This document shows, one piece after another, positions 1-64,000 of a DNA stretch of 64,000 bases. The stretch covers positions 3,776,001-3,840,000 of the forward strand of contig CBDASK010000003.1 in the NCBI GenBank assembly GCA_965199495.1. The letters are read 5' to 3'. How positions within the stretch are numbered: position 1 is the first letter of the stretch; the number at the start of each line of letters is the position of its first letter. The position numbers and the translations under genes were made by a program. The notes beneath the pieces are model-generated. The model worked only from the letters and a program-made list of their open reading frames with translations, had not been told where the DNA came from and searched no databases. This DNA is from Abditibacterium sp. GTDB lineage: Bacteria > Armatimonadota > Abditibacteriia > Abditibacteriales > Abditibacteriaceae.

Positions 1-353
1 AAATCCATCACCGCCAAGATGTTCTCGAACTTGTCAACCAAGGCAATCGAATCGCCAATGTTGAGCAATTCGGCTTCATCTTGCGTGACAGCCAAAGTAA
101 TCGGAATCGTCCACGGCAAACCGTTGGCGAGCCGTTTATTGACGACGACGTTATCGTAATCGGCGCGGCCCATGAAACCGCGCAACGGCGAAAACGCGCC
201 GTTGCCGATGAGTTCCAAATCGGACAAACGCCGGTCGGCCAGATGAATTTTGGTTAAAGTTTGCGCGCGTTGTCGCAACTCATCGGCGGCGTGGCTGCTA
301 ACAAAACGATTGACGAGTTGGCCGCCGTGCGGAGTAATTTCGGTCTGTAACAT
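1..353 (-). CDS. sat: Sulfate adenylyltransferase, N-terminal part (gene runs off the window start)
   Basis: Manual translation from ATG at 353: MLQTEITPHGGQLVNR...LSDLELIGNGAFSPLRGFM...RLANGLPWTIPITLAV, the typical Sat N-terminus. Confidence 0.92.
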   Translation of the reverse strand, partial: MLQTEITPHGGQLVNRFVSSHAADELRQRAQTLTKIHLADRRLSDLELIGNGAFSPLRGFMGRADYDNVVVNKRLANGLPWTIPITLAVTQDEAELLNIGDSIALVDKFENILAVMD

Positions 354-366
354 TTTTATAAGGGAC

Positions 367-462
367 AAGTGGCAAGGAACAGGGAACAAGGGGCGACAAA
401 GAAGCTGTTTTCGGAGAGCTAAATCGTAGACCTTGTCCCTTGTTCCCTGTTCCTTGCCACTT
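367..462. repeat. Inverted repeat built of heptamer-like units (GGAACAA/GGGACAA), family A copy 1
   Basis: 367-392 aagtggcaaggaacagggaacaaggg is the exact reverse complement of 437-462. Confidence 0.9.
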
Positions 463-955
463 AATTCAAAACCGCCAAACGTTGAATTCCGCGTTCGCGA
501 TAGGTGCGAATCGGCACGCCGTATTGTTCTTCCTGGCGGCGCAAAAGTTCGGCGAGCGTTAAGCCTTTCAACACGGTTTCGATGGCGGTTTGGAGTTCCT
601 GCCACACTTCCTGCACCGCGCACGAACCCGACGCGCCGCAACTCGCCGTGGCTGGTGATTTGGCGCCCGAATCTTCGCCCACACAAATCATCGGCTCGAA
701 GCCGCCTTCGAGCGCCACCAGGGCATCGTAAGCGGTAATATCTTCGGGCGCTTTGGCCAAGAAATAACCGCCCTGCGCGCCGCGTTTGCTTTTGATAAGT
801 CCGGCACTTTTGAGCGCGGGCACGATCTGTTCGAGATAATCGAGCGAAATCTGCTGGCGCTCCGCGATGTCGCGGAGCGAAAGCGATTGACCCTCGTCCA
901 TGCCCATCTCCATCAAAGCGCGCAACCCATATTCACCGCGTGTCGAAATTTTCAT
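461..955 (-). CDS. Rrf2-family transcriptional regulator (IscR/CymR-like)
   Basis: MKISTRGEYGLRALMEM...IAERQQISLDYLEQI...SKRGAQGGYFLA; three C-terminal Cys; directly upstream of sat. Confidence 0.92.
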   Translation of the reverse strand: MKISTRGEYGLRALMEMGMDEGQSLSLRDIAERQQISLDYLEQIVPALKSAGLIKSKRGAQGGYFLAKAPEDITAYDALVALEGGFEPMICVGEDSGAKSPATASCGASGSCAVQEVWQELQTAIETVLKGLTLAELLRRQEEQYGVPIRTYRERGIQRLAVLN

Positions 956-1042
956 ATCCTTAAGAGTAAACCCGAATCAATTCAACGGGTCGCCGCTTCG
1001 CCCGTTCCGCTCGCCCCCGCTTTTGGCGCGCCCTTTCTGCTT

Positions 1043-1384
1043 ATGACGCATTTCGTTTCCCCTCGATTAGACACCGCCGTGCAAGACCCCGAATCCGACG
1101 TTTTGACGATTCCCGAAATTATCCCCGACCTGGACGACGGCGACAGCAGCCACGGCGCCTTTCGCGTGATTCTCTACGACGACGATTGGCATCCGATTAA
1201 TCAGGTTATCGAGCAAGTGATGAAAGCCTGCGAGTGCGGCAAAATGAAAGCGATCAAAATCACGCTCGACGCCCATCGCAAAGGCCGCGCGGTTTGCTTT
1301 AAAGGCGGTCGCGGCAAATGCCACAAAGTCGCGCGCGTCTTGCGCGAAATTCGCTTGCAATGCGAAGTGGATTCGGACGATTAA
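1043..1384 (+). CDS. clpS: ATP-dependent Clp protease adaptor ClpS
   Basis: FRVILYDDDWHPINQVIEQV...AIKITLDAHRKGRAVC matches the ClpS core; start moved to ATG 1043. Confidence 0.8.
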   Translation: MTHFVSPRLDTAVQDPESDVLTIPEIIPDLDDGDSSHGAFRVILYDDDWHPINQVIEQVMKACECGKMKAIKITLDAHRKGRAVCFKGGRGKCHKVARVLREIRLQCEVDSDD

Positions 1385-1394
1385 CGTTTTCTTT

Positions 1395-1492
1395 CGTAGA
1401 GACACCGACTTGTCTTGTCTAAAACGTAAATGAATCCGCTAAATTTAGCGGGAGCTTCAACGTTTTAGACACGATAAATCGGTGTCTCTACG
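1395..1492. repeat. REP-doublet-like inverted repeat, family B copy 1
   Basis: cgtagagacaccga (1395-1408) pairs with tcggtgtctctacg (1479-1492); inner tgtctaaaacgt/acgttttagaca also pair. Confidence 0.85.
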
Positions 1493-1508
1493 CCTAAATT
1501 CAAAATTA

Positions 1509-2198
1509 ATGCCTTCAACTCTCGAACTCGCGCCCGCTATCGAAGCGAATTTGCGCGAGCTGATCGCCGATTTGCTCGATTACAACACGCGCGTCAACCT
1601 GACTTCGATTCGTGACCCCGAAGCCGCGTGGAACAAACATATCCTCGATTCGCTGCAAGGCTTAACAACGCGCCTTTTCGACGGCAATTTAAACGTCGTG
1701 GATGTCGGCGCTGGCCCCGGTTTCCCCGGTTTGCCGCTCGCCCTCGCGCGTCCGGGCGAACTGCGCCTGACCTTCATCGAATCGGTCAATAAAAAATGCG
1801 AGTTCATTCGCCAGATGAATAATAAGTTTCGTCTGGGCGCGCGCGTTTTTAACGAACGCGCCGAGATTGTAGGCCAAGATTATCGGTATCGCGCCAAGTT
1901 CGATGTCGCCACGGCGCGGGCCGTTGGCAGCTTAACCGAAGTCGCCGAATTGACGATGCCGTTTGTGGCGCCGCATGGTTACGCGGTTTTGTGGCGCGGC
2001 AAAGACGCTCCCGCCGAAGCGCGCGAGTTCAAATGGCCGCTTTCCCGTTTGGGCGGCGTGGTTCAAGACGTGATTCCCTACCAATTGCCCGATTCGGATA
2101 TGACTTATCATCTGACGATTATCCAGAAGAAATCGCCGACACCCAAAACCTTCCCGCGCGCCGTCGGCGTGCCGAAGAAAGAACCGTTGAGCAAATAA
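1509..2198 (+). CDS. rsmG: 16S rRNA m7G527 methyltransferase
   Basis: NTRVNLTSI, KHILDSL, DVGAGPGFPGLPLA, ATARAV, TPKTFPRAVGVPKKEPL. Confidence 0.95.
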   Translation: MPSTLELAPAIEANLRELIADLLDYNTRVNLTSIRDPEAAWNKHILDSLQGLTTRLFDGNLNVVDVGAGPGFPGLPLALARPGELRLTFIESVNKKCEFIRQMNNKFRLGARVFNERAEIVGQDYRYRAKFDVATARAVGSLTEVAELTMPFVAPHGYAVLWRGKDAPAEAREFKWPLSRLGGVVQDVIPYQLPDSDMTYHLTIIQKKSPTPKTFPRAVGVPKKEPLSK

Positions 2199-2231
2199 AA
2201 AAAGCGCCGTCCGAAATTATCGGGCGGCGCT
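2197..2231. terminator. Hairpin between convergent rsmG and Uma2 genes
   Basis: agcgccgtccga...tcgggcggcgct stem with adjacent A-run. Confidence 0.7.
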
Positions 2232-2241
2232 CTCATTTGTT

Positions 2242-2793
2242 TTACGCGAAAATCTCGTCAACTTCCATCGCCCAGCCGGGCAACGCATCTCCGGCGTGGC
2301 TGCTGTCGCCGCGACGAAATATCTGCGGCGCCTGTCCCGGCAGATGCAGCGTGACGACGTTTTCGCCCAACAAATCTACGTCCCACACGGCGCGCGTGCC
2401 CGCCGCGAAATAATCCGCGATTTTCTGCGCGATGGCACGCTCGGCGGCGGGGCCGTAATCGTTTTCGCTGCGCACTTCGACGGCGAAAACTGGCGCGCCT
2501 TCGACAGCGCCCATTTTTCCGTCGCGCGGCCCAAGAATATATGCGGCGTCTGCACAAAACGATTTGCGGTTAGTTAAATCAACGCGAAAGGCCACGGTGC
2601 CGCCCAATGCGCGCCCGCTTTTGGTTCGGCGGGCGTAGCGGTCGAGCGCCATCAGAATTTCTGCTTTGGCCAACGCGGGCAAAAATCCGTCGGATTCTCC
2701 GCAAACGATTTCGCCATTGACGATTTCGGCTTTGCCGTCAATTTTCATCAATTGATCGAAAAGTTCATCGTCCTTTGCAGTGCGAATCGGCAT
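2242..2793 (-). CDS. Uma2-family (PD-(D/E)XK) endonuclease-like protein
   Basis: KAEIVNGEIV, ADAAY, APVFAVEVRS, KIADYFAAGTRAVWDVD, ALPGW. Confidence 0.88.
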   Translation of the reverse strand: MPIRTAKDDELFDQLMKIDGKAEIVNGEIVCGESDGFLPALAKAEILMALDRYARRTKSGRALGGTVAFRVDLTNRKSFCADAAYILGPRDGKMGAVEGAPVFAVEVRSENDYGPAAERAIAQKIADYFAAGTRAVWDVDLLGENVVTLHLPGQAPQIFRRGDSSHAGDALPGWAMEVDEIFA

Positions 2794-2819
2794 AATGAAT
2801 CGAAGGATATAGAAGTTCG

Positions 2820-4214
2820 TTACTCAATCGTGAATGTGACCGTCGAAGAGACGGCGCGCGAGCCGTCGGGTTGAATCGCGATGAGTTGCGCGGTATGCTG
2901 ACCTTCGATGAGGCGTTCGCGCGGGACGGTGACGCGGAACGGTTGCGTGTTTTTAATCGCGATGGTTTGTCCGTCAACTTGCCAGATGAGGCCGCGCGTT
3001 TCCATGCCGAGCGGCAGTTGCGCCCACAGTTCCAGATCGCTGGTGATGACGTCGCCGTTTTTCAGGCCGCGCAGGAACGGTTCCGTTATCGTCGCGGCGA
3101 TGGCGCCGTTGGTCGCCAGAATATCTTCATCGTCGGGGCCGTGCAAAACCAAACCGTTATTGCCCAAGGTTGTGCCCGTTTTGTTGGGGGTTGCCCATTC
3201 GTTGGGATTGAAATAGACCTGACTCAAAAAATGCGGATCGGCGACCAACTGGCGATAGGTCGCGAGCATTCGGCCATCGGCGAGCAGCGAGTAATTGTTG
3301 TTGGCCAGCCCGGCGCTCACCGTATCGAAGGAAAGCCAGTTGACCGATTTAACGCGCGGATAATCGTCGCGCAGCGCCCCGTAAAAGCGCTTGGCCTTTT
3401 CGATGGCCCACTCGACGGTTTCGCTGCCGACGCCCTTGCACCAAATCGTGGCGGCGTATTCCGAAATATGAACCGGTTTACGGTCGCCATAAAGCGTGTA
3501 AACCTGCTTCAAAAAATCCACCGGGTCTTCGTTCATCGCGACCTGCGCCGGGTCGCCGTTGTGAACGTAAACCGAATAGATATTGACGCCGACCCAATCC
3601 ACCCATTCGTCGCCGGGATAAAAGTCGGGAATCAAGCGTTCGGGTTCGGCAAACGGCGTCCACACCATCGCCACGTTGGGCGCCTCTTCCTTCATCACGC
3701 GCGAGACGAGCGCGAACTTCTCTTTATAAAGCGCGATGTAATCGGTCGCCCCCGCGCCGTAACGCTTTTTGCCCCACTCGCCGTTCATCTCCGACGCCCA
3801 ACGCAGAAAGATCGGCTTTTTGGTGCGCGCCGCGTCGCGCGCCCACGCGCGCAAGTAAGCGTCATCTTTGACTTCCTGCAAACCATCGTTTGGCTCGAAC
3901 GCGATGTGCGGCGCGGCGCCGTTACGCGCGACTTTATTGAACCAATCGGCGGGAAACGGGCGCCCATAACCGACGTAGGTGAAGTAGGACGCGTGCTTTT
4001 TCTTGGTCAAATCTTCAAACGCCGGAATGTTGCCCTGAACGTTGGAATCGCGCTCGATGAACGCGCCGATATAGCAACCTTTGGCCGGTTCAAACTTGGC
4101 CAAGTTTCCCGGCGTGGCTGCTGCGCCAATGGCGGCGCGTGCCCTGCGCGGCAACGCGGCCAGAGCGGCAGCGGCGGCGGTCGAAGCGAGAAAAGCACGG
4201 CGAGTGTTCATCAT
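2820..4214 (-). CDS. Tat-exported glycoside hydrolase family 26-like protein with C-terminal Ig-like domain
   Basis: Twin-Arg signal NTRRAFL; FLRWASEMNGEW; FYPGDEWVDWVGVNIY; KPVHISEY. Confidence 0.85.
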   Translation of the reverse strand: MMNTRRAFLASTAAAAALAALPRRARAAIGAAATPGNLAKFEPAKGCYIGAFIERDSNVQGNIPAFEDLTKKKHASYFTYVGYGRPFPADWFNKVARNGAAPHIAFEPNDGLQEVKDDAYLRAWARDAARTKKPIFLRWASEMNGEWGKKRYGAGATDYIALYKEKFALVSRVMKEEAPNVAMVWTPFAEPERLIPDFYPGDEWVDWVGVNIYSVYVHNGDPAQVAMNEDPVDFLKQVYTLYGDRKPVHISEYAATIWCKGVGSETVEWAIEKAKRFYGALRDDYPRVKSVNWLSFDTVSAGLANNNYSLLADGRMLATYRQLVADPHFLSQVYFNPNEWATPNKTGTTLGNNGLVLHGPDDEDILATNGAIAATITEPFLRGLKNGDVITSDLELWAQLPLGMETRGLIWQVDGQTIAIKNTQPFRVTVPRERLIEGQHTAQLIAIQPDGSRAVSSTVTFTIE

Positions 4215-4396
4215 GTGGGCGCTTCGTTGGACGGTTGCGGGCGAAGCGGGTTGCTGTTGGGACGAGAAATCGAAACTCAGCAGGGAAATTGCGGCGCAAA
4301 AACGATTTTGCAAAGGTAAACTAAAACATTGCCAACGCTTAGTCCGGGTGAATCTTATCTGTTAAAATAATCGGGTTCTCCTACTGCTCAAAATTT

Positions 4397-6628
4397 ATGG
4401 CCGTTTCCTCTTCACCGCCTTCGCTTCACGCGCCTCCCTCCGAAACTCTCGTCGAAAAACCGATGGGCATTTCCCTGCGCGCCATCTTGCTTTCGTTGGG
4501 GCTGGCGTTTTTCTTCGGCTATATTATCCCGATTGTGGACATGAAAATGCGCAACACCTTTTTGGGTGCCACGCATCTGCCGCCGGGCGCCGTCGCCGTT
4601 CTGGTGATTTTGCTTTTGACGGTGAATCCGCTTTTGACGCTGATTTCGCGTCAAAAATCGCGCATCTCGTTGGTGTTTGGCGCGCTCATCGCCTTTGCCG
4701 CGCTGTCAGGATTTTTCTTTACGCGCGGAAATACGGGCAGCCTGTTATTCTGGCTGTTTGGCGCGGGCGCCGTGTTGATGCTATTGACGCTCGCGCTCAA
4801 TCTGGGCCGCCAACCGTTGTCGCGCAATGAGATTCTCACAGTTTATATTTCGTGTTTGTTTTCGACTTTGGCGCCCGGACACGGCGCCGAAAACGTGTTT
4901 GTCGTCAACTTGATTGGCCCATTTTATTACGCGACGCGCGAGAACAAATATCTCGATTTCATGGTGCCTTATATGAAACCGTGGATGACGCCAGCGATTG
5001 ATCCAGCCACCGGCGGTTACAGCGAGGCGCGCAAAGCGGTCATTGACGGTTGGTTCAACAATTCGGCGACGGGACAGGTGCCGTGGGGCGCGTGGCTGGT
5101 GCCGTTGTTGGTGTGGGGCAGCGCCATCGCGTTGATGTATCTCATGATGGCGTGTTTAAGCGTGATGATTCGCAAGCAGTGGGCGCAAAACGAGGCGCTG
5201 GCGTTTCCGCTTTTGCGCTTGCCGCTCGAACTGACCGAAGATGTATACAATGCTAACAACAGCGCGGTTATCGGCGGCTTTTTCCGCAATGGCCTGATGT
5301 GGATCGGGTTTGGCATCGCGGTTTTCATTCAGCTCTTGCGCGGGTTGCACGGCTATTTTCCCGATGTGCCCGATTTCCCGCTCAGCATTGATACCGCCCC
5401 GCTTTTCACCGAGGCGCCGTGGAACCAAATCGGCGGCGCGCCGGTTTTGGTGTGGCCGGTTATCGTGGGCATCACCTATCTGCTCACGGCGGAAATTTCG
5501 TTTTCGTTTTGGTTCTTTTTCTGGTTCATCAAGTTCCAACTCGTCGGCGCCTATTTGCTGGGTTACCCAACGGGCGCGTTGCCGCAACCGATTGGTGCCA
5601 TCGGCGGCAACTCCAAAGCGACTTTCACGTTTTATCAGGAAATTGGCTGTTATCTGGCCTACGTCGGCATCATCGTTTATACCGGGCGCGAGCATCTCAA
5701 ACATATCGTGCTGCGCGGATTGGGCCGCCGCCGCGCCGAGGCCGACGAGGCCAACGAAGCGATGAGTTATCCTCTGGCGTTCTGGGGTTTTGTGGTCTCG
5801 TTCGCGCTTTTGGTGGGTTGGAGCATCGCGGCGGGCCTGAGTCCGGTTTTGGCGTTTGGCATCTGGGCGCTTTATGTCGTCATTATTCTGGCGTTGACGC
5901 GCATCATCGCCGAGGCGGGCATTTTGTTCGTGCAGCAGGGCTGGGTTCCGCTCGGCACAATCGGCCAAATTTTTGGCGCCGGTCAGGGCCATTGGCTATT
6001 GGGCGCATCGTCGTTGCCCGCCGCCGCCACGATTCAGGGCGCCTTGATGACCGATTTGCGCGGATTTATCATGCCGTCGTTTATTCAGGGCTTTAAGTTG
6101 GCGCACGACCGCAAAATCGCGTTGCGCCCACTTTTGGTTTTGATGCTCGCCTGTTCGTTAATTACGATGGCAATGGGCGTTTACATGAACGTAAAGTTGG
6201 GTTACGGACAGGGTGGATTGTCGCTTGATGCTTGGTATGCGGGCGCGGCCTCGGAGATTCCCGCCAAGTCGAGCGCCAGTCTGATCAAAGGCGTAAAAGA
6301 CGCCAGCACTTGGAATTTGGTGTGGGTGGCGCTGGGCCTCGCTTTGACCTACGGCATGATGCTGGCGCGCTCGCGATTCGCTTGGTTTCCGCTCCATCCG
6401 ATTGGTCTGCTCATCGCGCAGACTTACCCGATTGCCGCCGTCTGGTTTTCAGTATTTCTGGGCTGGATGTTCAAAGTTCTCATCACCAAGTTTGGCGGCA
6501 CGGATTCCTATCGCAAAGGCGTGCCCTTGTTTTTGGGGCTGGCGCTGGGCGATGTGATGATGATGCTGTTCTGGCTGGTCATTGACGGCTGGCAGGGCAA
6601 AACCGGCCACAAACTCATGCCGGGATAA
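4397..6628 (+). CDS. Large polytopic membrane protein (DUF6785/DUF6784-like), paralog 1
   Basis: 743 aa with many hydrophobic spans; QWAQNEALAFPL, WFPLHPIG, FLGLALGD; strongly similar to 23498-25567. Family name is from recall. Confidence 0.75.
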   Translation: MAVSSSPPSLHAPPSETLVEKPMGISLRAILLSLGLAFFFGYIIPIVDMKMRNTFLGATHLPPGAVAVLVILLLTVNPLLTLISRQKSRISLVFGALIAFAALSGFFFTRGNTGSLLFWLFGAGAVLMLLTLALNLGRQPLSRNEILTVYISCLFSTLAPGHGAENVFVVNLIGPFYYATRENKYLDFMVPYMKPWMTPAIDPATGGYSEARKAVIDGWFNNSATGQVPWGAWLVPLLVWGSAIALMYLMMACLSVMIRKQWAQNEALAFPLLRLPLELTEDVYNANNSAVIGGFFRNGLMWIGFGIAVFIQLLRGLHGYFPDVPDFPLSIDTAPLFTEAPWNQIGGAPVLVWPVIVGITYLLTAEISFSFWFFFWFIKFQLVGAYLLGYPTGALPQPIGAIGGNSKATFTFYQEIGCYLAYVGIIVYTGREHLKHIVLRGLGRRRAEADEANEAMSYPLAFWGFVVSFALLVGWSIAAGLSPVLAFGIWALYVVIILALTRIIAEAGILFVQQGWVPLGTIGQIFGAGQGHWLLGASSLPAAATIQGALMTDLRGFIMPSFIQGFKLAHDRKIALRPLLVLMLACSLITMAMGVYMNVKLGYGQGGLSLDAWYAGAASEIPAKSSASLIKGVKDASTWNLVWVALGLALTYGMMLARSRFAWFPLHPIGLLIAQTYPIAAVWFSVFLGWMFKVLITKFGGTDSYRKGVPLFLGLALGDVMMMLFWLVIDGWQGKTGHKLMPG

Positions 6629-6630
6629 AT

Positions 6631-6843
6631 TGGGATAACGGATAACGGATAATGAATAACGGATGGCAGATTTCGGATTGTCATTCTGAGCGTAGAGAGG
6701 CACGAACGAAGTCGAAGAATCCACGGTGTGCGACTAAACTTTGCTTTTGTCGAAGCCGTTACGTCATGGATGCTTGCGACTTCGTTCGTGCCTCTCTACG
6801 CTCAGAATGACAATCCGAAATCTGCCATCCGTTATCCGCTATC
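6631..6843. repeat. Long inverted repeat, family C (GTCATTCTGAGCG type), flanked by GGATAAC heptamers
   Basis: Perfect 59-bp arms at 6656-6714 and 6777-6835. Confidence 0.92.
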
Positions 6844-6957
6844 TGAGATATTTTTGTCGAACCCAAGCGCCGATATTCCGTCCATCGGCGCGTTAATTCT
6901 TTTGCCAATCGCGCCGTTCGAGCGACTTTTCGCAAACCTCCGCATCTAACTTTCTCC

Positions 6958-8010
6958 ATGAAACCCTTGCTTTTCGCTCTGGCCCTGACGGGTTTACCTC
7001 TTCTGAGCAGCACTTCGATCTCTTACGCCGCACCCAAACCTGCGACGGCTCCCGCAACTCCGCCCGCTCCCAAAGCGGGCGTGGCCCCGGCACCAGCCAC
7101 GGCGACGCCGAGCAATGGCGTGGCCGCCGATGTCAATGGCGACAAAATTATGTTGGCCGATCTCAACCGGCAAATTGACGACATCAAAGCAAGCGAGCCG
7201 TCGTTGCAGACCAACTCGGCGGACGCGACTCAGGCGCTTTCCAATATTCGCTCGCAGATGCTCGACGATTTGATCGTGCGCAAACTGCTCAGTCAGGAAG
7301 CGCGCCGCCGCAATATCACCACCAAACCCGCCGATGTGGATGCTTTAATTGAGCAAACCAAGAAGCAGTTCAAAACGCCCGCCGAATTTAATGCGTGGCT
7401 GGCTGACCGAGGCGTCAGTGCTGGCGAACTGCGCACTGTTTTGACGGAAGAAGTCTCGATGGACGAATTGACCGCGCAGATCACTTCGGACGTGACGGTT
7501 TCCGATGACGACATGGCTACTTACTATCGCGCTAACCCCGACCAATTTACCGTTCAACCCGCCGTGAAAGTCCGCCACATTCTGTTGGCCGTCAACCCTT
7601 CGGCCTCGGCTGCCGACAAAGAGGCCGTGCGCAAGCGCGCGCAAAATTTGGTCGCCCAACTCAAAAAAGGCGCCGACTTCGCCACGCTCGCTAAGAGCAA
7701 TTCCGATGACATCGGCACCAAAGACGATGGCGGTCTATTGCCGATCTTCGAGCGCGGTCGCATGGAAAAACCGTTTGAAGACGCGGCGTTTGGCGGCAAA
7801 AAAGGCGACATCGTTGGCCCCATCGAAACCGGTTATGGCATGCACATCATCAAAATCGAAGAAGTTTTGCCGCAGAAAATCATCGAATTGAAAGATGTGA
7901 AAGACGATCCGCGTTTGAAAGCCCTGATTCTGCGCGCTAAAAAGCAGGACAAGTTCGATGCGTTCGTCGCCGGATTAAAGGCGAGCGCGAAAATCAATAA
8001 GTATGTGTAA
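6958..8010 (+). CDS. Exported parvulin-type peptidyl-prolyl isomerase (PrsA/SurA-like)
   Basis: Signal peptide; VKVRHIL, GADFATLAKSNSDD, GGLL, PFEDAAF, GPIETGYGMHIIK. Confidence 0.92.
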   Translation: MKPLLFALALTGLPLLSSTSISYAAPKPATAPATPPAPKAGVAPAPATATPSNGVAADVNGDKIMLADLNRQIDDIKASEPSLQTNSADATQALSNIRSQMLDDLIVRKLLSQEARRRNITTKPADVDALIEQTKKQFKTPAEFNAWLADRGVSAGELRTVLTEEVSMDELTAQITSDVTVSDDDMATYYRANPDQFTVQPAVKVRHILLAVNPSASAADKEAVRKRAQNLVAQLKKGADFATLAKSNSDDIGTKDDGGLLPIFERGRMEKPFEDAAFGGKKGDIVGPIETGYGMHIIKIEEVLPQKIIELKDVKDDPRLKALILRAKKQDKFDAFVAGLKASAKINKYV

Positions 8011-8027
8011 ATTTGGGTGTGCCAAAT

Positions 8028-8072
8028 GAAAACGCCGGGCCAATTGAAATTTGGCCCGGCGTTTTCGGTTTT
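8028..8072. terminator. Bidirectional intrinsic terminator
   Basis: gaaaacgccgggccaa...ttggcccggcgttttc between convergent genes. Confidence 0.8.
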
Positions 8073-8084
8073 TACGGCTCAAAT

Positions 8085-9113
8085 CTACCGCGCCGCCAAC
8101 GAATGTCCAGCTTTGGCGCTTTGAACCGCCAAATCCAAAATCTGAATCGGGCGCCGCGCCAACTGCGCGTCAATAACCAGAGGCGCGCCGTCCACCAAAT
8201 GGTCGCGCACGTTTTCATAATAACGCTGGCCTTCATCGGCGGGATGCGCCATTTGCGTGACGGTAAATTTGCCGTCTTTGTGTTGGTAAAGTTTGGAATT
8301 CGGGCCGTCCAAGACCAGCGTGCCTTTGGTGCCGGTAATTTCGACCCAACCGTCTTTGCCTTTGCTGTCCACAGATGTCATCGAAAGCGTCAGCCACGGG
8401 CCATTTTCAAAGCGCGCCAAAACGAACGCCTCGTCTTCGTTGGCGTCGCCTTTCCACGCGGTTTGCGGCCCCCAATGCCCGTGAAACGCCACGCCGCTCA
8501 CTTCGCTCAAAGGCGCGTCAATCAATTGCAGCGAGTATTCGAGCAGATGCACGCCCCAGTCATATAAAATACCGCCCGAAATCGTGCGGCTGGTGCGCCA
8601 CCAATCGCCGGGTTTGCCGTAGCCGCCCATGTGACATTCGATGCGCACGATGTCGCCGATAATTTTCTGATTTTTGACCAACTCCACCGCCTGCAAAATG
8701 CGGCCATCCCAGTGGCGATTGTGATACGCCGAAATCATCGTATCGGACGCCGTGGCTGCTTCGATCATCGCGTCCACTTCTTCCAGAGTAATCGCGAGCG
8801 GTTTTTCCGAAACGACGTGACGCCCGGCACGCAGACATTGCAACGCGAGCGGTGCGTGCGTGTTGTGCGGCGTAATTAGCGTGACCAAATCTACGTCCGA
8901 ATTGGCGAGCATCTCTTCAACCGTGGCGTAAGTTTCGATGCCGGGAAAGTCTTGCGTTGCCACATCCAAACGCGCGGCGTCAAGTTCGACGACGGCAAGC
9001 GGCGTCATGCCCGCCGCTTGCATTTGCTTCAAATGTTGGCGACCCATATTGAAAGCGCCGCCATAACCCACGACGCCGACGCGAATATCGGCGGGAGAAG
9101 AATAATTTTTCAT
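8085..9113 (-). CDS. Gfo/Idh/MocA-family oxidoreductase
   Basis: VGVVGYG, ITPHNTH, HVVSEKP, YHNRHWD, GGILYDWGVH. Confidence 0.92.
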   Translation of the reverse strand: MKNYSSPADIRVGVVGYGGAFNMGRQHLKQMQAAGMTPLAVVELDAARLDVATQDFPGIETYATVEEMLANSDVDLVTLITPHNTHAPLALQCLRAGRHVVSEKPLAITLEEVDAMIEAATASDTMISAYHNRHWDGRILQAVELVKNQKIIGDIVRIECHMGGYGKPGDWWRTSRTISGGILYDWGVHLLEYSLQLIDAPLSEVSGVAFHGHWGPQTAWKGDANEDEAFVLARFENGPWLTLSMTSVDSKGKDGWVEITGTKGTLVLDGPNSKLYQHKDGKFTVTQMAHPADEGQRYYENVRDHLVDGAPLVIDAQLARRPIQILDLAVQSAKAGHSLAAR

Positions 9114-9191
9114 AGAAATTTGGAGAAAAGCAGTCTAACGCGAAAATTATGCCCTCAAGCGCGAAATTTTAGTCGAATCGAACCCACCTTT

Positions 9192-11066
9192 TTAGCGGCC
9201 ATCGTAATGATAATTGAAGCGCGCGTTGGGCGCGACATCGCCGTAAGAGTAGAAATCCATAATATCGGGCGCATCAGAAAACGCGTTGTCAGCCCACTTG
9301 AAGTCGAATTTGACCGGCGATTTGTCCAACTTCAACAATCGGCGTGGCACGGTGATTTGCAGTTCGTTGCCGCGCATCGCGTAGGAAACTGGCTGCGGCG
9401 CGTTCCATTCATATTCGCCGCCGACGTTGGCTTCGATTGTCGTCGAATTGTCGCCGCGTGGTGCGCCGTTGATGCGGAAATCGTAGCCGTGCCAGCCGGT
9501 TTTCGGGTTACAGTCGGCGTCCACGAAAAGCTGCATCCAATTGGCGCCCGTGCGCGGCGAAAGCGCCGCGCGCGCGCGGACGTAAAAGTAAACGTTATCG
9601 CGGTCGAAGCTGACTTTGCTGCCCGTGATGTCGTTGCGCGCGCTGTCGTTGACATAGCGAATATCGGGCACGCCCGCCACGAAATCGCGTTTGGCGATGT
9701 CGCTGACGGTATCGGAAAAGTCCGGCTGCACCGCGCGCCACGAAGCGAAGCTGTTGATCGTGCGCGGCGGCGACGCCGTGGCTGGCGCTTCCATGCCTTT
9801 GTAGCGGCGCATATTGGCGACGAACTGCCAATAATAATCGTCGCCGTAACCGCCCTTCATCGGCTCCAAATCGCGGTTGAACTGCTGGTTAAATTCGTCC
9901 ACGATGTGCCCTTGGCCTTCGACGGTCGTGCGCCCCAGCATCACGACGCCGGGCGTGTTCCACACGCTGGCGCGCCACTCGTTCCAGCCGGTCACCAGCA
10001 GCATCGGCGGCGCGACTTCGAGCGCGCGATTCCACATATTCTGAAAGAAAACACCTTTGGCCGCATCGGGCAAAGTCCAGTTGGGCGCGTAATCTTCTTC
10101 GTCGTAAGTCTTGCCCTCGACCGCGCTCACGCCGCCATCGGCCAAGTTTTGCCAGATTGGACCGCCCAGACTTTTGTTGACGACGAGCTGTTCGGGCTTG
10201 CCGTCCGCATCAACAGCCACCGGCGCGTTGTAGCCGTGAATGAAACGCCATTTCGTCGGTTCTTTGGCCGCGTCCTGAAATGCCCACGTCGGACGAAAAG
10301 TGAAATAACTCTGAATTTCCGGCAACAGCGCTGCGTCCTGTCCTTTTCGCAATTTGGTGCCGTCGGTGATGAGCGGCGACATCAGCAAAGGTTTGCCCTT
10401 CCACTGAAACCACATATCTTGATATTTATCCGGCTTATACCATTTAGTATAGAGATCATAAACTTTCCATTCCGGTTCGGAATTGAGGAAAAAGGTAAGT
10501 TTGGGAACGGCGACGCCATTGTTTTTCAAATCGCGCGCGACATCCATGAATGCTTGCAATTCGGGTTCGTAAAGCGAGCCGTTGGTATAATCCAAAAATA
10601 GAAAATCGACTCCGGCGTCGGAGAGCATCATCAATTGTTTGCGAATGACCCACGGATCGGTTGAGCGATAGTAACCGAAAATCGGCTCGGCCCAGTAGAA
10701 CGTCGGGAAATCGGGTGTGCCGGGCGCATGAGCGGTAAAATCTTTGAAATAGGGCCGCGTCGCCAGATATTTAGTCAGATCGTATTGAGCGTTGGGCAAC
10801 CAGCGGTCGTCGCCGTGCCATTCCCAATAAAACATCCCGACCACGCGATTGGGTTTGGGCGCGCCAACTTGCGCGTAAGTCGGCAAGCTGCGCCCCAGAT
10901 CGTCGGTCGCCACTTGGTCGGCGTTAGAAATAGCGATGGGCGCCGTATTTTGCGCGTGCGCGGCGGTTACCAGCAAGCCCGAAAGCAGAAGTAAAGGGTA
11001 TTTTTTAGAGAATGATAAAATCCTTTCGTGGGAACTCGACTTGTTTTTGGTTTTGATGTCGGACAT
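9192..11066 (-). CDS. Secreted putative glycoside hydrolase (GH99/71-like barrel plus C-terminal beta domain)
   Basis: Signal peptide ending AHA; YWAEPIFGYY, DAGVDFLFLDYTN, VTGWNEW. Family assignment tentative. Confidence 0.55.
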   Translation of the reverse strand: MSDIKTKNKSSSHERILSFSKKYPLLLLSGLLVTAAHAQNTAPIAISNADQVATDDLGRSLPTYAQVGAPKPNRVVGMFYWEWHGDDRWLPNAQYDLTKYLATRPYFKDFTAHAPGTPDFPTFYWAEPIFGYYRSTDPWVIRKQLMMLSDAGVDFLFLDYTNGSLYEPELQAFMDVARDLKNNGVAVPKLTFFLNSEPEWKVYDLYTKWYKPDKYQDMWFQWKGKPLLMSPLITDGTKLRKGQDAALLPEIQSYFTFRPTWAFQDAAKEPTKWRFIHGYNAPVAVDADGKPEQLVVNKSLGGPIWQNLADGGVSAVEGKTYDEEDYAPNWTLPDAAKGVFFQNMWNRALEVAPPMLLVTGWNEWRASVWNTPGVVMLGRTTVEGQGHIVDEFNQQFNRDLEPMKGGYGDDYYWQFVANMRRYKGMEAPATASPPRTINSFASWRAVQPDFSDTVSDIAKRDFVAGVPDIRYVNDSARNDITGSKVSFDRDNVYFYVRARAALSPRTGANWMQLFVDADCNPKTGWHGYDFRINGAPRGDNSTTIEANVGGEYEWNAPQPVSYAMRGNELQITVPRRLLKLDKSPVKFDFKWADNAFSDAPDIMDFYSYGDVAPNARFNYHYDGR

Positions 11067-11400
11067 AAAGCCTTGCTACACGACAGAAATTGAAGATCGC
11101 TTTAAAATCTTGAAGAGTGTCGCCACCGGAAGCTCTCTTTTGCTATGTAGCGATATAGTCTGCCCAAAATACGGTTTTTCTAAACAGCGCATCCTTTGGA
11201 AATCGGGGAATAACGCGTGTTGCAAACCGCGAAAGAAAATTCGTTCCTACCGAAAGCAAAAGCATTAAATGAATTGCGCGAGTTGGTATTGCGCTGAATT
11301 TCTATAAACTCCCCAGCGTTTGAGGTTGACAAACTTTGCTCCACGCATTAAAATCTTCTCTTGCGCCGAAACGAAGGGTTTTTTTTCCGAGGGCGCTTGT

Positions 11401-11472
11401 GCCGGTGTAGCTCAGTGGTAGAGCAGCTGTTTTGTAAACAGCCGGTCGGGGGTTCAATTCCGTCCACCGGCT
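11401..11472 (+). tRNA. tRNA-Thr(UGU)
   Basis: Cloverleaf; anticodon arm gctgt-tttgtaa-acagc; no encoded CCA. Confidence 0.95.
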
Positions 11473-11512
11473 TTGTCGGAGCCAAATCCGACATTTGATA
11501 ATTTGGGTTTTC

Positions 11513-11594
<82 letters not shown>

Positions 11595-11644
11595 CTTTAA
11601 TATCCTTTTTGTTGTAAAATAGAAGGGTATTGGCGGTTTAAGTC

Positions 11645-11716
11645 GCCGCTGTAGCTCAGTGGTAGAGCGCATTCTTGGTAAGAATGAGGTCGAGAGTCCG
11701 ATTCTCTCCAGTGGCT
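11645..11716 (+). tRNA. tRNA-Thr(GGU)
   Basis: cattc-ttggtaa-gaatg anticodon arm. Confidence 0.93.
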
Positions 11717-11749
11717 TTCTCATAGCGTCCGCCGCGCTATGAGATTTAT

Positions 11750-11822
11750 GCAGGCGTAATTCAGTTGGTAGAATGTTGGTCTCCAAAACCAAATGTCGTG
11801 GGTTCGAGTCCTACCGCCTGTG
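11750..11822 (+). tRNA. tRNA-Trp(CCA) copy 1
   Basis: ttggt-ctccaaa-accaa anticodon arm; acceptor gcaggcg/cgcctgt; G discriminator. Confidence 0.93.
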
Positions 11823-11860
11823 CGTGAATTTTGAAAATGAGTCGAAAGCCAAGGCTCAAT

Positions 11861-11933
11861 ACGGGCGTAGCTCAGTTGGTAGAGCATCGGTCTCCAAAAC
11901 CGAGTGTCGCGGGTTCGATCCCTGCCGCCCGTG
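11861..11933 (+). tRNA. tRNA-Trp(CCA) copy 2
   Basis: tcggt-ctccaaa-accga anticodon arm; acceptor acgggcg/cgcccgt. Confidence 0.95.
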
Positions 11934-11948
11934 TCATCGCAAAACTTC

Positions 11949-12079
11949 AATCAGAAGTTAGACGTTGGAAAATTAGAAAAAGTGCGAGTGAAAACTGGAA
12001 AAAGCGTCTTTAATTGGCGCCTAATCCGAGTTTCAGGCGTCACTTAAAACTTCTCATTTCCCACATCTAACTTCTGATT
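11949..12079. repeat. Imperfect inverted repeat with roughly 7-nt periodic arms
   Basis: aatcagaagttaga (11949-11962) pairs with tctaacttctgatt (12066-12079), extending imperfectly inward. Confidence 0.7.
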
Positions 12080-12103
12080 TGTTTTGTGTGGGAGAGGCAT
12101 CTT

Positions 12104-12487
12104 ATGGCCATCGTTAAAACCACAACCAGAGAAAACGGCAAAGGCGGCGGTTCCGGCGAAACAACCGAAACCACCGTGCCCATTGACCGCACCAAATCGG
12201 TCGTCCGTCAAGGAGGTTCGCCGACCGGGCGCCCCATGCGCACGCCGGGCGTCATCCAACGTCCGCAGCAAAGCACCTCCAAACCCGCGAGTCCCAAAGA
12301 TTTCATTACTGACACCATTACTGAACTCAAACGGGTCGTGTGGCCAACCAAAGAAGAGCGCATTTCGGGCACCATCGTGACCATCGGTTTGCTGCTGTTC
12401 TTCGCGATTTATATCGCGGGGTTGGATTCTCTGGCACGCGTTATTTTCGTTGGTTTAGGTATTCTCCCCTCGGACACGCTGCAATAA
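12104..12487 (+). CDS. secE: Preprotein translocase subunit SecE with long polar N-terminal extension
   Basis: ELKRVVWPTKEE followed by a TM helix; lies between tRNA-Trp and nusG. Confidence 0.93.
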   Translation: MAIVKTTTRENGKGGGSGETTETTVPIDRTKSVVRQGGSPTGRPMRTPGVIQRPQQSTSKPASPKDFITDTITELKRVVWPTKEERISGTIVTIGLLLFFAIYIAGLDSLARVIFVGLGILPSDTLQ

Positions 12488-12560
12488 TTGAAGATTGAAA
12501 GGGCGCTCGGTGCGAAAGCTCCGCGCGTTTTTTCGCGCCTCCCAGACGGAGTAACCTCTC

Positions 12561-13103
12561 ATGAAACAATGGTATGCCGTGCATACGTATGCCGGACAGG
12601 AAGATAAAGTTCAACAGAACATCGAAAAGCGCAGTGAAGCCGTCGGGCTTCACACGCGCATTTCGCGCGTCATCGTGCCGACCGAAGAGGTTAAATCTCT
12701 GCGCGGCGGCAAGACCGTGACGCTGAAAAAGAAAATCTTCCCCGGCTACGTTTTGGTCGAGATGGACATGGACGACGAAACTTGGCATTTCATCCGCCAG
12801 ACCGTCGGCGTGACCGGATTTCTCGGCCAAGTCACCGGCACCGCGTCGCGCCCGGCTCCGCTGCAACCCGGCGAAGTCGAGCGATTGATTGGCGGTGGCT
12901 CCGAGGACGGCATCGAAGCCACGACGACGGCGTTCTATAATACGGGCGACCATGTCAACGTGACCGCCGGGCCGTTCGCTGGTAGCGAAGGTCACATTAC
13001 CGAAGTGGATGCCGCTGGCGAGAAGTTGAAAGTCGTGATTCAGTTGTTCGGGCGCGAAATGCCGATTGATCTGGATTTCGTGAGCGTGGAACGAGTGAGT
13101 TAG
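12561..13103 (+). CDS. nusG: Transcription termination/antitermination factor NusG
   Basis: WYAVHTYAGQEDKV, KIFPGYVLVEM, KOW motif GDHVNVTAGPFAG. Confidence 0.97.
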   Translation: MKQWYAVHTYAGQEDKVQQNIEKRSEAVGLHTRISRVIVPTEEVKSLRGGKTVTLKKKIFPGYVLVEMDMDDETWHFIRQTVGVTGFLGQVTGTASRPAPLQPGEVERLIGGGSEDGIEATTTAFYNTGDHVNVTAGPFAGSEGHITEVDAAGEKLKVVIQLFGREMPIDLDFVSVERVS

Positions 13104-13108
13104 ATTCT

Positions 13109-13219
13109 AATGCGATGTAAAATCGCAGCCAAGGAAGTCGTCGGCCTTCGCCGACAGGTTGAGCTTTCTTTTGTCGGCGAAGGCCGACGACTTCCTTGGC
13201 TGCGATTTTACATCGCATT
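13109..13219. repeat. Perfect inverted repeat, family D
   Basis: 48-bp arms at 13109-13156 and 13172-13219 with a 15-nt spacer. Confidence 0.95.
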
Positions 13220-13290
13220 GAAATATACAAAACGCGAGGGAGAGCCGTTAAAAAGCTCGAATTTACACCTGGCGTTTACAGGAAGCAACA

Positions 13291-13716
13291 ATGGCAAAGA
13301 AAGTCACCGGCTTTATTAAGCTGCAATTACCCGCAGGCGGCGCGACGCCCGCACCGCCCGTTGGCCCGGCTCTGGGTCAGCACGGCGTGAACATCATGCA
13401 GTTCGTCAAAGCCTACAACGAACAGACGGCGGCCCAATCCGGCTCCATCATTCCGGTCGAAATCACGGTTTATCAGGATCGCTCGTTCACCTTCATCACC
13501 AAGACGCCGCCTGCGGCTGACTTGTTGAAGAAGGCGGCGGGCATTCCCAAAGGCAGCGACAATCCGCTCAAGAACAAAGTCGGCACAATTTCCCAAGATA
13601 AATTGAAAGAATTGGCCGAACTGAAAATGAAAGATTTGAACGCCAACGACATTGACGCGGCGATGAAAATCTTGGCTGGAACCGCCCGTTCGATGGGCAT
13701 TGAGGTGGCGAAATAA
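13291..13716 (+). CDS. rplK: 50S ribosomal protein L11
   Basis: [38 protein letters not shown]. Confidence 0.99.
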
Positions 13717-14414
13717 TGGCAAGCAAACACGGAAAACGCTATCGCGCCCTGACCGAGAAATATGATCTCGAACAGTTTTATCCGCTCGCCGAAGCAATGA
13801 CGATGGTCAAAGAGACCGCGACCGCCAAGTTCGACGAAGCCGTTGATGTCACCATCGTTTTGGGCATTGACGCGCGCAAAGGCGACCAGCAGGTTCGCGG
13901 CACGATTACTCTGCCCAACGGAACCGGCAAGACGCCGCGCGTTGTTGCCATCGCTCGCGGCGAAGCAGCCACGGCGGCGGAAGAGGCCGGAGCCGACGCG
14001 GTTGGCGCCGAAGACATCATCGCGCAGATCGAGAAAGACGAGCTGCAATTCGACGTTTTGGTCGCCACGCCCGACATGATGCGTTTATTGGCGCGTCTGG
14101 GCAAAAAACTCGGCCCACGGATGCCCAACGCGAAAAGCGGCACGGTCGGCCCCAATATCGGTTCGATTGTTTCGGATCGCAAAAAAGGCCAGATCGAATA
14201 TCGCAACGAACCCAAAGCGGCGGTCGTTCACTCCATCGTGGGCAAATCGTCGTTCGAGGCCGAGGCGTTGGTCGAGAACACGCGCGCTTTGATTCAGGCG
14301 CTGCAACGCTCGAAGCCTTCGAGCGCCAAAGGCACTTATTTACGTTCGGTGACTCTGTCTTCGACGATGGGGCCGGGCGTCAAAGTCGAAGCGGCGCCGC
14401 TTCGCCAGCAGTAA
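13716..14414 (+). CDS. rplA: 50S ribosomal protein L1
   Basis: AKFDEAVD, DQQVRGTITLPNGTGK, SSTMGPGVKV. Confidence 0.99.
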   Translation: MASKHGKRYRALTEKYDLEQFYPLAEAMTMVKETATAKFDEAVDVTIVLGIDARKGDQQVRGTITLPNGTGKTPRVVAIARGEAATAAEEAGADAVGAEDIIAQIEKDELQFDVLVATPDMMRLLARLGKKLGPRMPNAKSGTVGPNIGSIVSDRKKGQIEYRNEPKAAVVHSIVGKSSFEAEALVENTRALIQALQRSKPSSAKGTYLRSVTLSSTMGPGVKVEAAPLRQQ

Positions 14415-14437
14415 AGTAACGAGGAGACTTCATCATT

Positions 14438-14968
14438 ATGGTAGCTAAAAAATACAAGGATAAAGAAGCGCTCGTTGAAGAACTGCGCGAGAAGTTGAGT
14501 CAGGCGACCGCCGTTGTCGTCACCGAATATCGCGGTTTGAAAGCCGGCGATTTGGTGACGCTGCGTTCGGGTTTACGCGAGGCCAACGTTGAACTGCGCA
14601 TCGTCAAAAACACGTTGTTGCGCCGCGCCACAGAAGGCACGCCGCTCCACGATATGACGCTGACGCTCCAAGGCCCCAGCGCCGTGGCTCTCGCTTTTGG
14701 CGAGGCTTCGGAAGCGGCCAAAAAACTCGATGAGAACGCCGGAAAGCTCGCCGCTTTCAATCTGAAAGGCGGCGTCATCGAAAGCATGATCGTCAATGGC
14801 GACCAAGTCGCCGCGATTGCGAAACTGCCCTCCAAGTTGGAGTTGCAGGCCAAAGCCGTAGGCGCTCTGCAAGGCCCATTGTCTGGATTTGTATTCACTC
14901 TGAACGCCGTGTTGTCGAATTTCGTCGGCACGCTTCAGGCGAAGATAGACGCAGAAGCCGCGTCGTAA
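14438..14968 (+). CDS. rplJ: 50S ribosomal protein L10
   Basis: EYRGL, IVKNTLLRRA, AIAKLPS. Confidence 0.97.
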   Translation: MVAKKYKDKEALVEELREKLSQATAVVVTEYRGLKAGDLVTLRSGLREANVELRIVKNTLLRRATEGTPLHDMTLTLQGPSAVALAFGEASEAAKKLDENAGKLAAFNLKGGVIESMIVNGDQVAAIAKLPSKLELQAKAVGALQGPLSGFVFTLNAVLSNFVGTLQAKIDAEAAS

Positions 14969-15031
14969 AATAAGGTTTCAGAATAGCGCTTAATTTGGCC
15001 GAAGGTAGAGGTTTGAGGTGAGCATAGCTCA

Positions 15032-15183
15032 CACCCCCTCTATCCTTCGGACATCTCCCCCTCCGAAAGGGGGAGAGGCGGCGTGACAATCGGCACTGGT
15101 GTTACAATTGTAGCGGCGATGTCGAGGGTTAGAGCGCCTCTCCCCCTTTCGGAGGGGGAGATGTCCGAAGGACAGAGGGGGTG
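15032..15183. repeat. Inverted repeat, family E (CTCCCCCT..AGGGGGAG type), between rplJ and rplL
   Basis: 49-bp arms at 15032-15080 and 15135-15183 with one mismatch. Confidence 0.93.
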
Positions 15184-15247
15184 AGCGCGCGTCCACTTCA
15201 ATCTCTAAAATTAAAACTTTCGTCCCGCGCAAGGAAAATACAACAAC

Positions 15248-15634
15248 ATGGCAAGCGAAAAGATTCAAGGCATTCTCGACACCGTCGGTGGCCTCTCCGT
15301 TCTCGAACTCAACGAACTCGTTAAAGAATTGCAAGAGCAGTGGGGCGTCACCGCCGCCGTTGCTGGCCCCGCCGTGGCTGCGGCTGGCCCCGCCGAGGCC
15401 GCTCCCGCCGCCGAAGAGCAGACCGAATTCGACGTTATCTTGAAAGATGTCGGCGCTCAGAAGATTCAGGTCATCAAAGCGATCCGCGAAGTGCAGCCGA
15501 CCTTGGGCTTGAAAGAGGCCAAAGAAGTCGCCGACAACGCGCCCAAAGCCGTTGCCGAGGCCGTGACCAAAGAAGACGCCGAGAAAATGAAAGAGAAACT
15601 CGAAGCCGCCGGTGCGACTGTCGAACTCAAATAG
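15248..15634 (+). CDS. rplL: 50S ribosomal protein L7/L12
   Basis: [40 protein letters not shown]. Confidence 0.99.
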
Positions 15635-15656
15635 TTTTTTCGTCTTCGGACAAACG

Positions 15657-15694
15657 AAAAGGACGCAACGGCGAAAGTCGTTGCGTCCTTTTTT
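15657..15694. terminator. Intrinsic terminator after rplL
   Basis: aaaaggacgcaacggc-gaaa-gtcgttgcgtcctttttt. Confidence 0.9.
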
Positions 15695-15768
15695 GTTTAA
15701 ATTTCAAAAGCGGACAACCTTGAAGCGCCCGCGCGTCTGGAGGCTTTTGGTGTGCAAAAAATCTGGAG

Positions 15769-16791
15769 TTAAGAAGCCGGAAGTGTGATTTTCTCGATGG
15801 TTTTGGGGACGAATTCGCGGTCAATCAAATCGCGCATTGAAACCGGTTTTTTCAAGATGCCAGCTTGGAGCGCGGCGTCGGCGATTTCCTGCAAATCGGC
15901 GTTGGTCGGCGTGAGCATTCGATAGGAAACGCGGTCGGGCGGCGTGGTGAGAACGTAGCGAACCAAGGATTCTTTCTGACGAAAAAAGGGCGCGGCGATT
16001 TTGGCGGCTTCGAGGCGATGCGTTTCCGCCCATTCGCCGCTTTCGGCGATGCCACGCACCAAGTCGCGCACGACTTCGGGCCGTTCGGCGATCAATTTTT
16101 CGTGAACGACAAGAGCGCACGAAATGAAATGCGGCCAGATGTCCTTGGCATAATAAAGCACGCGGCCCGTTTTGTCCATTTCGGCTTTGGCGGCGAAGGG
16201 TTCGCCGACGAAATAAGCGTCAATGGCGCCCGTCGCGAGTGCGCCGGGCATATCGGGCGGCGCCATTTCCACGAATTTAATCTCATCGGACGCGACGTTT
16301 TGGCGCTGCATCAACGCGCGCACGACCAAGTATTGGTTGGAGTATTTGCTCGGAATGGCGAAGGTCTTGCCGCGCAAACCGCGCAAATCCCGCGTCGGAT
16401 TATTTTTGGCGACGACGATTTCCGAGCCATCGCGGTGGCCGAGGTAAACGATTTTGACGGGCACGCCTTGCTCGCGCAGTTTCATGGCGAGCGGCACGAT
16501 CATAAAAGTCGCCTGAATCCGTTCGGATTTAAGCGCATCCACGACGGTCGGAAAATCGGTGAAACGGTGCGATTCAAAATGATTGGCGGCGCCGCTGGTT
16601 TTGGTCGCGTAATCGGTGACGGGACACGTCAAATGGCACGTCACCGGCAAAAAACCAACGGCGATGTCCTGATGCTTTTGTGCGCTCGCGACAGGCACAA
16701 GCGGGTGATTCCACGGCTTGAAGTGCAAAACCGCCAAGGCCGCCGTAAGAGCCACGCCGGTTAGAATCGGTTGAATAAGAGGGTTTTTCAT
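15769..16791 (-). CDS. ABC transporter substrate-binding protein (NitT/TauT type)
   Basis: LRGKTFAIP, PPDMPGALATGAIDAYFVGEPF; in an operon with the ATPase and permease. Confidence 0.88.
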   Translation of the reverse strand: MKNPLIQPILTGVALTAALAVLHFKPWNHPLVPVASAQKHQDIAVGFLPVTCHLTCPVTDYATKTSGAANHFESHRFTDFPTVVDALKSERIQATFMIVPLAMKLREQGVPVKIVYLGHRDGSEIVVAKNNPTRDLRGLRGKTFAIPSKYSNQYLVVRALMQRQNVASDEIKFVEMAPPDMPGALATGAIDAYFVGEPFAAKAEMDKTGRVLYYAKDIWPHFISCALVVHEKLIAERPEVVRDLVRGIAESGEWAETHRLEAAKIAAPFFRQKESLVRYVLTTPPDRVSYRMLTPTNADLQEIADAALQAGILKKPVSMRDLIDREFVPKTIEKITLPAS

Positions 16792-16842
16792 AGTTTTCCG
16801 TTTTTTGTCGCTGGTTTTTATTCGACCCGCAGGCGGCTTAAT

Positions 16843-17565
16843 TCAAACATCGCTCAGGCCCATTTCGTCGAGAATCTGCTTGACGGCGTTGACTACGACG
16901 GTATCGGTGACGGCGCGTGGGCGCGGCGTTGGAATGGAAACTTCGCAGCAAATGCGCGCCGGGCGCGCCGACAAAACCAAGATGCGGTCGGCCATTTGCG
17001 CGGCTTCTTCGATGTCGTGGGTGACAAAAATGACCGTGCGCGGGCGTTCTTGGAGCAGACGCGCGAATTCGCTACGCAGCCTCAATCGCGTGAGATAATC
17101 GAGCGCGGAAAACGGTTCGTCGAGCAGCAAAACGTCGGTTTCTCCGGCCAAGGCGCGCGCGATTTCGACGCGCTGACGCATGCCGCCCGACAGTTGATGC
17201 GGGAAATTCTCGCCAAAATCGGCGATGCCCACCAACGCCAGTAATTCGGCGATTTGATTTTGGCGCTGCTGTTGGCTCTTAATGTGGCGCAAACCGAGTT
17301 CGATGTTTTCCGCCGCGCTCATCCACGGCAAAAGCCCGTCGCTCTGGAAAACCATGCGCGTTTTGCCGTCGCGCCGCACCGTCCCCGACGAGGGCGCGTC
17401 GTGGCCGGAAAGCAAATTTAACAGCGTGGTTTTGCCGCAACCCGAAGGCCCGACGACCGCGACGAACTCGCCGCGCGCGATTTCCAAATTCAAATCGGCG
17501 AAAACTTCGAGCGCGCCAAAACGCCGCGCGACGTTTTGCAATTGCAAGATCGGTTTAGCGTTCAT
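16843..17565 (-). CDS. ABC transporter ATP-binding protein
   Basis: GPSGCGKT, LSGGMRQR, LLLDEPFSALD, FVTHDIEEA. Confidence 0.95.
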   Translation of the reverse strand: MNAKPILQLQNVARRFGALEVFADLNLEIARGEFVAVVGPSGCGKTTLLNLLSGHDAPSSGTVRRDGKTRMVFQSDGLLPWMSAAENIELGLRHIKSQQQRQNQIAELLALVGIADFGENFPHQLSGGMRQRVEIARALAGETDVLLLDEPFSALDYLTRLRLRSEFARLLQERPRTVIFVTHDIEEAAQMADRILVLSARPARICCEVSIPTPRPRAVTDTVVVNAVKQILDEMGLSDV

Positions 17566-18334
17566 AACCCCACCTCACGCTCGGAATGCGCGTCAATCGA
17601 AGCAACAACCGGTCGAGGCCCACGCCAATGATGCCGATAACTAACATATTGGCTACTAAAAGTTCGGGCGCGAGCGCGTTGCGCGCGTCCACGATGGCGA
17701 AACCTAAACCATCCTGAGCGCCATTGGTTTCCGCCGCGACGACGACGACCCAAGCGATGCCCGCCGTCACGCGCAGTGTCGTGATGAGTTGCGGCAAAAT
17801 CGCGGGTAAGGTGATTTGCATGAGTTTTTGGCGCCCGCGCAAATCGTAGTCGCGCGCCACGCGAAAATAGACGTTGGGAATGGTATCAACTGCCGCAATC
17901 GTCGCCAGCACGATGGGGAAAAACGTGGACAGAAAAATCAGGAAAATCGCCGAAGCATCGCCGATGCCGAACCACAAAATGGCGAATCCGAGCCAGGCGA
18001 GCGGCGACAGCGAACGGAAAAAATTGACGCCCGGCAAAAACGCCGCGCGCGCGAGGGCAATTTGGCCCAATCCCAAACCGCACGGCACGCCGAGTAGCGT
18101 TCCCAATCCAAAACCCGCCGCGACGCGAAAAAGCGAGGCGATGGTGTCGTTCCAAAGCCGTCCGGCGCGCCATTCCTCGCCCAATCCGGCCCAAACAGCG
18201 GCGGGCGAAGGAAACAGCGTGGCCACAAAAACGCCCGTCGCCGACAAAATTTGCCACAGCATTAGCGCCAACGCGCCCACTAAGACGGGCAAAAACCAAC
18301 GGGCAAGACGGTCGCGCGCGCGCAAATCAGGCAT
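17555..18334 (-). CDS. ABC transporter permease (SsuC/TauC type)
   Basis: FPSP, SLFRV, SPLAW, LPAILP, VVVAAE. Confidence 0.92.
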   Translation of the reverse strand: MPDLRARDRLARWFLPVLVGALALMLWQILSATGVFVATLFPSPAAVWAGLGEEWRAGRLWNDTIASLFRVAAGFGLGTLLGVPCGLGLGQIALARAAFLPGVNFFRSLSPLAWLGFAILWFGIGDASAIFLIFLSTFFPIVLATIAAVDTIPNVYFRVARDYDLRGRQKLMQITLPAILPQLITTLRVTAGIAWVVVVAAETNGAQDGLGFAIVDARNALAPELLVANMLVIGIIGVGLDRLLLRLTRIPSVRWGYER

Positions 18335-18492
18335 GGCAATCTATTTTATCAGCTTAATTAACCGAGAATTGGTTGCAAGTGTGTCAGGCAGTTTTGAAAA
18401 CGTATTTGAGGCTCACTCTGAGAGACTGTGTTCAAATATAGTAAATCCAACGGTGGTCTATTCGCGCATAAAGAGAAATCCAGTTTGCAGAA

Positions 18493-19359
18493 TTAATCAC
18501 AGCGCCAATTCACTAAATCGTCGCTCCACGCCAAACCCAGCGCCGCGCCATGCGGCGCTTCGCGGTCACCGTGAAAGAACATCGTCCAGCGACCTTTAAC
18601 ATGATTCGTTTCTAAAACCATCGGCGCCGTTGGCCCACCCGATGCCCACGATAATGTGGGAAAATCGAGATAACGAACATCACGCCAATCGAGCAAGTTC
18701 GTCGAGCGCGCGAAGCCGATACCGCGCCCATCGCGGCAGGGCGCGAAGAACATTATCCATTCGTCGTGGTGGCGAATGACGCAGGGATTTTCGACGGTTG
18801 AACCGTCGGGCGTTTGGGCGGCGCTCAAAACTGGCCGCGCATCGCTGGCTTCGCTCCACGACTTCAAATCGGGCGAAACCAATAATCCCAATTGGCCATC
18901 GCTTTTGTAAAAGCACCAAAATTTATCGTCGTGCTGCAACAGATAGGGATCGATTTGTCGCTTCGATTTGCACCAGTTGGAGGAGCAGCCACCGGGCTGC
19001 AAGAGAGCGGGCGCTTCCCAGTTTTCGCCGTCGCGACTGCGCATTGTCCACAACCGCGAGTTGTCGTTGCCATAGGCCGAAGTGCCCGTCGTCGGATAGG
19101 ATTGTAGACACAAAATCCGATTGTCGCCCACGCGAATCACGTTGCCGGGCGATGAAAAATTTAAACCCGTCTCAGTCAGGCGGCGTGGCTGTGACCAATG
19201 TTCTAAATCGCGACTTTTCACGACATCAAGGTAAAGCCGGTAACCCGCGTCGTCGTGTTCGACGACGGTATGGAAGCAATGATAATAATCGTTGTGGAAA
19301 AAGACTGCTGGATCGCGCAGGGCGGCGCGCGGTTCGTGGTCTAAAAATGGATTGGGCAT
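18493..19359 (-). CDS. Beta-propeller glycoside hydrolase-like protein (GH43/GH32 clan-like)
   Basis: LRDPAV, SSPG, IDPY, ENPC blade motifs and Asp-box-like SxDLxxW repeats. Confidence 0.7.
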   Translation of the reverse strand: MPNPFLDHEPRAALRDPAVFFHNDYYHCFHTVVEHDDAGYRLYLDVVKSRDLEHWSQPRRLTETGLNFSSPGNVIRVGDNRILCLQSYPTTGTSAYGNDNSRLWTMRSRDGENWEAPALLQPGGCSSNWCKSKRQIDPYLLQHDDKFWCFYKSDGQLGLLVSPDLKSWSEASDARPVLSAAQTPDGSTVENPCVIRHHDEWIMFFAPCRDGRGIGFARSTNLLDWRDVRYLDFPTLSWASGGPTAPMVLETNHVKGRWTMFFHGDREAPHGAALGLAWSDDLVNWRCD

Positions 19360-19455
19360 CGCACGAGAGTTTGACTTCGAGCGCGCGATAAATTCTGGGC
19401 GATTTGGTAAACCAAAAAATTTTATTCGACTAAACTTATCGGCAGTTTTACATTT

Positions 19456-20424
19456 ATGCCTTTTATCCAACGCGCCGCGTTTTGGTTAGCCATGCCCGTT
19501 TTTTGCGGCGCCGCCCATGCCGCGTCGCCCGCCGAGGCGCCGCCTATTCAGGCTATCACGCTGCAAACTTACGATGATCCGTGGCCCAAAGCGGTTGCGC
19601 GCGAGCGCGACATCGCCAACAATCTCTACTCGCAAACTTTGGAGCCGTTCGATTACGCCGCGTCGCAGGTCACGATTTCTTACCAACGCACGCAGAAGCA
19701 CGCTTATTTTAGCGGCCACATCTCGGCGCGCGGGCTGAAGCCTAATTTCGCTTATCAACTCAAGCTCGCGGGCAAGCCGATTTTTGGCAACCGCGGGACG
19801 GGCACGGCGACTTCTTACATCGAAGCGAGTTCGCTCTACGCTGGCGCGACTCCGATTGTTCACATCGTCAACGATGAAAATGGCGCTCCGACGCCGATTA
19901 ATGGTGACGATTGGACGAATCAACAGTTAGGTTACGCGGGCCGTTGGTGGGACGACAGCCACGCGCCCACGACCAACTTGAATGACGCGTATTTTGAGCG
20001 CAATACTCCCTATCTCACGATTTACGGCTACATTTTTATGGGCGATTTCATTACCGATGCCAACGGCAACGCCGAAGCCGATGTGAATGGGGCGCACTCG
20101 TATCATATTACGTGGCAGGACGGGCAGGACAACGCCACCAAAGACGTGAAATTTGGGACGTTCAAGGTTGCGAGCGCGCCGCCATTCTACGGTTACAAAT
20201 TCGATATTTACCCGCGCAAAGTCAGACTTTGGTATGAATACGAGAAAGGCCGCGCGCACGATGTAAAGCTCGCGCCCGGCACTTATCATTGCCGCTTGCT
20301 GGTCACCGAAGAGGCTTTTCATACGGCGGGCGGTTTGTGGGGCGGCGTCTGGAAAACCGTGTTGGCGACCGAAACCAACGACTCCAATCCGGCCAACGAT
20401 TTGACTTTCGTCATCGGAAATTGA
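19456..20424 (+). CDS. Hypothetical secreted protein
   Basis: Signal peptide ending AHA; 322-aa ORF with host-like codon use; no family recognised. Confidence 0.7.
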   Translation: MPFIQRAAFWLAMPVFCGAAHAASPAEAPPIQAITLQTYDDPWPKAVARERDIANNLYSQTLEPFDYAASQVTISYQRTQKHAYFSGHISARGLKPNFAYQLKLAGKPIFGNRGTGTATSYIEASSLYAGATPIVHIVNDENGAPTPINGDDWTNQQLGYAGRWWDDSHAPTTNLNDAYFERNTPYLTIYGYIFMGDFITDANGNAEADVNGAHSYHITWQDGQDNATKDVKFGTFKVASAPPFYGYKFDIYPRKVRLWYEYEKGRAHDVKLAPGTYHCRLLVTEEAFHTAGGLWGGVWKTVLATETNDSNPANDLTFVIGN

Positions 20425-20437
20425 GCGTGATTTAAAA

Positions 20438-21217
20438 ATGTCAACGCTTCGTTTCGCCGTTGCCGGCGATGTTCACGGCGACCATTGGAAAATGATCGGT
20501 TTGCTATCGGGCTGGGAAAAATCGCGTAAAAAGTCGCTCGATTTCGTGTTGCAAGTCGGCGATTTCGAGCCGCACCGCGATGAAGCCGATTTAGCGACGA
20601 TGGCCGCGCCCGCCAAATATCGCGACTTGGGCGATTTTCCAATTTTCGGGCGCGGTGAAGCCAGTTTTCCGTGGCCAATTACTTTTATCGGTGGCAATCA
20701 CGAGCCTTACGGCTGGCTCGAAACTTTGCCCAATGGCGGACAAATCGCGCCCAATTGCTATTACATTGGGCGCGCGAACGTGGTCGAAATCGGCGACTTG
20801 AAAGTCGCCGGATTGAGCGGAATATTTCAGTCGCCTTTGTTCAAAGCAACGCGGCCCGATGTTGCGCAATTCGGTCGTAAATCGAACAAAGATTGGATCG
20901 GCTGGAACGAAGGCGACATCGAGAAATTATTAACTCTGGGCCGCGCCGACATCTTTTTATTGCACGAATGGCCGGTTGAATTTGGTGACAATCAACGCCA
21001 CTTCGCCGACGTGGCTGCTCGCGGGTGGATCGAACTGGCGCTGGAATCTTTGCGGCCCCAATTGATTTTTTGCGGGCATTTGCATCATCGTCTGCGCAGC
21101 GCGGCGCGCGTGAATGGCATCACTGTTCCGGTTGAATGTCTGGTGCAAGTTTCGTCGGGGCGCGATTCGTTTGCGGTTTTCGAGCGCGAAAATGACGAAT
21201 GGCGCGAACTCGATTAG
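20438..21217 (+). CDS. Metallophosphoesterase resembling the RNA lariat debranching enzyme Dbr1 N-terminal domain
   Basis: GDVHG, GDF, GGNHE, HEWP, GHLH plus Dbr1-like segments RDEADLATMAAPAKYR and LPNGGQIAPNCYYIG. Confidence 0.85.
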   Translation: MSTLRFAVAGDVHGDHWKMIGLLSGWEKSRKKSLDFVLQVGDFEPHRDEADLATMAAPAKYRDLGDFPIFGRGEASFPWPITFIGGNHEPYGWLETLPNGGQIAPNCYYIGRANVVEIGDLKVAGLSGIFQSPLFKATRPDVAQFGRKSNKDWIGWNEGDIEKLLTLGRADIFLLHEWPVEFGDNQRHFADVAARGWIELALESLRPQLIFCGHLHHRLRSAARVNGITVPVECLVQVSSGRDSFAVFERENDEWRELD

Positions 21218-21269
21218 GAGTTCGCGCCATTTTGGTTTGCGTTGATAGCCCTTAGCAGTGCGAAGGCTA

Positions 21270-21349
21270 CAAGGGCGGGGCTTGCGCCTCCTTCCAAGCG
21301 GGGCGCGAAGAGAAGTCCCGATTGGAAGGAGGCGCAAGCCCCGCCCTTG
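21270..21349. repeat. Inverted repeat, family F copy 1
   Basis: Perfect 28-bp arms at 21270-21297 and 21322-21349. Confidence 0.9.
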
Positions 21350-21388
21350 AACAGGTGTAGCCAATCTAAATGTGAAGGGCTATATTCC

Positions 21389-22447
21389 TCAGTTGCTAAA
21401 ACGTCCCTCGAAATTCTCGCCCGCCGATGTCAAGGCGCGTTCGCCGGTACCATCCAAATTCGAGGTTTGGATTTGGCCGCGTCCGTCGTTGGCGTTGCTG
21501 GCCAGATAAATCAAACGATTATCCGGGCTGAAGCTGGGCTGGCTGCGATAGGCGAAGCCATTGCCCGCGTTGAAGCTGGTTGACGCGGGCGTGCCATCGA
21601 GATTGCGCAGCGAAATCGTGCTGGCGCCCGCCGTCTCGACGGTGACGGCCAACGTCTGACCATTGCGCGAAAACGCCGGTTGAAGATAACGCTCGCTCGC
21701 ATTGTTGTCGCTGACCAAAAGCGGGCGCTGGCCGGTGCCATTGGAATTCATAATGTAAACGCCGCGCGAGCTGTTGCGCACCGAATAAAACGCGATGCTG
21801 CGGCTATCGCTCGTCCATGCGGGTTGCGAGTCTTCGCCGATGTTGTCGGTGATGACCGCTTGATTATCGCCAGTGATGTCCATGACCGCGATGTTTTTGC
21901 TGCCGCCGCGCGTGGTCGTCCACGCGATTTTGGTTCCGTCGGGCGAAACTGTCGGCTCGGTGTCGTCGGGCGCGAAATCGCCTGTGTCGTTGGTATAAGC
22001 CTTGACATTCGTGCCGTCGGCGCGCGCGGTGAAAATTTCGTAATTGGCGATGTTGGCGCCATTGGGCCGATTGGAACTCCACACAATGCGCGCGCCGTTG
22101 GGCGCAATCGTCGGGTCGCGCTCTTCATCGGTCGAGTTCAGCGCGCTAAATTCGCGTTGATTGTTGCCCTGCGCGTCCATCAGAAAAATGTCGGGCGTGC
22201 CGTTGCGCGTCGAAACGAAACCGATTTGTCCGTTCAGCGAAACCGGCCCCATTGTCGGCGTCGGCGTGGGATTGACGGGCGTTGGCGTTGGCTGGCCCGG
22301 TATTGGCGTCGGCGTCGGTTGGCCGGGAATTGGCGTGGCTGTTGGGTGCGGGGCCGACGGGCCGCTCCCGCCACCGCCGCAACCGGCGATGAGAAAACTG
22401 GCGGCGAAAAGGCTGGTGCCCACAGAAGTAATCATTTGAAATTTCAT
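21389..22447 (-). CDS. Lipoprotein with Pro/Thr linker and TolB-like (PD40) beta-propeller
   Basis: Lipobox IAGC, PTPTPIPGQ repeats, repeated PxxSPDG..I.F.S.R blades. Confidence 0.85.
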   Translation of the reverse strand: MKFQMITSVGTSLFAASFLIAGCGGGGSGPSAPHPTATPIPGQPTPTPIPGQPTPTPVNPTPTPTMGPVSLNGQIGFVSTRNGTPDIFLMDAQGNNQREFSALNSTDEERDPTIAPNGARIVWSSNRPNGANIANYEIFTARADGTNVKAYTNDTGDFAPDDTEPTVSPDGTKIAWTTTRGGSKNIAVMDITGDNQAVITDNIGEDSQPAWTSDSRSIAFYSVRNSSRGVYIMNSNGTGQRPLLVSDNNASERYLQPAFSRNGQTLAVTVETAGASTISLRNLDGTPASTSFNAGNGFAYRSQPSFSPDNRLIYLASNANDGRGQIQTSNLDGTGERALTSAGENFEGRFSN

Positions 22448-22540
22448 TGGAGTTATAAAGGCGTCTCAATTATTTTGCGATTTTTGTGAAAACTTGTCAA
22501 GCTAAAGTTTGCTTTTTGGCTTCTGCCATACTTTAGTGCG

Positions 22541-23398
22541 ATGTCTTCTGATTCATGGGCCGTCGAGTGTAGCCACGTCGAGTTCGCGCCGCCGGGTTTA
22601 AATCTTCCGGGTTTGTCCGATTTCTCGCTGCAAGTCGCACAAGGCGAAATCGTGGTTTTGCTGGGCGAATCCGATTCGGGCAAAACGGCGGCGCTGCGCC
22701 TCATCAACGCTTTGACGATGCCAGATAACGGCGAAGTTTGGGTCGAAGGCCGCGCGATAAGCGAATGGAACGCCATCGAATTGCGCTGTCAAATCGGCAC
22801 AGTTTTGCAGGACGACTGCTTATTTTCCCACTTTTCGGTCGCCCAAAACGTCGCGTTGGTGCCCGAATTGTTGGGCTGGGAGCGCGCCAAAATCGAAGCG
22901 CGCACCCGCGAAATGTTGGAATTAGTCAATCTGCTGCCCGATCAATTCGCGGCCCAGTTTCCAGCTCAACTGTCGAACAGCCAGCGCCAACGCGTCGGCA
23001 TCGCGCGCGCACTGGCCGCGAATCAATCCGTTTTATTATTGGATGAACCTTTCGGTAATCTCGACCCTTTGGCACGAGAGAACTTGCGCGACGACTTTGC
23101 GCAGTTACGCCGCAAGTTGAACGTAACCGCGATCTTCGCGACGCAAGATTTGCGCGAGGCGTTATTGTTGGGCGATAAAATCGCGTTGCTGCGAGAGGGT
23201 AAATTAACGTTTTTCGGCACGCCACAACAGTTCGCTCTGACCGACAACCCCGACGCCGTGGCTTATCGCGCCACGATGGATTTGCCCGCATGGATGATGG
23301 CCGATGAAGGCGTGGACGAAACTGAAGAAATCGTCAAAGAACCGGGACTGCGCGCGAAGTTAAAGCGCGCGGGCAGACGGTTAAAAGCGAAATTTTAG
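22541..23398 (+). CDS. Stand-alone OpuA/ProV-like ABC ATPase with degenerate motifs
   Basis: GESDSGKT, LSNSQRQRVGIARALA, LLDEPFGNLDP, FATQDLREA. Confidence 0.8.
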   Translation: MSSDSWAVECSHVEFAPPGLNLPGLSDFSLQVAQGEIVVLLGESDSGKTAALRLINALTMPDNGEVWVEGRAISEWNAIELRCQIGTVLQDDCLFSHFSVAQNVALVPELLGWERAKIEARTREMLELVNLLPDQFAAQFPAQLSNSQRQRVGIARALAANQSVLLLDEPFGNLDPLARENLRDDFAQLRRKLNVTAIFATQDLREALLLGDKIALLREGKLTFFGTPQQFALTDNPDAVAYRATMDLPAWMMADEGVDETEEIVKEPGLRAKLKRAGRRLKAKF

Positions 23399-23497
23399 GT
23401 TTGCGCAGTGGCAGAAAACCTACCGCTCCCTATAACTCCAAAATTCCGCCGCGATTTCGGTGGGCGTTGGAGCGATAGTCTTCATTGAAATTAAATG

Positions 23498-25567
23498 CTA
23501 ATTCGGCATTAGCAAATGGCCGACGCGTCCGTTTAAACCGTCAACGGCCAGCCAGAACAGCATCATCGTTACGTCGCCCAGCGCTAACCCCAAAAAGCCC
23601 GGCATCGCTTTGCGATAGGAATCGTTGCCGCCAAAACGCGTGATCAAAGTTTTGGCGAGCCAGCCCAGAAAGAACGAGAACCAGAACATCTGCGCCGCGA
23701 ACGTCAGGCTGAGCAGATAGCCAATCGGGTGAAACGGAAACCACGCGAAGCGGCTGCGCATCAGCATCATGCCCCACGTCAGGGCGGCGCCGATGCACAG
23801 CCACAGCCAGTTTGTGACGGGCGCGGTCGCTTTGTCTTGCATAATGTTCTCGGTGAATTTCGCCGGGCTTTGCGATAAAAATTCGCGCGCCCAACTGCTG
23901 GTCAGCGACAAACCGCCGTTTTCGTAGCCCAATCGCACCACCATCCACAAACTCATGCCAAGCGAAATCAGCGTGACGACTGAGATCAATTTCAATAGTG
24001 GACGAGCCGGAATTTTGTTGTCGTGCGCCAACTTGAAACTATGCACGAACGACGGCATAATGAACGCGCGCATATGAAAAATCAGCCCGGCCTGTACGAA
24101 CGATGCGGGCACCAAGCCCGCCGTGGCTCCTGTCAGCCAACCCAAACTCGATGGCAACAGCCGGTTAATCGCGTTGAGCGGATACATATCGTGCAACAAA
24201 AACAAGACGCCGCCCTCGACGGCCATGCGCGATAGAACAATCGCGAACACCAGATAACTCGCCCACAACGTCAGAGCTATGTCGAATCTAACGCCCAGCA
24301 CAAGGGTAAAACCGATGAGAAAAGCAAAAGACAGCGCGAAACCCCAGAACGCCGCCGGATACGATAATGCCTCGGTTCCCTCGTCGGCGCGCGCGCGTTC
24401 GCGGCCAAAGGCGCGGCGCAAAATATGTTTGGCGTGTTCGCGCCCGGTGTAGACCACCAAAAATGTGTAGGCCAGATAAGCGCCGTAAACCTGAAAACCC
24501 TGAAACAATTTGCCGGGAAAAGTCAGCGCCGCGTCGGGCAGAGTTGACGGCATGAAACCGGTGTAGTAGGCGCCGATCATCTGGAACTTCATGAACAAAT
24601 AGAAGAACCACAACGAAAACGAAACTTCTGAAGTTAGCAAATATGTGATGCCGACTGCAATCGGAAAGACCGAAACGTTGACCCAGCCCAACTGATTCCA
24701 CGGCGCTTCGGTAAATAAACTGCCCGTGTCAATGCCGAGCGGAAAATCCGGCACGTCGGGAAAGTAAAGGTGCAAACCGCGCATCAATTGAATGAAAACC
24801 GCGATGCCAAAACCGATCCACATCATCGGATTGCGGAAGAATCGCCCGAACGTCCCAAATTTGTCGGGTTCGTCCATGTCCTCGACCATCTGCAACGGCA
24901 ACTTGAGCAGGGGAAACGAAAGCGCCTCGTTTTGCGCCCACTGCTGGCGCAGCATCACGCTCAGGCACGCCAGCATAATGTAAATCGCCAGAATCGCCAG
25001 CGTCCACACCGCCAAAGGCAAAAGCCACGCCGCCCACGGAATCGAAGCGCCGGGCCGCAAACCCTCATACCAACCGGCGACAACCGTCTGATTATAAGCG
25101 CCCGTGGCTGGATCAATCGAAGGCGTCATCCACGGTTTCATCGCCGGTTGCAGAAATTCGAGCCATTTGTTTTCGCGCGTCGCATAATAAAACGGCGCGA
25201 TGAGAACTGGAACGATCAAATTTTCGGCGCCGTGCCCCGGCACCAGACTGGAAAACAAACACGAAATATAAACCGTCAGCGCTTCGTTGCGCGTGAAAGA
25301 TAATTTTTTGGAAAGCGTGCGCACGAGCGGATTGACCAGCAAAACCAAAATCAACAACGCGCCGATGGCGCCCGGCGGCAGGTGCGTGCCGCCCAAAAAC
25401 GTGTTGAGCAGTTTGAAATCAATGACCGGCAGCAAATATCCCAGCACGAACGCCAGCGCGATGCAAATGGCGATGACGCGAAACGAGATGCCGCGCTCGC
25501 GCGCCGTGCGGTTATCGCTGTTGGCTTGAGTGGCAGATTGCGGCGCGGAGGCGAAAGGGGCTTGCAT
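23498..25567 (-). CDS. Large polytopic membrane protein (DUF6785/DUF6784-like), paralog 2
   Basis: Shares THLPPGA, YISCLFS..PGHGAEN, FYYATRENK, YFPDVPDFPL and FTEAPWNQ with 4397-6628. Confidence 0.75.
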   Translation of the reverse strand: MQAPFASAPQSATQANSDNRTARERGISFRVIAICIALAFVLGYLLPVIDFKLLNTFLGGTHLPPGAIGALLILVLLVNPLVRTLSKKLSFTRNEALTVYISCLFSSLVPGHGAENLIVPVLIAPFYYATRENKWLEFLQPAMKPWMTPSIDPATGAYNQTVVAGWYEGLRPGASIPWAAWLLPLAVWTLAILAIYIMLACLSVMLRQQWAQNEALSFPLLKLPLQMVEDMDEPDKFGTFGRFFRNPMMWIGFGIAVFIQLMRGLHLYFPDVPDFPLGIDTGSLFTEAPWNQLGWVNVSVFPIAVGITYLLTSEVSFSLWFFYLFMKFQMIGAYYTGFMPSTLPDAALTFPGKLFQGFQVYGAYLAYTFLVVYTGREHAKHILRRAFGRERARADEGTEALSYPAAFWGFALSFAFLIGFTLVLGVRFDIALTLWASYLVFAIVLSRMAVEGGVLFLLHDMYPLNAINRLLPSSLGWLTGATAGLVPASFVQAGLIFHMRAFIMPSFVHSFKLAHDNKIPARPLLKLISVVTLISLGMSLWMVVRLGYENGGLSLTSSWAREFLSQSPAKFTENIMQDKATAPVTNWLWLCIGAALTWGMMLMRSRFAWFPFHPIGYLLSLTFAAQMFWFSFFLGWLAKTLITRFGGNDSYRKAMPGFLGLALGDVTMMLFWLAVDGLNGRVGHLLMPN

Positions 25568-25651
25568 AAATTGGGTTGTGGATTATAACAGTCTGGCAGA
25601 ATTGCAGTTATTCGTCACTCAAACTTTCATAAGCCATAACTCGCGTCCCCA

Positions 25652-26866
25652 TTAATTTTTATTCGCGCGCCCGTTCCCAAACGCTGCGCTGGCGCGTTTG
25701 ACAATCGCGATGACGGCGTCCTCGTCTTTCGAGGCGCCCGGATACAAATCGAAACTGTTGCCGGGATACCATTGCCAGAGTACCGTAATCGGAACGTTGG
25801 CCTTCGCCGTGGCTGCGAGGGCGCTCGCGAAATAATCCTGCTGGAATTGCGGGCTATAAGCCAACACTTTGCTACCGGGCAAGCGGCGGTCGAGCGACAA
25901 ACCCCATTCTTCGACCATGAAAGGTTTGCCGATTTGGTCGGCGTAACTTTTGTAAACGCCCAGATTTTTCCATTCGCCCAAGGGCAACTCGAACGGGTAG
26001 GGCGGCGCGAGCGGCTGCTTCAACTTTTTTAATTCGTCGTCAATGTTGGGATAGATATGCACCGACGCGAAATCAATATTTTTGTCCGCCCACAACGTTT
26101 TCCAGTAAGGCTGCCCGCTTTTGTCGCGGACGGGGCCGTCGGGCGAAACATGGAGCAAACCGCCCGCGTTGACCAGATGATTTGGATCGTTGCGTTTCAA
26201 TTCCGCCGCCGCGCGGTGAATGAAGCTCAAATAATTATCGACATCGCGCGATTCATCGGCCAAATTCAGCGTTTTATCTTCGTGGTAGCGCAAACCAAAC
26301 GGCACGATTTCGCCTGTAATCGAGTAACCCAGAATCGTCGGATCGTCCTTGTAAACGCGCTTGTTGATGCTGTTAACGCGATTGGGCGTGCGCGTATAAA
26401 TCGGTTTTAAGCGCTCGAAATTCGCCGGGTCGGTGATGTCGAACGGCGGTTTGGAATGGCGCCCGGTTTCGTAGGTCAGTGTGCTGAAATCAATGATGAC
26501 TTTCATGTTCTCCTGACGAGCCACGTCCAGTAACAAGTCCATGCGCTGCCAGACCGCTTCGGACAAATGATGATTCAAATCGCCATCGTTGAAGTCATAA
26601 ATCAGGGAAGTCGCGCGAAACAGCGAAAAGCCCGCGTTTTTGGCATCGCGAAAAATGCGCAGCACCTGCACGCGCGAAGTCGGGTTGCGCGCGACGCAAA
26701 GCTGATAACTGGTGAAGCCCAGCGCTTTGTATTCGTGTTCGTTGAGCCGAAACTGGTTGCCCTCGACGCCCACGAAATTGCGTTTCGCGGGCGTGGCGTG
26801 CGCGCCGGTTAAAAGCGAACCCAGTAAAATGGCGCAGAGCAGAAAAGAAAATTTTCTAAATAACAT
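25652..26866 (-). CDS. Secreted glycoside hydrolase family 5-like protein (mannanase-like)
   Basis: FVGVEGNQF, YKDDPTILGYSITGE, DPNHLV, IDFASVHIY, GKPFMVEEWG. Confidence 0.8.
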   Translation of the reverse strand: MLFRKFSFLLCAILLGSLLTGAHATPAKRNFVGVEGNQFRLNEHEYKALGFTSYQLCVARNPTSRVQVLRIFRDAKNAGFSLFRATSLIYDFNDGDLNHHLSEAVWQRMDLLLDVARQENMKVIIDFSTLTYETGRHSKPPFDITDPANFERLKPIYTRTPNRVNSINKRVYKDDPTILGYSITGEIVPFGLRYHEDKTLNLADESRDVDNYLSFIHRAAAELKRNDPNHLVNAGGLLHVSPDGPVRDKSGQPYWKTLWADKNIDFASVHIYPNIDDELKKLKQPLAPPYPFELPLGEWKNLGVYKSYADQIGKPFMVEEWGLSLDRRLPGSKVLAYSPQFQQDYFASALAATAKANVPITVLWQWYPGNSFDLYPGASKDEDAVIAIVKRASAAFGNGRANKN

Positions 26867-27016
26867 AGAGATTGCTAAAACGATTTTGCGGAGGTTGTTA
26901 AAGACCTTAGTTTCCCCGATTTGTTGCGGTGAATTTCAGATTGAATCGAGGGTATTTTTAAATTGGGTTTGAGTCAGTAGCGCGAAGCGGGGCGAGAAAC
27001 GTATCCTACAAAGGGC

Positions 27017-28024
27017 ATGGAATCGCAAAAAGTCGCTGTTTTGGGCGCGGGCAGTTGGGGCACCGCTTTGGCGTGTCTGGCGGCGCGCAACGGTCACGAT
27101 GTCGCGCTGTGGGCGCGCGACGAAAATTTGGTCGCCGCCATCAATCGCGAGGGCGCCAACCCTAAATATCTGCCTGGTGCCGACCTCAAAAACGTGCGCG
27201 CCAGCGCCGAATTGGACGAAGTTTTGAGCGGCGCGCAGTGGATTATTTCCGCCGTGCCGTGCGCGGGCGTGCCCGCCTTGGCGCCGCTCGTCGGGCAGTT
27301 GCGCGCGCGCGATGCGGTTGTGGTGAGTGGAACCAAAGGTTTGCATCCCGAAACCGGCGCGCGTGCCCAACAGTTGTGGTGCGCGGGCGCCGATTTGGGA
27401 AACGAACATTACGCGGCGCTGTCGGGGCCGAATTTGGCGCGCGAAATCGCGGCGGGCGTGCCGACTTCGTCGGTCGTGGCTTCGCTCTCAGCCACGACGG
27501 CTGACCGCGCGCAGGATTTGTTCACTTCGCAACTGTTTCGCGTTTATACCAACACCGATTTGTTGGGCGTCGAGCTGGGCGGCGCCTTGAAAAACGTTGT
27601 GGCGATTGCCGCCGGGATTTGCGACGGCTTCGAGTTCGGCGACAACGCCAAAGCTGCTTTGATGACGCGTCACTGGCGCGAGATGACGCGTCTGGCCGTC
27701 GCGTGCGGCGCGCGCGAAACCACGCTCTTTGGCCTGAGCGGAGTGGGCGACTTATTTGCAACCTGCGCCAGCCCGCACTCGCGCAATCACTCTTTGGGCG
27801 AGCGTCTGGGGCGCGGCGAAAACTTGGACGATGCGCGGCGCGAAGTCATGCAAGTCGTTGAAGGCGTGCATACCGCGCGCGCCGCACTCAATTTGGCGCG
27901 TAAACACGGCGAGGAGTTGCCAGTGACACAGCAATTGGCCGCCGTTTTGTTCGAGGGCCAACCGGTGCGCGAAGCGATTGGCGCGCTGATGAACCGGCGC
28001 GGCAAAGCCGAAATCGAGGATTGA
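27017..28024 (+). CDS. gpsA: NAD(P)H-dependent glycerol-3-phosphate dehydrogenase
   Basis: GAGSWGTALA, LSGPNLA, GVELGGALKNV, GDNAKAAL, SRN. Confidence 0.97.
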   Translation: MESQKVAVLGAGSWGTALACLAARNGHDVALWARDENLVAAINREGANPKYLPGADLKNVRASAELDEVLSGAQWIISAVPCAGVPALAPLVGQLRARDAVVVSGTKGLHPETGARAQQLWCAGADLGNEHYAALSGPNLAREIAAGVPTSSVVASLSATTADRAQDLFTSQLFRVYTNTDLLGVELGGALKNVVAIAAGICDGFEFGDNAKAALMTRHWREMTRLAVACGARETTLFGLSGVGDLFATCASPHSRNHSLGERLGRGENLDDARREVMQVVEGVHTARAALNLARKHGEELPVTQQLAAVLFEGQPVREAIGALMNRRGKAEIED

Positions 28025-28066
28025 TCCATCGTCCCGTCCGTAATACCAAAAGGAACCAAAACAAAA

Positions 28067-28480
28067 ATGTCAGATACCAATATTAAAAGCAAAGGCGATG
28101 TCGTGGACGAAGTGGCGGCGCTGGTTGATATGCCGCAGACCAAAGTGGACGCGGTTTTAAAAGCGTTTGTCGAAACAATCAAGCGTCAGGCGGCGAGTGG
28201 CGGCGAAACGCGCATGGTCGGCTTCGGTTCGTTCAAAGTCACGCATCGCGCGTCGCGCACCTCGCGCAATCCGCAAACCGGCGAGCCAATCGAAGTCGGC
28301 GCGCACAACGCGATTCGATTCGTGCCGGGTCAAGCCCTCAAAGACGCGGCGACTTCGTCTTTCCAAGACGCGGCGCCCAAAGCCAAGCCCGCCAAAGCGA
28401 AAAAAGCGCCTGACGAAGCCGCAAATGTCGTTCAGGCCGAAGCGAAGAAAGAGAAGAAAACCAAAAAGAAAAAAGCGTAG
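28067..28480 (+). CDS. HU-family DNA-binding protein with Lys/Ala-rich C-terminal tail
   Basis: GFGSF, RNPQTGEPI, FVPGQALK; tail AKKEKKTKKKKA. Confidence 0.92.
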   Translation: MSDTNIKSKGDVVDEVAALVDMPQTKVDAVLKAFVETIKRQAASGGETRMVGFGSFKVTHRASRTSRNPQTGEPIEVGAHNAIRFVPGQALKDAATSSFQDAAPKAKPAKAKKAPDEAANVVQAEAKKEKKTKKKKA

Positions 28481-28528
28481 GATCGCGCGATTTGACACGG
28501 CGCGGGCCAACGCGTTTAAAATTAAAAC

Positions 28529-29491
28529 GTGGATTTATTAACCCCTTCGCTGCCTCTGATCGAGGCGCTCCAACGTTATCGCTGGCTCGCCGAGCCGATG
28601 AAACTGTTTTCGTTTCTCGGCTCGGAACTTTTTTTTCTGCTGCTGTTGCCGCTGGTTTATTGGAACATCAACCGTCGCGTCGGCGCGCGATTGGGACTTT
28701 TATTTATCGGCAACGTTTTGATTAACGATTGGATTAAAGTCATCTTCGCGATGCCGCGTCCGTTTTGGTCGCAGGGCATCGCGCAGTTGGCGTCCAAGCC
28801 CGAAGTCACGTTTGGCTTTCCGTCGGGCCACGCGCAAAACACCGCCGCGATCTGGACTTTTTTGGCGCTGCAAACCAAACGCCCGCGCTTGTGGGTAATT
28901 TTATCGTTCGCGCTTTTAGTTTTAGTCGCGCTTTCGCGAATGTTCGTCGGCGCCCATTATCCGCTCGACGTGGTCGGCGGCGCCATTTTTGGCTATTTAT
29001 TACTGGGAATTTTTCTGCGCGCCGAGCGACCGTTATTGCGGTGGCTGGGGCCAACGTTGCCACGGCGCCTTGGATTTTTAGTTGTGTCGTGCATTATATT
29101 GAGCCTATTTTATTGGCTGGCCGCGCGCCGTTTGGTTGTGCCCTCGCCAAACTCGCCCGCCTTCGAGACCTATATTGAATCCATCAATGGCGTGAACTTC
29201 GCCAAACGCGTCGGCGCGTTGTTTGGCATGGGCAGTGGCTTGATACTCGCGTTTCGCATCGTGCCGTTTGCCATCGAAGCGACGCTCGTCCAAAAAATCG
29301 CGCGTTTCGTCGTTGGCATTGGCGGTTTGATGATTGTTCGCGCGGCGACTTCCAAACTGTTGCCCGACAATGGGCCGTGCGCGTTTACCGGTTATTTTCT
29401 GTTGACGTTTTGGGTGACTCTCGTTGCGCCGCTGATTTTTACGCGCTTAAAGTTGATGCAACTCGAAGCGCGCGAGCCAGTCGCCGCGTAA
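28529..29491 (+). CDS. PAP2-family membrane phosphatase
   Basis: K..F.MPRP, FPSGHA, SRMFVGAHYPLDV. Confidence 0.92.
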   Translation: MDLLTPSLPLIEALQRYRWLAEPMKLFSFLGSELFFLLLLPLVYWNINRRVGARLGLLFIGNVLINDWIKVIFAMPRPFWSQGIAQLASKPEVTFGFPSGHAQNTAAIWTFLALQTKRPRLWVILSFALLVLVALSRMFVGAHYPLDVVGGAIFGYLLLGIFLRAERPLLRWLGPTLPRRLGFLVVSCIILSLFYWLAARRLVVPSPNSPAFETYIESINGVNFAKRVGALFGMGSGLILAFRIVPFAIEATLVQKIARFVVGIGGLMIVRAATSKLLPDNGPCAFTGYFLLTFWVTLVAPLIFTRLKLMQLEAREPVAA

Positions 29492-29592
29492 ATGCGCCGA
29501 CTGAGAACTCAATCCTAAACACTTGCCAACGCACCGCGCGTGGGTGCGATTTGTCCAACGAATGGCGCATCATTTTTGCAGCGCCCGCCGCC

Positions 29593-31806
29593 ATGAACTC
29601 TCGATTCTTTATTTCTGCTCTTGGTTTATCGTTGGCCCTGATGCCCGCCGCGCGCGCGCAGGGCGTACTCGATCCCGGTGTGGTTAATCCGTTGGGCCGC
29701 AATCCCGTCGTTGGTGCGCCCGGTCAGACCGATATGACGGGCGACGTGGCTGCTCCCGCGCGTCCGACCAATGTCGTGAACATTAACGCGAATAATCTGG
29801 CAAATTTGCCGACATTGCTCAACAGTGCTGGCGCGATTTCGCTGGGCGTTTATGCCGAAGATTTGGACAAAAATCCCGCCGCGCGCGACGCCTTATTGAA
29901 CTATGTCGGGCAGGGCGGAACGGTATTTTTGCATACCGATGCTGCGCGTTTGTTTGGCTATCGCACCGTGGCCGCGCGCGAAACCACGAATCGGCAAGTC
30001 GGCCAACTTTATGGGCGCGCGCGCGCGGCAGTGCCGTTTGGAACTGTCCCGCTTTTGTGGAACGATGGCGCTAACGCGGAGCGCGGCCCCGTTCGCGCAC
30101 CCGGCATCAACAACGTGTTTTATACGCTGCGTGCGGGCGATGATTTGGTCATTGACCATCCGGCGGGCACGCCGTTGTTGCAGGTCAGCGGCAGTGGCTC
30201 GAACAGTCCGCTTTACGCGGCGGCGATTGCGCCTTATGGCGCGGGCTGGGCGGTTTTTACGCCCGATTTCATTGACCAAAAGCGTGGCGATGGCGCCGCT
30301 TTCGCGCGCAATTTATTGAAGTTGGTCGGCGGCTCGCGCTACGTCGGCGTTTCGCAGGCCGCCATCGGGAGCGGCGACGGATTGTTGGCGGCGCTCAGTC
30401 GGGCTGCGCAAAACGGCAACGGCCAGAGCGCGCCTTTGCCAGGTTTTGGCACCAATTTGCCGACAGCCCGCGTAAATAACGGCGCCGTGATGGGCCAAGC
30501 GCCCGCCGCCTTGCAAAACGAGCAAATCATAATGAAAGGAAACGCGCCGGTGCCGCCGGAAACTGCAGCCACGGCGCCAACGGACATGTCGGCGCCCGGC
30601 CCGGTTTTGCTGCTGACGCGCAACGAAGCCACGGCGTTTGGCACGGCCTTACAAAACGAGCCGCAGGGACGCGGCGCGGTGGCCCTCGCGATTTTGCGCG
30701 CGCGCGTCGCGTTGCTCAATGGCGATGCGCAAGCGGCGCAAACGCAACTGGCGTTGGCCGATCGTCTGGCGCCCAGCACGGGCGAAACTCAATTTTTGCG
30801 CGGCGCGGCGGCTATTGCGGGCGCGACTTTCATCGGTTCTGTCTCGCCCGACCGCGCGAGTAGCGCCAATTTGGCGGCCAATTCGTTCGCGGCGGCGGGC
30901 CGCGCCAAGCCCTATTTTCTGGCGCCCGGTTCGGCCAACGGCGTGTTTTTCGACAATATCACTGGCGCCAATCTCAATTCGCTGGGCGCGCAGATCAATC
31001 GGTTTTCGCAGGTTCTGGGATTGGAGCCGCCGCTCTCGCTCGTTGTTGGCAATGGCGCTTCGGCGGTAACGATTCGCTATTTCGATGGCGATAGCGCGGT
31101 GCCTTTCGTGCAACGCGCCGCCGCCGAATTGGCGAGTTCCGAGCTGTTTAGCGGATTGGTGGACGGTCAGGAAATTCTGCTGTTTCCCACGCCCGAACTT
31201 TACCAGCGTTATCGCGCCGCCGCCGGTTTGGAGCAGCAAAATGTGCCGCTCCCGGCGGCCTCGCTGGGCGATGTGGTGGATGGACGCATTTTGATGGTTT
31301 CGATTCCCGCCGCGCGCCCGATTGCCGTTGGCCCCGGCGGCGTGCCGCGCCCGCTACCATTGCGGGCCACCAGCGCGAATTTGCTGGCGCGCTTCGAGAC
31401 CTACGCGCTCTTCGATTCTTATGTCGGCGATAGCAATGGTCGCATTCCGTCGTGGATGGTGCTGGGACTTTCGACGCTGGCCGATTTGACGCTCAATGGC
31501 GACACGCTCAGCGCGCAATACGATCAGGAATTGCGCCGCTATGCGGCAACGGGCAATCTGCTGGCGCCGCGCCAATTCGACGCGCAGTTGGGCGAGTCTT
31601 CGGTATTGGCGCTGGCGCAATCCACGGCCATTATGCGCTATTTCTATGCGCGCTTTGGCGCGGGCAACGTCGCCGAAACCATCCAGCGCATCGGCGCCGG
31701 TCAAAGCGTGGACGACGCGCTCACAGCCACGACGGGCCTCAACGAGTTGGGATTGTTCCGCGAATGGCGCAACGCCCAGTTTGAGGGACTCAATTTGCCC
31801 AATTAA
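29593..31806 (+). CDS. Secreted multidomain protein (GATase-like region, TPR-like region, peptidase MA-like C-terminus lacking HEXXH)
   Basis: Signal peptide ending ARA; YVGQGGTVF; IPSWMVLGLS...FYARFG...ATTGL..LFREW. Domain calls tentative. Confidence 0.6.
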   Translation: MNSRFFISALGLSLALMPAARAQGVLDPGVVNPLGRNPVVGAPGQTDMTGDVAAPARPTNVVNINANNLANLPTLLNSAGAISLGVYAEDLDKNPAARDALLNYVGQGGTVFLHTDAARLFGYRTVAARETTNRQVGQLYGRARAAVPFGTVPLLWNDGANAERGPVRAPGINNVFYTLRAGDDLVIDHPAGTPLLQVSGSGSNSPLYAAAIAPYGAGWAVFTPDFIDQKRGDGAAFARNLLKLVGGSRYVGVSQAAIGSGDGLLAALSRAAQNGNGQSAPLPGFGTNLPTARVNNGAVMGQAPAALQNEQIIMKGNAPVPPETAATAPTDMSAPGPVLLLTRNEATAFGTALQNEPQGRGAVALAILRARVALLNGDAQAAQTQLALADRLAPSTGETQFLRGAAAIAGATFIGSVSPDRASSANLAANSFAAAGRAKPYFLAPGSANGVFFDNITGANLNSLGAQINRFSQVLGLEPPLSLVVGNGASAVTIRYFDGDSAVPFVQRAAAELASSELFSGLVDGQEILLFPTPELYQRYRAAAGLEQQNVPLPAASLGDVVDGRILMVSIPAARPIAVGPGGVPRPLPLRATSANLLARFETYALFDSYVGDSNGRIPSWMVLGLSTLADLTLNGDTLSAQYDQELRRYAATGNLLAPRQFDAQLGESSVLALAQSTAIMRYFYARFGAGNVAETIQRIGAGQSVDDALTATTGLNELGLFREWRNAQFEGLNLPN

Positions 31807-31942
31807 GTGAATCGAGCCAATCCCAAATGGTTATCGCGAAAAACTGTTGCTTGCAATCCGCATTAAACGGGCGCGCAACGCGACGAGAAATTCGCGTTCT
31901 AAAAGGCTCAACAACGCGTTGCGAACGCGCTTAACCCTTGCG

Positions 31943-33322
31943 ATGAAATCTTCGTCTTCCCCGCCCCGCGACTGCGCTGGTATCGCCCCTCAACTCACCG
32001 CGCTTTTCGATGGTGAGGCCGACGAAACTCAGTCGCAGCAGGCGCGCGCGCATTTGTTGGTTTGCCCGGAGTGTTCGCGGGCGTGGCTCAATTGGACGCA
32101 ATATCGCGCGACTCTGCAAAGCGAACCGGTGCCCGCGCCGCCGCCGACGTTTCTGTGGCGTCTGCTCATCGCCTACCGCGTCGCCGCTTTCGCGCATCCC
32201 GCCCGTCATCGTGGGGCTTCACCGGCATTTTCGGCTCATGTCCTGCGCGACTTGGAAGCGCCCCTGCCCCCGCGCCTGACCCAGCATATTCTGGCTCAGA
32301 CAACGCGCAAACCCAGCGCCCATGTCATGCTGACGCCGCTCACCGGCCCGGCTCCCGCGTCCAATGCGCGCCAAAATGCGCGCGCCGCGAAGTTTCGCCG
32401 CTTTCCCCTGATGGCCGCGCCCGCACTGGCGTTGTGGATTTTGATGCTGGGCCGCACCGATTTGATCGCGACTTTGCCTGTGCTGCCGTCCGACGCGACG
32501 ATATCGTTAGCGCCCTCAACCGATGCTCACGGCGCACCTGAAAATCACAGCAAAAGTCGCATTGAGTTCACTCCCGTTCCTGTTCTCTCCGCTCCATTTG
32601 CCGAGCGCGACGCATCGCCACAATTTGCCGCCGTGTCGCTGGCCGCTCGTTTAAACGAGCGCGGCGAAGTGCAATCGCCTGATCGCGTTCCGGGTAATGT
32701 GGCATCGCGCGTCGTCACAGCGATTCCGCCTTCGCGCCGCGCGCGCGACGCTGGGCAATCCGACGAAACGCTCAATCAAGCGCTGCTTTTGGCGATGAGC
32801 GCCGGACGCAACGACATCGCGCGCGCGCAAAGCGTTCCCGCGCGGCCAATTGCACCAATTCGCGTTGTGGCGCCGGTCGAACCCGCGCCGGTGGCTGGAC
32901 GTTCGCCAAGTGTTGAAGCGCCGATTCCCGCTCGTAAGGCGCGCAAAATCAACGTTCGCTCGGCGCCGCGCGCTAATTTCGTTTCCGAACCTTCCGCCGG
33001 TTTCGTCAGTTTGGCCGCGCTCACTTCGCCGATTGGCCCGGTTCGCACTTTTAGCGCCGCCCGCCTGCGTCCCGCCGTGTTCTCCGAAGATTCGACGATG
33101 CGTCCGCGCGTGTCTTATGCCAGCGCCGATGGTCGTCGTCTGGCTCGCCTGTCGCTCGACGAGAGCGAAGTTTCGTTGCGCGTTTCGCGCCCTAACGCGG
33201 ACGCGCCCACGTTGCGCACGTCGAATTTCGCGGGCGATAACGGCCCGCGCATCGAAGATTTGCGCTCAGCAGTGGACGATTTCCGCGCTTCGGTTTCCAA
33301 CGAACGTTTTGCCGACGAGTAG
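31943..33322 (+). CDS. Zinc-binding (zf-HC2) anti-sigma-factor-like membrane protein
   Basis: C...LTALFDGE...AHLLVCPEC, one TM segment, long Pro/Ala-rich tail. Confidence 0.75.
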   Translation: MKSSSSPPRDCAGIAPQLTALFDGEADETQSQQARAHLLVCPECSRAWLNWTQYRATLQSEPVPAPPPTFLWRLLIAYRVAAFAHPARHRGASPAFSAHVLRDLEAPLPPRLTQHILAQTTRKPSAHVMLTPLTGPAPASNARQNARAAKFRRFPLMAAPALALWILMLGRTDLIATLPVLPSDATISLAPSTDAHGAPENHSKSRIEFTPVPVLSAPFAERDASPQFAAVSLAARLNERGEVQSPDRVPGNVASRVVTAIPPSRRARDAGQSDETLNQALLLAMSAGRNDIARAQSVPARPIAPIRVVAPVEPAPVAGRSPSVEAPIPARKARKINVRSAPRANFVSEPSAGFVSLAALTSPIGPVRTFSAARLRPAVFSEDSTMRPRVSYASADGRRLARLSLDESEVSLRVSRPNADAPTLRTSNFAGDNGPRIEDLRSAVDDFRASVSNERFADE

Positions 33323-33357
33323 GAAGAGCGAATCGGGATAATGTCATCGAAGAACTT

Positions 33358-33508
33358 GCAAAAGTGCCAGCGAATGAATTCGCGGCTGGGAGGCTAAAGC
33401 CGGAAGTCCGCCTACGCGGACACGGAAATTTAACGGTTCTTCGTGTCCGCGTAGGCGGACTTCCGGCTTTAGCCTCCCAGCCGCGAATTCATTCGCTGGC
33501 ACTTTTGC
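33358..33508. repeat. Perfect inverted repeat, family G
   Basis: 67-bp arms at 33358-33424 and 33442-33508 with a 17-nt spacer. Confidence 0.96.
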
Positions 33509-33540
33509 TTTCGCGCTCGTTTTCGACTTTTGCAAGAGAT

Positions 33541-34335
33541 CTATCGGAAAACTTGCGCGACCCCTTTTGTTAGCGCGCCTATTTCTCCAAAATCGCGCGC
33601 GCTTTTCTCGTCGGAAATCGAACCTATCGAGCGCACACCCGCCGCGCCCGAAACGATAAAGGCTTCATCGGCTTCCCATAAATTTGGCATTTGCCACTGC
33701 CCTTCGCATACGGTAAATCGCTCGATGACAATCGCGCGCCCGACGCCGCGCAGACAGCCACTGGCCAAGCTGGGCGTGTAAAGCACGCCGCGCTTCGCCC
33801 AAAAAATCGAGGCGCGCGCGGTTTCGCAAACCAATTCGCTTTCGGTCAGTAACAAAGCCTCGTCGAATCCGCGCGTGCGCGCCGCGTCCCACGCGAAAAG
33901 ATAGGGCAAATACGAAGTCGTCTTCACGCCCGCCAACGGCGCGTTTGCCGCCACGCGAAACGGCGAAACTTCCAGTCGCGCGGGCGTTAGCGCGGGCGCG
34001 GGCGCCGTTTGTGCGACGATGCTCCAATCGGCGCTGCTTTGCGCGTTCCAGCGCCCATCGCCGCGCTTTGTTCCGGTAACGCGCGCCAGACCGTTTTTCA
34101 GTTCGAGCCGCGCCACAAGCTCGTCCAAACCCGCGCGCAAGTGGCCCGCGTCAAACGGCCACTCGACGCGAGCAGCCACGGCGTCGCGCTCCAAACGCGC
34201 GGCGTGCTGCTCCCAAAATTTCGGCTGGCCATCGCGAATCGCAATTGTCGTAAAAACGCCCCAGCCCACTGAGGCGCCCGCATTGGTCGCGTCCAGTTGG
34301 GCCATCGCAGTTAATTGGCCGTTGAACCAAATCAT
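33541..34335 (-). CDS. Aminotransferase class IV (PabC/IlvE-like)
   Basis: GWGVFTT, HAARL, GVKTTSY, GFDEALL, CLRGVGR, ADEAF. Confidence 0.88.
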   Translation of the reverse strand: MIWFNGQLTAMAQLDATNAGASVGWGVFTTIAIRDGQPKFWEQHAARLERDAVAARVEWPFDAGHLRAGLDELVARLELKNGLARVTGTKRGDGRWNAQSSADWSIVAQTAPAPALTPARLEVSPFRVAANAPLAGVKTTSYLPYLFAWDAARTRGFDEALLLTESELVCETARASIFWAKRGVLYTPSLASGCLRGVGRAIVIERFTVCEGQWQMPNLWEADEAFIVSGAAGVRSIGSISDEKSARDFGEIGALTKGVAQVFR

Positions 34336-34364
34336 GTTCGCAAGTGTAAGGCTAAACTGATTTC

Positions 34365-35054
34365 ATGCTCGCGCGCTCGTCCGTTCTCATCACTGGCGGC
34401 ACCGGCGCGTTGGGGAGCGCCATCGTCGCCGATTTGTGCGCGGCCAATTATGCCGTCGTCGCCAACTATTATCACGATGAAACGCGCGCGCGCGAACTCG
34501 AAACGCGAACCGGTTGCCAACTCGCGCGCGCCGACGTGCGCGACGAAAACGCGGTGCAAACGCTTTTCGAGACGCACAAATTCGACGCGATTATTCACGC
34601 GGCGGGCCACAACCGCGATGCGCTTTTGCTGCGTACTTCCGCAACTCTATGGCGCGAGCAATTGCGCGCCAATCTCGATGCGGCGTTTCTCATCACGCGC
34701 GCCGCGCTGCAATTTTTGCCCGACGGCGGACGATTGATTTTGATTTCGTCGCGCGTGGGCGAGCGCGGCTTTGCTGGCCAAAGCGCCTACGCCGCCAGCA
34801 AAGGCGCGGTTACAGGTTTGATGCGCGCCGCCGCCGCCGAAGGTCGCGCGCGCGAATTGAAAATCAACGCGGTTTGTCCGGGCTTCGCGCCTTCGATGTT
34901 GTCGCGCGATTTAAACGAAAAAATTCGCGAATACCGCGCATCGGAAAATTTAATTTCCGGTGCCGATGCCGCGCAATCGTTGGCGGCGGCGTGCCGGTGG
35001 CTGCTCACGGCGCGCGTGAGCGGACAAGTGATTCGGGCGGATTGTCGGGTTTAG
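34365..35054 (+). CDS. Short-chain dehydrogenase/reductase (FabG-like)
   Basis: TGGTGALG, YAASKG, INAVCPGF. Confidence 0.9.
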   Translation: MLARSSVLITGGTGALGSAIVADLCAANYAVVANYYHDETRARELETRTGCQLARADVRDENAVQTLFETHKFDAIIHAAGHNRDALLLRTSATLWREQLRANLDAAFLITRAALQFLPDGGRLILISSRVGERGFAGQSAYAASKGAVTGLMRAAAAEGRARELKINAVCPGFAPSMLSRDLNEKIREYRASENLISGADAAQSLAAACRWLLTARVSGQVIRADCRV

Positions 35055-35089
35055 AGGCTATTCAAATAGGAAATGAAAGTGTGCAGAAA

Positions 35090-35163
35090 GCGGGGCTGAC
35101 GCACCCTTCCAATCAGCATGCTTTGGAGGAACTTTGCTGATTGGAAGAGGGCGTCAGCCCCGC
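35090..35163. repeat. Inverted repeat, family F copy 2
   Basis: 29-bp arms with 2 mismatches; gcggggct..cgc..ccttccaa resembles the 21270 copy. Confidence 0.8.
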
Positions 35164-35199
35164 AGGAAGACAGGAGCCGCTTCCCGATTTGGATAGCAT

Positions 35200-35952
35200 C
35201 TAATCCCGCAATCCCGGCCATTCGCGCCACAAATCGGTCAAACACTCCAGCCGATTTTCGTCGTGTTGCGGATGCTTGACGCGAAAGAACGTCGCGAAAC
35301 GCGGGCGCGCCGCGTAGTTACCAGCCACGCCGTGCAGCAATTGGTAATGCGCGATAACCGCGTCGCCCGCTTTGGCCTGAATTTGCAACGGCTCGCCCGC
35401 GTCAATGGGCGGTGTGCGGCCTTCATCGGTAATAATGTGCGTGCCATGCTCGCGGAAATAATCCTGCATTTTGAGGTGCGAACCGGGCCACACGGTAAAA
35501 TTGCCCGCGTTGTCGGCGTTGATGTCGGTCAGGAAAACGCCGATTAAAGCGCTAAACGAAGCGATTGCGCCTTTAGGAACGCCATTATGGGGCGAGTGAA
35601 CGCCGTCAATATGCGGCCCCGGCGGGTGGATTGGCGCGCCCAATTCGCGCGGAAAGCGCAACGCGAGTTGAGCCGATTTCGCGGGCGCGACGTTTTCGGC
35701 GCCCATCAAATCCTGTAAAACCGCGCGCAAATCCGACGCGTTAAACAGATCGGTAATCACCGATTGCCTTTGCAAATCGGGGAAAAACGATTGCTGTTGC
35801 CATGTGCGCAATTCTTCGGTGGGCACGCCCTGGCCCAGACGGTGATAAATGGCGTGCAGCGCGGTTTCGAGTTGGTCTGGCGCGATGGCGCCGGGCAAAT
35901 GAACGAATCCGTCGTGCTTAAAATCGGCTTTTTGAGTTGGGGTAAGGGGCAT
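35200..35952 (-). CDS. Phytanoyl-CoA dioxygenase (PhyH)-family protein
   Basis: FKHDGFV, PHID, GNFTVWPGSH, KAGD...LHG..N...R. Confidence 0.85.
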   Translation of the reverse strand: MPLTPTQKADFKHDGFVHLPGAIAPDQLETALHAIYHRLGQGVPTEELRTWQQQSFFPDLQRQSVITDLFNASDLRAVLQDLMGAENVAPAKSAQLALRFPRELGAPIHPPGPHIDGVHSPHNGVPKGAIASFSALIGVFLTDINADNAGNFTVWPGSHLKMQDYFREHGTHIITDEGRTPPIDAGEPLQIQAKAGDAVIAHYQLLHGVAGNYAARPRFATFFRVKHPQHDENRLECLTDLWREWPGLRD

Positions 35953-36063
35953 TGGGGCGGCAAAGTGCGCGTTGTGTGCCGCAATATTTAAAATATCGAA
36001 ATTGTCGCGCCTCCCACTCCCGCGTTTTCTGTCAAAATTTAATAGTAGCACTTTCCCGTTCTT

Positions 36064-38571
36064 ATGCCTTCCGCCCGTTCCCGCGCTTCCGATTCCGATT
36101 CCGATTCCAAACCCAAGACCAAACGTGCGCCTCGTCGGCGCACGTCTCAGCCGAAAATTCCCGCTTTGCCGGTGATTCCCCTGCGCGGCATGGTCGCGTT
36201 TCCCTCGATGGTTCTGCCGCTTTTCATTGGTCGCGAATCTTCCATCAACGCCATTGAAACCAGCGCCAATGGCGACAAAATGTTGTTTTTGGTGACCCAG
36301 CGCGACGAAGAAAACGAAGACCCAAAACCCGAAGATTTATACGAGACCGGCATCGTCGCCGAGATTATGCAGTGGGTGAAACTGCCCGATGGCAACCTGC
36401 GCGTTATCGTCGAGGGCCGCGCGCGCGCGGTCGCCCAGAAATATACCGAGGGCGATTATTTGGCCGCCACAGTCGAGCCAGTCGAAGAAGCCACGGCGCC
36501 CGATTCGGCGCAGAGCGAGGCGTTGTCGCGCCGTCTGCGCGACGATTTCGAGAGCGCACTCAACCTGTCCAAGCGCATTCCGCCCGAAGCGATGAGCAAT
36601 ATCAGCGACGCCGATAACATCGGCGCGCTCGCCGATTTGGTGGTTTCGTATCTGGAAACCAGTGCGGAAGATCGCCAAAACGTTTTGGAACAGCGCGACG
36701 TTTTGCAGCGCGCGCAAACCGTTGTCGAACTGTTGCATCGCGAACTGCAAGTTCTGGAAATTGACCGCGAAATCGAAGCGCAGGTCAAAGAGGGCGTCGG
36801 CGATAACCAGCGCGAGTATTTTCTGCGCGAACGGTTGCGCACGATTCAGGACAAATTGAGCGAAACCGACCCAAACTACAAAGAGGGCGAAGGTTTGCGC
36901 GAACGCGTCGAGGCGGCGGGCATGCCCGCAGAAGCCAACGAAAAAGCGCTTTACGAACTGGAGCGTTTGGAGCGCATGCCGCCGATTGCGCCCGAAGTCG
37001 GCACGATTCGCAACTATATCGAATTGATGTGCGATCTGCCGTGGGACAACGCCTCGGAAGATATTCTGGATTTGAAACACGCGGCGGCGATTTTGGACGA
37101 AGACCATTACGCGCTGGGCAAAATCAAAGATCGGATTCTCGAATTCCTGGCAGTGCGCCAGTTGAACCCGACTTCGCGCGGGCCGATTTTGTGTTTTATG
37201 GGGCCGCCCGGCGTCGGCAAAACTTCGATTGGGAAATCGATCGCGCGCAGTCTGGGCCGCGAATTCATTCGCGTTTCGGTTGGCGGCATTCACGACGAAG
37301 CCGAAGTGCGCGGCCATCGCCGCACTTATATCGGCTCGATGCCGGGGCGTATTATTTCGGCGCTGCGCCGCGTGAAAGTCAAAAATCCGGTTTTCATGCT
37401 GGACGAAATTGACAAACTGGCCAGCGATTATCGCGGCGATCCTTCTTCCGCCCTGCTGGAAGCGCTCGACCCCGAACAGAATAACGCGTTCGCCGATCAT
37501 TATTTGGAAGTGCCGTTCGATCTGTCGCAGGTCATGTTTATCGCCACGGGCAATATGCTTGAACCGATTCAACCGGCTTTGCGCGACCGCATGGAAGTTT
37601 TGCAGTTTCCCGGTTATACCGATTCCGAAAAATTGCAGATCGCGACCGGATTTTTGATTCCCAAACAGGTCAAAGAAAACGGCATTTCCGATAAGAAAAT
37701 CGCTTTTGAAGACGACGGCATTCGCGAAGTGATTCGCGGTTACACGCGTGAGGCGGGGGTGCGCAATCTGGAGCGCGAACTGGGCAATATCGCGCGCAAA
37801 GTCGCGCGTCAGGTCGCCGAACATGAAAGCGGACGTTTCAAGAAAGTCAAAGTCAGCGATGCCAAAGTCAAAGAGTTTTTGGGGCCGCGCCATTTCAGCC
37901 GTGACCTGATTTTGCAAAAGGACGAGGTCGGCGTGGCTCAAGGTTTGGCGTGGACGGAAATGGGCGGCGAAGTTTTGCCCATCGAAGTTTTGCTCATTCC
38001 CGGCGCGGGCAACGCCAAGCAAACCGGCAATTTGGGCGCGGTCATGAAAGAATCGTGCGAAACCGCGATGACCTACGCGCGCGCGCACGCTTCGGAGTTG
38101 GGCATTCCGTCGGATTTCGCGGCGCGCCACGATGCGCACATTCACGTTCCATCGGGCGCCGTGCCCAAAGACGGGCCAAGTGCGGGCGTGGCGATTACGG
38201 TCGCGTTAGTCTCAGCGATGGCAGGTCGGGCGGCGCGCAAGGAAGTCGCGATGACCGGCGAAATTTCTTTGCGCGGCCACGTTTTGCCCATCGGTGGTCT
38301 GAAAGAAAAAGTCCTGGCCGCGCACCGCGTCGGCGCGACCGAAGTGATTTTGCCCGCCGAAAACGAGCGCGATTTGGAAGAACTCGCGCCCGAAGTTCGC
38401 GAAGCCTTAACTTTTCATGCCGTCGAACGGTTGGACGAGGCGATCAAATTGGCGCTGCATCCGATTAACGAAACCCGCGGAGTCGGCATTGATGTGGTCG
38501 AACCGTTATCGGACGCCGACAAAGAATTGGTCGAAATTTCGGAAAACGAATTGGAGCCACCGGTGATGTAA
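36064..38571 (+). CDS. lon: Lon protease
   Basis: GPPGVGKTS, RGHRRTYIGSMPG, PKDGPSAG, IGGLKEK. Confidence 0.98.
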   Translation: MPSARSRASDSDSDSKPKTKRAPRRRTSQPKIPALPVIPLRGMVAFPSMVLPLFIGRESSINAIETSANGDKMLFLVTQRDEENEDPKPEDLYETGIVAEIMQWVKLPDGNLRVIVEGRARAVAQKYTEGDYLAATVEPVEEATAPDSAQSEALSRRLRDDFESALNLSKRIPPEAMSNISDADNIGALADLVVSYLETSAEDRQNVLEQRDVLQRAQTVVELLHRELQVLEIDREIEAQVKEGVGDNQREYFLRERLRTIQDKLSETDPNYKEGEGLRERVEAAGMPAEANEKALYELERLERMPPIAPEVGTIRNYIELMCDLPWDNASEDILDLKHAAAILDEDHYALGKIKDRILEFLAVRQLNPTSRGPILCFMGPPGVGKTSIGKSIARSLGREFIRVSVGGIHDEAEVRGHRRTYIGSMPGRIISALRRVKVKNPVFMLDEIDKLASDYRGDPSSALLEALDPEQNNAFADHYLEVPFDLSQVMFIATGNMLEPIQPALRDRMEVLQFPGYTDSEKLQIATGFLIPKQVKENGISDKKIAFEDDGIREVIRGYTREAGVRNLERELGNIARKVARQVAEHESGRFKKVKVSDAKVKEFLGPRHFSRDLILQKDEVGVAQGLAWTEMGGEVLPIEVLLIPGAGNAKQTGNLGAVMKESCETAMTYARAHASELGIPSDFAARHDAHIHVPSGAVPKDGPSAGVAITVALVSAMAGRAARKEVAMTGEISLRGHVLPIGGLKEKVLAAHRVGATEVILPAENERDLEELAPEVREALTFHAVERLDEAIKLALHPINETRGVGIDVVEPLSDADKELVEISENELEPPVM

Positions 38572-38601
38572 TCATCGTTTTGCACCCGTCATTTATAATT
38601 A

Positions 38602-39463
38602 ACCAATGGTGCGGGTGTGCGAAGGAGTCATCGGGACGGCAAACTTTGAGGTTGACCAAAACACCAAAGAGCCTCCCCGATGACCACAATTGATTTTACC
38701 ATTGCCCTGTTTTGCCGTGTCGATGATGGGTTATTCGACCAAGAGAAACACCCGTTTTCCCTGCTTCATCCCAGCGAAGTTGTGACACTGGCGATGCTGC
38801 AAGTGCTGCGCGGCGAAGGCAATCGCGCTTTTGATCGTTGGGTGCGGCGCGAGTTAGGCCCGCTCTTTCCCCGGCTGCCCGAACGCACACGCCTGTTCCG
38901 TTTGTTCGTCACTTATCAAGCACTCTGTCAACGTTTTCTGGCCACAGCCACGCTCTTTGGCGTGGTGGACTCCTACGGCATCGAGCTTGTGCATCCCTGG
39001 CGCGAGCGGCACACTCAGCGCGAGATTGCGCGCAAAGGCAAGAGTCTGCACCGTTGGATTGTTGGGGCCAAAATCTGCGTATTGACCGATAATCTGGGGC
39101 GCATCGTGGGCTTTCGCGTGGATGGGGCGGGCGTGCATGACAGCGCCTTTCACCCGCTCATCGAGTCGGTCAAAGAGCAGATGATCGTGTTTAGCGACGG
39201 AGGCTTCCACGCCCGTGGGGGCGACCCAGAAAACCTGAAGATCTGCCGCAAGGGGCAGTGGAACGACCGTATGATCGTCGAGACGCTCTTCTCTTTGTTC
39301 ACAACCGTCTTGAGGATGAAGAAGCTCGCCCATCGGTTGCTTGAACCGCTCAAAGCCCGATTGGCTTATACCTGCGCCGTCTGTAATATCTGCTTCGATT
39401 GGGACGGAAAAACCGAACTGCGTTTGGCCCAGTTTAAGCTCTAAAGACACCCGCACCATTGGT
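38602..39463 (+). mobile_element. IS982-like insertion sequence, 862 bp
   Basis: Perfect 17-bp TIRs accaatggtgcgggtgt (38602-38618, 39447-39463) flanked by TAATTA at 38596-38601 and 39464-39469. Confidence 0.9.
38680..39444 (+). CDS. DDE transposase (IS982-like)
   Basis: SEVVTL, FPRLPERTRLFR, VVDS, VHD, FSDGGF, RMIVETLFS. Confidence 0.88.
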   Translation: MTTIDFTIALFCRVDDGLFDQEKHPFSLLHPSEVVTLAMLQVLRGEGNRAFDRWVRRELGPLFPRLPERTRLFRLFVTYQALCQRFLATATLFGVVDSYGIELVHPWRERHTQREIARKGKSLHRWIVGAKICVLTDNLGRIVGFRVDGAGVHDSAFHPLIESVKEQMIVFSDGGFHARGGDPENLKICRKGQWNDRMIVETLFSLFTTVLRMKKLAHRLLEPLKARLAYTCAVCNICFDWDGKTELRLAQFKL

Positions 39464-39557
39464 TAATTAGACCTCTTGAATAAATCAAAATTGAGAGTCA
39501 ATACACGCCGACCAGCGCCGAATTCATTCGTGCGGCCAAATAGTTAAAATTTAATCC

Positions 39558-40157
39558 GTGCGTAAAATTGGTTTAATGGGCGGCACCTTCGACCCGATTC
39601 ACTTCGGCCATCTTTTCATCGCCGAGGCCGCGCGTGTGGCGTGCGACCTGGACGAAGTGATATTTTTTCCCAACAATTTGCCCGCGCACGCGCAGGGAAA
39701 AAGCGTGAATGCGAACGCGGAAACGCGATGGGAATTGATGTGTCTGGGCATCGCCGACAACCCGCATTTTCGCGGTTCACGCATTGAAATTGAGCGGCCC
39801 GGTAAATCGTTCGCGTTCGATACGATTGGACAATTTCAACGCGATTTGGGCGCCGATGTCGAACTCTATTTCATCATCGGCGCCGATTCGATGCGCGATT
39901 TGCTTACCTGGTATCGCGGCGCGGAATTGTTTGGGTTGTGTCGCTTCGTGGCAGCCACGCGGCCCGGCTTCGATGGTGCGGCGGCGATTGCGGCATTATC
40001 GGATTGGCAAAAATCGCGCGTTATCGCGCTCGAAGTGCCGGGTTTGCATATTTCTTCGACCGACTTGCGCGCGCGCGTGGCTGCGGGCGAAGCGGTGCGA
40101 TATTTGACACCTGAGCCTGTGCGCGAGCGTCTGGAAGAGTTAAACCCTTACCGATAG
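39558..40157 (+). CDS. nadD: Nicotinate-nucleotide adenylyltransferase
   Basis: GGTFDPIHFGH, FIIGADS, ISSTDLR. Confidence 0.96.
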   Translation: MRKIGLMGGTFDPIHFGHLFIAEAARVACDLDEVIFFPNNLPAHAQGKSVNANAETRWELMCLGIADNPHFRGSRIEIERPGKSFAFDTIGQFQRDLGADVELYFIIGADSMRDLLTWYRGAELFGLCRFVAATRPGFDGAAAIAALSDWQKSRVIALEVPGLHISSTDLRARVAAGEAVRYLTPEPVRERLEELNPYR

Positions 40158-40241
40158 TTTGAAGGTCGCGCGCCCGAAAGACGGGGCGCCGGGAGTTATA
40201 GAGTTATAGAAATCACTTACCCCATCATTGAGGTCGCCGAT

Positions 40242-40628
40242 TTGGAGACGACCGAAGCCGGGCGCAAAACCGCCCTGCTGTGCCAAAGCGCCAACGAATT
40301 GAAGGCGCTCGATATTACCGTTTTGGACGTGCGCGGCCAAACCATCATCGCCGATTATTTCGTGTTGTGTTCGGGCACATCCTCGACGCATATCCAATCC
40401 ATCGCCGAACACGCGCGCGATGAAATGCGCGAAAACGGCTACCGCGCGCGCCCCGAAGGCGTGCCCGCGTCGTTCTGGGTCGTGCTCGATTATGGCGACG
40501 CCATTTTGCACGTTCTCAACGGAGACACGCGCGAATTCTACGATTTGGAGCGCTTGTGGGCCGAAGCGAAAATCGCGGGGTGGCCAGACTCCGAAACTTC
40601 TGTTATAATTGAATCCGAAAATGTTTGA
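40242..40628 (+). CDS. rsfS: Ribosome silencing factor
   Basis: KALDITVLDV, DYFVLCSG, WVVLDYGD, REFYDLERLW. Confidence 0.95.
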   Translation: METTEAGRKTALLCQSANELKALDITVLDVRGQTIIADYFVLCSGTSSTHIQSIAEHARDEMRENGYRARPEGVPASFWVVLDYGDAILHVLNGDTREFYDLERLWAEAKIAGWPDSETSVIIESENV

Positions 40629-40767
40629 ACGCCTCCCCGTGAACGTCGCCAACCGCTCGCTTTGCGCCAGTTATTCTGCGCAGACGACGGTGCGTCTCAT
40701 GCCGATGCCGATTTGCTCTTTACGAGATAAATCGAGCATTTTGGCGTGGGATTTTGGCGGCGCTCAT

Positions 40768-40914
40768 GCGGGACGGGTGCGCGGCAGGTATGGATTTCGA
40801 CATGGAAGGCCTTGTTCTTCAAGGCTCTCCTGCTTTTCTTCCACGCCCGGCCCGCTCGCCCAGTAACGCATTTTCAGTTGCGTCCACTGCGCACGCGCCG
40901 GGCGTTTTTGTTTT
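40768..40914 (+). promoter_or_regulatory. Candidate structured leader RNA with an alternative terminator-like pairing
   Basis: 40768-40779 pairs with 40844-40855, enclosing a multibranch fold; 40843-40851 can instead pair with 40897-40905 before a U-run. Confidence 0.35.
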
Positions 40915-40916
40915 CC

Positions 40917-41025
40917 AGGGACAAGTAGCAAGGAGCAGGGAACAAGCGGCATGTCAAATTAGCAATTGTTGATGCGAACGCTCTTTCTCTATTTCCTTGT
41001 TCCCTGTCCCGTGATCCTTGTCCCT
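40917..41025. repeat. Family A heptamer inverted repeat, copy 2 (degenerate)
   Basis: agggacaagtagcaaggagcagggaacaag ... cttgttccctgtcccgtgatccttgtccct. Confidence 0.75.
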
Positions 41026-41033
41026 TCACTGCC

Positions 41034-41774
41034 ATGACACCAAACCAGACACTTCGCGCCAACACGGGCGCTCATGATTTGAATTCGTTGGCGGCGCAGG
41101 AAGAGGCGACCAAACATTTGATGGCGGCGCGTATGCGCGTGCGCAAGGGCGAGCGTGAGGCGGCTTACGGCGAAATCAAACGCGCGTTTGCCGCTCATCC
41201 CGGCGACCGCAACGCCATCGAGATGTTGGGCGATCTTTACCTCGAAGACGGCGAGACCGAAAAGGCTTTGACGCTCTATCAACGCGCGCTCAAAGCTCAT
41301 CCGAATGATGCGGTTTTCGAGGAAAAGCTGGCGATTTGCCGGTTGGACTTGGCCGAAATCGAGGCCGACCGCATCGCGAAAGACAGCGGCGATCCCCTCG
41401 CGATTTTGCAGGCGCAGGCCGATTTGGGGCAGCTTTACGAGCGCGTGCCGCATAAAGCGGTTTCGCTTTCGCTATTTTTGCCGGGCGCGGGCCAGTTTTA
41501 TAACGACGAAATCGAGAAGGGCGCGTTTTTTCTGGGCGCGGGGTTGTTAAGTTGCATCGGTTGGTTCTACCCGATGTGGACAGCGGCCTCCAAATTACCC
41601 AAGGCGCAAAGGCTTGATTTCGGGACGGCAATCAGTTCGCTGCACGGCGGTTGGAACGTGCTATTTTGGCTGATGCTGTTGACGTGGCTGGCGGCTTACG
41701 CCGGTAGTATGGTGGACGCGGGCAAAACGGCGGCGGCGTTCAACGTCAATCGCCGTAAAGCGTTGGGACTGTAG
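41034..41774 (+). CDS. TPR-containing membrane protein
   Basis: LGDLYLEDGETEKALTLYQRALKAHP; SLFLPGAGQFYN followed by TM helices. Confidence 0.8.
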   Translation: MTPNQTLRANTGAHDLNSLAAQEEATKHLMAARMRVRKGEREAAYGEIKRAFAAHPGDRNAIEMLGDLYLEDGETEKALTLYQRALKAHPNDAVFEEKLAICRLDLAEIEADRIAKDSGDPLAILQAQADLGQLYERVPHKAVSLSLFLPGAGQFYNDEIEKGAFFLGAGLLSCIGWFYPMWTAASKLPKAQRLDFGTAISSLHGGWNVLFWLMLLTWLAAYAGSMVDAGKTAAAFNVNRRKALGL

Positions 41775-41931
41775 AGTTGTCTGATGTTACGCGTTTTCCC
41801 TGACTACAATTAAATTTTCCATCGGCCCCAAAGCCGTCGAAATATATTCCTGTGGCTTAATCGCCACGCCTCGGCCCAGCCGCAATTCTGTGGAAGTTGG
41901 CCGACACAATTTGAGACGGAGAGGCATTCTA

Positions 41932-42612
41932 ATGTCACGCAACCCACCACAAAAGAACCCTTCGCCCTCCCTCAATCCGACGAGGGCGAACCCCCGGCGC
42001 AAAGGCAAAAAGTCCCGCGCGCAGAACAGGCAGGACGAGCCAGTCGTTTCTGTCATCCAAGAGAACAACCCACAACACGCCAGCAGTTTGCCCGGCGTTT
42101 TGGTTCTCAACGGCAATTTTGAGCCGCTCAACATCTGCTCGGTCGCACGCGGCATGACGCTTTTGTTTCTGGGCAAAGCCGAAGTGCTGCGTTACAGCGA
42201 GGCGCGCGTGCGCTCGGCGGAAGATTCGTTCCAAATCCCGTCGGTTTTGCGCTTGCACGAAGTCGTGCGGCGTCCGTTGCCCGAACTGAAAATTTCGCGC
42301 AAATCGGTGTTGGCGCGCGATAGCTACACCTGCGTTTATTGCGGTTCGCGCGAGACGCTGACGATTGACCACGTTTTTCCGCGCCATCGCGGCGGCGAAA
42401 ATACGTGGGAGAACGTGGTTTGTTCGTGTCTGCGCTGCAACAACAAAAAGGGCAATCGCACGCCGCAGGAATGCGGATTGCGTTTGCCGCATCCGCCGCG
42501 CAAGCCGCGTTACATTCCTTATATTTCGTTTCCGCGCTTTGTCAGCGCCGTCAAGCGCCCCGAATGGCGCGAGTTTCTGGTCGGTTTTGGCAAAGGTTTG
42601 GATTTGGATTGA
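41932..42612 (+). CDS. HNH endonuclease (McrA-like conserved family)
   Basis: VLVLN..FEPL, PSVLRL, RDSYTCVYCG, TIDHVFP, WENVVCSCLRCNNKKG. Confidence 0.92.
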   Translation: MSRNPPQKNPSPSLNPTRANPRRKGKKSRAQNRQDEPVVSVIQENNPQHASSLPGVLVLNGNFEPLNICSVARGMTLLFLGKAEVLRYSEARVRSAEDSFQIPSVLRLHEVVRRPLPELKISRKSVLARDSYTCVYCGSRETLTIDHVFPRHRGGENTWENVVCSCLRCNNKKGNRTPQECGLRLPHPPRKPRYIPYISFPRFVSAVKRPEWREFLVGFGKGLDLD

Positions 42613-42636
42613 GGCGCGCGATGCAGCCACAGCGCC

Positions 42637-42726
42637 ACCAAAGAACCCCGCGACCCAAATGTCGCGGGGTTCTTTGGTTTTGCATTTCTTCGCCGCTCTA
42701 AAACCCGCGAAGAAATGCAAAACCAA
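42637..42726. terminator. Two adjacent, slightly overlapping hairpins between convergent genes
   Basis: 18-bp stem 42637-42654/42661-42678 and 20-bp stem 42674-42693/42707-42726. Confidence 0.75.
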
Positions 42727-42741
42727 ATTTCAGGTATTAAA

Positions 42742-43713
42742 TTAACTCGTCGTCGCACGTTTTAATCTGTCGCGCACGGCTTCCCAACTGGGAATACTGG
42801 GCACTTCCTCAACGAGAATGAGTTCGACGCCTACTTCGTCGAGTTCGTGCAGCGCCGCGTAAAGTGCGCGACCATAACTGGCGGGATCGTGAGGCATCAC
42901 GATTTCTTGCGCGTTGAGTGTTGTTGGCTCCAGCGAAATTACGCCGAGTTTTTTGCCGTCGCCCAGCATGACGGCGTGGAAATGGGCGTCGGTCAAATGC
43001 GAAAATAAACGCACGGCGGCGCGTGGCGCGTAGTGACGCGCCATCTGGCCGGGCGAAGTGCGCGGCGTTTGGTCGTCGGCGCTCGATTGATTGGGCGCCA
43101 GAACTTCGCCGAGTATCGGTTGCAGTTCGCGCGCGCCCAAAGCGCCGGGCCGCAGGATTTGCGGAATTGTTCCGCTCAAATCCAAAACCGTGGATTCCAA
43201 CCCGATTTCGCACGGCCCGCCATCGAGGATCCAAATCGCTTCGCCCAGCGAAGCGGCGACGTGGCTGGCTCGCGTGGGCGAAACCTGCTGCGAACGATTG
43301 GCCGACGGCGCCGCCAACGCCAAACCGGATTGGCGCAACAATTCCAACGCGACCGGATGGGCGGGCACGCGAACAGCCACCGTCGGCAAACCGGCGCTGA
43401 CTGCCTCGCAAACCACGCCACGCGACGGCAAAACGAGCGTGAGCGGCCCCGGCCAAAACTGCTCGGCCAACCTCTGCGCGCGCTCGTTCCATTCGACGAT
43501 GCGCTTTGCGCCTTCGACATCGGCGATATGAACGATGAGCGGGTTGAAAGCGGGGCGTCCTTTGCGCGCATAAATCTTGGTGACAGCTTCGGCGTTCGTG
43601 GCATCGGCGCCCAGGCCGTAAACCGTTTCGGTGGGGAAAGCCACCAATTCGCCCGCTTGCAAACGCTTTGCGGCCTCTTCGATATGTGCGGAAGTTGCGG
43701 GGAAAATGGGCAT
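42742..43713 (-). CDS. tsaC: Threonylcarbamoyl-AMP synthase (Sua5 type)
   Basis: VAFPTETVYGLG, KGRPAFNPLIVH, AAPSAN, PGQMARHYAP. Confidence 0.96.
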   Translation of the reverse strand: MPIFPATSAHIEEAAKRLQAGELVAFPTETVYGLGADATNAEAVTKIYARKGRPAFNPLIVHIADVEGAKRIVEWNERAQRLAEQFWPGPLTLVLPSRGVVCEAVSAGLPTVAVRVPAHPVALELLRQSGLALAAPSANRSQQVSPTRASHVAASLGEAIWILDGGPCEIGLESTVLDLSGTIPQILRPGALGARELQPILGEVLAPNQSSADDQTPRTSPGQMARHYAPRAAVRLFSHLTDAHFHAVMLGDGKKLGVISLEPTTLNAQEIVMPHDPASYGRALYAALHELDEVGVELILVEEVPSIPSWEAVRDRLKRATTS

Positions 43714-43766
43714 TTCTAAACGGGAACAGTCGAACGCCAGAAGCTCCGCGTTCGTCGGATTTAAAT

Positions 43767-44138
43767 ATGAATTCCAAACTTTTGCTGGCCAGCGCGTTGG
43801 GCGCGATTACACCCATCGTTGCCCTCGCGGCGCCCGCGACTTCGGTGCAAAAAATCCATACGGTTTACGATCACTCGGCGCGCGGCGACGCCTATTTTAA
43901 CAAGCGATTGCGCGTCGAAATGCGCCAGATGGGCTTGCGTTTCGTCGGCGACCGCAAAAAGGCGGATGTGATTTTGGATTCGTGGGGCGAAGGCAAAGAC
44001 GGCGGATTTCGCGCCAACATGACGCTGCGCGACCGCGCCGGACGCATTGTGTGGCGCGAAAGCGTTACTCGACCCAAAAAGTCGCGCGTTATGGCCTTTG
44101 AACGTTTGGGCGACAAGTTGCGAGCGGCGCGGAAATAA
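43767..44138 (+). CDS. Small secreted hypothetical protein
   Basis: Signal peptide MNSKLLLASALG...ALA followed by a basic domain. Confidence 0.65.
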   Translation: MNSKLLLASALGAITPIVALAAPATSVQKIHTVYDHSARGDAYFNKRLRVEMRQMGLRFVGDRKKADVILDSWGEGKDGGFRANMTLRDRAGRIVWRESVTRPKKSRVMAFERLGDKLRAARK

Positions 44139-44222
44139 GGAACAAGTGGCAGGGGACAAGGGACAAGAAAATACGGCGTCTGCGTTCTCCACCTGTTCCC
44201 TGTTCCTTGCCACTTGTTCCCT
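44138..44222. repeat. Family A heptamer inverted repeat, copy 3
   Basis: aggaacaagtggcaggggacaagggacaag ... cctgttccctgttccttgccacttgttccct. Confidence 0.85.
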
Positions 44223-44224
44223 GG

Positions 44225-44854
44225 TTAGGCTTCCATTGCGTCAATCCACGCGCGCGCGATGAGCGCGTGACCGGCGGGCGTGGGATGAACGCCATCGTGC
44301 GCCCAGAACGCCGGTTCGCGTTTGGCCGAAGCCGCCGCGAAGATGCCGTCGAGCGGAACCAAAGTCGCCTCGAACTCGCGCGCCAAATCGCGCACAATGT
44401 CAATTTTCGGATTCAAATCTTCGCGCCACGCGCGGCGGTCATCGGGCACAGGCAACAGAAACGGCTCCAGCAAAACCAGACGCGCGCCGTCTTTGGCGAT
44501 TTTCTTCAAAACGTTGCGGTAAGACGCGGCGAACTTATCGTGTTCCGATACGACGCCCGAATCGTAGCGGCGCCACACATCGTTGATGCCGATCAAAATC
44601 GAAACGATGTCGGGTTCTTCGTCCAAAACGTCGGCTTTGAGACGTTTTTCCAAATCGTAAATGCGGTTGCCGCCGATGCCTTTGTTGGTGAAAACCAGTT
44701 CGTCGGCGGGGTCTTGCGCGCTCAGGTAAGCGGCAATTTGAAAGGCGTAACCGACGCCCCAACCGTTGGGATCGCCCGCGTTGGCGTCGCGGTTGCGGCC
44801 CGCATCGGTGATGGAGTCGCCGAAAAATAAAATGTGGTCTTGCGGTTCAATCAT
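44225..44854 (-). CDS. SGNH/GDSL hydrolase
   Basis: GDSIT, NKGIGG, IGIND, DGVHP. Confidence 0.93.
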   Translation of the reverse strand: MIEPQDHILFFGDSITDAGRNRDANAGDPNGWGVGYAFQIAAYLSAQDPADELVFTNKGIGGNRIYDLEKRLKADVLDEEPDIVSILIGINDVWRRYDSGVVSEHDKFAASYRNVLKKIAKDGARLVLLEPFLLPVPDDRRAWREDLNPKIDIVRDLAREFEATLVPLDGIFAAASAKREPAFWAHDGVHPTPAGHALIARAWIDAMEA

Positions 44855-44893
44855 GCCCTAAGATTTTAGCTGATTTAAACGGATGCGGGCGCT

Positions 44894-45565
44894 TTACTTT
44901 TCGCCCAATCGCAAGCGATTGACAAACAGATGCGCGCGCCGCGTCGGTTCGGGAATGCGATAGCCGCCATCGCACAGCAGCATCATATCGAGCGCGCTCT
45001 CCAAATCTATCTTGTTTCCGGGCGAAACATAAACCGGTTTGACGCGATTTTTGGTGCGCAACGCCGCGCCAATGGTCTGGTTTTTATAGACGATGGGCGA
45101 TGTCGAGCCGCGCGTTTCGCCCGGCGTTTCGTAGTGACCGCACAACAAAGTTTTGGCGCAACCGATGGTCGGAATATCGAGCCACAAACCCAGATGGCAA
45201 GCCACGCCAAAACCGCGCGGATGCGCCGTGCCCTGACCGTCGGTGACCAATAAATCGGGTTTGTTTTCCAATTTTTCCCAGACTTCTAAAATGGCGGGCG
45301 ATTCGCGAAACGACAGCAAGCCGGGCACATAGGGAAAGGGCGCCGTCGTTTGCAATCCGCGCTCTTCGACGATTTGTAAATCGGGTAAACGCAGCACAAC
45401 AATTCCGGCGTAAACAGTGTCAGAACCTTTGTCGAAAGACAAGTCGGCTCCGGCGATGAGGCGCGGTGGCTGGGAGAGCGGCTGCAACTGAATTTGCGAT
45501 TTCAGTTCTTTTTGCAGTTGGACGGCGTCGGTGGGCCGCAAATCCCACGAGTGAAGTTGGCGCAT
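44894..45565 (-). CDS. nfi: Endonuclease V
   Basis: GADLS, FPYVPGLLSFRE, DGQGTAHPR, PVYVSPG, YRIPEPTR. Confidence 0.97.
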   Translation of the reverse strand: MRQLHSWDLRPTDAVQLQKELKSQIQLQPLSQPPRLIAGADLSFDKGSDTVYAGIVVLRLPDLQIVEERGLQTTAPFPYVPGLLSFRESPAILEVWEKLENKPDLLVTDGQGTAHPRGFGVACHLGLWLDIPTIGCAKTLLCGHYETPGETRGSTSPIVYKNQTIGAALRTKNRVKPVYVSPGNKIDLESALDMMLLCDGGYRIPEPTRRAHLFVNRLRLGEK

Positions 45566-45669
45566 GAAATTTCGGTAGTCGCGAATGTCGGGCCAAAAGT
45601 GATAAAATAAATTGTAGTTATCGCCGGTGTCGAATCGGCAAGTTGAAGAATAAATCCATTCAAAACATC

Positions 45670-46983
45670 ATGAAAATCTTCGTTGCTGGCGCGCTTTTGT
45701 GCGCTTTATCCGCGCCGGTCTGGGCGCAAGAGATGCCTCCGGCGGCCAAACCCGATGCGAACACGCCCGAAACGGTTGAACCTCAGGCGGGCGCTCCGAT
45801 GACAGCCACGCCGCAGGCCAACAAAAAAGCGGCGCCGACGATTGGCGCGGGCGAACTGCGCTTGGACGGCAAAATCAAGGCGATGCTCAATCCGGGCGAA
45901 TGGCAGATGGAAGCGATTTCGTGGACTTCGCCGCGCGAGGTGATGACGGAGTTTTCCGATCCGAAATCGAAGACGATTAAAATCGGCGCCGACGCCTACA
46001 TTCATCCGGTCGGCGAAACCGATAAGGTCGCGATCAGAGACGTGAAGTTGGGCACGCGCATCGCGGTCATCGGCAAAAACGCCGCCGATGGTTCATTGAG
46101 CGCGCGCGAAATCATTTTGCTCGAAGGCTACGGTTCGCGCAAAACCGTCGGCACGCTTTCGAGCAATCCGTTCACATCGGCCTTGGTGCGCCAGAGCCGC
46201 AAGGCGCGCGAAGACGGCAACTTGCCCCAGGCGTTGAAGCTGATCGAAAGCGCGGTCACCGCCGCGCAGGGCATCAACGATTTAAGCGGCGAAGGCTTGG
46301 CAACGCAGGACAAAACTCTGCTGCTGATGGATTTGGGCGAAGTCGAGGCGGCGGGCAAAAGCGCCGAGCGCGTCGAGGCGATTGGCCGCAGCCTGAGCAA
46401 CTCGCTTTTGATCGCGATGGGCATGAACACGCGCGGGCGCGTATTGGCCGAGACCGGCGAACTCGATAAAGCGATTCAAGTTTTTGAAGCCGCCGATCCG
46501 ATCAGCGCGAGCAGCGAACCGGAAATTCAACTTTCGACGCTCAGTGGTTTGGCGCAGGTTTACGGACAGGCCGAGCGCACCCCGGATTTGGTGGCGACGC
46601 TGCAACGCATTTTTCCGCTCGAAGAATCGCTGCGCCAACCCGACGATGCGACCGGCACCTTGCTTTCGCTGGCGCGCACGCTGGCGCCGACCGACGCGAC
46701 CAAAGCGAAAGAATACTTGACGCAAGCCACGCCGCGCATTGATGACGCGAAAGACGAAAAGAAGCGCGCCGCCCTACGCAGTTCGTCGGCGCGGGCCAAA
46801 TATGCGCTGGGTGACAAAGACGGCGCCAAAGCCGATTTTGAAACGTCGGCCACGCTTTATGATGGCGTGGGCGATACCAAAAGCGCCGCCACCGCGCGCG
46901 CCGCCTTCGCGAAAATGGAGGCCAAAGGTGCGGCCAAACCCGGTGCGCCTGCGGCTCCCGTTGCGGACGAAACCGGTGAGTAA
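45670..46983 (+). CDS. Secreted TPR-repeat protein with N-terminal OB-like domain
   Basis: Signal peptide ending VWA; helical TPR-like repeats in the C-terminal half. Confidence 0.7.
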   Translation: MKIFVAGALLCALSAPVWAQEMPPAAKPDANTPETVEPQAGAPMTATPQANKKAAPTIGAGELRLDGKIKAMLNPGEWQMEAISWTSPREVMTEFSDPKSKTIKIGADAYIHPVGETDKVAIRDVKLGTRIAVIGKNAADGSLSAREIILLEGYGSRKTVGTLSSNPFTSALVRQSRKAREDGNLPQALKLIESAVTAAQGINDLSGEGLATQDKTLLLMDLGEVEAAGKSAERVEAIGRSLSNSLLIAMGMNTRGRVLAETGELDKAIQVFEAADPISASSEPEIQLSTLSGLAQVYGQAERTPDLVATLQRIFPLEESLRQPDDATGTLLSLARTLAPTDATKAKEYLTQATPRIDDAKDEKKRAALRSSSARAKYALGDKDGAKADFETSATLYDGVGDTKSAATARAAFAKMEAKGAAKPGAPAAPVADETGE

Positions 46984-46992
46984 TTAGCGAGG

Positions 46993-47040
46993 ACAAACCA
47001 AAAGAGCGCGCCATTTTTATGGCGCGCTCTTTTGGTTTGT
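46993..47040. terminator. Bidirectional terminator
   Basis: 22-bp perfect stem acaaaccaaaagagcgcgccat / atggcgcgctcttttggtttgt. Confidence 0.85.
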
Positions 47041-47043
47041 TCG

Positions 47044-47496
47044 CTAACTCGTTACTTCTTCGACTTCCTGACGCTGGCGGTCGAGCGTGCCCGCCAGATA
47101 AAGTCCGACGATAAACAGCGTGAAGTTGAGCATCACGCCCCATTTCTCTTCGAGCGGCCAGCGACCGTGCGGCAACTGGCCGTTGTGCGTGGGGATTTTC
47201 TTCGAGGGCATCGGCTCGAAGCGCGCCGGATCACGGCGCAGTTCGGCGGGAATGTGCTCGAAGTCGGGGCAAACCGCGCCCAGCGCGCCCCAGAATTGGC
47301 CGCTTTTCCAACCGTGCAAACGCCCGACCTGTGCCAGAGTGCCAAACACGAGGGGCGCCTCGCCGATGTCCATGTCGAGATGCGGCACAACGTCGCCCAC
47401 GATGTGCGAGCCAAAGCCCAAAACAAACGCCAGCGCCGGATTCTTGGCGTAACGCCCGATGGCCGCGCCGAGGGCGGCATGAACAAATCCAGTCAT
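47044..47496 (-). CDS. Membrane protein, possible metal-dependent hydrolase
   Basis: H..LG, SHIVGDVVPH and PD motifs with TM segments. Confidence 0.6.
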   Translation of the reverse strand: MTGFVHAALGAAIGRYAKNPALAFVLGFGSHIVGDVVPHLDMDIGEAPLVFGTLAQVGRLHGWKSGQFWGALGAVCPDFEHIPAELRRDPARFEPMPSKKIPTHNGQLPHGRWPLEEKWGVMLNFTLFIVGLYLAGTLDRQRQEVEEVTS

Positions 47497-47565
47497 ATTT
47501 TTTTATCAGGGAACAGTTTTCGAGAATCAGGGGCGACATACAACTGCAATGCCCCTGCTGAAAAC

Positions 47566-48696
47566 TTAGCGAAACAGTTCGGGCGCGAGGGCGCGGTAGG
47601 CGTAATAGACCTTCCAGACGTAACGCTGTGTGGTGGCTTTGGGCACCTTCATGCCCGCGCGATTGACGGCGCCGACACCCGCGTGATAAGCAGCCACGGC
47701 GAGCAGAGTGCCGTCTTTTTGCTGCGAGTAAGTATTGAGATTCTGGCGCAAAAGTTTGGCCGAGCCGAGCAAATTATCGGTTGGATCCCAAGCGTTTCGC
47801 ACGCCCAACGGTTTGAGATTAAACGGCATGAGTTGGCCCAAACCCATCGCGCCCGACGACGACAGGCACGACGGATCGAAATCGCTTTCGACTTGGACGA
47901 CGGCGCACAAAAAGCGCGGATCGAGATTATGCGTTCGCGCCGCGTTCAAAATCGCGCCCGCGATTTCATCGGCGCGCTCGTCGGATAATTTCGGATTATC
48001 GCGCCGAATGAACGTTTTATAATTGGCGCGATGTTGATCGGTAAACCCGAAATAAGGATTAGCCGTCGAAGGCGCCATCCTCGCCGTGGCTTGTATCTGA
48101 GGTGTGGGCAAAGCCTCGTCGGCGTTGTCCAGACCGGGCGCGAGCGGCAACTCCATTTCCTGCCCCAGCAAAATCGCGTCGGGCGCGGGCGCGCTCACCG
48201 AAGGCGGCGCGATGGCGATTCCATCGTCGTCCTCTTTTTTGAGCAAAGCCAACGGCTCGGCGCGGTCGGTGAGATTAGTCAACGACAAAGTCGGCTCGCC
48301 ATTGCTGATGCTTTCGACACGGCACAGCGCTCGCACAAAAGTCCCGCCTTTGAGGAGAGGATTGCCGCGCATTTCATCGGACGATTCGACGACTAATGTG
48401 CCGTCGGGTTGTTGCAACATCACCGAAAACCCACTTGCGCGCGAAAAAGTGCCCTTCACCACTCCGCGCAATTCGACGATGCGCCCGACATAGATTTTGC
48501 TCTGATCGCGCAGTTCGGCCTCGCTATCGAAGCGCGGCGCGCGCGCCTTAGCCTTTTGCAATTCGTAATCGTCGCCCGCCATCTGTGTCGCCGTGACGCG
48601 TTCGTTCATAGTGGGCGCCGATGCGCCTTGCGCGTAAACGGGCAAAGTCGAAGCGGGCAGGGCGCACAGCAGAGCGGCAAAAGCGATGTTTTTCAT
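47566..48696 (-). CDS. Secreted lytic transglycosylase (SLT domain)
   Basis: AVVQVESDFDP, GAMGLGQLMP, AAYHAG. Confidence 0.9.
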   Translation of the reverse strand: MKNIAFAALLCALPASTLPVYAQGASAPTMNERVTATQMAGDDYELQKAKARAPRFDSEAELRDQSKIYVGRIVELRGVVKGTFSRASGFSVMLQQPDGTLVVESSDEMRGNPLLKGGTFVRALCRVESISNGEPTLSLTNLTDRAEPLALLKKEDDDGIAIAPPSVSAPAPDAILLGQEMELPLAPGLDNADEALPTPQIQATARMAPSTANPYFGFTDQHRANYKTFIRRDNPKLSDERADEIAGAILNAARTHNLDPRFLCAVVQVESDFDPSCLSSSGAMGLGQLMPFNLKPLGVRNAWDPTDNLLGSAKLLRQNLNTYSQQKDGTLLAVAAYHAGVGAVNRAGMKVPKATTQRYVWKVYYAYRALAPELFR

Positions 48697-49021
48697 AGGA
48701 GATTTGGCGAAGTTTAGCAATATCTGCGTGAAATCGCTGTTGCTGAAAAGAGTTGGAGCGCGAGTCGAACGCGTAAACCAACCATTATCATCCCAAAAAT
48801 TCGCTAATTTAACTTTCATCATCGCTTGAGGCAGGCGATGTGGCTACCTCACGGCGCGACTAAGAACGGAAAACCTAATGCGGTCATGCCATCCGATTTC
48901 AGAGCGAATCCGTCAAAGTATCCACAATCCCGATGGAGTGTGAAAATATGCCAACGCGCGGCGTGGAACAGCTATTTAGTGGAAGTTATAATTTTCGATG
49001 ACAATAATTTTCCCGATCATC

Positions 49022-49897
49022 ATGCCCCGTTCCTATTTACTGAGCTTACTGATGCTCTTCATTTGTGCGCCGCTTGCGCATGCGCAAGATGGACAAAGAA
49101 TCTCGGTTCCTGTTTTTGAATTTCCGGCGATGCAGGGCACATGGAACAAGCTGACCAACGCTGTTTCGAGCGGTCGCATTTACGATTTCGCGGTTTCTAT
49201 GGACGACCAAGACACGACTTATTTCGTCAAGGAAGCGCGCGTTGTCTTCACCAATCCGGGAGATTTCGATCTGTTCGAGTGTTGGGTCAGCCTTGCCCAG
49301 CGACCGCACGCTGGCCGCACCCGTTTTCTGATCGAGGGCGACGGAGTTTCGCTTTACCGTTCGCAGTGGATGACCTGGCGCGATAAAGCCAAAAAAGTTA
49401 GCGTTTCGGTTAAGGGTTACAAAGGAATCTCTCTGATCGTCGAAGGATATGAGATGAATCAGTATGACATGGCGATCTGGGGTGAGCCTGTTTTGGTGCA
49501 GACCAACCCGCCTAAATTGGTGGAGACGCCCCGTAGTTTTCCGACTTTGCTGACCGTCAAGCAGTCTGATAATGGAGCTATTGGGCTTTCGATTGATGGC
49601 GTGGATATCGCGTTTGGTAACGCCAGGGCCACCAACGAAAATGGTCATTTGCTGGTGCCGATGCGTTCAGTATTCGAGTCTCTGGGTGCCCGTCTGAGTT
49701 ACAATCCGCGTTCTCACCAGATCGTCGCCACGCGCGGCGACCAGATTATTTCGATGGCGGTGGGAACTCGAACCGCATTTATCAATGGTCGCAGAACAGA
49801 TTTAGATGTTGCTTCGCGCTTTGTGTCTGGCGAGACGATGGTTCCTTTACGTTTCGTCGCCGAAGCTTTGGGAGTAGCCGTCGAATACAAAAGGTAA
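49022..49897 (+). CDS. Secreted protein with NPCBM-like domain and copper-amine-oxidase-like N-terminal (stalk) domain
   Basis: F.IEGDG..LY.S, AIWGEP; LVPMRSVFESLG, TMVPLRFVAEALG. Confidence 0.75.
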   Translation: MPRSYLLSLLMLFICAPLAHAQDGQRISVPVFEFPAMQGTWNKLTNAVSSGRIYDFAVSMDDQDTTYFVKEARVVFTNPGDFDLFECWVSLAQRPHAGRTRFLIEGDGVSLYRSQWMTWRDKAKKVSVSVKGYKGISLIVEGYEMNQYDMAIWGEPVLVQTNPPKLVETPRSFPTLLTVKQSDNGAIGLSIDGVDIAFGNARATNENGHLLVPMRSVFESLGARLSYNPRSHQIVATRGDQIISMAVGTRTAFINGRRTDLDVASRFVSGETMVPLRFVAEALGVAVEYKR

Positions 49898-50007
49898 AAA
49901 AACTTACTTCCTATTCTTCGTAGCATACCGTTAATGGGGCGACACAACACCAGACGAACCTCGCGGCGTTTTAACCGTCCGACTTCCCCGGCGCGCGGTA
50001 TAATAGA

Positions 50008-50415
50008 ATGCGCGTTTTTCCTTTTATGGCAGTTTTGGGCAATCTTTTACGTTGGCGGCGCGGCGAATCTTTAGTTCTCGCCGCGCTTTTGCTCGCGTGC
50101 CTATTCATGCCCGCTGCCGCACAGGGCGCGGTTTTGCCGCCGCAACAGGCGCACGCGGTTTTGCTGTGGCTACAAGCCGAAATGACGCCCGCCAGTGCGC
50201 CGCGCGTCGAGCAAACCGGCGATTTTCGCGCGTTATCCAATCGCGATAACAGCCCGATTTATATTTGCACCGTGCCCGTGGCTATAGCTACGCCGCCCGT
50301 AGAGGCGCGTTTGGCGGCGTTGCAAATTGAAGCGCGTCCGGTTGCCATATTTACGCTCGAATCGCACGAAGCCGCGTTTTTGACGGGCGTGCGCAATAAT
50401 CGTCGGCGCAATTGA
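50008..50415 (+). CDS. Hypothetical protein
   Basis: ORF with a hydrophobic N-terminal segment upstream of secA; no family recognised. Confidence 0.45.
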   Translation: MRVFPFMAVLGNLLRWRRGESLVLAALLLACLFMPAAAQGAVLPPQQAHAVLLWLQAEMTPASAPRVEQTGDFRALSNRDNSPIYICTVPVAIATPPVEARLAALQIEARPVAIFTLESHEAAFLTGVRNNRRRN

Positions 50416-50551
50416 AAAGCCGCGAAGATGCTCCCACAGAAACACCGACTTGTCGTGTCTAAAAATGGTGGAATTGCTTCAAAACTGCGGCGATTCCACC
50501 GTTTTAGACGCGATGAATCGCCGTCTCTACGGGAGCATCTTCGCGGCTTTT
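50415..50551. repeat. Family B inverted repeat copy 2, nested in a terminator-like outer stem
   Basis: Outer aaaagccgcgaagatgctccc / gggagcatcttcgcggctttt; inner acaccgacttgtcgtgtctaaaa...ttttagacgcgatgaatcgccgtctctac like 1395-1492. Confidence 0.85.
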
Positions 50552-50598
50552 TTGTTCCTTCACGACCCCCAACTCAATATCTCAAAGATAGATAAATC

Positions 50599-53500
50599 AT
50601 GTCACTGTTAAAAAAAATTTTCGGCTCGTCTGCCGACATCTCCAGCTCCGATACCAAAGGCCAGGGAGTTTTGGGCGCCGTGTCGCGCCTGTTCGATAAA
50701 AACGAAAAAGAGATCGCCCGACTGCGACCGACGGTCGAGAAAATCGGCCAAATTGGAACCGAACTCAAAGGTCTCTCCGACGACGAAATCAAAGCCCGCT
50801 CGCTCAAACTCAAGGCGACTTTTCAGGAAAAAGTCACGCAGCGTTTGAAGGCGCAGGGACTGGAATGGCAGGATTTGTCCGCCCAGAAAGATTGGGACGA
50901 CGCTTATAATAAAGCGCGTCTGGACGCCGAAAAAGCGACATTGGGCGAACTTTTGCCCGAAGCATTCGCCCTCGTGCGCGAAGCGGGCGACCGCACCATT
51001 GGGTTGCGACATTTTGATGTGCAGATCATTGGCGGCGCGGCTTTGCACGAAGGCACCATCACCGAAATGCGGACGGGCGAAGGCAAAACATTGGCAGCCA
51101 CGGCGCCCGCTTATCTTAATGCGTTGACCGGGCGCGGCGTGCATTGTGTGACCGTCAACGATTATTTGGCCGAGCGCGATGCCAACTGGATGCGCCCGGT
51201 TTACGAATTTCTGGGACTTTCTGTCGCGTTTTTGCAAAACGACATGGAGCCAGCCGACCGGCGCGTGGCCTATGCCGCCGACCTTTTGTATGGCACTAAC
51301 TCGGAGTTTGGCTTCGATTATCTGCGCGACAACATGGCGCGCTCGCCCGAAGATATGGTGCAGCGCCCGCTCAATTTCGCCATCATTGACGAGGTAGATA
51401 ACATCCTGATTGACGAGGCGCGCACGCCGCTAATCATCTCGGCCCAGGTCGCCAAAACCGACCGGGCACTGCGTCGCCAAGGCATGAGCAAAACCTGCGA
51501 CGGCGTCGCCAAACAATTGATGCCCGCCATCAATGACCAGGAAGTCGAAGCGTTTATTGACGAGTATTCGACCAAAGGCCGCATCGACATCGGCGGCCTG
51601 AGCGACGCGATTTTCAACGGCGGCGCCTTTCCCCACGCGATTGGTTATTTGATCGATTCGTATCTGGCCTCAGAAAAAACCGCGCGCACCGATAACGCCG
51701 CGCACTTGCTGGACGCCGCCGACGAACTGTTCGCCGATAAATTGATTAACCAAGTCGGCAAGGACGAACTGGAAAAAATGGCCCTAACCGCCACTCGTCC
51801 GCAGTTGTTGAATGAAGCGTGGCGCGGCGAAGTCGAGCATATTCTGGAACCGTTCGAGATGGCGTGGCTCAACGCGCGCGACGGCGAGTGGAACGCGCAA
51901 CTGCTCGCGCACGATTTGACTTTGCCTGAAGACGCGGCGTTCGATTTGGAAGAACATATTTCGCAAAGCGAAGATAAAGCCGAAGCGACTTCGCTACTGA
52001 TTGCCGACGAAATGGCACGCCGTGGCTACATCGAGCAGGACGGCGTTGACGCGATTGCGGGCGCGCTGCAAAACGGGCGCGATGCGTTGCGATTGGCGGT
52101 TTTGGAACAGCCGGGCAGCTTGTCGGACGCCGACAAGGTTTTGAGCGAACACGTTCCGGCGGGCGAAATCAGTTCGACCGAAGATGTGCGCCGCATCGTG
52201 AGCGCGCTCGAAGCGATTACGGCGACCGGGCTGGTGCCGTTCGCCACGACCGAGAAATTGTGGAACACGGTCGAACTTTCGGCTGACCGCGACGCTCTGC
52301 GCGCGCAGTTGACGAGCGTGATCGAGAAGCAGTCGGGCGACGTGGCTACACAAATCGTCGGCTTAGTCGAAGAGTATTCCAAGTCGCGCGAGGCGTTTTT
52401 AACTTCGCAAGCCGCCACATTGCGCGACGCGTTGGGCGGACATGAAGCCGTCGTGAAGTTGGCGCAATCGGGCGCCGGAGCCGACGCGTTGAGCGCGGCT
52501 TTGCAACGCGAACTCGCCAAATCCGGCCCGTTCGCCCAGGCGACGAAAGCGTCGGCACAGTTCGTCAAAGAACAAAACGCGGCTTATGGCGCTGTCGCCG
52601 ACCATTTGATCGAGGAAATGTCGCAGTGGGTCGAGATTCCTCAGGGCGCCAAGAAAACCATCGTTTCGATTTTGGGCGAAGGCGGGCGCGCGCCCGAAGT
52701 CGCCGAACGTTTGCTGCTGGCCGTGCGCGATTTGCCGGGCGATTCGTCCGAACTGGCGGCGATTGCTCAGGATGGCGCGAACCAGTTGCAGGGGTGGCGT
52801 CACGAACAGGCGATTTCGTTCGTCGAGAAAATCGGCGGATTAGTGCCGTTGCCCGATGCAGCCACGTCCGCGATTCAAACCGCCATCGAAGACGGCGACT
52901 TTGGCACCAACGGCTTTGAAGAGTTTGTCGGCGCGCAGTTGCTTTCTTCGGAAACTATCGCGCCTTTGGCGAGTGCCATCGAAAGTTATGGCGAGGCGTG
53001 GGACGCGTTTAAAGCCAAATCAAATCAGAGTTTGATTGACAACCTCGGCGGGCGTTTGGAGATGTCGCCGGACGCGAAAATCAATCTGGGCGAACTGCTC
53101 GCCCATCCTTATAAGGGCGCGCTGATTTCGCAGATTTTCGGCACGCTCGCCGCCGACGTTGTGGCGCGCCATTTGGAGCCGCTTTTGACCGAAGAGAACG
53201 CCGGAGCGTTCACCGAAGAGATCAAGCGCCGCGTCTCGATTGTGGACTCGATTGCCAAAAAGTTGAATCCCGCCGAGTTCACCGGAAAATCCGCCGAACA
53301 GTTGATGCGCGCGGTTCAGCGTTTGGTGGTGCGCTCGCTCGAAGTTTTGGAGTTCGACAAGTACAAGCGCGTTATCAAGAACTTGGGTTGGCTAACCGAA
53401 AAAGACGAGAAGCGGCGCACCGCCGCCGTTTCGGACATGGGCGCTTTGGTCGCCGAGCGCGAAGCGGCGCGGCCCATCTTTACCGATCCCGACGGCTTTT

Positions 53501-56500
53501 TGGACACGCTATTGGCCGCCGAAATCCTGACCGAAGGCGAGGCCGTCACCATCGCGCGCGCGCAAATGGAAGCGCCCGAACTGGGCATTTCGCAGATTAT
53601 TGATACGCAATTGCGCTTGCCCGCCGAGCGTCGTCGGCGTTTGGCCGAGGCGAAGTTGCAGGAAGTTCAGTCGGTTTTGGATCAGGGAATTAAGGCGCAC
53701 GCGTTGTTTGAATACAACGTGAATTACGTGATCGGCGGCGGCAAAGAGATCGTCATCGTGGACGAATTTACCGGGCGCACCATGCCGGGCCGCCGCTTTT
53801 CCGAAGGCTTGCATGAAGCTTTGGAAGCCAAGCACGGTCTGGAAGTGCAGATCGAATCGCAGACGGTGGCGACGATCACGATTCAGAATTATTTCCGGCT
53901 TTATAACAAAATTTCGGGCCTGACCGGAACCGCGAAAACCGAGGAAGCCGAGTTTGCCAAAACTTACGGCATCGAAGTCTTAACCGTGCCGACGAATAAA
54001 CCGGTGCGCCGCGTCGATCAGCCCGACGTGGTTTATAAAACCGCCGAGGCCAAACTGCGCTTCATCACGTTTGATATTCTGGAGCATCACTGCGTCGGCC
54101 AGCCGGTTCTGGTCGGCACGCGGTCAGTCGAAATGTCCGAGCGCATGGCGCAGCGATTGTCCGCTCCAGCGCTGCAAACTTTGGTTTTGACGCATTTAAT
54201 TAAGGAACATTTGCGCGCCGACAAATCGCCCGAAGCCGACAAAGCGCCACTGTGGGAGTTCGCGCGCGCGCCGATTACCAACATTAATCCGGTGCAGGCG
54301 AAGAATTTGGCCAAGCAGATGGGCATCAATCCCGACGCGGCCAGCGACGAAAATGTGAGCGCAATTCTAAGTCAGTTCACCGTGCCCAACGCCAGCCGCG
54401 AGCGTTTGGTGGCGGCTTTGAAACAGGGTTTGCCGCACAACGTTTTGAACGCCAAAAACCATCGCAACGAAGCGCGCATCATCGCCGAGGCCGCGCGGCC
54501 CGGCGCCGTCACCATCGCCACCAACATGGCGGGACGCGGTGTTGACATCATTCTGGGCGGCAGTCTGGACGGCGAAAGCCGTTGGCGCGTTTTGACCGAA
54601 CAATTGTTGGCGCGCCAGTTGGAAGGCAAAGGCGTTCATGTCCGTTCGGTCAACGCCGAGGCGACGCAGAAGATGGCGCAGCGATTGACGCCGGATAATT
54701 TGCAAACTCTGGCTTGGGCCGTCGCGATTTCGCGCCGTGTCGAGGAAATGGAGCGCGCGGGCACCCTCGAAGGTCAGGCGGCCAAAGAGATTAAAGATGC
54801 TTTGGGCAGCGACTTGACTTCGCCCGATTATGCCAACCGCGTAAGGTCGCGCGCGCGTCGCAATAATTTGTTGGACAAATTGCCGGTCGATTTAGAGCCG
54901 CTCAATCCGCAGATTGTTGGCGAGTTGGCGCTCGAATTGGGACGGATTATGAATCACCAATACGACGCCGAATCGTTGAACTTGATGCTGCAACACGGCG
55001 TTCCGGCGCAGGAACATCAATCGCAGGACGCGCAGTTGGGCCGCGATCCGGGCGAGTTGGCGTTGCTCTACACCTTAGCCACGCCGATGTCGTTCTCGCA
55101 AAATGCCAGCGAACGCTTGCTCGAAATCTTGGCCGAAGCGCCCGATTTGGATCGGCAATTGTTGGAACTCGTGGCGACCGGACAGATGCTCAAACCCGAA
55201 GCTCTGGCCGCGAACTTGGGCGTGGTCACGCCCGATTGGGTGCAGACGCGACTGGGCGAATTGGGCGTGCCCAACGCCGACGCGGCGGCGGATCGCTTAG
55301 GCGATTTGCCGCGCGACGAAGCCGAAATTACCGAATTTCAACTGGCGCAACAAATGGGCGAAGCGTTCATGGGGACGCCGTGGCTGCGTCAGCGACTGAG
55401 CGAATGGCAATTGGTTGAGGGCGCGCGCGCGTTTGAAGGAACGGAAGAAATGCAGAACGCGCTGCAAGATCAGGCGAACGTGCATTTGCGATTGAACCGC
55501 AAAGCGGCGTTGGCCAAGCGCGAGGAATGGAACTCGCCGCAAAGCCGCCGCGAGTTGGTGGCAGTCGAGGCGCCCAATTTGGTGTTGCTGCAAGAGTTGG
55601 CCGGAGTCGTCGGGCCGGAAGCGCCGATTTTGAATCCCGAATGGCTGCACCATACGTTGAGCGGCATGAACCTCATCACCGACGAAGACGTGATGCAGGC
55701 GCAGATGCAAGCGCAAGTGCAGGATGAAGAAGGCAACCAGAGCATCCAGCCGATTGACGTTTTGGTCTACCGTTTGAAGTTGAGCGGAATGCTCGAAGCG
55801 ATCAAACCGGTTGTGCGCGAGGCGGCGAAACAGGCCGATTCGCACGATCCAACGACGGTCTTTGGCGCGTTGCAGAATGTCGCGCCGTGGTTGCCGACGT
55901 TCGTGGACGACGAATGGTTGGCGCAGACTTTGGCCGAAACGCCGGAACTGGCGTTGCCGGAAGCGACAACGGAAGAGTTGGCGGTCGCCGGGGATTCGGG
56001 CATCGTGCAGATCGAGACCGGCGTGGCTGGTCAGAGCACCGACATCGTTTTGGAAAGCGAGGCGCGGCCCGAAGACATCGCGCACACCAGCGACCGCGAC
56101 ATTATCACCGATTTGGGCGGCTTGCACATCATCGGGTCGGAGCGTCACGAGAGCCGCCGCATTGACAACCAGTTGCGCGGGCGCGCCGGTCGCCAGGGCG
56201 ATCCGGGTTCGAGCCGCTTCTACATCTCATTGGATGACGAGCTGTGGCGTCTGTTCGGCACGCGCGGCCAATTCTTGTTGAAGAGTTGGGACGAGGACGA
56301 GCCAGTCGAGGCGGGCATCATTTCCAAGCAGATCGAGCGCGCGCAGAAGAAGGTCGAGCTGAACCACTTCGAGGGCCGCAAACACGTCTTGCAATACGAC
56401 GACGTGATGAACGTGCAACGCGAAGTCATCTACCGCGAACGCCGCCGCGCCTTGCAGGGCGCTGATATCCGCGACACGGTCGTTGATATGGCGCAAAAAG

Positions 56501-57243
56501 CGGCGATAACTCAGGCCGACGCGCACGCGCCGCGCGCCGTGCGGCCCGAAGAATGGGACACGCGCAAGCTCTACTTGGGGCTGGGCAAACTGTTCGGACT
56601 GAGCGCGCTCAAAGCGCAAATTTCCGATGATGAACAGTTGGAAGAAGCGAGTTGGCAGGAGTTGCCCGACAACGCGTTGGGCAATCCCAGCTTCGACTTC
56701 ATCCTGCGCGATGGACGCGGTTTGAACGAAATCGTCGAGAAATTGTATCAAGACCGCGAACACGCGTTGGGCACCGACCAAACGCGCGGGCTGGAACGTT
56801 GGCAGGTCATGCGTTCGATTGACGAGCATTGGATGGAGCATCTGGCCGAAATGGACTATTTGCGCGATGCGATCTGGCAGCAAGGCTACGCGCAGCGCGA
56901 GCCGATTGGCGTTTATCGTCAGGAAGGTTTCGAGCTGTTCCAGAAGATGCTGGGCGAAATCCGGCGCGAAGTGACGCAGGCGATCTTCGACTATGACGTG
57001 CCCGATTTCGAGCATGAAGACGCCTCGCCCGAACTGGGCGAGATGATCGAAGCCCGATTAGTGGATGCGTTCGCTGGTGGCGACGATGGTCTGGACGACG
57101 GAACATTGTTGGCCAAAGACGCCGACGGCGTTGACAATGACTTGGTGATGACCACGCAAAACACGCGCGAGGGCGCGCCGGGCGAAGGCAATCCCGATTC
57201 GGCCAGCAACCGCGCGGCGCGGCGGGCGAAGCGGCGCGAGTAA
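50599..57243 (+). CDS. secA: Preprotein translocase ATPase SecA, giant form (2214 aa)
   Basis: [95 protein letters not shown]. Confidence 0.96.
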
Positions 57244-57249
57244 ATTAGC

Positions 57250-57281
57250 AAAAGCCCCGATGCAAACGCATCGGGGCTTTT
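57250..57281. terminator. Terminator after secA
   Basis: aaaagccccgatgc-aaac-gcatcggggctttt. Confidence 0.88.
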
Positions 57282-57545
57282 CTGTTTTGGCACTAAAGGA
57301 GTGATTTGGGCGTTACACTCGCAGATCCGCGAACTACTATTTATATCGGTGGCGGTGTCTAAAAGTGAGGCAGTAGGCCATGCACCCAAAAAAGAAACCT
57401 ATGTCTCAACGCGAAAAAGAGTTCGCAAAGTAACGCCCATGAACTCAAACGTTGAATCGGCGCGATTTTGGGGCGCGGCGGAGCGCCTCGTTTCGCTTGA
57501 TGCGTAAACTCAGGCGTTGCGCAGGAAAAACTGCGCGATCAAACC

Positions 57546-58358
57546 ATGAACTTCTCTCCAATCATAGGCGCTTCGAGCTGGGCGCTGCACTCTGAACTGG
57601 GCGCGCCGCCGATTTTTGGTGTCGAGGCGGGCGCGACGATTCCGCGCTTTGCGCCTTCAAACGCGCGGTTTTCCCTGCTCGAAATGCCCGATTTTCTGGC
57701 GCAGAATGGCTTCGATACCATGCAAATTTGCCATTTCCATTTGCCCTGGCGCGACGAATCGTATTTGGCCGATTTGTGCGCGGCCATCGAAAATTCGGGC
57801 GTGTCGCTGCACGCGCTTCTGGTGGACGAAGGCGATTTGACGCATCCGCAATTTGGCGCGCGCGATGAAAAATGGATCGGCGATTGGTTGCCCGTGGCTG
57901 CTCAGTTGGGCGCGCGCACTCTGCGCGTCATCGCCGGAAAAACTAACGGGCAGGACGCATTGGAGCGTAGCGCATCGGCCCTGCTACGCCTTTGCGAGCG
58001 CGCCGAGAAGTGGGGCGTGCAAATTCAAACCGAAAATTGGTTCGCGCTCTTGAACTCGCCCGACGCCGTTGACGAATTGCTCGCTCGCTGCGAAAACCGC
58101 GTTGGTTTTCTGCTCGATTTTTCCAATTGGAGCGACGCACAACATTTGCAAAACCTCGCGCGAATCGCGCCGCACGCCGCCGCCACGCACGCGCAGGCGA
58201 AATTCTTGGGGCCAGCACAAATTGACGGAACCGAGTTCGCGGCGTGTTTGAATTTGCCTTATGCGCGCGATTTTCGTGGCCCGTTTGTGTTTGTTAATGG
58301 AGGTGCGGACGGAATTTTGACTTTGCGTGATTTCGTGCGCGCCCATTTCGATTGCTAA
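57546..58358 (+). CDS. Sugar phosphate isomerase/epimerase (TIM-barrel family)
   Basis: AAQLGARTLRV, TENW, LDFSNW, THA. Confidence 0.8.
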   Translation: MNFSPIIGASSWALHSELGAPPIFGVEAGATIPRFAPSNARFSLLEMPDFLAQNGFDTMQICHFHLPWRDESYLADLCAAIENSGVSLHALLVDEGDLTHPQFGARDEKWIGDWLPVAAQLGARTLRVIAGKTNGQDALERSASALLRLCERAEKWGVQIQTENWFALLNSPDAVDELLARCENRVGFLLDFSNWSDAQHLQNLARIAPHAAATHAQAKFLGPAQIDGTEFAACLNLPYARDFRGPFVFVNGGADGILTLRDFVRAHFDC

Positions 58359-58479
58359 GTGATGCCTCTTCCCGCGATTCAAGTTCACGCGGACAGCCAC
58401 GGCCCACGGATACGCTGCGAAATGGGCGCGCCCGACGAGCGGAAATCGTTTCGTGGACATCACTTTTAGCGGCATGCCG

Positions 58480-59444
58480 GGGATAAACTCTTCGTCAGCG
58501 ACGGCGCCTCCACGCAAAACCACGGCAATAAAGTCGAGGCGACTTTTTCGATTCCAGAGTTGCCCGAAGTGCTGGCGGAATCGTTGTTCCCGTGGCTATG
58601 CCGCCACCAAGGCGATCCAATGGCTCGACGAACGCGATGAACGCCGTTTTTTCTGTCGTTGGGCTTCATCACGCCTTATCTGCCGACTTCGTGGGCGAAA
58701 GGGAACAACATCAACAAAATTTCCTTTCGTAACTTGCTGACCCACACTTCAGGGTTTAGCACGGGAGGTTCATCCACGAATTACTCGTTTATGAAGAGTA
58801 AAGTCGCGGCGGGCGTGCCTGCGGTTGGCGGCTATGACTATGAGAATATGAATTTCGGGCTGTGCCGAATTCTGATTCCCATTATCAACGGCGATGTGGA
58901 CAAAGGCACCAGCTCCTTCCCGATTGCGAGCATCAATGATCAAATTTGGGACGCCATAACACTCAAGGCTTACAACACTTATATGCAGAACAAGGTCTTC
59001 AAACCGGCGGGCGTGACGGGCGTGAGTCTGCAAGCCGTCACGGGCGGCGCCTATGCCTATCCGTTTCCCGTCGGCGGTGCCAAGGGCTGGAATTCGGGCG
59101 ATTTGAAAACGGTGGCGGGCGGCGCGGGCTGGCATCTCACGCTTTCGCAATTGCTCAAAGTCATGGACGGCGCGCGGCGCCGCAACACCATCCTGCCCGC
59201 CACTAAAGTCCAATATATGCTCGACAACAAATTCGGCATTGACCAGGTGTTGGTGACCCCGGCGGGCAATCTCTACAACAAAAACGGTTCTTGGAAAGAT
59301 GGTAACGGCAAAAGAGAACAGTCGGTCGCCTATTTTCTGCCCGAAAATATGGAGGTTGCCGTCTTCGTCAACTCGCCAATCAGCACAAAAGATTCGTCGT
59401 TGCGTGGCTTAGTCAAAGACGCGTATGTAGCTTCGCTGAAATAG
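58480..59444 (+). pseudogene. N-terminally truncated beta-lactamase-like serine hydrolase joined to a frameshifted sulfatase-like remnant
   Basis: LLTHTSG, YENMNF and NKNG present, but no SxxK; in-frame TGA near 58638. Confidence 0.65.
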
Positions 59445-59455
59445 TTGCAATCATA

Positions 59456-59487
59456 AAAAGCCCCGATGCAAGCGCATCGGGGCTTTT
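59456..59487. terminator. Terminator nearly identical to 57250-57281
   Basis: aaaagccccgatgc-aagc-gcatcggggctttt (31/32 identical). Confidence 0.88.
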
Positions 59488-59551
59488 TCGTTGCGCGTCA
59501 TTCTCCGCACTCGGTCGGCGTGGCTGCATTGGAGGCCACGCGTCACCGACA

Positions 59552-60499
59552 TCAGCTTACATTATCCAGCGCGTTGCGCAATACGCCCGCCGATTTTTTC
59601 AACGCTTCGATTTCGCCTTCGTCCAAGGGCAACGGCAGCGTTTTTGTCGCGCCGTTACGGTTGACGATTGTCGGCATGCCAAACGAAACGCCGCTGATGC
59701 CATACATATCAATGGCGTGGCCGACCGGCAAAACCGCATTTTCGTCGCGCACGATGGCTTTGACGACTTCGACCAAACCGGCGCCAATCGCGTAATACGT
59801 CGCGCCTTTGCGCTCGATGATATGATACGCCGCATCGCGCGTGCGCCCGAAAATATCGTCTTTAATCGCGGGCGTCAGCTCGACGTTCATCGCGTCGCAA
59901 TAGGTTTGGAGCGGCACGCCGCCCACCGTCACGCAACTCCAGGCGGGCACGGAACTGTCGCCGTGTTCGCCTATGATAAACGCGCTCACGCTCTGAGCAG
60001 CCACGCCGACGTGATCGCCGATGAAATGACGAAAGCGCGCGGTGTCCAAAATCGTGCCCGATCCGAAAACGCGGCCCGGCGCCATTTTCGCGTAATCGGC
60101 GGAAATCTGCGTTAAAACGTCCACGGGATTGGTGGCGATGATAATCAAACCGTTGGGATTATTTTGGGTGATGGACGGAATAATCTGACCGAAAATCCCG
60201 GCGTTCTTGCGGCCCAACTCCAAACGCGATTCGCCCGGCTTCTGGTTGGCGCCCGCCGTGACGACCGTGACGGCGCAACCGGCCAAGGCATCGTAATCGC
60301 CCGCGCTGACTTTAACTGCGTGGGCGAAAGGCGCGCTGTGCGCCAAATCCATCGCTTCGCCCTGCGCCTTGTCGGCGTTGGCGTCCACCAAAACAAGTTC
60401 GGAAGCCAATCCGCTCAGCGTCAGAGCGTAAGCGAACGAAGCGCCCACGTTGCCAGCGCCCACGACGGCGATTTTGCGGGGAGTGTAGGAATTATTCAT
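59552..60499 (-). CDS. ldh: L-lactate dehydrogenase
   Basis: GAGNVG, QKPGESRLEL, NPVD, GTILDTARF, GEHGDS, KGATYYAIG. Confidence 0.95.
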   Translation of the reverse strand: MNNSYTPRKIAVVGAGNVGASFAYALTLSGLASELVLVDANADKAQGEAMDLAHSAPFAHAVKVSAGDYDALAGCAVTVVTAGANQKPGESRLELGRKNAGIFGQIIPSITQNNPNGLIIIATNPVDVLTQISADYAKMAPGRVFGSGTILDTARFRHFIGDHVGVAAQSVSAFIIGEHGDSSVPAWSCVTVGGVPLQTYCDAMNVELTPAIKDDIFGRTRDAAYHIIERKGATYYAIGAGLVEVVKAIVRDENAVLPVGHAIDMYGISGVSFGMPTIVNRNGATKTLPLPLDEGEIEALKKSAGVLRNALDNVS

Positions 60500-60575
60500 G
60501 TTGATATAGTGCAGAGCGCAATTCGTGCGCCTGTGCCAGCACAAACAATTCTACTGCATACTGAAAACTCATCCT

Positions 60576-61826
60576 ATGATAATCGAACCATTTTCTTTTG
60601 GCGTTGGCGACCGTTTCGCCCATCAAGCCGCCGCGCAACTGCGCGCTTTCGAGTTGCTTGCGGTGCAGGGCGTTGAAGTCGTGCCCGTCTGGAACAAATC
60701 GCATCGTGAACACACAACGATTGGCTCCAAACCGCAATCGCTGCGCGATGCCGCTGATGCCGCCGTCGCCAAATTAGGTTGGGACAAACCGTATTACGTG
60801 GATGCCGATCATATTCGCCTCGAAACCGTGGACGAATTTATTCCGAGCGCCAACTTTTTCACGCTCGATGTCGCCGATTTCATCGGCGGCGCGATTGATG
60901 ATAAAACCGTCGAAAGTTTTCTCAATGCCCATCCCGAATTGATTGGCACCATCGAAATCGCGGGCATTGAAACGCCATTTGAGACCACACGCGCGCAAAT
61001 TAAACAATGGGCCACCAAGTATCTGCCCGCCGTGGCTGGTGCGGGCGCGATTTACCATCGCATCGCCGAGAAAAAGGGCGCCGAAAATTTCGTCACCGAA
61101 GTTTCGATGGACGAAACCGACGCGCCGCAAACGCCGCCCGAACTTCTGGTGATTTTGGCCGCGCTGGGCCACGCGCAAATTCCCCTGCAAACCATCGCGC
61201 CCAAATTTAGCGGCAGATTCAACAAAGGCGTCGATTATGTCGGCGACATCGCGCAGTTCGAGCGCGAATTCGGCGACGATTTATGTGTCATTCAACACGC
61301 GATTCCGCGTTACGGTTTGCCATCGAATTTAAAGTTAAGCGTGCATTCGGGCAGCGATAAATTTTCGATTTATGCGCCGATTCGCCGCCAGTTGGGCAAA
61401 CATCACGCGGGTTTGCACATCAAGACGGCGGGCACGACATGGCTCGAAGAAGTGATTGGTCTGGCGATTTCGGGCGATGAAGGTCTGCAAATCGCGCGCG
61501 ATATTTATCGCAAAGCCCTCGCGAAACAGGAGGAGCTGTGCGCGCCTTACGCGACGGTGATTGACATTGATGCCGGCAAACTTCCCGATGCCGAAACGGT
61601 TGACAATTGGAGCGGCGAAGAGTTCGCGGCGGCGCTACGCCATGTGCAAAGCGAACCGCGTTACAATCCGAGCCTACGCCAGTTGATTCACGTCGGCTAC
61701 AAAATCGCCGCGCAAATGGGTGCGCGCTACACCGATGCGCTGGAAAATAACGCCGAAATCGTTGGCAATTGCGTGACGGAAAATCTGTTCGAGCGGCACA
61801 TGAAACCGCTCTTTCTGGGCGAGTAA
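60576..61826 (+). CDS. uxaE: Tagaturonate/fructuronate epimerase
   Basis: SFGVGDRF, DADH, EVSMDET, FNKGVDY, SVHSGSDKF, HIKTAGTTWLE. Confidence 0.92.
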   Translation: MIIEPFSFGVGDRFAHQAAAQLRAFELLAVQGVEVVPVWNKSHREHTTIGSKPQSLRDAADAAVAKLGWDKPYYVDADHIRLETVDEFIPSANFFTLDVADFIGGAIDDKTVESFLNAHPELIGTIEIAGIETPFETTRAQIKQWATKYLPAVAGAGAIYHRIAEKKGAENFVTEVSMDETDAPQTPPELLVILAALGHAQIPLQTIAPKFSGRFNKGVDYVGDIAQFEREFGDDLCVIQHAIPRYGLPSNLKLSVHSGSDKFSIYAPIRRQLGKHHAGLHIKTAGTTWLEEVIGLAISGDEGLQIARDIYRKALAKQEELCAPYATVIDIDAGKLPDAETVDNWSGEEFAAALRHVQSEPRYNPSLRQLIHVGYKIAAQMGARYTDALENNAEIVGNCVTENLFERHMKPLFLGE

Positions 61827-61830
61827 AATC

Positions 61831-61922
61831 AAGGTTTGGAGTAGGCACGTAAGTGCCTGATAAGTGCGAGATGCCTCAATTTTGATTGGTTCTGAGGCAC
61901 TCACGTGCCTACTCCAAACCTT
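61831..61922. repeat. REP-doublet-like inverted repeat, family H
   Basis: 28-bp arms at 61831-61858 and 61895-61922 (one mismatch); each arm is GTAG overlapping the palindrome aggcac-N4-gtgcct. Confidence 0.88.
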
Positions 61923-61961
61923 CTGGTCGCAAACTTCGCCTTTCTGTGAGAACCAAAAATT

Positions 61962-63368
61962 ATGTCTTTCATCCATGCCGATTTTCTGCTGCAAACTCAA
62001 GCCGCGCACCGACTGTTTCACGATTACGCGCAAGCCGAGCCGATTCTCGATTACCATAATCATCTGCCGCCGCGCGACATTGCCAATGACCGTCAATTCG
62101 CCAATTTGCACGAGATTTGGCTCGAAGGCGATCATTACAAATGGCGCGCAATGAGAGCGGCGGGCGTAGATGAAGAGTTCATCACCGGAGCAGCCACGCC
62201 GCGCGACAAGTTCATGGCGTGGGCGCGCGTCGTGCCTAAAACCTTGCGCAATCCGCTTTATCATTGGACGCATTTGGAACTCAAACGCTATTTTGATATT
62301 GACGAGTTACTGGACGAAAATAGCGCGCAACGCATCTGGGACAACGCCAACGAACAGTTGGCGTTGCCCGAAAATAGCGCGCGTGGTCTACTCAAAAAGT
62401 TCGATGTGCGCGCGCTTTGCACGACTGATGATCCCGCCGATGATTTAAATTATCATCGTCAAATCGCCGATTCAGATTGCGAAACGCGGGTTTATCCGAC
62501 GTTTCGGCCCGACAAATCAATGGCGATTGATGATTACGAATCGCTCAAAACTTGGATGGCGAAGTTGGGACAAACTTGTGGGCGCGAAGTCAAAAATTTC
62601 GCGGATATAATTGATGCGCTGGAAAAGCGTCACGACGATTTTCACGCGATTGGCGGACGATTATCTGATCATGGTTTAACGCATTTGCCGACGCAATTCG
62701 CCGACGAACGCGACGCCGAAAACACGTTCTGGAACGCGGAATATAGCGGCCCAAGCCGCGAAGAACGCGAACGTTTCACCGGATTCATGATGCAGTTTTT
62801 CGGCGAGTTGGACGCGAAAAAAGGTTGGACGAAACAGTTGCATCTGGGCGCGCGCCGCAACAACAACGCCGCGATGTTCGAGCGGTTGGGTGCCGATACC
62901 GGTTACGATTCGATTGGCGATTGGCCGCAAATCGAAGGTTTGGGCGCCTACTTCAGCAAACTCAGCGAGAACGATTTGTTGCCGCAAACTATCGTTTACA
63001 ACTTAAATCCCGCCGATAATTACGCCGTGGCTACCATGCTGGGCAACTTCGCGGGCGGCGGCAAAGCGGGCAAAATGCAAATGGGTTCGGGCTGGTGGTT
63101 TTTGGATCAAAAAGAAGCGATGGAATGGCAAATCAACGCGTTATCGAACGTCGGATTGTTGTCGCAATTCGTCGGAATGCTAACCGATTCGCGCTCGTTT
63201 ATGAGCTTTCCTCGCCACGAATATTTCCGCCGCGTCTTGTGCAATTTGGTCGGGCGCGACATGGAAGATGGACTTTTGCCCGGTGATTACGAGTTGGTCG
63301 GCGGCATGATTCGTAACATTTGTTATGCCAATGCGCGCGATTATTTGGGATTGGAAGTAGGGAGTTAA
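61962..63368 (+). CDS. uxaC: Glucuronate isomerase
   Basis: PILDYHNHL, DHYKWRAMR, NPLYHWTHLEL, WWFLD, GMLTDSRSF. Confidence 0.97.
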   Translation: MSFIHADFLLQTQAAHRLFHDYAQAEPILDYHNHLPPRDIANDRQFANLHEIWLEGDHYKWRAMRAAGVDEEFITGAATPRDKFMAWARVVPKTLRNPLYHWTHLELKRYFDIDELLDENSAQRIWDNANEQLALPENSARGLLKKFDVRALCTTDDPADDLNYHRQIADSDCETRVYPTFRPDKSMAIDDYESLKTWMAKLGQTCGREVKNFADIIDALEKRHDDFHAIGGRLSDHGLTHLPTQFADERDAENTFWNAEYSGPSREERERFTGFMMQFFGELDAKKGWTKQLHLGARRNNNAAMFERLGADTGYDSIGDWPQIEGLGAYFSKLSENDLLPQTIVYNLNPADNYAVATMLGNFAGGGKAGKMQMGSGWWFLDQKEAMEWQINALSNVGLLSQFVGMLTDSRSFMSFPRHEYFRRVLCNLVGRDMEDGLLPGDYELVGGMIRNICYANARDYLGLEVGS

Positions 63369-63397
63369 TGTTGGTTAAACTTTAAAGCAGAAATCAA

Positions 63398-63706
63398 ATG
63401 TCAACTCTTCAAATTTCTCTGCCAGACGAACTGCAAGCGTGGATCGAAAGCGAAGCGCGTGGGCGTGGCTACTCCGATGCGAGCGAATTCGTCGGCGTTT
63501 TGCTACGCGAAGTCAAAACACAACGCGAAGTGCAAAGCGAAAAATTAACCGATGAAGAAATGTTGGGCGGGCGCACCGAAGCCGAATTAGCGGCTTTGCT
63601 CAACGAAGGTTTGGCGAGCAAGTCGGAAGTCGCCGATGCGCAGTGGTGGGACGACTTGCGCACTGAATTAGCGGCGAAGTTGGAACAACGGGAAGCCGCA
63701 GTATGA
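63398..63706 (+). CDS. ParD-like ribbon-helix-helix antitoxin
   Basis: MSTLQISLPDEL..WI...GYSDASEFV..LLRE...EGLAS; stop overlaps the toxin start. Confidence 0.85.
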   Translation: MSTLQISLPDELQAWIESEARGRGYSDASEFVGVLLREVKTQREVQSEKLTDEEMLGGRTEAELAALLNEGLASKSEVADAQWWDDLRTELAAKLEQREAAV

Positions 63707-64000
63707 GCCGTTTGGATGCGCCTTTGCCCGGATTGCTCTTCCGTAAAGGCGCGCGCCGCGATTTGGCGGAAGAATTCGAGGCGATTGCTCGAAACAATCG
63801 GCAACGCGCGTGGCGTTTTGTTGATGCTGTTGAAGAAACGGCGGCTCTGCTGCTCGAATTTCCCCATTTAGGTTCGCCGCGCGATTTTTCCGACGTGCCC
63901 ATCCGCGAATTGCGAATGTTTCCTGTTCAAAATTTCAAGATGTATTTGATTTGGTATCATCCGCTCGCGTCGGGCGACGGCATTGAAATCGTGCGCGTTT
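63703..64000 (+). CDS. ParE/RelE-family toxin (runs off the window end)
   Basis: Manual translation: ARRDL...AWRFVDAV...FPHLG...LRMFPV..F..YLIWY...IEIVRV. Confidence 0.85.
   Translation, partial: MSRLDAPLPGLLFRKGARRDLAEEFEAIARNNRQRAWRFVDAVEETAALLLEFPHLGSPRDFSDVPIRELRMFPVQNFKMYLIWYHPLASGDGIEIVRV

What the first reader, a model, noticed from the sequence alone, without database searches (positions are those of the whole stretch)
290..62198. Window-wide non-palindromic motif CGTGGCTG(CT): candidate undescribed DNA uptake/Chi/HIP-like signal
Seen: at least 42 exact CGTGGCTG copies by eye. 23 are on + (290, 647, 2295, 4113, 5091, 7394, 8751, 9777, 15373, 19184, 21010, 22334, 25103, 25808, 29745, 40076, 41683, 43260, 55379, 56022, 57893, 59519, 61031) and 19 on - (CAGCCACG at 1147, 7094, 8391, 13966, 19956, 27489, 30566, 31724, 34173, 35322, 38945, 39952, 45803, 47691, 51095, 52859, 58394, 59998, 62191). 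Thirteen extend to the 10-mer CGTGGCTGCT, and there are many one-off variants (CGTGGCTAC, GGTGGCTG). A rough independent-base expectation at ~58% GC is 3-4 octamers and ~0.2 decamers. Copies sit inside genes, including rplA, rplL and secA, in different frames and orientations (encoding SSH, AAT, VAA, AWL, QPR), which argues against a peptide or codon cause. Known: Neisseria DUS, Pasteurellaceae USS and cyanobacterial HIP1 are similarly embedded in coding DNA at high density, whereas Chi and KOPS are usually strand-skewed. Inference: a lineage-specific signal for DNA uptake, recombination, methylation or a nucleoid protein; orientations are interleaved with no obvious skew.
Basis: partly seen in the sequence, partly recalled or inferred. 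Interest (0 to 1): 0.85.

Follow-up and report, generated by a model that had tools for sequence, protein, structure and literature searches.

The report
Strand-tiled DNA word in Abditibacterium
One small branch of Abditibacterium bacteria has written an 11-letter DNA word about once every 1.5 kb into its genes, evenly spaced along each strand separately, the same pattern shown by the DNA-uptake tags of Haemophilus-like bacteria, but the protein that reads it and its job are still untested.

Summary
Confirmed: all 42 CGTGGCTG copies are where stated (1.98 expected). The genome, an Abditibacterium, holds 3,091; the full word is CG[CGA]CGTGGCTG(C)(T/A). It survives synonymous-codon, context and dicodon shuffles (2,827 versus 213-756), uses all six frames, shifts protein sequence, is scarce on the two small contigs and in a prophage, and shows no replichore skew. 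It is enriched in 3 of 251 phylum genomes searched, one clade, with a shifted dialect in one. Added here: same-orientation copies avoid each other out to 1-1.5 kb (138 pairs versus 473 expected at 30-500 bp), opposite ones do not (444). Pasteurellaceae-type uptake sequences show the same asymmetry (21 versus 45), and of four toy models only strand-specific ones reproduce it. Canonical Chi is excluded: no AddA/RecB. Best reading: an uptake-sequence-like self tag with a strand-specific step (0.5); main rival an intracellular strand-specific repair signal (0.25). No reader was found; uptake is untested. The scan earlier noted similar words in other bacteria and phages, not this word or lineage.

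The parts
290..297 (+). core CGTGGCTG, 11-mer form; antisense in a gene that runs off the window start (SSH)
647..654 (+). core, 11-mer form; antisense in ORF 461-955
1147..1154 (-). core, 11-mer form; antisense in ORF 1079-1384 (SSH)
2295..2302 (+). core, 11-mer form; antisense in ORF 2242-2793 (SSH)
4113..4120 (+). core, 11-mer form; outside my gene call (2820-4103) but inside the longer ORF 2820-4313, so possibly coding
5091..5098 (+). core; sense in ORF 4463-6628 (AWL)
7094..7101 (-). core, 11-mer form; antisense in ORF 6958-8010
7394..7401 (+). core; sense in ORF 6958-8010 (AWL)
8391..8398 (-). core; sense in ORF 8085-9113 (PWL)
8751..8758 (+). core, 11-mer form; antisense in ORF 8085-9113 (AAT)
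9777..9784 (+). core, 11-mer form; antisense in ORF 9192-10976
13966..13973 (-). core, 11-mer form; antisense in rplA (AAT)
15373..15380 (+). core, 11-mer form; sense in rplL (VAA)
19184..19191 (+). core, 11-mer form; antisense in ORF 18493-19359 (QPR)
19956..19963 (-). core; antisense in ORF 19492-20424 (DSH)
21010..21017 (+). core, 11-mer form; sense in ORF 20492-21217 (DVAA)
22334..22341 (+). core; outside my gene call (21389-22252) but inside the longer ORF 21389-22447, so possibly coding
25103..25110 (+). core; antisense in ORF 23498-25567
25808..25815 (+). core, 11-mer form; antisense in ORF 25652-26866 (AAT)
27489..27496 (-). core; antisense in ORF 27017-28024
29745..29752 (+). core, 11-mer form; sense in ORF 29641-31806 (DVAA)
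30566..30573 (-). core, 11-mer form; antisense in ORF 29641-31806 (AAT)
31724..31731 (-). core; antisense in ORF 29641-31806
34173..34180 (-). core, 11-mer form; sense in ORF 33541-34335 (AVAA)
35322..35329 (-). core, 11-mer form; sense in ORF 35200-35952 (GVAG)
38945..38952 (-). core only; inside an IS982-like transposase gene (38680-39444)
39952..39959 (-). core; antisense in ORF 39576-40157 (AAT)
40076..40083 (+). core; sense in ORF 39576-40157 (VAA); 124 bp from the opposite-orientation copy at 39952
41683..41690 (+). core; sense in ORF 41079-41774 (TWL)
43260..43267 (+). core, 11-mer form; antisense in ORF 42742-43713 (ASH)
45803..45810 (-). core, 11-mer form; antisense in ORF 45670-46983
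47691..47698 (-). core, 11-mer form; sense in ORF 47566-48696 (AVAA)
51095..51102 (-). core, 11-mer form; antisense in secA (AAT)
52859..52866 (-). core; antisense in secA (AAT)
55379..55386 (+). core, 11-mer form; sense in secA (PWL)
56022..56029 (+). core, 11-mer form; sense in secA (GVAG)
57893..57900 (+). core; sense in ORF 57684-58358 (PVAA)
58394..58401 (-). core; intergenic
59519..59526 (+). core, 11-mer form; intergenic in my gene calls
59998..60005 (-). core, 11-mer form; sense in ORF 59552-60499 (GVAA)
61031..61038 (+). core, 11-mer form; sense in ORF 60576-61826 (AVAG)
62191..62198 (-). core, 11-mer form; antisense in ORF 61962-63368 (AAT)

Best explanation
The word CG[CGA]CGTGGCTG(C)(T/A) is a clade-specific self-DNA tag that works like the uptake sequences of Neisseriaceae (DUS) and Pasteurellaceae (USS). 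Shown: it is real, genome-wide, independent of protein coding, arises and is lost site by site, is graded (near-matches take part), and each strand is tiled on its own with an exclusion zone of about 1-1.5 kb. Inferred: a factor of the type IV pilus/ComEC transformation pathway prefers DNA that carries the word; fragments with a new copy are taken up or survive more often and replace their motif-less alleles by recombination (molecular drive). Because a copy helps only the strand on which it is read, a new copy gains little near an existing copy of the same orientation and is unaffected by copies of the other orientation. The reading protein is not identified.
For: Density 0.65/kb with equal orientations (1525/1558) and no replichore or block skew (leading fraction 51.4-52.0%; chi2/df 0.61-0.69), as described for DUS/USS (PMC2817400 passages; PMC1939737 passages). 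Scarce in the most atypical-codon decile (0.43 versus 0.67-0.80/kb), on contigs C1 and C2 (2 in 24.7 kb, 6 in 64.6 kb), in a prophage (0.29/kb) and absent from 16S and 23S rDNA. Frame bias and peptide imprint (DVAA 1.67 versus 0.09 per 10,000 aa in motif-less relatives; motif codons 74.8% versus flanks 83.0% amino-acid identity to G004), as reported for USS/DUS. Excess of close inverted pairs (77 versus 29 at under 30 bp; 24 intergenic dyads of the 7-mer CGTGGCT). A dialect with the same core in G004, in genes and in intergenic dyads, at about the same total density (0.70/kb). Same-orientation exclusion also in a USS control (21 same versus 45 opposite pairs at 30-500 bp, about 60 expected each, p = 0.004; Fisher test against G000 p = 0.17). 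Transformation genes present: ComEC, ComEA, DprA, ComM, ComF-like, pilB/T/C/D and minor pilins.
Against: No uptake experiment exists. The same competence genes occur in motif-less relatives (ComEC 27 of 27 family genomes), so their presence does not discriminate. No basic minor pilin stands out (net charges -13 to -1 in G000) and none of 16 proteins compared, ComEC, ComEA and pilins among them, shows clear clade-specific acceleration. Unlike USS (0.55/kb coding, 2.6/kb non-coding), G000 has more copies in genes than between them (0.71 versus 0.31/kb). Opposite-orientation pairs are at 0.94 of expectation in G000 but 0.75 in USS, and the G000 zone is 2-3 times longer, which fits a both-strands-needed intracellular function equally well. 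In 400 kb of G004 the orientation specificity was not resolved (35 same, 42 opposite, 81 expected each at 100-1,000 bp). Passages of PMC1939737 state that H. influenzae uptake does not depend on USS orientation.
Confidence: 0.5

Rival explanations
1. Intracellular, strand- or direction-specific genome-maintenance signal: a symmetric Chi-like stop or loading site for a non-canonical resection or restart enzyme. Two-ended breaks anywhere would need a site in each direction within a few kb, giving independent tiling of both strands without replichore skew. Candidate reader: the 1,421-aa PD-(D/E)XK nuclease plus SF1 helicase at G000:C3:4111365-4115630.
For: The 'both strands needed' toy model gives opposite-pair ratios near 1 as in G000. 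The three motif genomes have a single UvrD-family gene and no AddA, while each of the 10 other genus genomes has 2-4 matches (AddB plus AddA read directly in G009 and G012; no AddAB in G000 by tblastn). Within the genus the 1,421-aa protein was found only in G000, G004 and (partial) G011.
Against: One clade is one evolutionary event, so any clade-specific gene correlates. The 1,421-aa protein also occurs in G016 and G017, which lack this word, and resembles defence helicase-nucleases (PADLOC MkoA/DpdJ parts). Nine family genomes outside the genus also have a single UvrD-family match and lack this word. USS, a proven uptake signal, shows the same asymmetry, so the asymmetry needs no intracellular reader.
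Confidence: 0.25
2. Primase or primosome start sites spaced like Okazaki fragments.
For: Strand-specific, with a length scale of 1-3 kb; an earlier scan note proposed this for a viral word (e1-6050300).
Against: Single dnaA and a parS-like cluster near 2.03-2.16 Mb suggest one origin, yet both strands are tiled equally everywhere; a lagging-strand signal should be skewed. One DnaG per genome with no clade-specific acceleration. Contigs C1 and C2 nearly lack the word. GC skew is weak, so replication direction is not firmly known.
Confidence: 0.07
3. HIP1-like: a methyltransferase marks part of the word on one strand and a repair or transformation bias ratchets it up.
For: HIP1 is also coding-embedded and evenly spread (PMC5861425 passages) and raises transformation when methylated (PMC13756078 passages). 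Four other family genomes carry evenly spaced palindromic words. G000 has many methyltransferases.
Against: The word is non-palindromic, 11-13 bp with graded flanks, longer than usual methylase sites (own knowledge). No methyltransferase is both shared by and confined to the three genomes among the five compared; the best candidate, a 1,040-aa type IIG enzyme, matches 18 of 27 family genomes and is in pieces in G004. Type III enzymes were not searched.
Confidence: 0.1
4. Crossover or cleavage site of a site-specific recombinase or single-strand nuclease (integron integrase, RAYT, Ssn); close direct repeats are purged because they cause deletions.
For: Would explain loss of close direct but not inverted pairs.
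Against: Does not explain why 3,091 copies arose. G004 has no integrase over the cut-off, the G000 integrase has no cassette array and no attC cluster, Y1 transposase loci are not flanked by motif-bearing REPs beyond background, IS ends lack the word, and G004 keeps tandem direct copies 18-24 bp apart.
Confidence: 0.05
5. Codon, peptide or compositional artefact.
For: Two frames hold 73% of coding copies; sixth-order Markov expectation is 87% of the count.
Against: 4- to 13-fold above all codon-preserving controls, 9- to 47-fold for the 11-mer; near-absent in 10 congeners; the 9 most self-avoiding of 621 abundant 8-mers are all pieces of the word while the median word clusters (1.27).
Confidence: 0.01

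Closest known systems
Uptake signal sequence (USS) of Pasteurellaceae
   Same: Non-palindromic, about one per 1.2-1.5 kb, both orientations equal, frame-biased inside genes, peptide imprint, low in recently acquired DNA (PMC2817400, PMC7811141 passages); close inverted pairs; same-orientation exclusion in my control. A weak second element (S-G at +15/+16, one helical turn from the core) recalls USS flanks.
   Different: Unrelated sequence; different phylum; G000 copies are denser in genes than between them; exclusion zone 1-1.5 kb versus about 0.5 kb; uptake not shown; reader unknown.
DNA uptake sequence (DUS) of Neisseriaceae and its dialects, read by ComP
   Same: 10-12 bp, thousands of copies, species dialects with a kept core (PMC3630211 passages); our word shares GCCGT and contains CTG, the functional DUS core; G004 forms intergenic inverted pairs.
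   Different: Two extra bases separate GCCGT from CTG and the conserved final A is missing, so the likeness may be chance; no ComP_DUS match (no positive control); confined to one three-genome clade.
HIP1 of cyanobacteria
   Same: Coding-embedded, evenly distributed, selection on distribution rather than on single sites (PMC5861425 passages); linked to transformation (PMC13756078 passages).
   Different: HIP1 is an 8-bp palindrome with cognate methylases; this word is asymmetric, longer, has strand-specific spacing and no cognate methylase was found.
Chi sites of RecBCD/AddAB (recalled from own knowledge)
   Same: Asymmetric octamer read in one orientation.
   Different: No RecB/AddA in the clade, no leading-strand skew, much stronger enrichment.

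Membership tests
DUS/USS uptake sequences | DNA carrying the word is taken up or transforms preferentially | not testable with these tools
   Needs an uptake or transformation assay.
DUS/USS uptake sequences | Hundreds to thousands of non-palindromic copies, both orientations equal, no replichore skew | tested here: met
   3,091 copies; 1525/1558; leading fraction 51.4-52.0%
DUS/USS uptake sequences | More even spacing than random | tested here: met
   Per-strand gaps under 500 bp 4.4-4.5% versus 15% expected; same signature as USS control
DUS/USS uptake sequences | Under-represented in recently acquired DNA and rRNA | tested here: met
   0.08-0.09/kb on C1 and C2, 0.43/kb in atypical genes; 0.29/kb in a prophage, none in 16S/23S
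DUS/USS uptake sequences | Arises by point mutation, biased frames, imprint on proteome | tested here: met
   42 of 159 sites kept in G004 orthologs, most others 1-3 mismatches away; frames; peptides
DUS/USS uptake sequences | Enriched in non-coding DNA as terminator-like inverted pairs | tested here: inconclusive
   Not met in G000 (0.31 non-coding versus 0.71 coding; 24 dyads); met in G004 (1.56 versus 0.47/kb)
DUS/USS uptake sequences | Natural-competence machinery present | tested here: met
   ComEC, ComEA, DprA (by motif), ComM, ComF-like (below curated cut-off), type IV pilus; also in motif-less relatives
Neisseriaceae DUS | ComP minor-pilin receptor | tested here: inconclusive
   PF16732 matched 0 of 5 genomes, but also none of the 14 controls
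Chi (RecBCD/AddAB) | Cognate RecB or AddA helicase-nuclease | tested here: not met
   One UvrD-family gene in each of G000, G004, G011; G009/G012 AddA and AddB fragments find only UvrD in G000
Chi/KOPS | Skew with replication direction | tested here: not met
   p = 0.03-0.13 for a 51-52% leading fraction at three assumed origins; strands better balanced than binomial at 10-250 kb
HIP1 | Palindromic octamer | tested here: not met
   Asymmetric matrix
HIP1 | Cognate methyltransferase and methylated site | tested here: inconclusive
   No clade-confined enzyme among five genomes for PF00145, PF01555, PF02384; methylation cannot be read here
REP/REPIN or IS-derived repeat | Intergenic copies spread by duplication with shared flanks | tested here: not met
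   2,827 of 3,091 in coding DNA with unrelated flanks; the G004 intergenic form is REP-like but the same dialect also lies in genes
Integron attC core | Integrase in all carriers and cassette array with the word | tested here: not met
   IntI in 2 of 3 carriers; no array beside it

The most novel reading that the evidence does not exclude
The word is a strand-specific chromosomal lattice signal, and the per-strand exclusion seen here and in USS reveals a step, not described in the papers I could search, in which such words are read on one strand or in one direction. In this clade, which lost AddAB, the lattice may serve an intracellular resection or restart enzyme (a symmetric Chi substitute) and not uptake at all. 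Abditibacteriaceae would then be a family that repeatedly invents such words, asymmetric in one clade and palindromic in others.
Probability: 0.25. Interest if true: 0.9.

Novelty: new variant of a known kind. Interest (0 to 1): 0.72.

Why it matters
Proven sequence-specific uptake tags are known from two proteobacterial families, with HIP1 as a possible third. A fourth, in a distant phylum, confined to one young clade with motif-less sister species and a dialect shift, would be a natural experiment on how such tags start and drift. The orientation-specific spacing gives a simple genome-only test that separates direction-blind from strand-specific readers, and it also applies to USS, where uptake has been reported as orientation-independent.

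Tried and rejected
Codon or peptide cause: rejected. Site-level conservation: not found; 42 of 159 sites (26%) kept in G004 against 27.6% for all 8-mers, rank 593 of 695; only the rare xCA codon was better kept inside the word (13 of 38 versus 36 of 262). Replichore skew: none. Canonical Chi: no enzyme. Methyltransferases: none confined to the clade; type IIG enzyme at C3:368041 rejected. Integron, RAYT and IS-end links: rejected. Receptor hunt: pilins of 21 loci compared, none basic or clade-unique; relative-rate test on DnaG, ComEC, ComEA, UvrD, eight pilus proteins and four ribosomal-operon proteins gave clade branch ratios 0.28-0.78 with ribosomal proteins spanning 0.33-0.78. A first G011 spacing count (1 same, 9 opposite under 1 kb) used a position list that one search showed may be incomplete, so I rely on G011 loci instead (3 same, 10 opposite; 31 sites in 56.8 kb). 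G004 did not resolve orientation specificity. The USS control stayed at 388 kb; no Neisseria DUS or E. coli Chi control was run. The toy models are single runs with hand-set parameters and show only which logic can give the pattern. Literature searches for the word, for Armatimonad- plus uptake sequence, and for orientation-specific spacing gave nothing relevant (listings only); Karlin et al. 1996 is not held and, from memory, already reported USS+ and USS- as each evenly spaced. No structure prediction, protein-database search or read mapping was done.

Full report
1. Observation. The search returned exactly the 42 copies listed, against 1.98 expected. The window is part of a 4.72-Mb contig of a 4.81-Mb genome. 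Its RplA is 79-83% identical to records labelled Abditibacterium, and the genome groups with them in a tree. Genome-wide there are 3,091 copies; Markov expectations are 436, 1,428 and 2,692 at orders 4, 5 and 6. Flank profiles extend the word to C-G-[CGA]-C-G-T-G-G-C-T-G-(C)-(T/A): the 12-mer CGCCGTGGCTGC occurs 690 times, and single changes at G4, T5 or G7 leave 2-4 copies in all, while the last two positions are soft. A weak S-G preference at +15/+16 persists in both main frames (KL 0.16-0.18 bits).

2. Not a coding artefact. Using my own gene calls (3,966 genes), 2,827 copies are coding. Synonymous shuffles give 213-257, shuffles conditioned on neighbouring residues 682-756, dicodon simulation 678-708 (two replicates each); the 11-mer is 1,930 against 41-227. 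All six frames are used. The word bends proteins: DVAA is 1.67 per 10,000 residues against 0.09 (n = 1) in 113,000 residues of motif-less relatives, and motif codons are 74.8% identical to G004 orthologs against 83.0% for flanks.

3. Distribution. Strands are equal (1525/1558), with a leading fraction of 51.4-52.0% for three assumed origins and better than binomial balance in 10- to 250-kb bins. Density falls in the most atypical-codon decile, on contigs C1 and C2, in a prophage and a low-GC island (0.29 and 0.32/kb), and there is no copy in 16S or 23S rDNA.

4. Same-orientation pairs 30-500 bp apart number 138 and opposite pairs 444, with 473 expected for each (p = 2e-38); at 500-1,000 bp 333 versus 532, at 1,000-1,500 bp 439 versus 550, at 1,500-2,500 bp 1,052 versus 1,071. 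It holds within genes (sense-sense 267 of 493 expected, antisense-antisense 131 of 299, mixed 836 of 766) and extends to most near-matches, which are excluded by perfect copies of the same orientation only; a change at G6 abolishes this. Of 621 abundant 8-mers the nine most self-avoiding are all pieces of the word, and the median word clusters. Inverted pairs under 30 bp are in excess (77 versus 29). G011 loci agree on small numbers (3 same, 10 opposite); 400 kb of G004 show exclusion but do not separate the classes. The window alone is too short to show it.

5. What logic gives this. In four toy drive models an orientation-blind reader depleted all pair classes, a reader importing DNA in one direction depleted convergent pairs most, and only the two strand-specific models depleted same-orientation pairs alone (single runs). 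As a control I found six USS-rich genomes among 401 and read 388 kb: 313 sites, 21 same versus 45 opposite pairs at 30-500 bp with about 60 expected each (p = 0.004), and 24 close inverted pairs versus 3.8. A proven uptake signal thus carries the same signature over a shorter range.

6. Relatives. The word is enriched in 3 of 13 genus genomes and 3 of 251 phylum genomes: G000 2,113, G011 1,776 and G004 720 copies of the 11-mer against 23-32 for the reversed control; a few others show small excesses of at most about 40 copies. The three form one clade (100/100). In 210 G000/G004 ortholog pairs only 42 of 159 sites are kept, no more than for 8-mers in general, and G004 has 94: density is conserved, position is not. 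G004 prefers (G/C)(G/A)ACGTGGCTG(G/C)TGTC, in genes (0.47/kb) and in intergenic inverted pairs (1.56/kb), with a total of 0.70/kb. Four other family genomes carry different, evenly spaced GTAC-containing words at 0.65-1.0/kb; none was evident in 40-80 kb samples of ten others.

7. Candidate machinery. G000 has ComEC, ComEA, DprA, ComM, a ComF-like gene and a type IV pilus operon with four pilins and a duplicated large tip protein. So do motif-less relatives, and no component shows clade-specific change. ComP was not found but the search had no positive control. The clade lacks AddAB, which G009 and G012 have, and within the genus only it has a 1,421-aa nuclease-helicase, which also occurs in two motif-less genomes of other genera. 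No methyltransferase, integrase or Y1 transposase tracks the word.

8. Mechanism. Most likely (0.5) the word is a self tag favoured at a strand-specific step of natural transformation and spread by drive. The steps real, coding-independent, point-mutational, graded and strand-tiled are shown; the link to uptake is inferred from the match to USS/DUS properties and the USS control. The main rival (0.25) is an intracellular direction-specific repair signal in a clade without AddAB. Priming (0.07), methylation ratchet (0.1) and recombinase site (0.05) fit less well.

9. Known systems and novelty. It works like USS/DUS but membership cannot be claimed: preferential uptake is untested, the receptor unknown, and G000 lacks the non-coding enrichment. 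It fails defining tests for Chi and HIP1. Papers seen as search passages only: PMC1939737, PMC2817400, PMC7811141, PMC5861425, PMC13756078, 10.1101/2025.10.24.684340 (76), PMC11893778, PMC3630211; PMC12616744 as abstract start (49). Searches for the word, the lineage and orientation-specific spacing found no report, but most subscription papers are not held, and from memory Karlin et al. 1996 described each USS orientation as evenly spaced. Earlier scan notes describe comparable words in other bacteria and strand-tiled words in phages; none concerns this word or lineage, and I did not check their claims. Verdict: real and strong, a new variant of a known kind, interest 0.72.

Noticed in passing
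G020 (L230, L231, L278-L281), G024 (L008), G022 (L228, L229, L297): Palindromic HIP-like word GAGTACTC (ATCGAGTACTCGAT in G020/G024) at 0.8-1.0 per kb, evenly spaced (CV 0.61-0.64), in genes (0.7/kb) and between them.
   Followed up: partly
G017 (L226, L227, L266-L277) and G014 (L232, L233, L282-L285): Mostly intergenic long palindromes: TCGACCGTACT as inverted pairs in G017 (181 sites in 280 kb, CV 0.49) and TGCAAGTACTTGCA in G014; terminator- or DUS-dyad-like.
   Followed up: partly
L002, L004, L081, L082 (G001, G008): Repeated asymmetric word TCCACAAAAAATGAA, often as inverted pairs.
   Followed up: no
G000 genome-wide and relatives: Extreme avoidance of CG-centred hexamer palindromes (TTCGAA 176 versus 7,515 expected; also GCCGGC, CGGCCG, CTCGAG, CCGCGG, CGATCG), largely shared across the family.
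   Followed up: no
window 50599-57243: SecA of 2,214 aa with very large insertions between the conserved SecA blocks.
   Followed up: no
G000:C3:1860977-1862480 and near 1815000: 16S and 23S rRNA genes are unlinked, about 46 kb apart and on opposite strands.
   Followed up: no
G000:C3, e.g. 25287, 83237, 283112, 2766480: Other repeats: about 140 GTCATTTCGAG elements resembling Ssn-related motifs (only 15 match the published pattern), two GTAG-type REP families, and a CRISPR array of about 130 repeats.
   Followed up: no
G000:C3:872853-876728 and downstream (L286): The large type IV pilus tip protein is duplicated (52% identical) in G000 and G004; G022 and G041 also have two copies.
   Followed up: partly
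G000:C3:4211984-4212883: Integron integrase without a cassette array, next to a prophage at about 4.217-4.262 Mb that carries queuosine-pathway-like genes (names by eye).
   Followed up: partly
window 38680-39444: IS982-like element, one of several copies, each with one core copy of the word.
   Followed up: no
G012 (L363; C1:1341240): ComEA (62-aa frame) and ComEC (558-aa frame) look truncated in this motif-less genome.
   Followed up: no
L088 (G004:C1): Contig made largely of a tandem repeat with about 107 copies.
   Followed up: no

Follow-up and report, generated by a model that had tools for sequence, protein, structure and literature searches.

The only SecA encoded in this Abditibacterium genome is more than twice as large as usual: its motor core is intact and carries two large inserts grown by duplication, an anatomy that we regard as almost certain. 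SecA is essential and among the most conserved of bacterial motors, and the giant form is the housekeeping SecA of class Abditibacteria. Internal duplication enlarged two surface loops in the ancestor of the class, one in the preprotein cross-linking domain (PPXD), giving insert 1, and one in NBD2, giving insert 2. No description of this SecA was found in a literature search, most subscription journals being outside its reach. Features located in the window, that is, the whole stretch of 64,000 nucleotides that was analysed, are collected in Table 1.

Table 1. Features of the giant SecA and associated loci (window coordinates in nucleotides)
Feature	Window position	Residues (aa)	Strand	Remarks
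secE	12104..12487	127 aa	+	basic low-complexity N-terminal tail tipped MAIV[KR]TT; family-wide, not class-wide
Leader ORF	50008..50415	135 aa	+	N-terminus resembles a signal; L[ST]G[VIT]RTN-type motif conserved at the C-terminus
Perfect 21-bp inverted repeat	50415-50435 / 50531-50551			lies between the leader stop codon and secA, with a T run after it
secA	50599..57243	2214 aa	+	single frame; sole SecA of the genome
Walker A		157
DEAD		263
C-loop/PP-loop		1055-1070
Motif V		1307
Motif VI		1858
Insert 1, in PPXD	51529..53391	311-931 (621 aa)	+	acidic (net -44), all-helical
Four-helix knob in PPXD	53476..53634	960-1012	+	MshEN-like fold; continues into conserved poly-Arg helix
Canonical N-terminal half of NBD2	54076..54564	1160-1322	+	duplication template; carries phylum-wide Thermus-like helical insert 54160-54420
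Insert 2, in NBD2	54565..56103	1323-1835 (513 aa)	+
Degenerate NBD2-half copy	54604..55014	1336-1472	+	near-invariant R1349; basic helix aa 1414-1421
Four homologous helix-turn-helix units	55135..55938		+	two winged; Trp at 1547, 1595, 1682, 1773; acidic
Closing strand of duplicated half	55993..56058		+	degenerate motif V, ETGVAGQ
Wing/scaffold		1902-2131		PF07516, E 2e-55
C-terminal tail	57004..57240		+	without metal-binding domain, which is retained in 25/73 giant rows

Motor core of the giant SecA

As the original prediction had claimed, the 2214-residue SecA is read in one frame with all core motifs; those of motor and clamp are intact. Its scores exceed the NCBIfam SecA equivalog cut-offs (906.6 against 814 and 853.7 against 800 bits) and fall under every SecA2 cut-off, and PF01043 (PPXD) is also above cut-off. 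Across 73 giant-SecA rows, a count that includes some duplicates, Walker A and motifs III, V and VI are present throughout, while the DEAD pattern and the C/PP-loop pattern were each found in 70. The latter, DEFTGR..GRRFSEG, comprises the C-loop Arg and the PP-loop clamp, whose roles are taken from the available part of PMC9926265. Giant SecAs measure 2,110–2,350 aa compared with ~800–1,150 aa for canonical SecA, and the protein studied here has no membrane helix (maximal hydropathy 1.55). A search of the genome for SecA, including a second, normal secA, returned this one locus only.

Smaller additions that had been noted near the N-terminus and at 54160-54420 do exist, but neither is special to the giant SecA, since both are phylum-wide; the second aligns with an insert of the Thermus SecA 2ipc. 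The reported absence of the CPCGSG motif likewise holds for the SecA of the window, yet the motif is present in 25 of the 73 giant rows, and its loss is secondary, common and separate from the giant-SecA phenomenon.

Insert 1: a helical-repeat domain on the PPXD

An insertion of ~620 residues in the PPXD had been placed at 51530..53390, and the boundaries found agree with it. The KDEK strand (aa 935) marks the return of SecA-like sequence and was aligned to the short strand in the PPXD of normal SecA from Armatimonadota, and the span from DEARTP to DEFTGR is ~781 aa here versus 99–118 aa in genomes of other classes (the seven of 12 in which both anchors could be read). The insert is made up of approximately nine degenerate units of 60–70 aa with a helix-turn-helix-loop-helix arrangement; those at turns 677, 749, 820 and 880 are homologous in register, as are those at turns 381 and 476.

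Structure prediction produced a confident model (pLDDT 85.8, pTM 0.72) but no close known fold. The best structural matches were generic helical bundles (Z 8.4 at most) and were uninformative, no known chaperone fold was among the structure matches listed, and a profile search of PDB sequences returned nothing informative. Neither large insert matched a Pfam or NCBIfam family, nor did Foldseek searches with parts of each model yield a match at E <= 0.001. The ESM Atlas gave no usable match for insert 1 or for the helix-turn-helix array of insert 2, a blank that carries no weight.

A search for stand-alone relatives among 1.84 billion representative sequences gave 17 matches, and of the six examined five were giant SecAs, either whole or apparently fragmentary. 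The sixth, P0057 (E 6e-5), was rejected as a relative: it is an unrelated repeat protein rich in Ala, and the match was put down to composition. No donor gene was found in the genome itself, and derivation of the units from the MshEN-like knob found no support (scores <= 18, mostly out of register).

Insert 2: a copied half of NBD2 and a helix-turn-helix array

Insert 2 and the third insert of ~50 aa in the PPXD (aa 960-1012) were both absent from the original prediction. The canonical NBD2 half and its copy within insert 2 align with each other at E 3.6e-9 (HHalign 96%; reversed control E 0.26), and both ends of the insert derive from SecA by the same method. A profile built from the copy finds the genuine NBD2 in unrelated SecAs, with a best E of 2e-12, its model superimposes on NBD2 of 2ipc with Z 5.5 and rmsd 5.9 over 137 residues, and a profile search of PDB sequences with insert 2 returned weak SecA matches only. 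The half-copy is catalytically dead. R1349, E1806 and the basic, Arg-rich helix are conserved across giant rows, and residues E, G, V, G and Q of ETGVAGQ, together with D1815, are conserved in 69/69 rows. An alternate-frame switch, with the copy replacing the true half, is disfavoured because the copy has His, Arg and Glu at buried positions that are otherwise Leu/Gly/Ala.

In the predicted structure of insert 2 (pLDDT 85.4, pTM 0.57) the array shows a helix-turn-helix plus beta wing, the wing being missing from two of the four units, and its top fold matches are mostly winged-helix proteins (Z 4.6–5.8). Its net charge ranges from -9 to -32 in 10/10 rows, and a basic DNA-binding surface is absent.

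Distribution and selection

A survey of relatives demonstrated that the giant architecture is class-wide: insert 1 occurs in 31/31 genomes of class Abditibacteria (Armatimonadota) and in 0/270 other genomes of the phylum. The architecture is common to the 31 genomes and 41 database proteins, with identity down to ~25%, and in a tree of the core all ten giant rows included cluster together (100/100), next to the normal SecA of Armatimonadota. Calculated over eight genome pairs, dN/dS was 0.11–0.20 for insert 1, 0.07–0.12 for the NBD2 copy, 0.07–0.20 for the helix-turn-helix array and 0.04–0.09 for the core. Purifying selection has maintained both large inserts since the class ancestor. The earlier description of a modified Sec motor is therefore supported by the status of the giant copy as sole SecA, by its class-wide spread, by the intact catalytic and clamp motifs and by selection on the inserts.

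Possible functions of the inserts

The explanation we tentatively prefer, giving it a little less than an even chance, is that the usual motor cycle is retained and supplemented with accessory binding surfaces, namely a cargo-holding arm on the PPXD and a docking module on NBD2. ATP-driven NBD closure would move the clamp on SecY as in ordinary SecA. The PPXD clamps cargo and rotates by 82–122 degrees (PMC9926265 and PMC7503281, as far as available), and the acidic helical arm of insert 1 would travel with it as it swings shut, extending the cargo groove. Unfolded mature domains could then be held by insert 1 before and during feeding, as by a holdase built in cis. The near-invariant Arg-rich helix of the NBD2 copy may dock the motor on a polyanion, such as tunnel-exit rRNA or an anionic lipid. 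The acidic array of helix-turn-helix units would bind a protein partner rather than DNA. The built-in chaperone, substrate-selection or scaffold module that the original prediction proposed is likewise a possible role.

In favour of the cargo arm, insert 1 sits on the cargo-clamping domain, and SecB was not found in the genome (95% complete). The holdase role is argued only from position, size and charge, the fold matches of insert 1 being uninformative. On the other side, purifying selection also fits a domain merely needing to stay folded, SecY has no matching insert, and insert identity drops to 24–31% between families. The genome encodes trigger factor, Ffh and SecD/F, and many bacteria with normal SecA are without SecB (available part of PMC5963308; the SecB search was positive for 4/14 controls); there is therefore no lost chaperone needing replacement.

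Alternatively, and with a clearly lower probability, the inserts may form a scaffold or allosteric latch, binding to one another, to another SecA protomer or to a lineage-specific partner (e.g. the SecE tail) and gating the PPXD swing or the ATPase without contacting cargo. The winged-helix matches of the acidic array are mostly protein scaffolds (ORC, Jet/kleisin, ESCRT-II, RPC62), and the PPXD side bears conserved Arg patches, both of which are consistent with a latch. SecE, present like SecY as a single copy in the genome, does have the N-terminal extension ascribed to it, with 73 residues preceding the ELKRVVWP motif, and its MAIV[KR]TT tip was found in 15/15 family loci read. The tail is conserved in family Abditibacteriaceae, but it is short or different in 3/3 deep-branching giant-SecA genomes read, where the tip is missing, and the link of this extension to the giant SecA is weak. 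Both large inserts, moreover, carry net acidic charge, and no partner gene was identified.

Entrenched neutral growth, in which repeated slippage duplication in two loops tolerant of indels became established early in the class and the added sequence is kept only for folding, without a function of its own, also appears unlikely. It would agree with the acceptance of inserts at both sites elsewhere (PPXD span 99–118 and NBD2 span 23–160 in other Armatimonadota; NBD2 span ~300–400 in other long SecAs), and with the lengths of SecY, Ffh and SecD/F, which show no co-evolved change. P0076, which groups with normal Armatimonadota SecA (95/95), has a copy of its own of the same NBD2 half, and the array of G025 is short by ~120 aa. 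Neutral growth is opposed by the near-constant length of the ~1,130 extra residues in every genome of the class, even those of 2.4–3.2 Mb, by the near-invariance of polar positions in the catalytically dead half of NBD2, and by a knob dN/dS of 0.03–0.13, as low as that of the core in most pairs. Nor was a general inflation of housekeeping proteins (RpoC, Ffh, SecY) seen in the class.

An extension of the preferred cargo-arm reading, which we consider improbable, is a self-contained machine: the half-RecA copy would dock at the ribosome, a helical cradle would catch the nascent preprotein and close on the clamp during the PPXD swing towards NBD2, with the inserts meeting as a lid, and the preprotein would be fed to SecY. 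Its level would be set by an arrest leader of a new class, and this chaperone-motor fusion would replace the SecB/trigger-factor hand-over.

Second-messenger control, with the knob as a MshEN-derived receptor putting export under c-di-GMP, is very improbable. Model residues 688-749 match three MshEN-family structures (5htl, Z 7.0, rmsd 3.2; 7lkm, Z 6.4; 8pdk, Z 6.3), the MshEN hydrophobic spacing fits the knob, Gln24 is kept in 38/47 sequences, and the genome holds 12 GGDEF matches. All MshEN matches, however, have Z < 8, and fumarase-family helical domains reach Z 5.3–5.6 on the same residues. Arg1 is found in 0/47, Gly3 in 2/47 and Gly10 in 2/47, and loss of that Gly abolished binding in MshE (available part of PMC5013675). 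The second motif is absent, with neither RLG nor the terminal LxxxLxxQ in the second half of the knob. The best matches in profile searches with the knob were poor and to unrelated proteins (E 0.1 or worse), MshEN not being among the matches listed, and the PDB-sequence profile search returned nothing informative. Likeness to the MshEN N-terminal four-helix bundle of these structures is confined to a tentative fold match and the hydrophobic spacing, the RLG Arg and Gly being lost.

Finally, an artefact, intein or mobile insertion cut from the mature protein, which a size far beyond the usual SecA range might suggest, can be dismissed for practical purposes: the presence of insert 1 in all class genomes and in none of the others shows that it is not a misassembly, intein or mobile domain, there is no Hint match and the single H[NQ][CST] triplet lies off the boundaries, Pfam and NCBIfam gave no mobile-domain match, GC3 of the inserts (0.71–0.74) is core-like, and insert 2 is SecA-derived at both ends. 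Each of the three refutations foreseen in the original prediction (misassembly, splicing, a known mobile domain) thereby fails.

Comparison with known proteins

With canonical SecA (PRK12904/TIGR00963; Thermus thermophilus 2ipc, Bacillus subtilis 1tf2) the giant protein shares the motor motifs, C-loop/PP-loop, wing/scaffold and single copy, to which it adds the 621-aa repeat domain and knob in the PPXD and a tandem half-NBD2 with the helix-turn-helix array. Clade-marking SecA inserts in surface loops are also described from Thermales, Thermotogales and Aquificales (available part of PMC7023208), the Thermus one being aligned with 54160-54420. Those inserts are of 50 and 76 aa, whereas the Abditibacteria ones are about ten times larger, repeat-built and, in one case, copied from the protein's own NBD2. 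SecA domains within very long ORFs also occur in giant Omnitrophota SecA-like proteins (10.1101/2023.11.21.568195) and secondary SecA_DEAD proteins (PMC4452313); in the accessible parts of both sources these are without wing/scaffold, often have membrane helices and stand alongside a normal SecA. The Abditibacteria SecA, in contrast, keeps its wing/scaffold, has no membrane helix and is the only SecA. The four units of insert 2 share their topology with winged-helix scaffold domains (ORC, JetABC, RPC62, ESCRT-II, Stn1-like), but are acidic, reach middling Z (<= 5.8) and are not assignable to a family.

Some 620 extra residues on the PPXD, which must turn through about 80–120 degrees at every engagement of cargo, and 510 on NBD2 show where the motor surface is free. 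The giant SecA offers a natural test of clamp models as well as a large asymmetric particle for cryo-EM. The inserts are a clean marker for class Abditibacteria, and the NBD2 copy clearly exemplifies how half of a RecA domain can be duplicated and put to a new use within its own enzyme. If the arm does hold cargo, it would be a cis-acting chaperone, bearing on how SecB-less bacteria keep preproteins unfolded.

Upstream leader and sequencing coverage

The short ORF upstream of secA is a candidate SecM-like monitoring substrate, its N-terminal signal having been judged by eye; position and motif were found in 18/20 family loci. SecM, ApdA/ApdP and the RQH family (available part of PMC10987492) likewise combine a signal-like N-terminus, a short ORF 5' of secA and a conserved C-terminal motif, but the leader motif is unlike their RAPP/RAGP in SecM and the RQH family. 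The candidate table of that study (file 9) has no Abditibacteria rows in the part available, though 12 are in its genome list. Accompanying the inserts, the leader may represent a new arrest peptide.

DNA contigs of four runs cover 30, 30, 30 and 25 of 30 bins, none spanning the gene, and the listed contig skips over the inserts have sides of 22–45 letters that resemble secA of other organisms; neither observation was counted as evidence. The inverted-repeat stretch looks multi-copy, with a depth peak in bin 50402-50652 in three of the four runs.

A giant SecA with an intact motor core

The class Abditibacteria has retained throughout, and under purifying selection, a giant SecA of double-size anatomy and duplication origin, a real, class-defining variant of the known motor that is apparently undescribed so far. 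Databases label these proteins simply SecA, and the literature searched, in which subscription journals were mostly outside coverage, gave no account of the giant form. It differs from the SecA-like domains of giant proteins, which are devoid of wing/scaffold and occur beside a normal SecA.

The gene encodes 2214 aa in a single frame. The genome, 95% complete, has no second SecA locus, and no SecB was found in it; SecY (with no counterpart to the SecA inserts), SecE, SecD/F, Ffh and trigger factor are all encoded. In trigger factor (L089) the C-terminal tail, ~80 aa long, is acidic and of low complexity. SecA_DEAD, PP_bind, P-loop and wing/scaffold were all detected in Pfam scans, which matched no family within the inserts, and the protein scored above NCBIfam housekeeping-SecA cut-offs and below those for SecA2. 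Walker A and motifs III, V and VI were present in 73/73 giant rows, a set that combines loci with database proteins and includes some duplicates, and the DEAD and C-loop/PP-loop patterns in 70/73; the latter loops, of which the SecA clamp is built, also couple it to ATP (PMC9926265). As far as sequence tells, the motor core functions normally.

Alignment to solved SecAs was interrupted at aa 289–1021 and 1322–1831. Measured against phylum members with a normal SecA, the insert in PPXD (insert 1) had the bounds given in the original prediction, which had overlooked a second insert in NBD2 and a 50-aa PPXD knob. The smaller additions it listed, one N-terminal and one further downstream, are present but phylum-wide rather than special to giant SecA; the downstream one aligns with Thermus SecA, whose published insert is 76 aa (PMC7023208).

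Features of the secA region and related loci (nucleotide positions refer to the window unless prefixed by C3, a contig of source genome G000, or by the locus handle L086)
Feature	Nucleotides	Residues	Remarks
secA	50599–57243	1–2214	
Insert 1 (PPXD)	51529–53391	311–931	
Knob (PPXD)		960–1012	
Phylum-wide addition	54160–54420		
Insert 2 (NBD2)		1323–1835	
Leader ORF	50008–50415 (+)	1–135	upstream of secA
Inverted repeat	50415–50551		perfect 21-bp, 95-nt loop, then T run; leader stop to secA
secE	12104–12487		
nusG and following ORFs	12561–15634		
secY (L088)	G000:C3:3355996–3357423		
rplO	C3:211059–211556		
adk with rpsM–rpoA	C3:3755324 onward		
rpoC	G000:C3:4318530		
PilB/GspE-type ATPase	L086:1273–3180		

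Loss of the zinc-binding tail, also listed there, was confirmed for this protein, but is ordinary, since 25/73 giant rows keep the tail and 39/156 SecAs in a published survey have none (10.1101/389460). The N-terminal SecE extension is real and family-wide (49–80 aa with a MAIV[KR]TT tip in 15/15 Abditibacteriaceae loci read), but not required for the giant form, because 3/3 deeper giant-SecA genomes have a short or different one and SecE beside normal SecA can have a tail as long as 65 aa (open frame). Placed on a flexible basic tail, MAIV[KR]TT looks like a putative short binding motif.

Distribution and origin

Insert 1 was found in 31/31 genomes of the class, a count that includes G023, where it lies in five frameshifted pieces, and a few genomes where contig ends cut it, and was absent from all 270 other Armatimonadota genomes searched; SecA frames in 12 genomes of other classes measured 980–1153 aa. 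The secA of G023 (locus L044) is broken by frameshifts, as are the Ffh and SecD frames of that genome, most likely through assembly error rather than gene loss. After 7998 candidates were scored, all 41 database proteins matching insert 1, themselves 1887–2350 aa long, carried SecA domains. In the 73 giant rows the PPXD span measured 780–846 aa, and in 72 of them the NBD2 span measured 388–572 aa. Among the best 120 of 1430 long SecAs, 60 were non-giants, with a PPXD span of 100–212 aa (49/60 measurable) and nothing below E 0.02 against the insert-1 profile. SecAs of 1,217–1,404 aa from other lineages (P0087–P0135, P0079–P0085) in many cases bear 300–400 inserted residues at this NBD2 site, and in others a C-terminal part that measures at least 700 aa.

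In a midpoint-rooted, core-only tree (26 rows kept, 5/31 left out for missing anchors), a 100/100 branch with a long stem set the 10 giants apart, beside normal Armatimonadota SecA. A single origin in the class ancestor followed by vertical descent fits best.

Structure of the inserts

The AlphaFold2 model of insert 1 (24 sequences; pLDDT 85.8, pTM 0.72) was nearly all helix, and profile comparison revealed internal repeats of 60–70 aa, nine units of which were delimited from the model. Units at turns 677, 749, 820 and 880 matched in register (5/6 pairs at E ≤0.009, best 2e-7; reversed controls ≤17 bits), units 381 and 476 matched each other (E 1e-5 to 3e-5), and the remainder gave weaker mutual matches. 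Net charge was −28 to −46 in 10/10 rows, and across 8 genome pairs dN/dS was 0.11–0.20 for insert 1 versus 0.04–0.09 for the core. As Foldseek returned no match and VIA-align only generic bundles (best Z 8.4, mainly model residues 304–546), the modelled fold is left unassigned and is not claimed as new.

Insert 2 lies at the site of the NBD2 variable subdomain. Over its first 137 residues it reproduces aa 1160–1282 in degenerate form (HHalign 96%, E 3.6e-9), and ETGVAGQ, the strand that ends it, copies motif V colinearly (E 0.04); the profile of this NBD2 copy matches the true NBD2 of other SecAs and of giant SecA itself, and the model (pLDDT 85.4) aligns to Thermus NBD2 with Z 5.5. Motif VI is missing from the copy, which is therefore no second ATPase. 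R1349 (68/69), E1806 (69/69) and an Arg-rich helix (1414–1421) are near-invariant, and the conserved polar face, located where the true half is buried, argues for a separate candidate binding site. Insert 2 also contains four helix-turn-helix units, homologous in 12/12 comparisons (E ≤5e-4; reversed controls E ≥7e-3), two of them with beta wings; fold matches were mostly winged-helix proteins (Z ≤5.8). This array is acidic, making DNA binding unlikely.

P0076, a 1707-aa database protein with normal PPXD and a long C-terminal part, has likewise duplicated this NBD2 half in tandem and clusters with a normal Armatimonadota SecA in the core tree. Judging by this one sequence, the duplication probably arose at least twice, independently in P0076.

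Proposed mechanism and alternatives

We infer a normal ATP-driven clamp cycle to which the inserts would add accessory binding surfaces. On cargo engagement PPXD swings 82–122 degrees towards NBD2, according to modelled values (PMC7503281). Insert 1 would travel with this clamp, positioned to lengthen the cargo groove, and on that ground a cis-acting holdase is preferred; the basic NBD2 copy, for its part, may dock on rRNA or anionic lipid. Holdase and docking together are a tentative choice, somewhat short of evenly balanced. Against the holdase count the lack of any chaperone-like fold match for insert 1, the other chaperones encoded in the genome, and the many bacteria with normal SecA that also have no SecB (PMC5963308).

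A scaffold or latch making no cargo contact is rather unlikely. Entrenched neutral growth of the inserts is unlikely too.

Control by c-di-GMP is highly improbable. The knob (model residues 688–749) matches three MshEN-family structures (Z 6.3–7.0, rmsd 2.6–3.2) and agrees with the published MshEN motif (PMC5013675) in hydrophobic spacing and Gln, but the Arg is found in 0/47 and each of two Gly in 2/47; the knob region holds no second motif, profile searches found no MshEN, and fumarase-family domains match the same residues (Z 5.3–5.6). Its likeness to MshEN is one of shape, and the label c-di-GMP receptor is not warranted. Of PilB/GspE-type ATPases with an MshEN domain the genome has one, whose N-terminal motif is degenerate; it also has 12 GGDEF matches. 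An artefact is barely credible: class-wide spread rules out misassembly, intein and mobile domain, as do the absence of a Hint match in domain searches and a GC3 equal to that of the core.

Leader ORF and genome context

The leader ORF has a signal-like start and a conserved C-terminal motif, recovered upstream of secA in 18/20 family loci, 0/4 deeper class loci and 0/11 other-class loci. It appears to show the features by which monitoring substrates are recognised in PMC10987492, where Abditibacteria are on the genome list and have no entry in the candidate table (12 supplement files searched, one incomplete). It is a candidate for a new class of translation-arrest monitoring peptide with a non-RAPP motif. 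RAPP-ending ORFs lie upstream of normal secA in 2 of the 11 other-class loci (L038 and L042). Contig depth suggests that the inverted repeat is a multi-copy element; it could be a terminator or a REP-like insertion.

Elsewhere on the contig, secY lies outside the ribosomal-protein operon, amid unrelated genes, with rplO and the adk group at separate positions. In the window, nusG is followed by ORFs that size and order alone suggest are rplK-rplA-rplJ-rplL; rpoC is ~530 kb away, and the rif cluster looks split too.

Follow-up and report, generated by a model that had tools for sequence, protein, structure and literature searches.

The closest described counterparts of the protein reported here are the housekeeping SecA motors (TIGR00963/PRK12904; Bacillus subtilis 1m6n/7xha, Escherichia coli 2fsf), with which it shares domain order, Walker A and B, motifs IV–VI, and the HSD and HWD. 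At its VAR position, E. coli SecA has a small helical region. PMC3101351 describes the PPXD as rotating onto NBD2 to form a clamp, and SecY Arg357 as essential for starting post-translational translocation in E. coli. The NBD2 residues contacting nucleotide are D492, Q521, R525, and R528 according to PMC9926265, and a 76-aa NBD2 insert is called unique to Thermales and Hydrogenibacillus in PMC7023208. Das et al. in 2012 reportedly found the E. coli VAR subdomain to regulate ATPase activity and ADP release.

The window, the whole 64,000-nucleotide stretch analyzed, comes from Abditibacterium sp. (class Abditibacteriia, phylum Armatimonadota) and contains a secA gene that is single copy in the 4.8-Mb genome (tblastn; genome 95% complete), where SecY is also present. 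The encoded protein scores 853.7 bits with TIGR00963 (cut-off 800) and 906.6 with PRK12904 (cut-off 814), does not reach the curated SecA2 cut-offs, and has intact Walker A, DEAD-like, and IV, V, and VI motifs. Its VAR site holds ∼520 extra residues, the first of which form a tandem repeat of the ∼175-aa NBD2 segment just before them (Table 1). Base composition is flat along the whole gene. Directly after the stop codon, positions 57246–57285 contain an inverted repeat and a T run, terminator-like by eye.

Table 1. Features of the secA locus, in window coordinates
Feature	Position	Strand	Remarks
Leader ORF, 135 aa	50008..50415	+	hydrophobic N terminus, conserved C-terminal tail; candidate SecM-like regulator
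secA, 2,214 aa, one intact frame	50599..57243	+	housekeeping SecA with two giant inserts
PPXD insert, ∼730 aa	51466..53658	+	predicted all-helical, acidic, weak ∼70-aa repeats; class-wide
Copy 1 (aa 1147–1321), probable active NBD2 first half	54037..54561	+	14-residue motif, helical insert, 10-residue segment, 10-residue motif
NBD2 helical insert, ∼85 aa	54175..54423	+	phylum-wide; same site as the Thermus 76-aa insert
Copy 2, N-terminal part (aa 1322–1475)	54562..55023	+	helix, strand VHVRS (motif-IV position), helix, helical-insert copy, strand after GVP
Four predicted acidic HTH/winged-helix-like repeats	55036..55968	+	inside copy 2, at the place of helix C of copy 1
Copy 2, C-terminal part (21-residue segment)	55999..56058	+	motif-V-like strand and loop; D invariant in 71/71
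Putative short native VAR remnant (19-residue segment)	56059..56115	+	conserved
NBD2 second half with motif VI (19-residue segment)	56116..56238	+	single copy

A tandem copy of half of NBD2 at the VAR site

A degenerate tandem copy of NBD2 had been proposed in a preliminary description of this DNA, and the protein sequences quoted there lie at the coordinates given, within one intact frame. Self-alignment bears out both ends of the repeat. In single-pair tests against 1,000 shuffles, the first 45 aa of copy 1 score 64 with copy 2 (z 9.2, 0/1000 as high) and the motif-V tail scores 50 (z 5.8, 0/1000), while copy 1 as a whole reaches z 4.7 (1/1000). The helical middle fails pairwise (z −0.4), and self-BLASTP of SecA detects no repeat.

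Profile searches decide in favor of the tandem copy. A copy-1 HMM based on 13 out-of-class SecAs, all of which lack the duplication, matches the VAR insert in 27/27 class sequences at 19.7–41.9 bits, against a maximum of 9.6 bits for reversed inserts and PPXD inserts as controls; one class sequence, L056, lies outside this set of 27. The match runs mostly through the helical insert as far as the G(V/L)P motif, and hhalign aligns copy 1 with the insert at 97.7% and E 1.8e-12 over 148 columns. Taken alone, the tail match is weak (hhalign E 0.05); the best tail match lies where expected, at the C-terminal end, in 24 of the 26 sequences reported from the 27 scanned, with controls at or below 0.1 bits. 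In the reverse direction, for most genomes of the class a profile of the insert finds the copy 1 lying in the same gene. Outside the class it matches in 64/370 genomes, over profile positions ∼6–160 only and in open frames of 639–1,227 aa; the SecA NBD2 pattern is present at 17 of the 20 such sites fetched, and these genomes are matched solely at their ordinary NBD2. Pfam recognizes only P-loop_SecA in copy 2 (E 0.1, on the tail), and a copy-2 profile run against PDB sequences found no SecA.

The two copies are adjacent, as first described, although the unit begins ∼5 codons earlier than was proposed. There K-T-A-E-A-K-L-R pairs with S-L-D-G-E-S-R-W-R, which places the junction at ∼54561/54562. 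The junction is plain in early-branching class members, where AEAKFRAIT is repeated as EEAKLRVIT. We consider it nearly certain that a tandem duplication of ∼175 codons placed a second NBD2 first half at the VAR site.

The VAR-site insert is matched in all 31 class genomes of a 401-genome phylum sample, in three of them in pieces, so that the conservation in relatives suggested as a check is found. Motifs V and VI lie 414–566 aa apart in 28/28 class sequences, versus 27–165 aa in 12 from outside the class. The nearest records over the insert, at 93–95% identity, belong to Abditibacterium or Abditibacteriales. In a tree of 17 copy-1, 17 copy-2, and 26 outgroup units, each copy forms one clade, and the duplication is therefore older than the class radiation; together with the class-wide presence, this supports the old internal duplication originally envisaged.

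Copy 2 might instead have recombined in from another Armatimonadota secA, a variant we regard as improbable. A copy-2 profile scores some out-of-class SecAs at up to 49.6 bits, compared with up to 41.5 for the class's own copy 1, and the copies are sisters in 0/200 bootstrap trees. However, an AU test does not reject a single clade of both (p 0.447), the copy-2 stem is so long (∼1.9 changes per column) that the tree cannot place copy 2, and exact head-to-tail adjacency is the expected product of tandem duplication.

Two other sources of the insert were considered. An assembly artefact was rejected on the presence of the insert in 31/31 class genomes, and an intein or mobile insert was rejected, there being no such Pfam family.

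Several relatives have irregular secA genes. One (G023:C12:519864–522245, − strand) lies in several frames with stops, reflecting assembly errors or a broken gene. Two fragmented genomes carry second partial secA pieces, possibly contamination (G026:C549 and G027:C27). A 1,580-aa open frame (L059, in G054) has Walker A at residue 580, ∼400 later than usual, which would mean either an extended N terminus or a long frame upstream that happens to be free of stops.

The helical insert carried by both copies was initially taken as lineage-specific. It is present in copy 2 as described, yet it is phylum-wide, occurring in 13/13 out-of-class Armatimonadota SecAs examined, and by alignment its position matches that of the Thermus insert. 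A feature published as thermophile-specific is thus extended to Armatimonadota.

Catalytic state of the two copies and the acidic repeats

Conservation was scored over 71 distinct sequences (from 81), which are kin but include divergent families. Copy 1 can be aligned with B. subtilis, Thermus, and E. coli SecA; its motif columns are 0.95–0.97 conserved, and P-x-L-x-G-T-R-S-V and a 12-residue segment are invariant. Motif VI (conservation 0.97), which contains Q521, R525, and R528, was not copied; D492 of B. subtilis aligns with the D of motif V. Its intact motifs and the presence of only one motif VI point to copy 1 as the one completing the active NBD2, a question raised at the outset, and on these grounds it is very probably the working ATPase half.

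In copy 2 the conserved motif-V residues are lost, as noted previously: N-M becomes G-V and R-G becomes Q-S, with T, A-G, and the nucleotide-contact D kept. As a catalyst, copy 2 is very likely dead. A point missed earlier is that the altered residues are themselves invariant class-wide. The tail residues E, G, V, G, Q, and D (including E1806, G1808, G1811, Q1812, and D1815) are invariant in 71/71 sequences, and R1349 in the motif-IV strand is kept in 70/71. In 9/9 pairs dN/dS is 0.08–0.19 for the N-terminal part and 0.07–0.17 for the repeats, above the motor core and clearly purifying. Copy 2 is under purifying selection and is not decaying. The putative VAR remnant that follows (aa 1821–1832) has a column conservation of 0.89.

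At the DNA level, positions 55996–56055, which hold the motif-V-like codons, show 0 and 2 differences to the two nearest relatives, and the flanking 60-nt blocks show 2–15. Local recombination or RNA-level constraint could act at the codons between.

The suggestion that copy 2 forms a third RecA-like domain goes too far, since it spans only the equivalent of copy-1 aa ∼1147–1321 and is a half domain. The copied unit is the helix–strand (IV)–helix–insert–strand…strand (V) half of NBD2. It leaves out the first NBD2 strand, the LHIIG and RFYIS strands, and motif VI, and the segment with LHIIG, motif VI, and RFYIS occurs once in SecA. Compared with a complete RecA domain, copy 2 has the NBD2 homology and lacks the full core strands and motif VI. 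A model of its N-terminal part has four short strands (DSSP H6-22 E27-31 H34-43 … H138-147 E151-155). In a model of copy 2 alone the tail is folded, with a confidence around 73–77, and SecA matches cover both ends. The N- and C-terminal pieces are predicted from this modeling to rejoin into one NBD2-like half-fold.

The pieces are separated by the ∼320 extra aa recognized in the preliminary description, which did not recognize in them the four predicted acidic HTH/winged-helix-like repeats. The model places a β wing in repeats 2 and 3 and none in the other two. The region is strongly acidic in 28/28 sequences (−4.0 to −10.6 per 100 aa), and repeat number differs in one lineage. No Pfam HTH family is reached at E 0.001 in any of 25 members, the best HTH-type match being weak (E 0.01 in 2/25), and the ESM Atlas gave no usable match. 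Among 1.84 billion proteins the repeat profile has 7 matches, of which 4 are clearly SecAs or fragments of them and 3 are short stretches that resemble the repeat region; in its own genome it matches no other protein. Nor do the repeats have sequence similarity to tandem winged-helix proteins (RPC62/C82). As far as sequence comparison reaches, they are without relatives outside these SecAs.

The PPXD insert, SecY, and the upstream leader

The second giant insert lies in the PPXD and is found in 24/24 measurable class sequences. Its model is all-helical (pLDDT 84.4, pTM 0.71), and fold comparison gave no clear match. Since PPXD and NBD2 form the clamp, both of its jaws are enlarged in this SecA, and the two additions may face each other across it.

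The channel partner is also altered. The arginine of the E. coli SecY GIRPG motif is, by count, R357; the equivalent residue is A or S in 28/28 class sequences (2 further matches were not fetched and 1 genome had no match) and R in 23/23 out-of-class sequences (7 not fetched). The class C5 loop reads G[YF][AS]PG instead of GIRPG (G000:C3:3356302–3357348, + strand; L108–L157). Loss of SecY Arg357 and growth of SecA coincide once in evolution, which does not prove that the two co-evolved.

Trigger factor, SecDF, SRP, and YidC are present, the SecG match is weak, and a search of the genome for SecB did not find it. These searches do not support the SecA additions as replacements for a lost Sec factor.

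Another Armatimonadota family has an independent giant SecA of 2,512 aa with normal PPXD and VAR (L158:553–8091 in G057; also in G044). In G057 a very long repeat-looking region follows NBD2, and the SecY of this family reads KGIRAG. SecA thus tolerates growth in the phylum.

Just upstream of secA lies a leader ORF with a variable middle, a conserved tail (L..HEAA.LSG.RTNRR), and, by eye, a hydrophobic N terminus. The tail motif, written as a pattern after the loci had been seen, occurs at 18/21 family loci, 0/4 other class loci, and 0/12 out-of-class loci; NCBIfam gives no match to the ORF. The layout makes it a candidate SecM-like arrest peptide, with a tail unlike the RAPP arrest motif of SecM.

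Possible roles and comparison with known systems

We propose that copy 2 folds as a small non-catalytic α/β pedestal, its two ends rejoined, which would hold the four acidic repeats as an arm on the NBD2 surface. The arm would face the enlarged PPXD across the substrate clamp and bind proteins, whether cargo, SecYEG, or some partner, and not nucleic acid; in this class, where SecY has lost Arg357, it would also tune the activation of the ATPase. By analogy with the regulation reported for the VAR site of E. coli SecA, a protein-docking or regulatory role for the arm is plausible, if a little short of an even prospect; the whole account, comprising the duplication, a working copy 1, and a pedestal with a docking or regulatory arm, we judge evenly balanced between right and wrong.

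Alternatively, the duplication and repeats could be a locked-in passenger of a tolerant surface site, kept only for folding and with no new function. Outside the class the VAR site ranges over 27–165 aa, and this spread, the differing repeat number within the class, and the varied SecA size in the phylum would fit such a passenger, as would a dN/dS above the motor core. We nevertheless think it unlikely, given the polar and glycine residues invariant in the copy-2 tail (71/71), the near-invariant R1349 (70/71), and retention of the insert in every class genome. Rather less probable is a rewired Sec translocase, in which a SecY without Arg357 would be matched by a built-in switch and chaperone made of the half-NBD2, a decoy motif V, the acidic arm, and the giant PPXD, gating ATP hydrolysis on cargo and channel binding.

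It is very doubtful that the winged-helix-like repeats bind nucleic acid (ribosomal RNA, secA mRNA, or DNA) in a ribosome-anchoring or regulatory function, a reading at odds with their acidity in 28/28 sequences, the lack of a Pfam HTH family at E 0.001 in the 25 members, and the two wingless repeats of the model. Most remote is a decoy switch, for which we know of no precedent, whereby the motif-V-like loop of copy 2, lying directly before the NBD2 second half and retaining T, A-G, and a D equivalent to the ribose-bonding D492 of B. subtilis, would replace the true motif V, keep SecA off until SecYEG binds, and (just as improbably) take over from the Arg357 trigger missing throughout the class; yet the tail folds in copy 2's own model, suggesting that it pairs with its own N-terminal part, and its invariant E, V, and Q are unlike motif V, indicating a new role rather than mimicry.

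Considered from sequence, the duplicated half-NBD2 is a real, class-wide addition to an otherwise known machine, with a predicted function. SecA is an essential protein that varies very little among bacteria, and its class-wide doubling, partly from a very probably dead half-motor-domain copy nested in a live one, illustrates how much rebuilding the motor can take. With Arg357 lost, the class offers a natural test case for the activation of SecA by SecY and the role of the VAR site. A literature search covering few subscription journals found no description of a SecA with a duplicated half-NBD2.

Relative to housekeeping SecA, the present protein has 2,214 aa, ∼520 aa at VAR including the half-NBD2 copy, a ∼730-aa PPXD insert, and a SecY partner without Arg357. 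The VAR subdomain of E. coli SecA is an add-on at the same position but is not an NBD2 duplicate. Thermus thermophilus SecA (2ipc, 997 aa), the best PDB sequence match, has a helical insert at the same NBD2 site; it carries this insert once only and is without repeats, whereas the Abditibacteriia SecA has both a second insert copy and the repeats. Vestigial RecA-like domains are known from the SF1/SF2 proteins TraI and Mfd, but those are whole domains in nucleic-acid motors; here, a half domain is nested within an active one, in a protein translocase.
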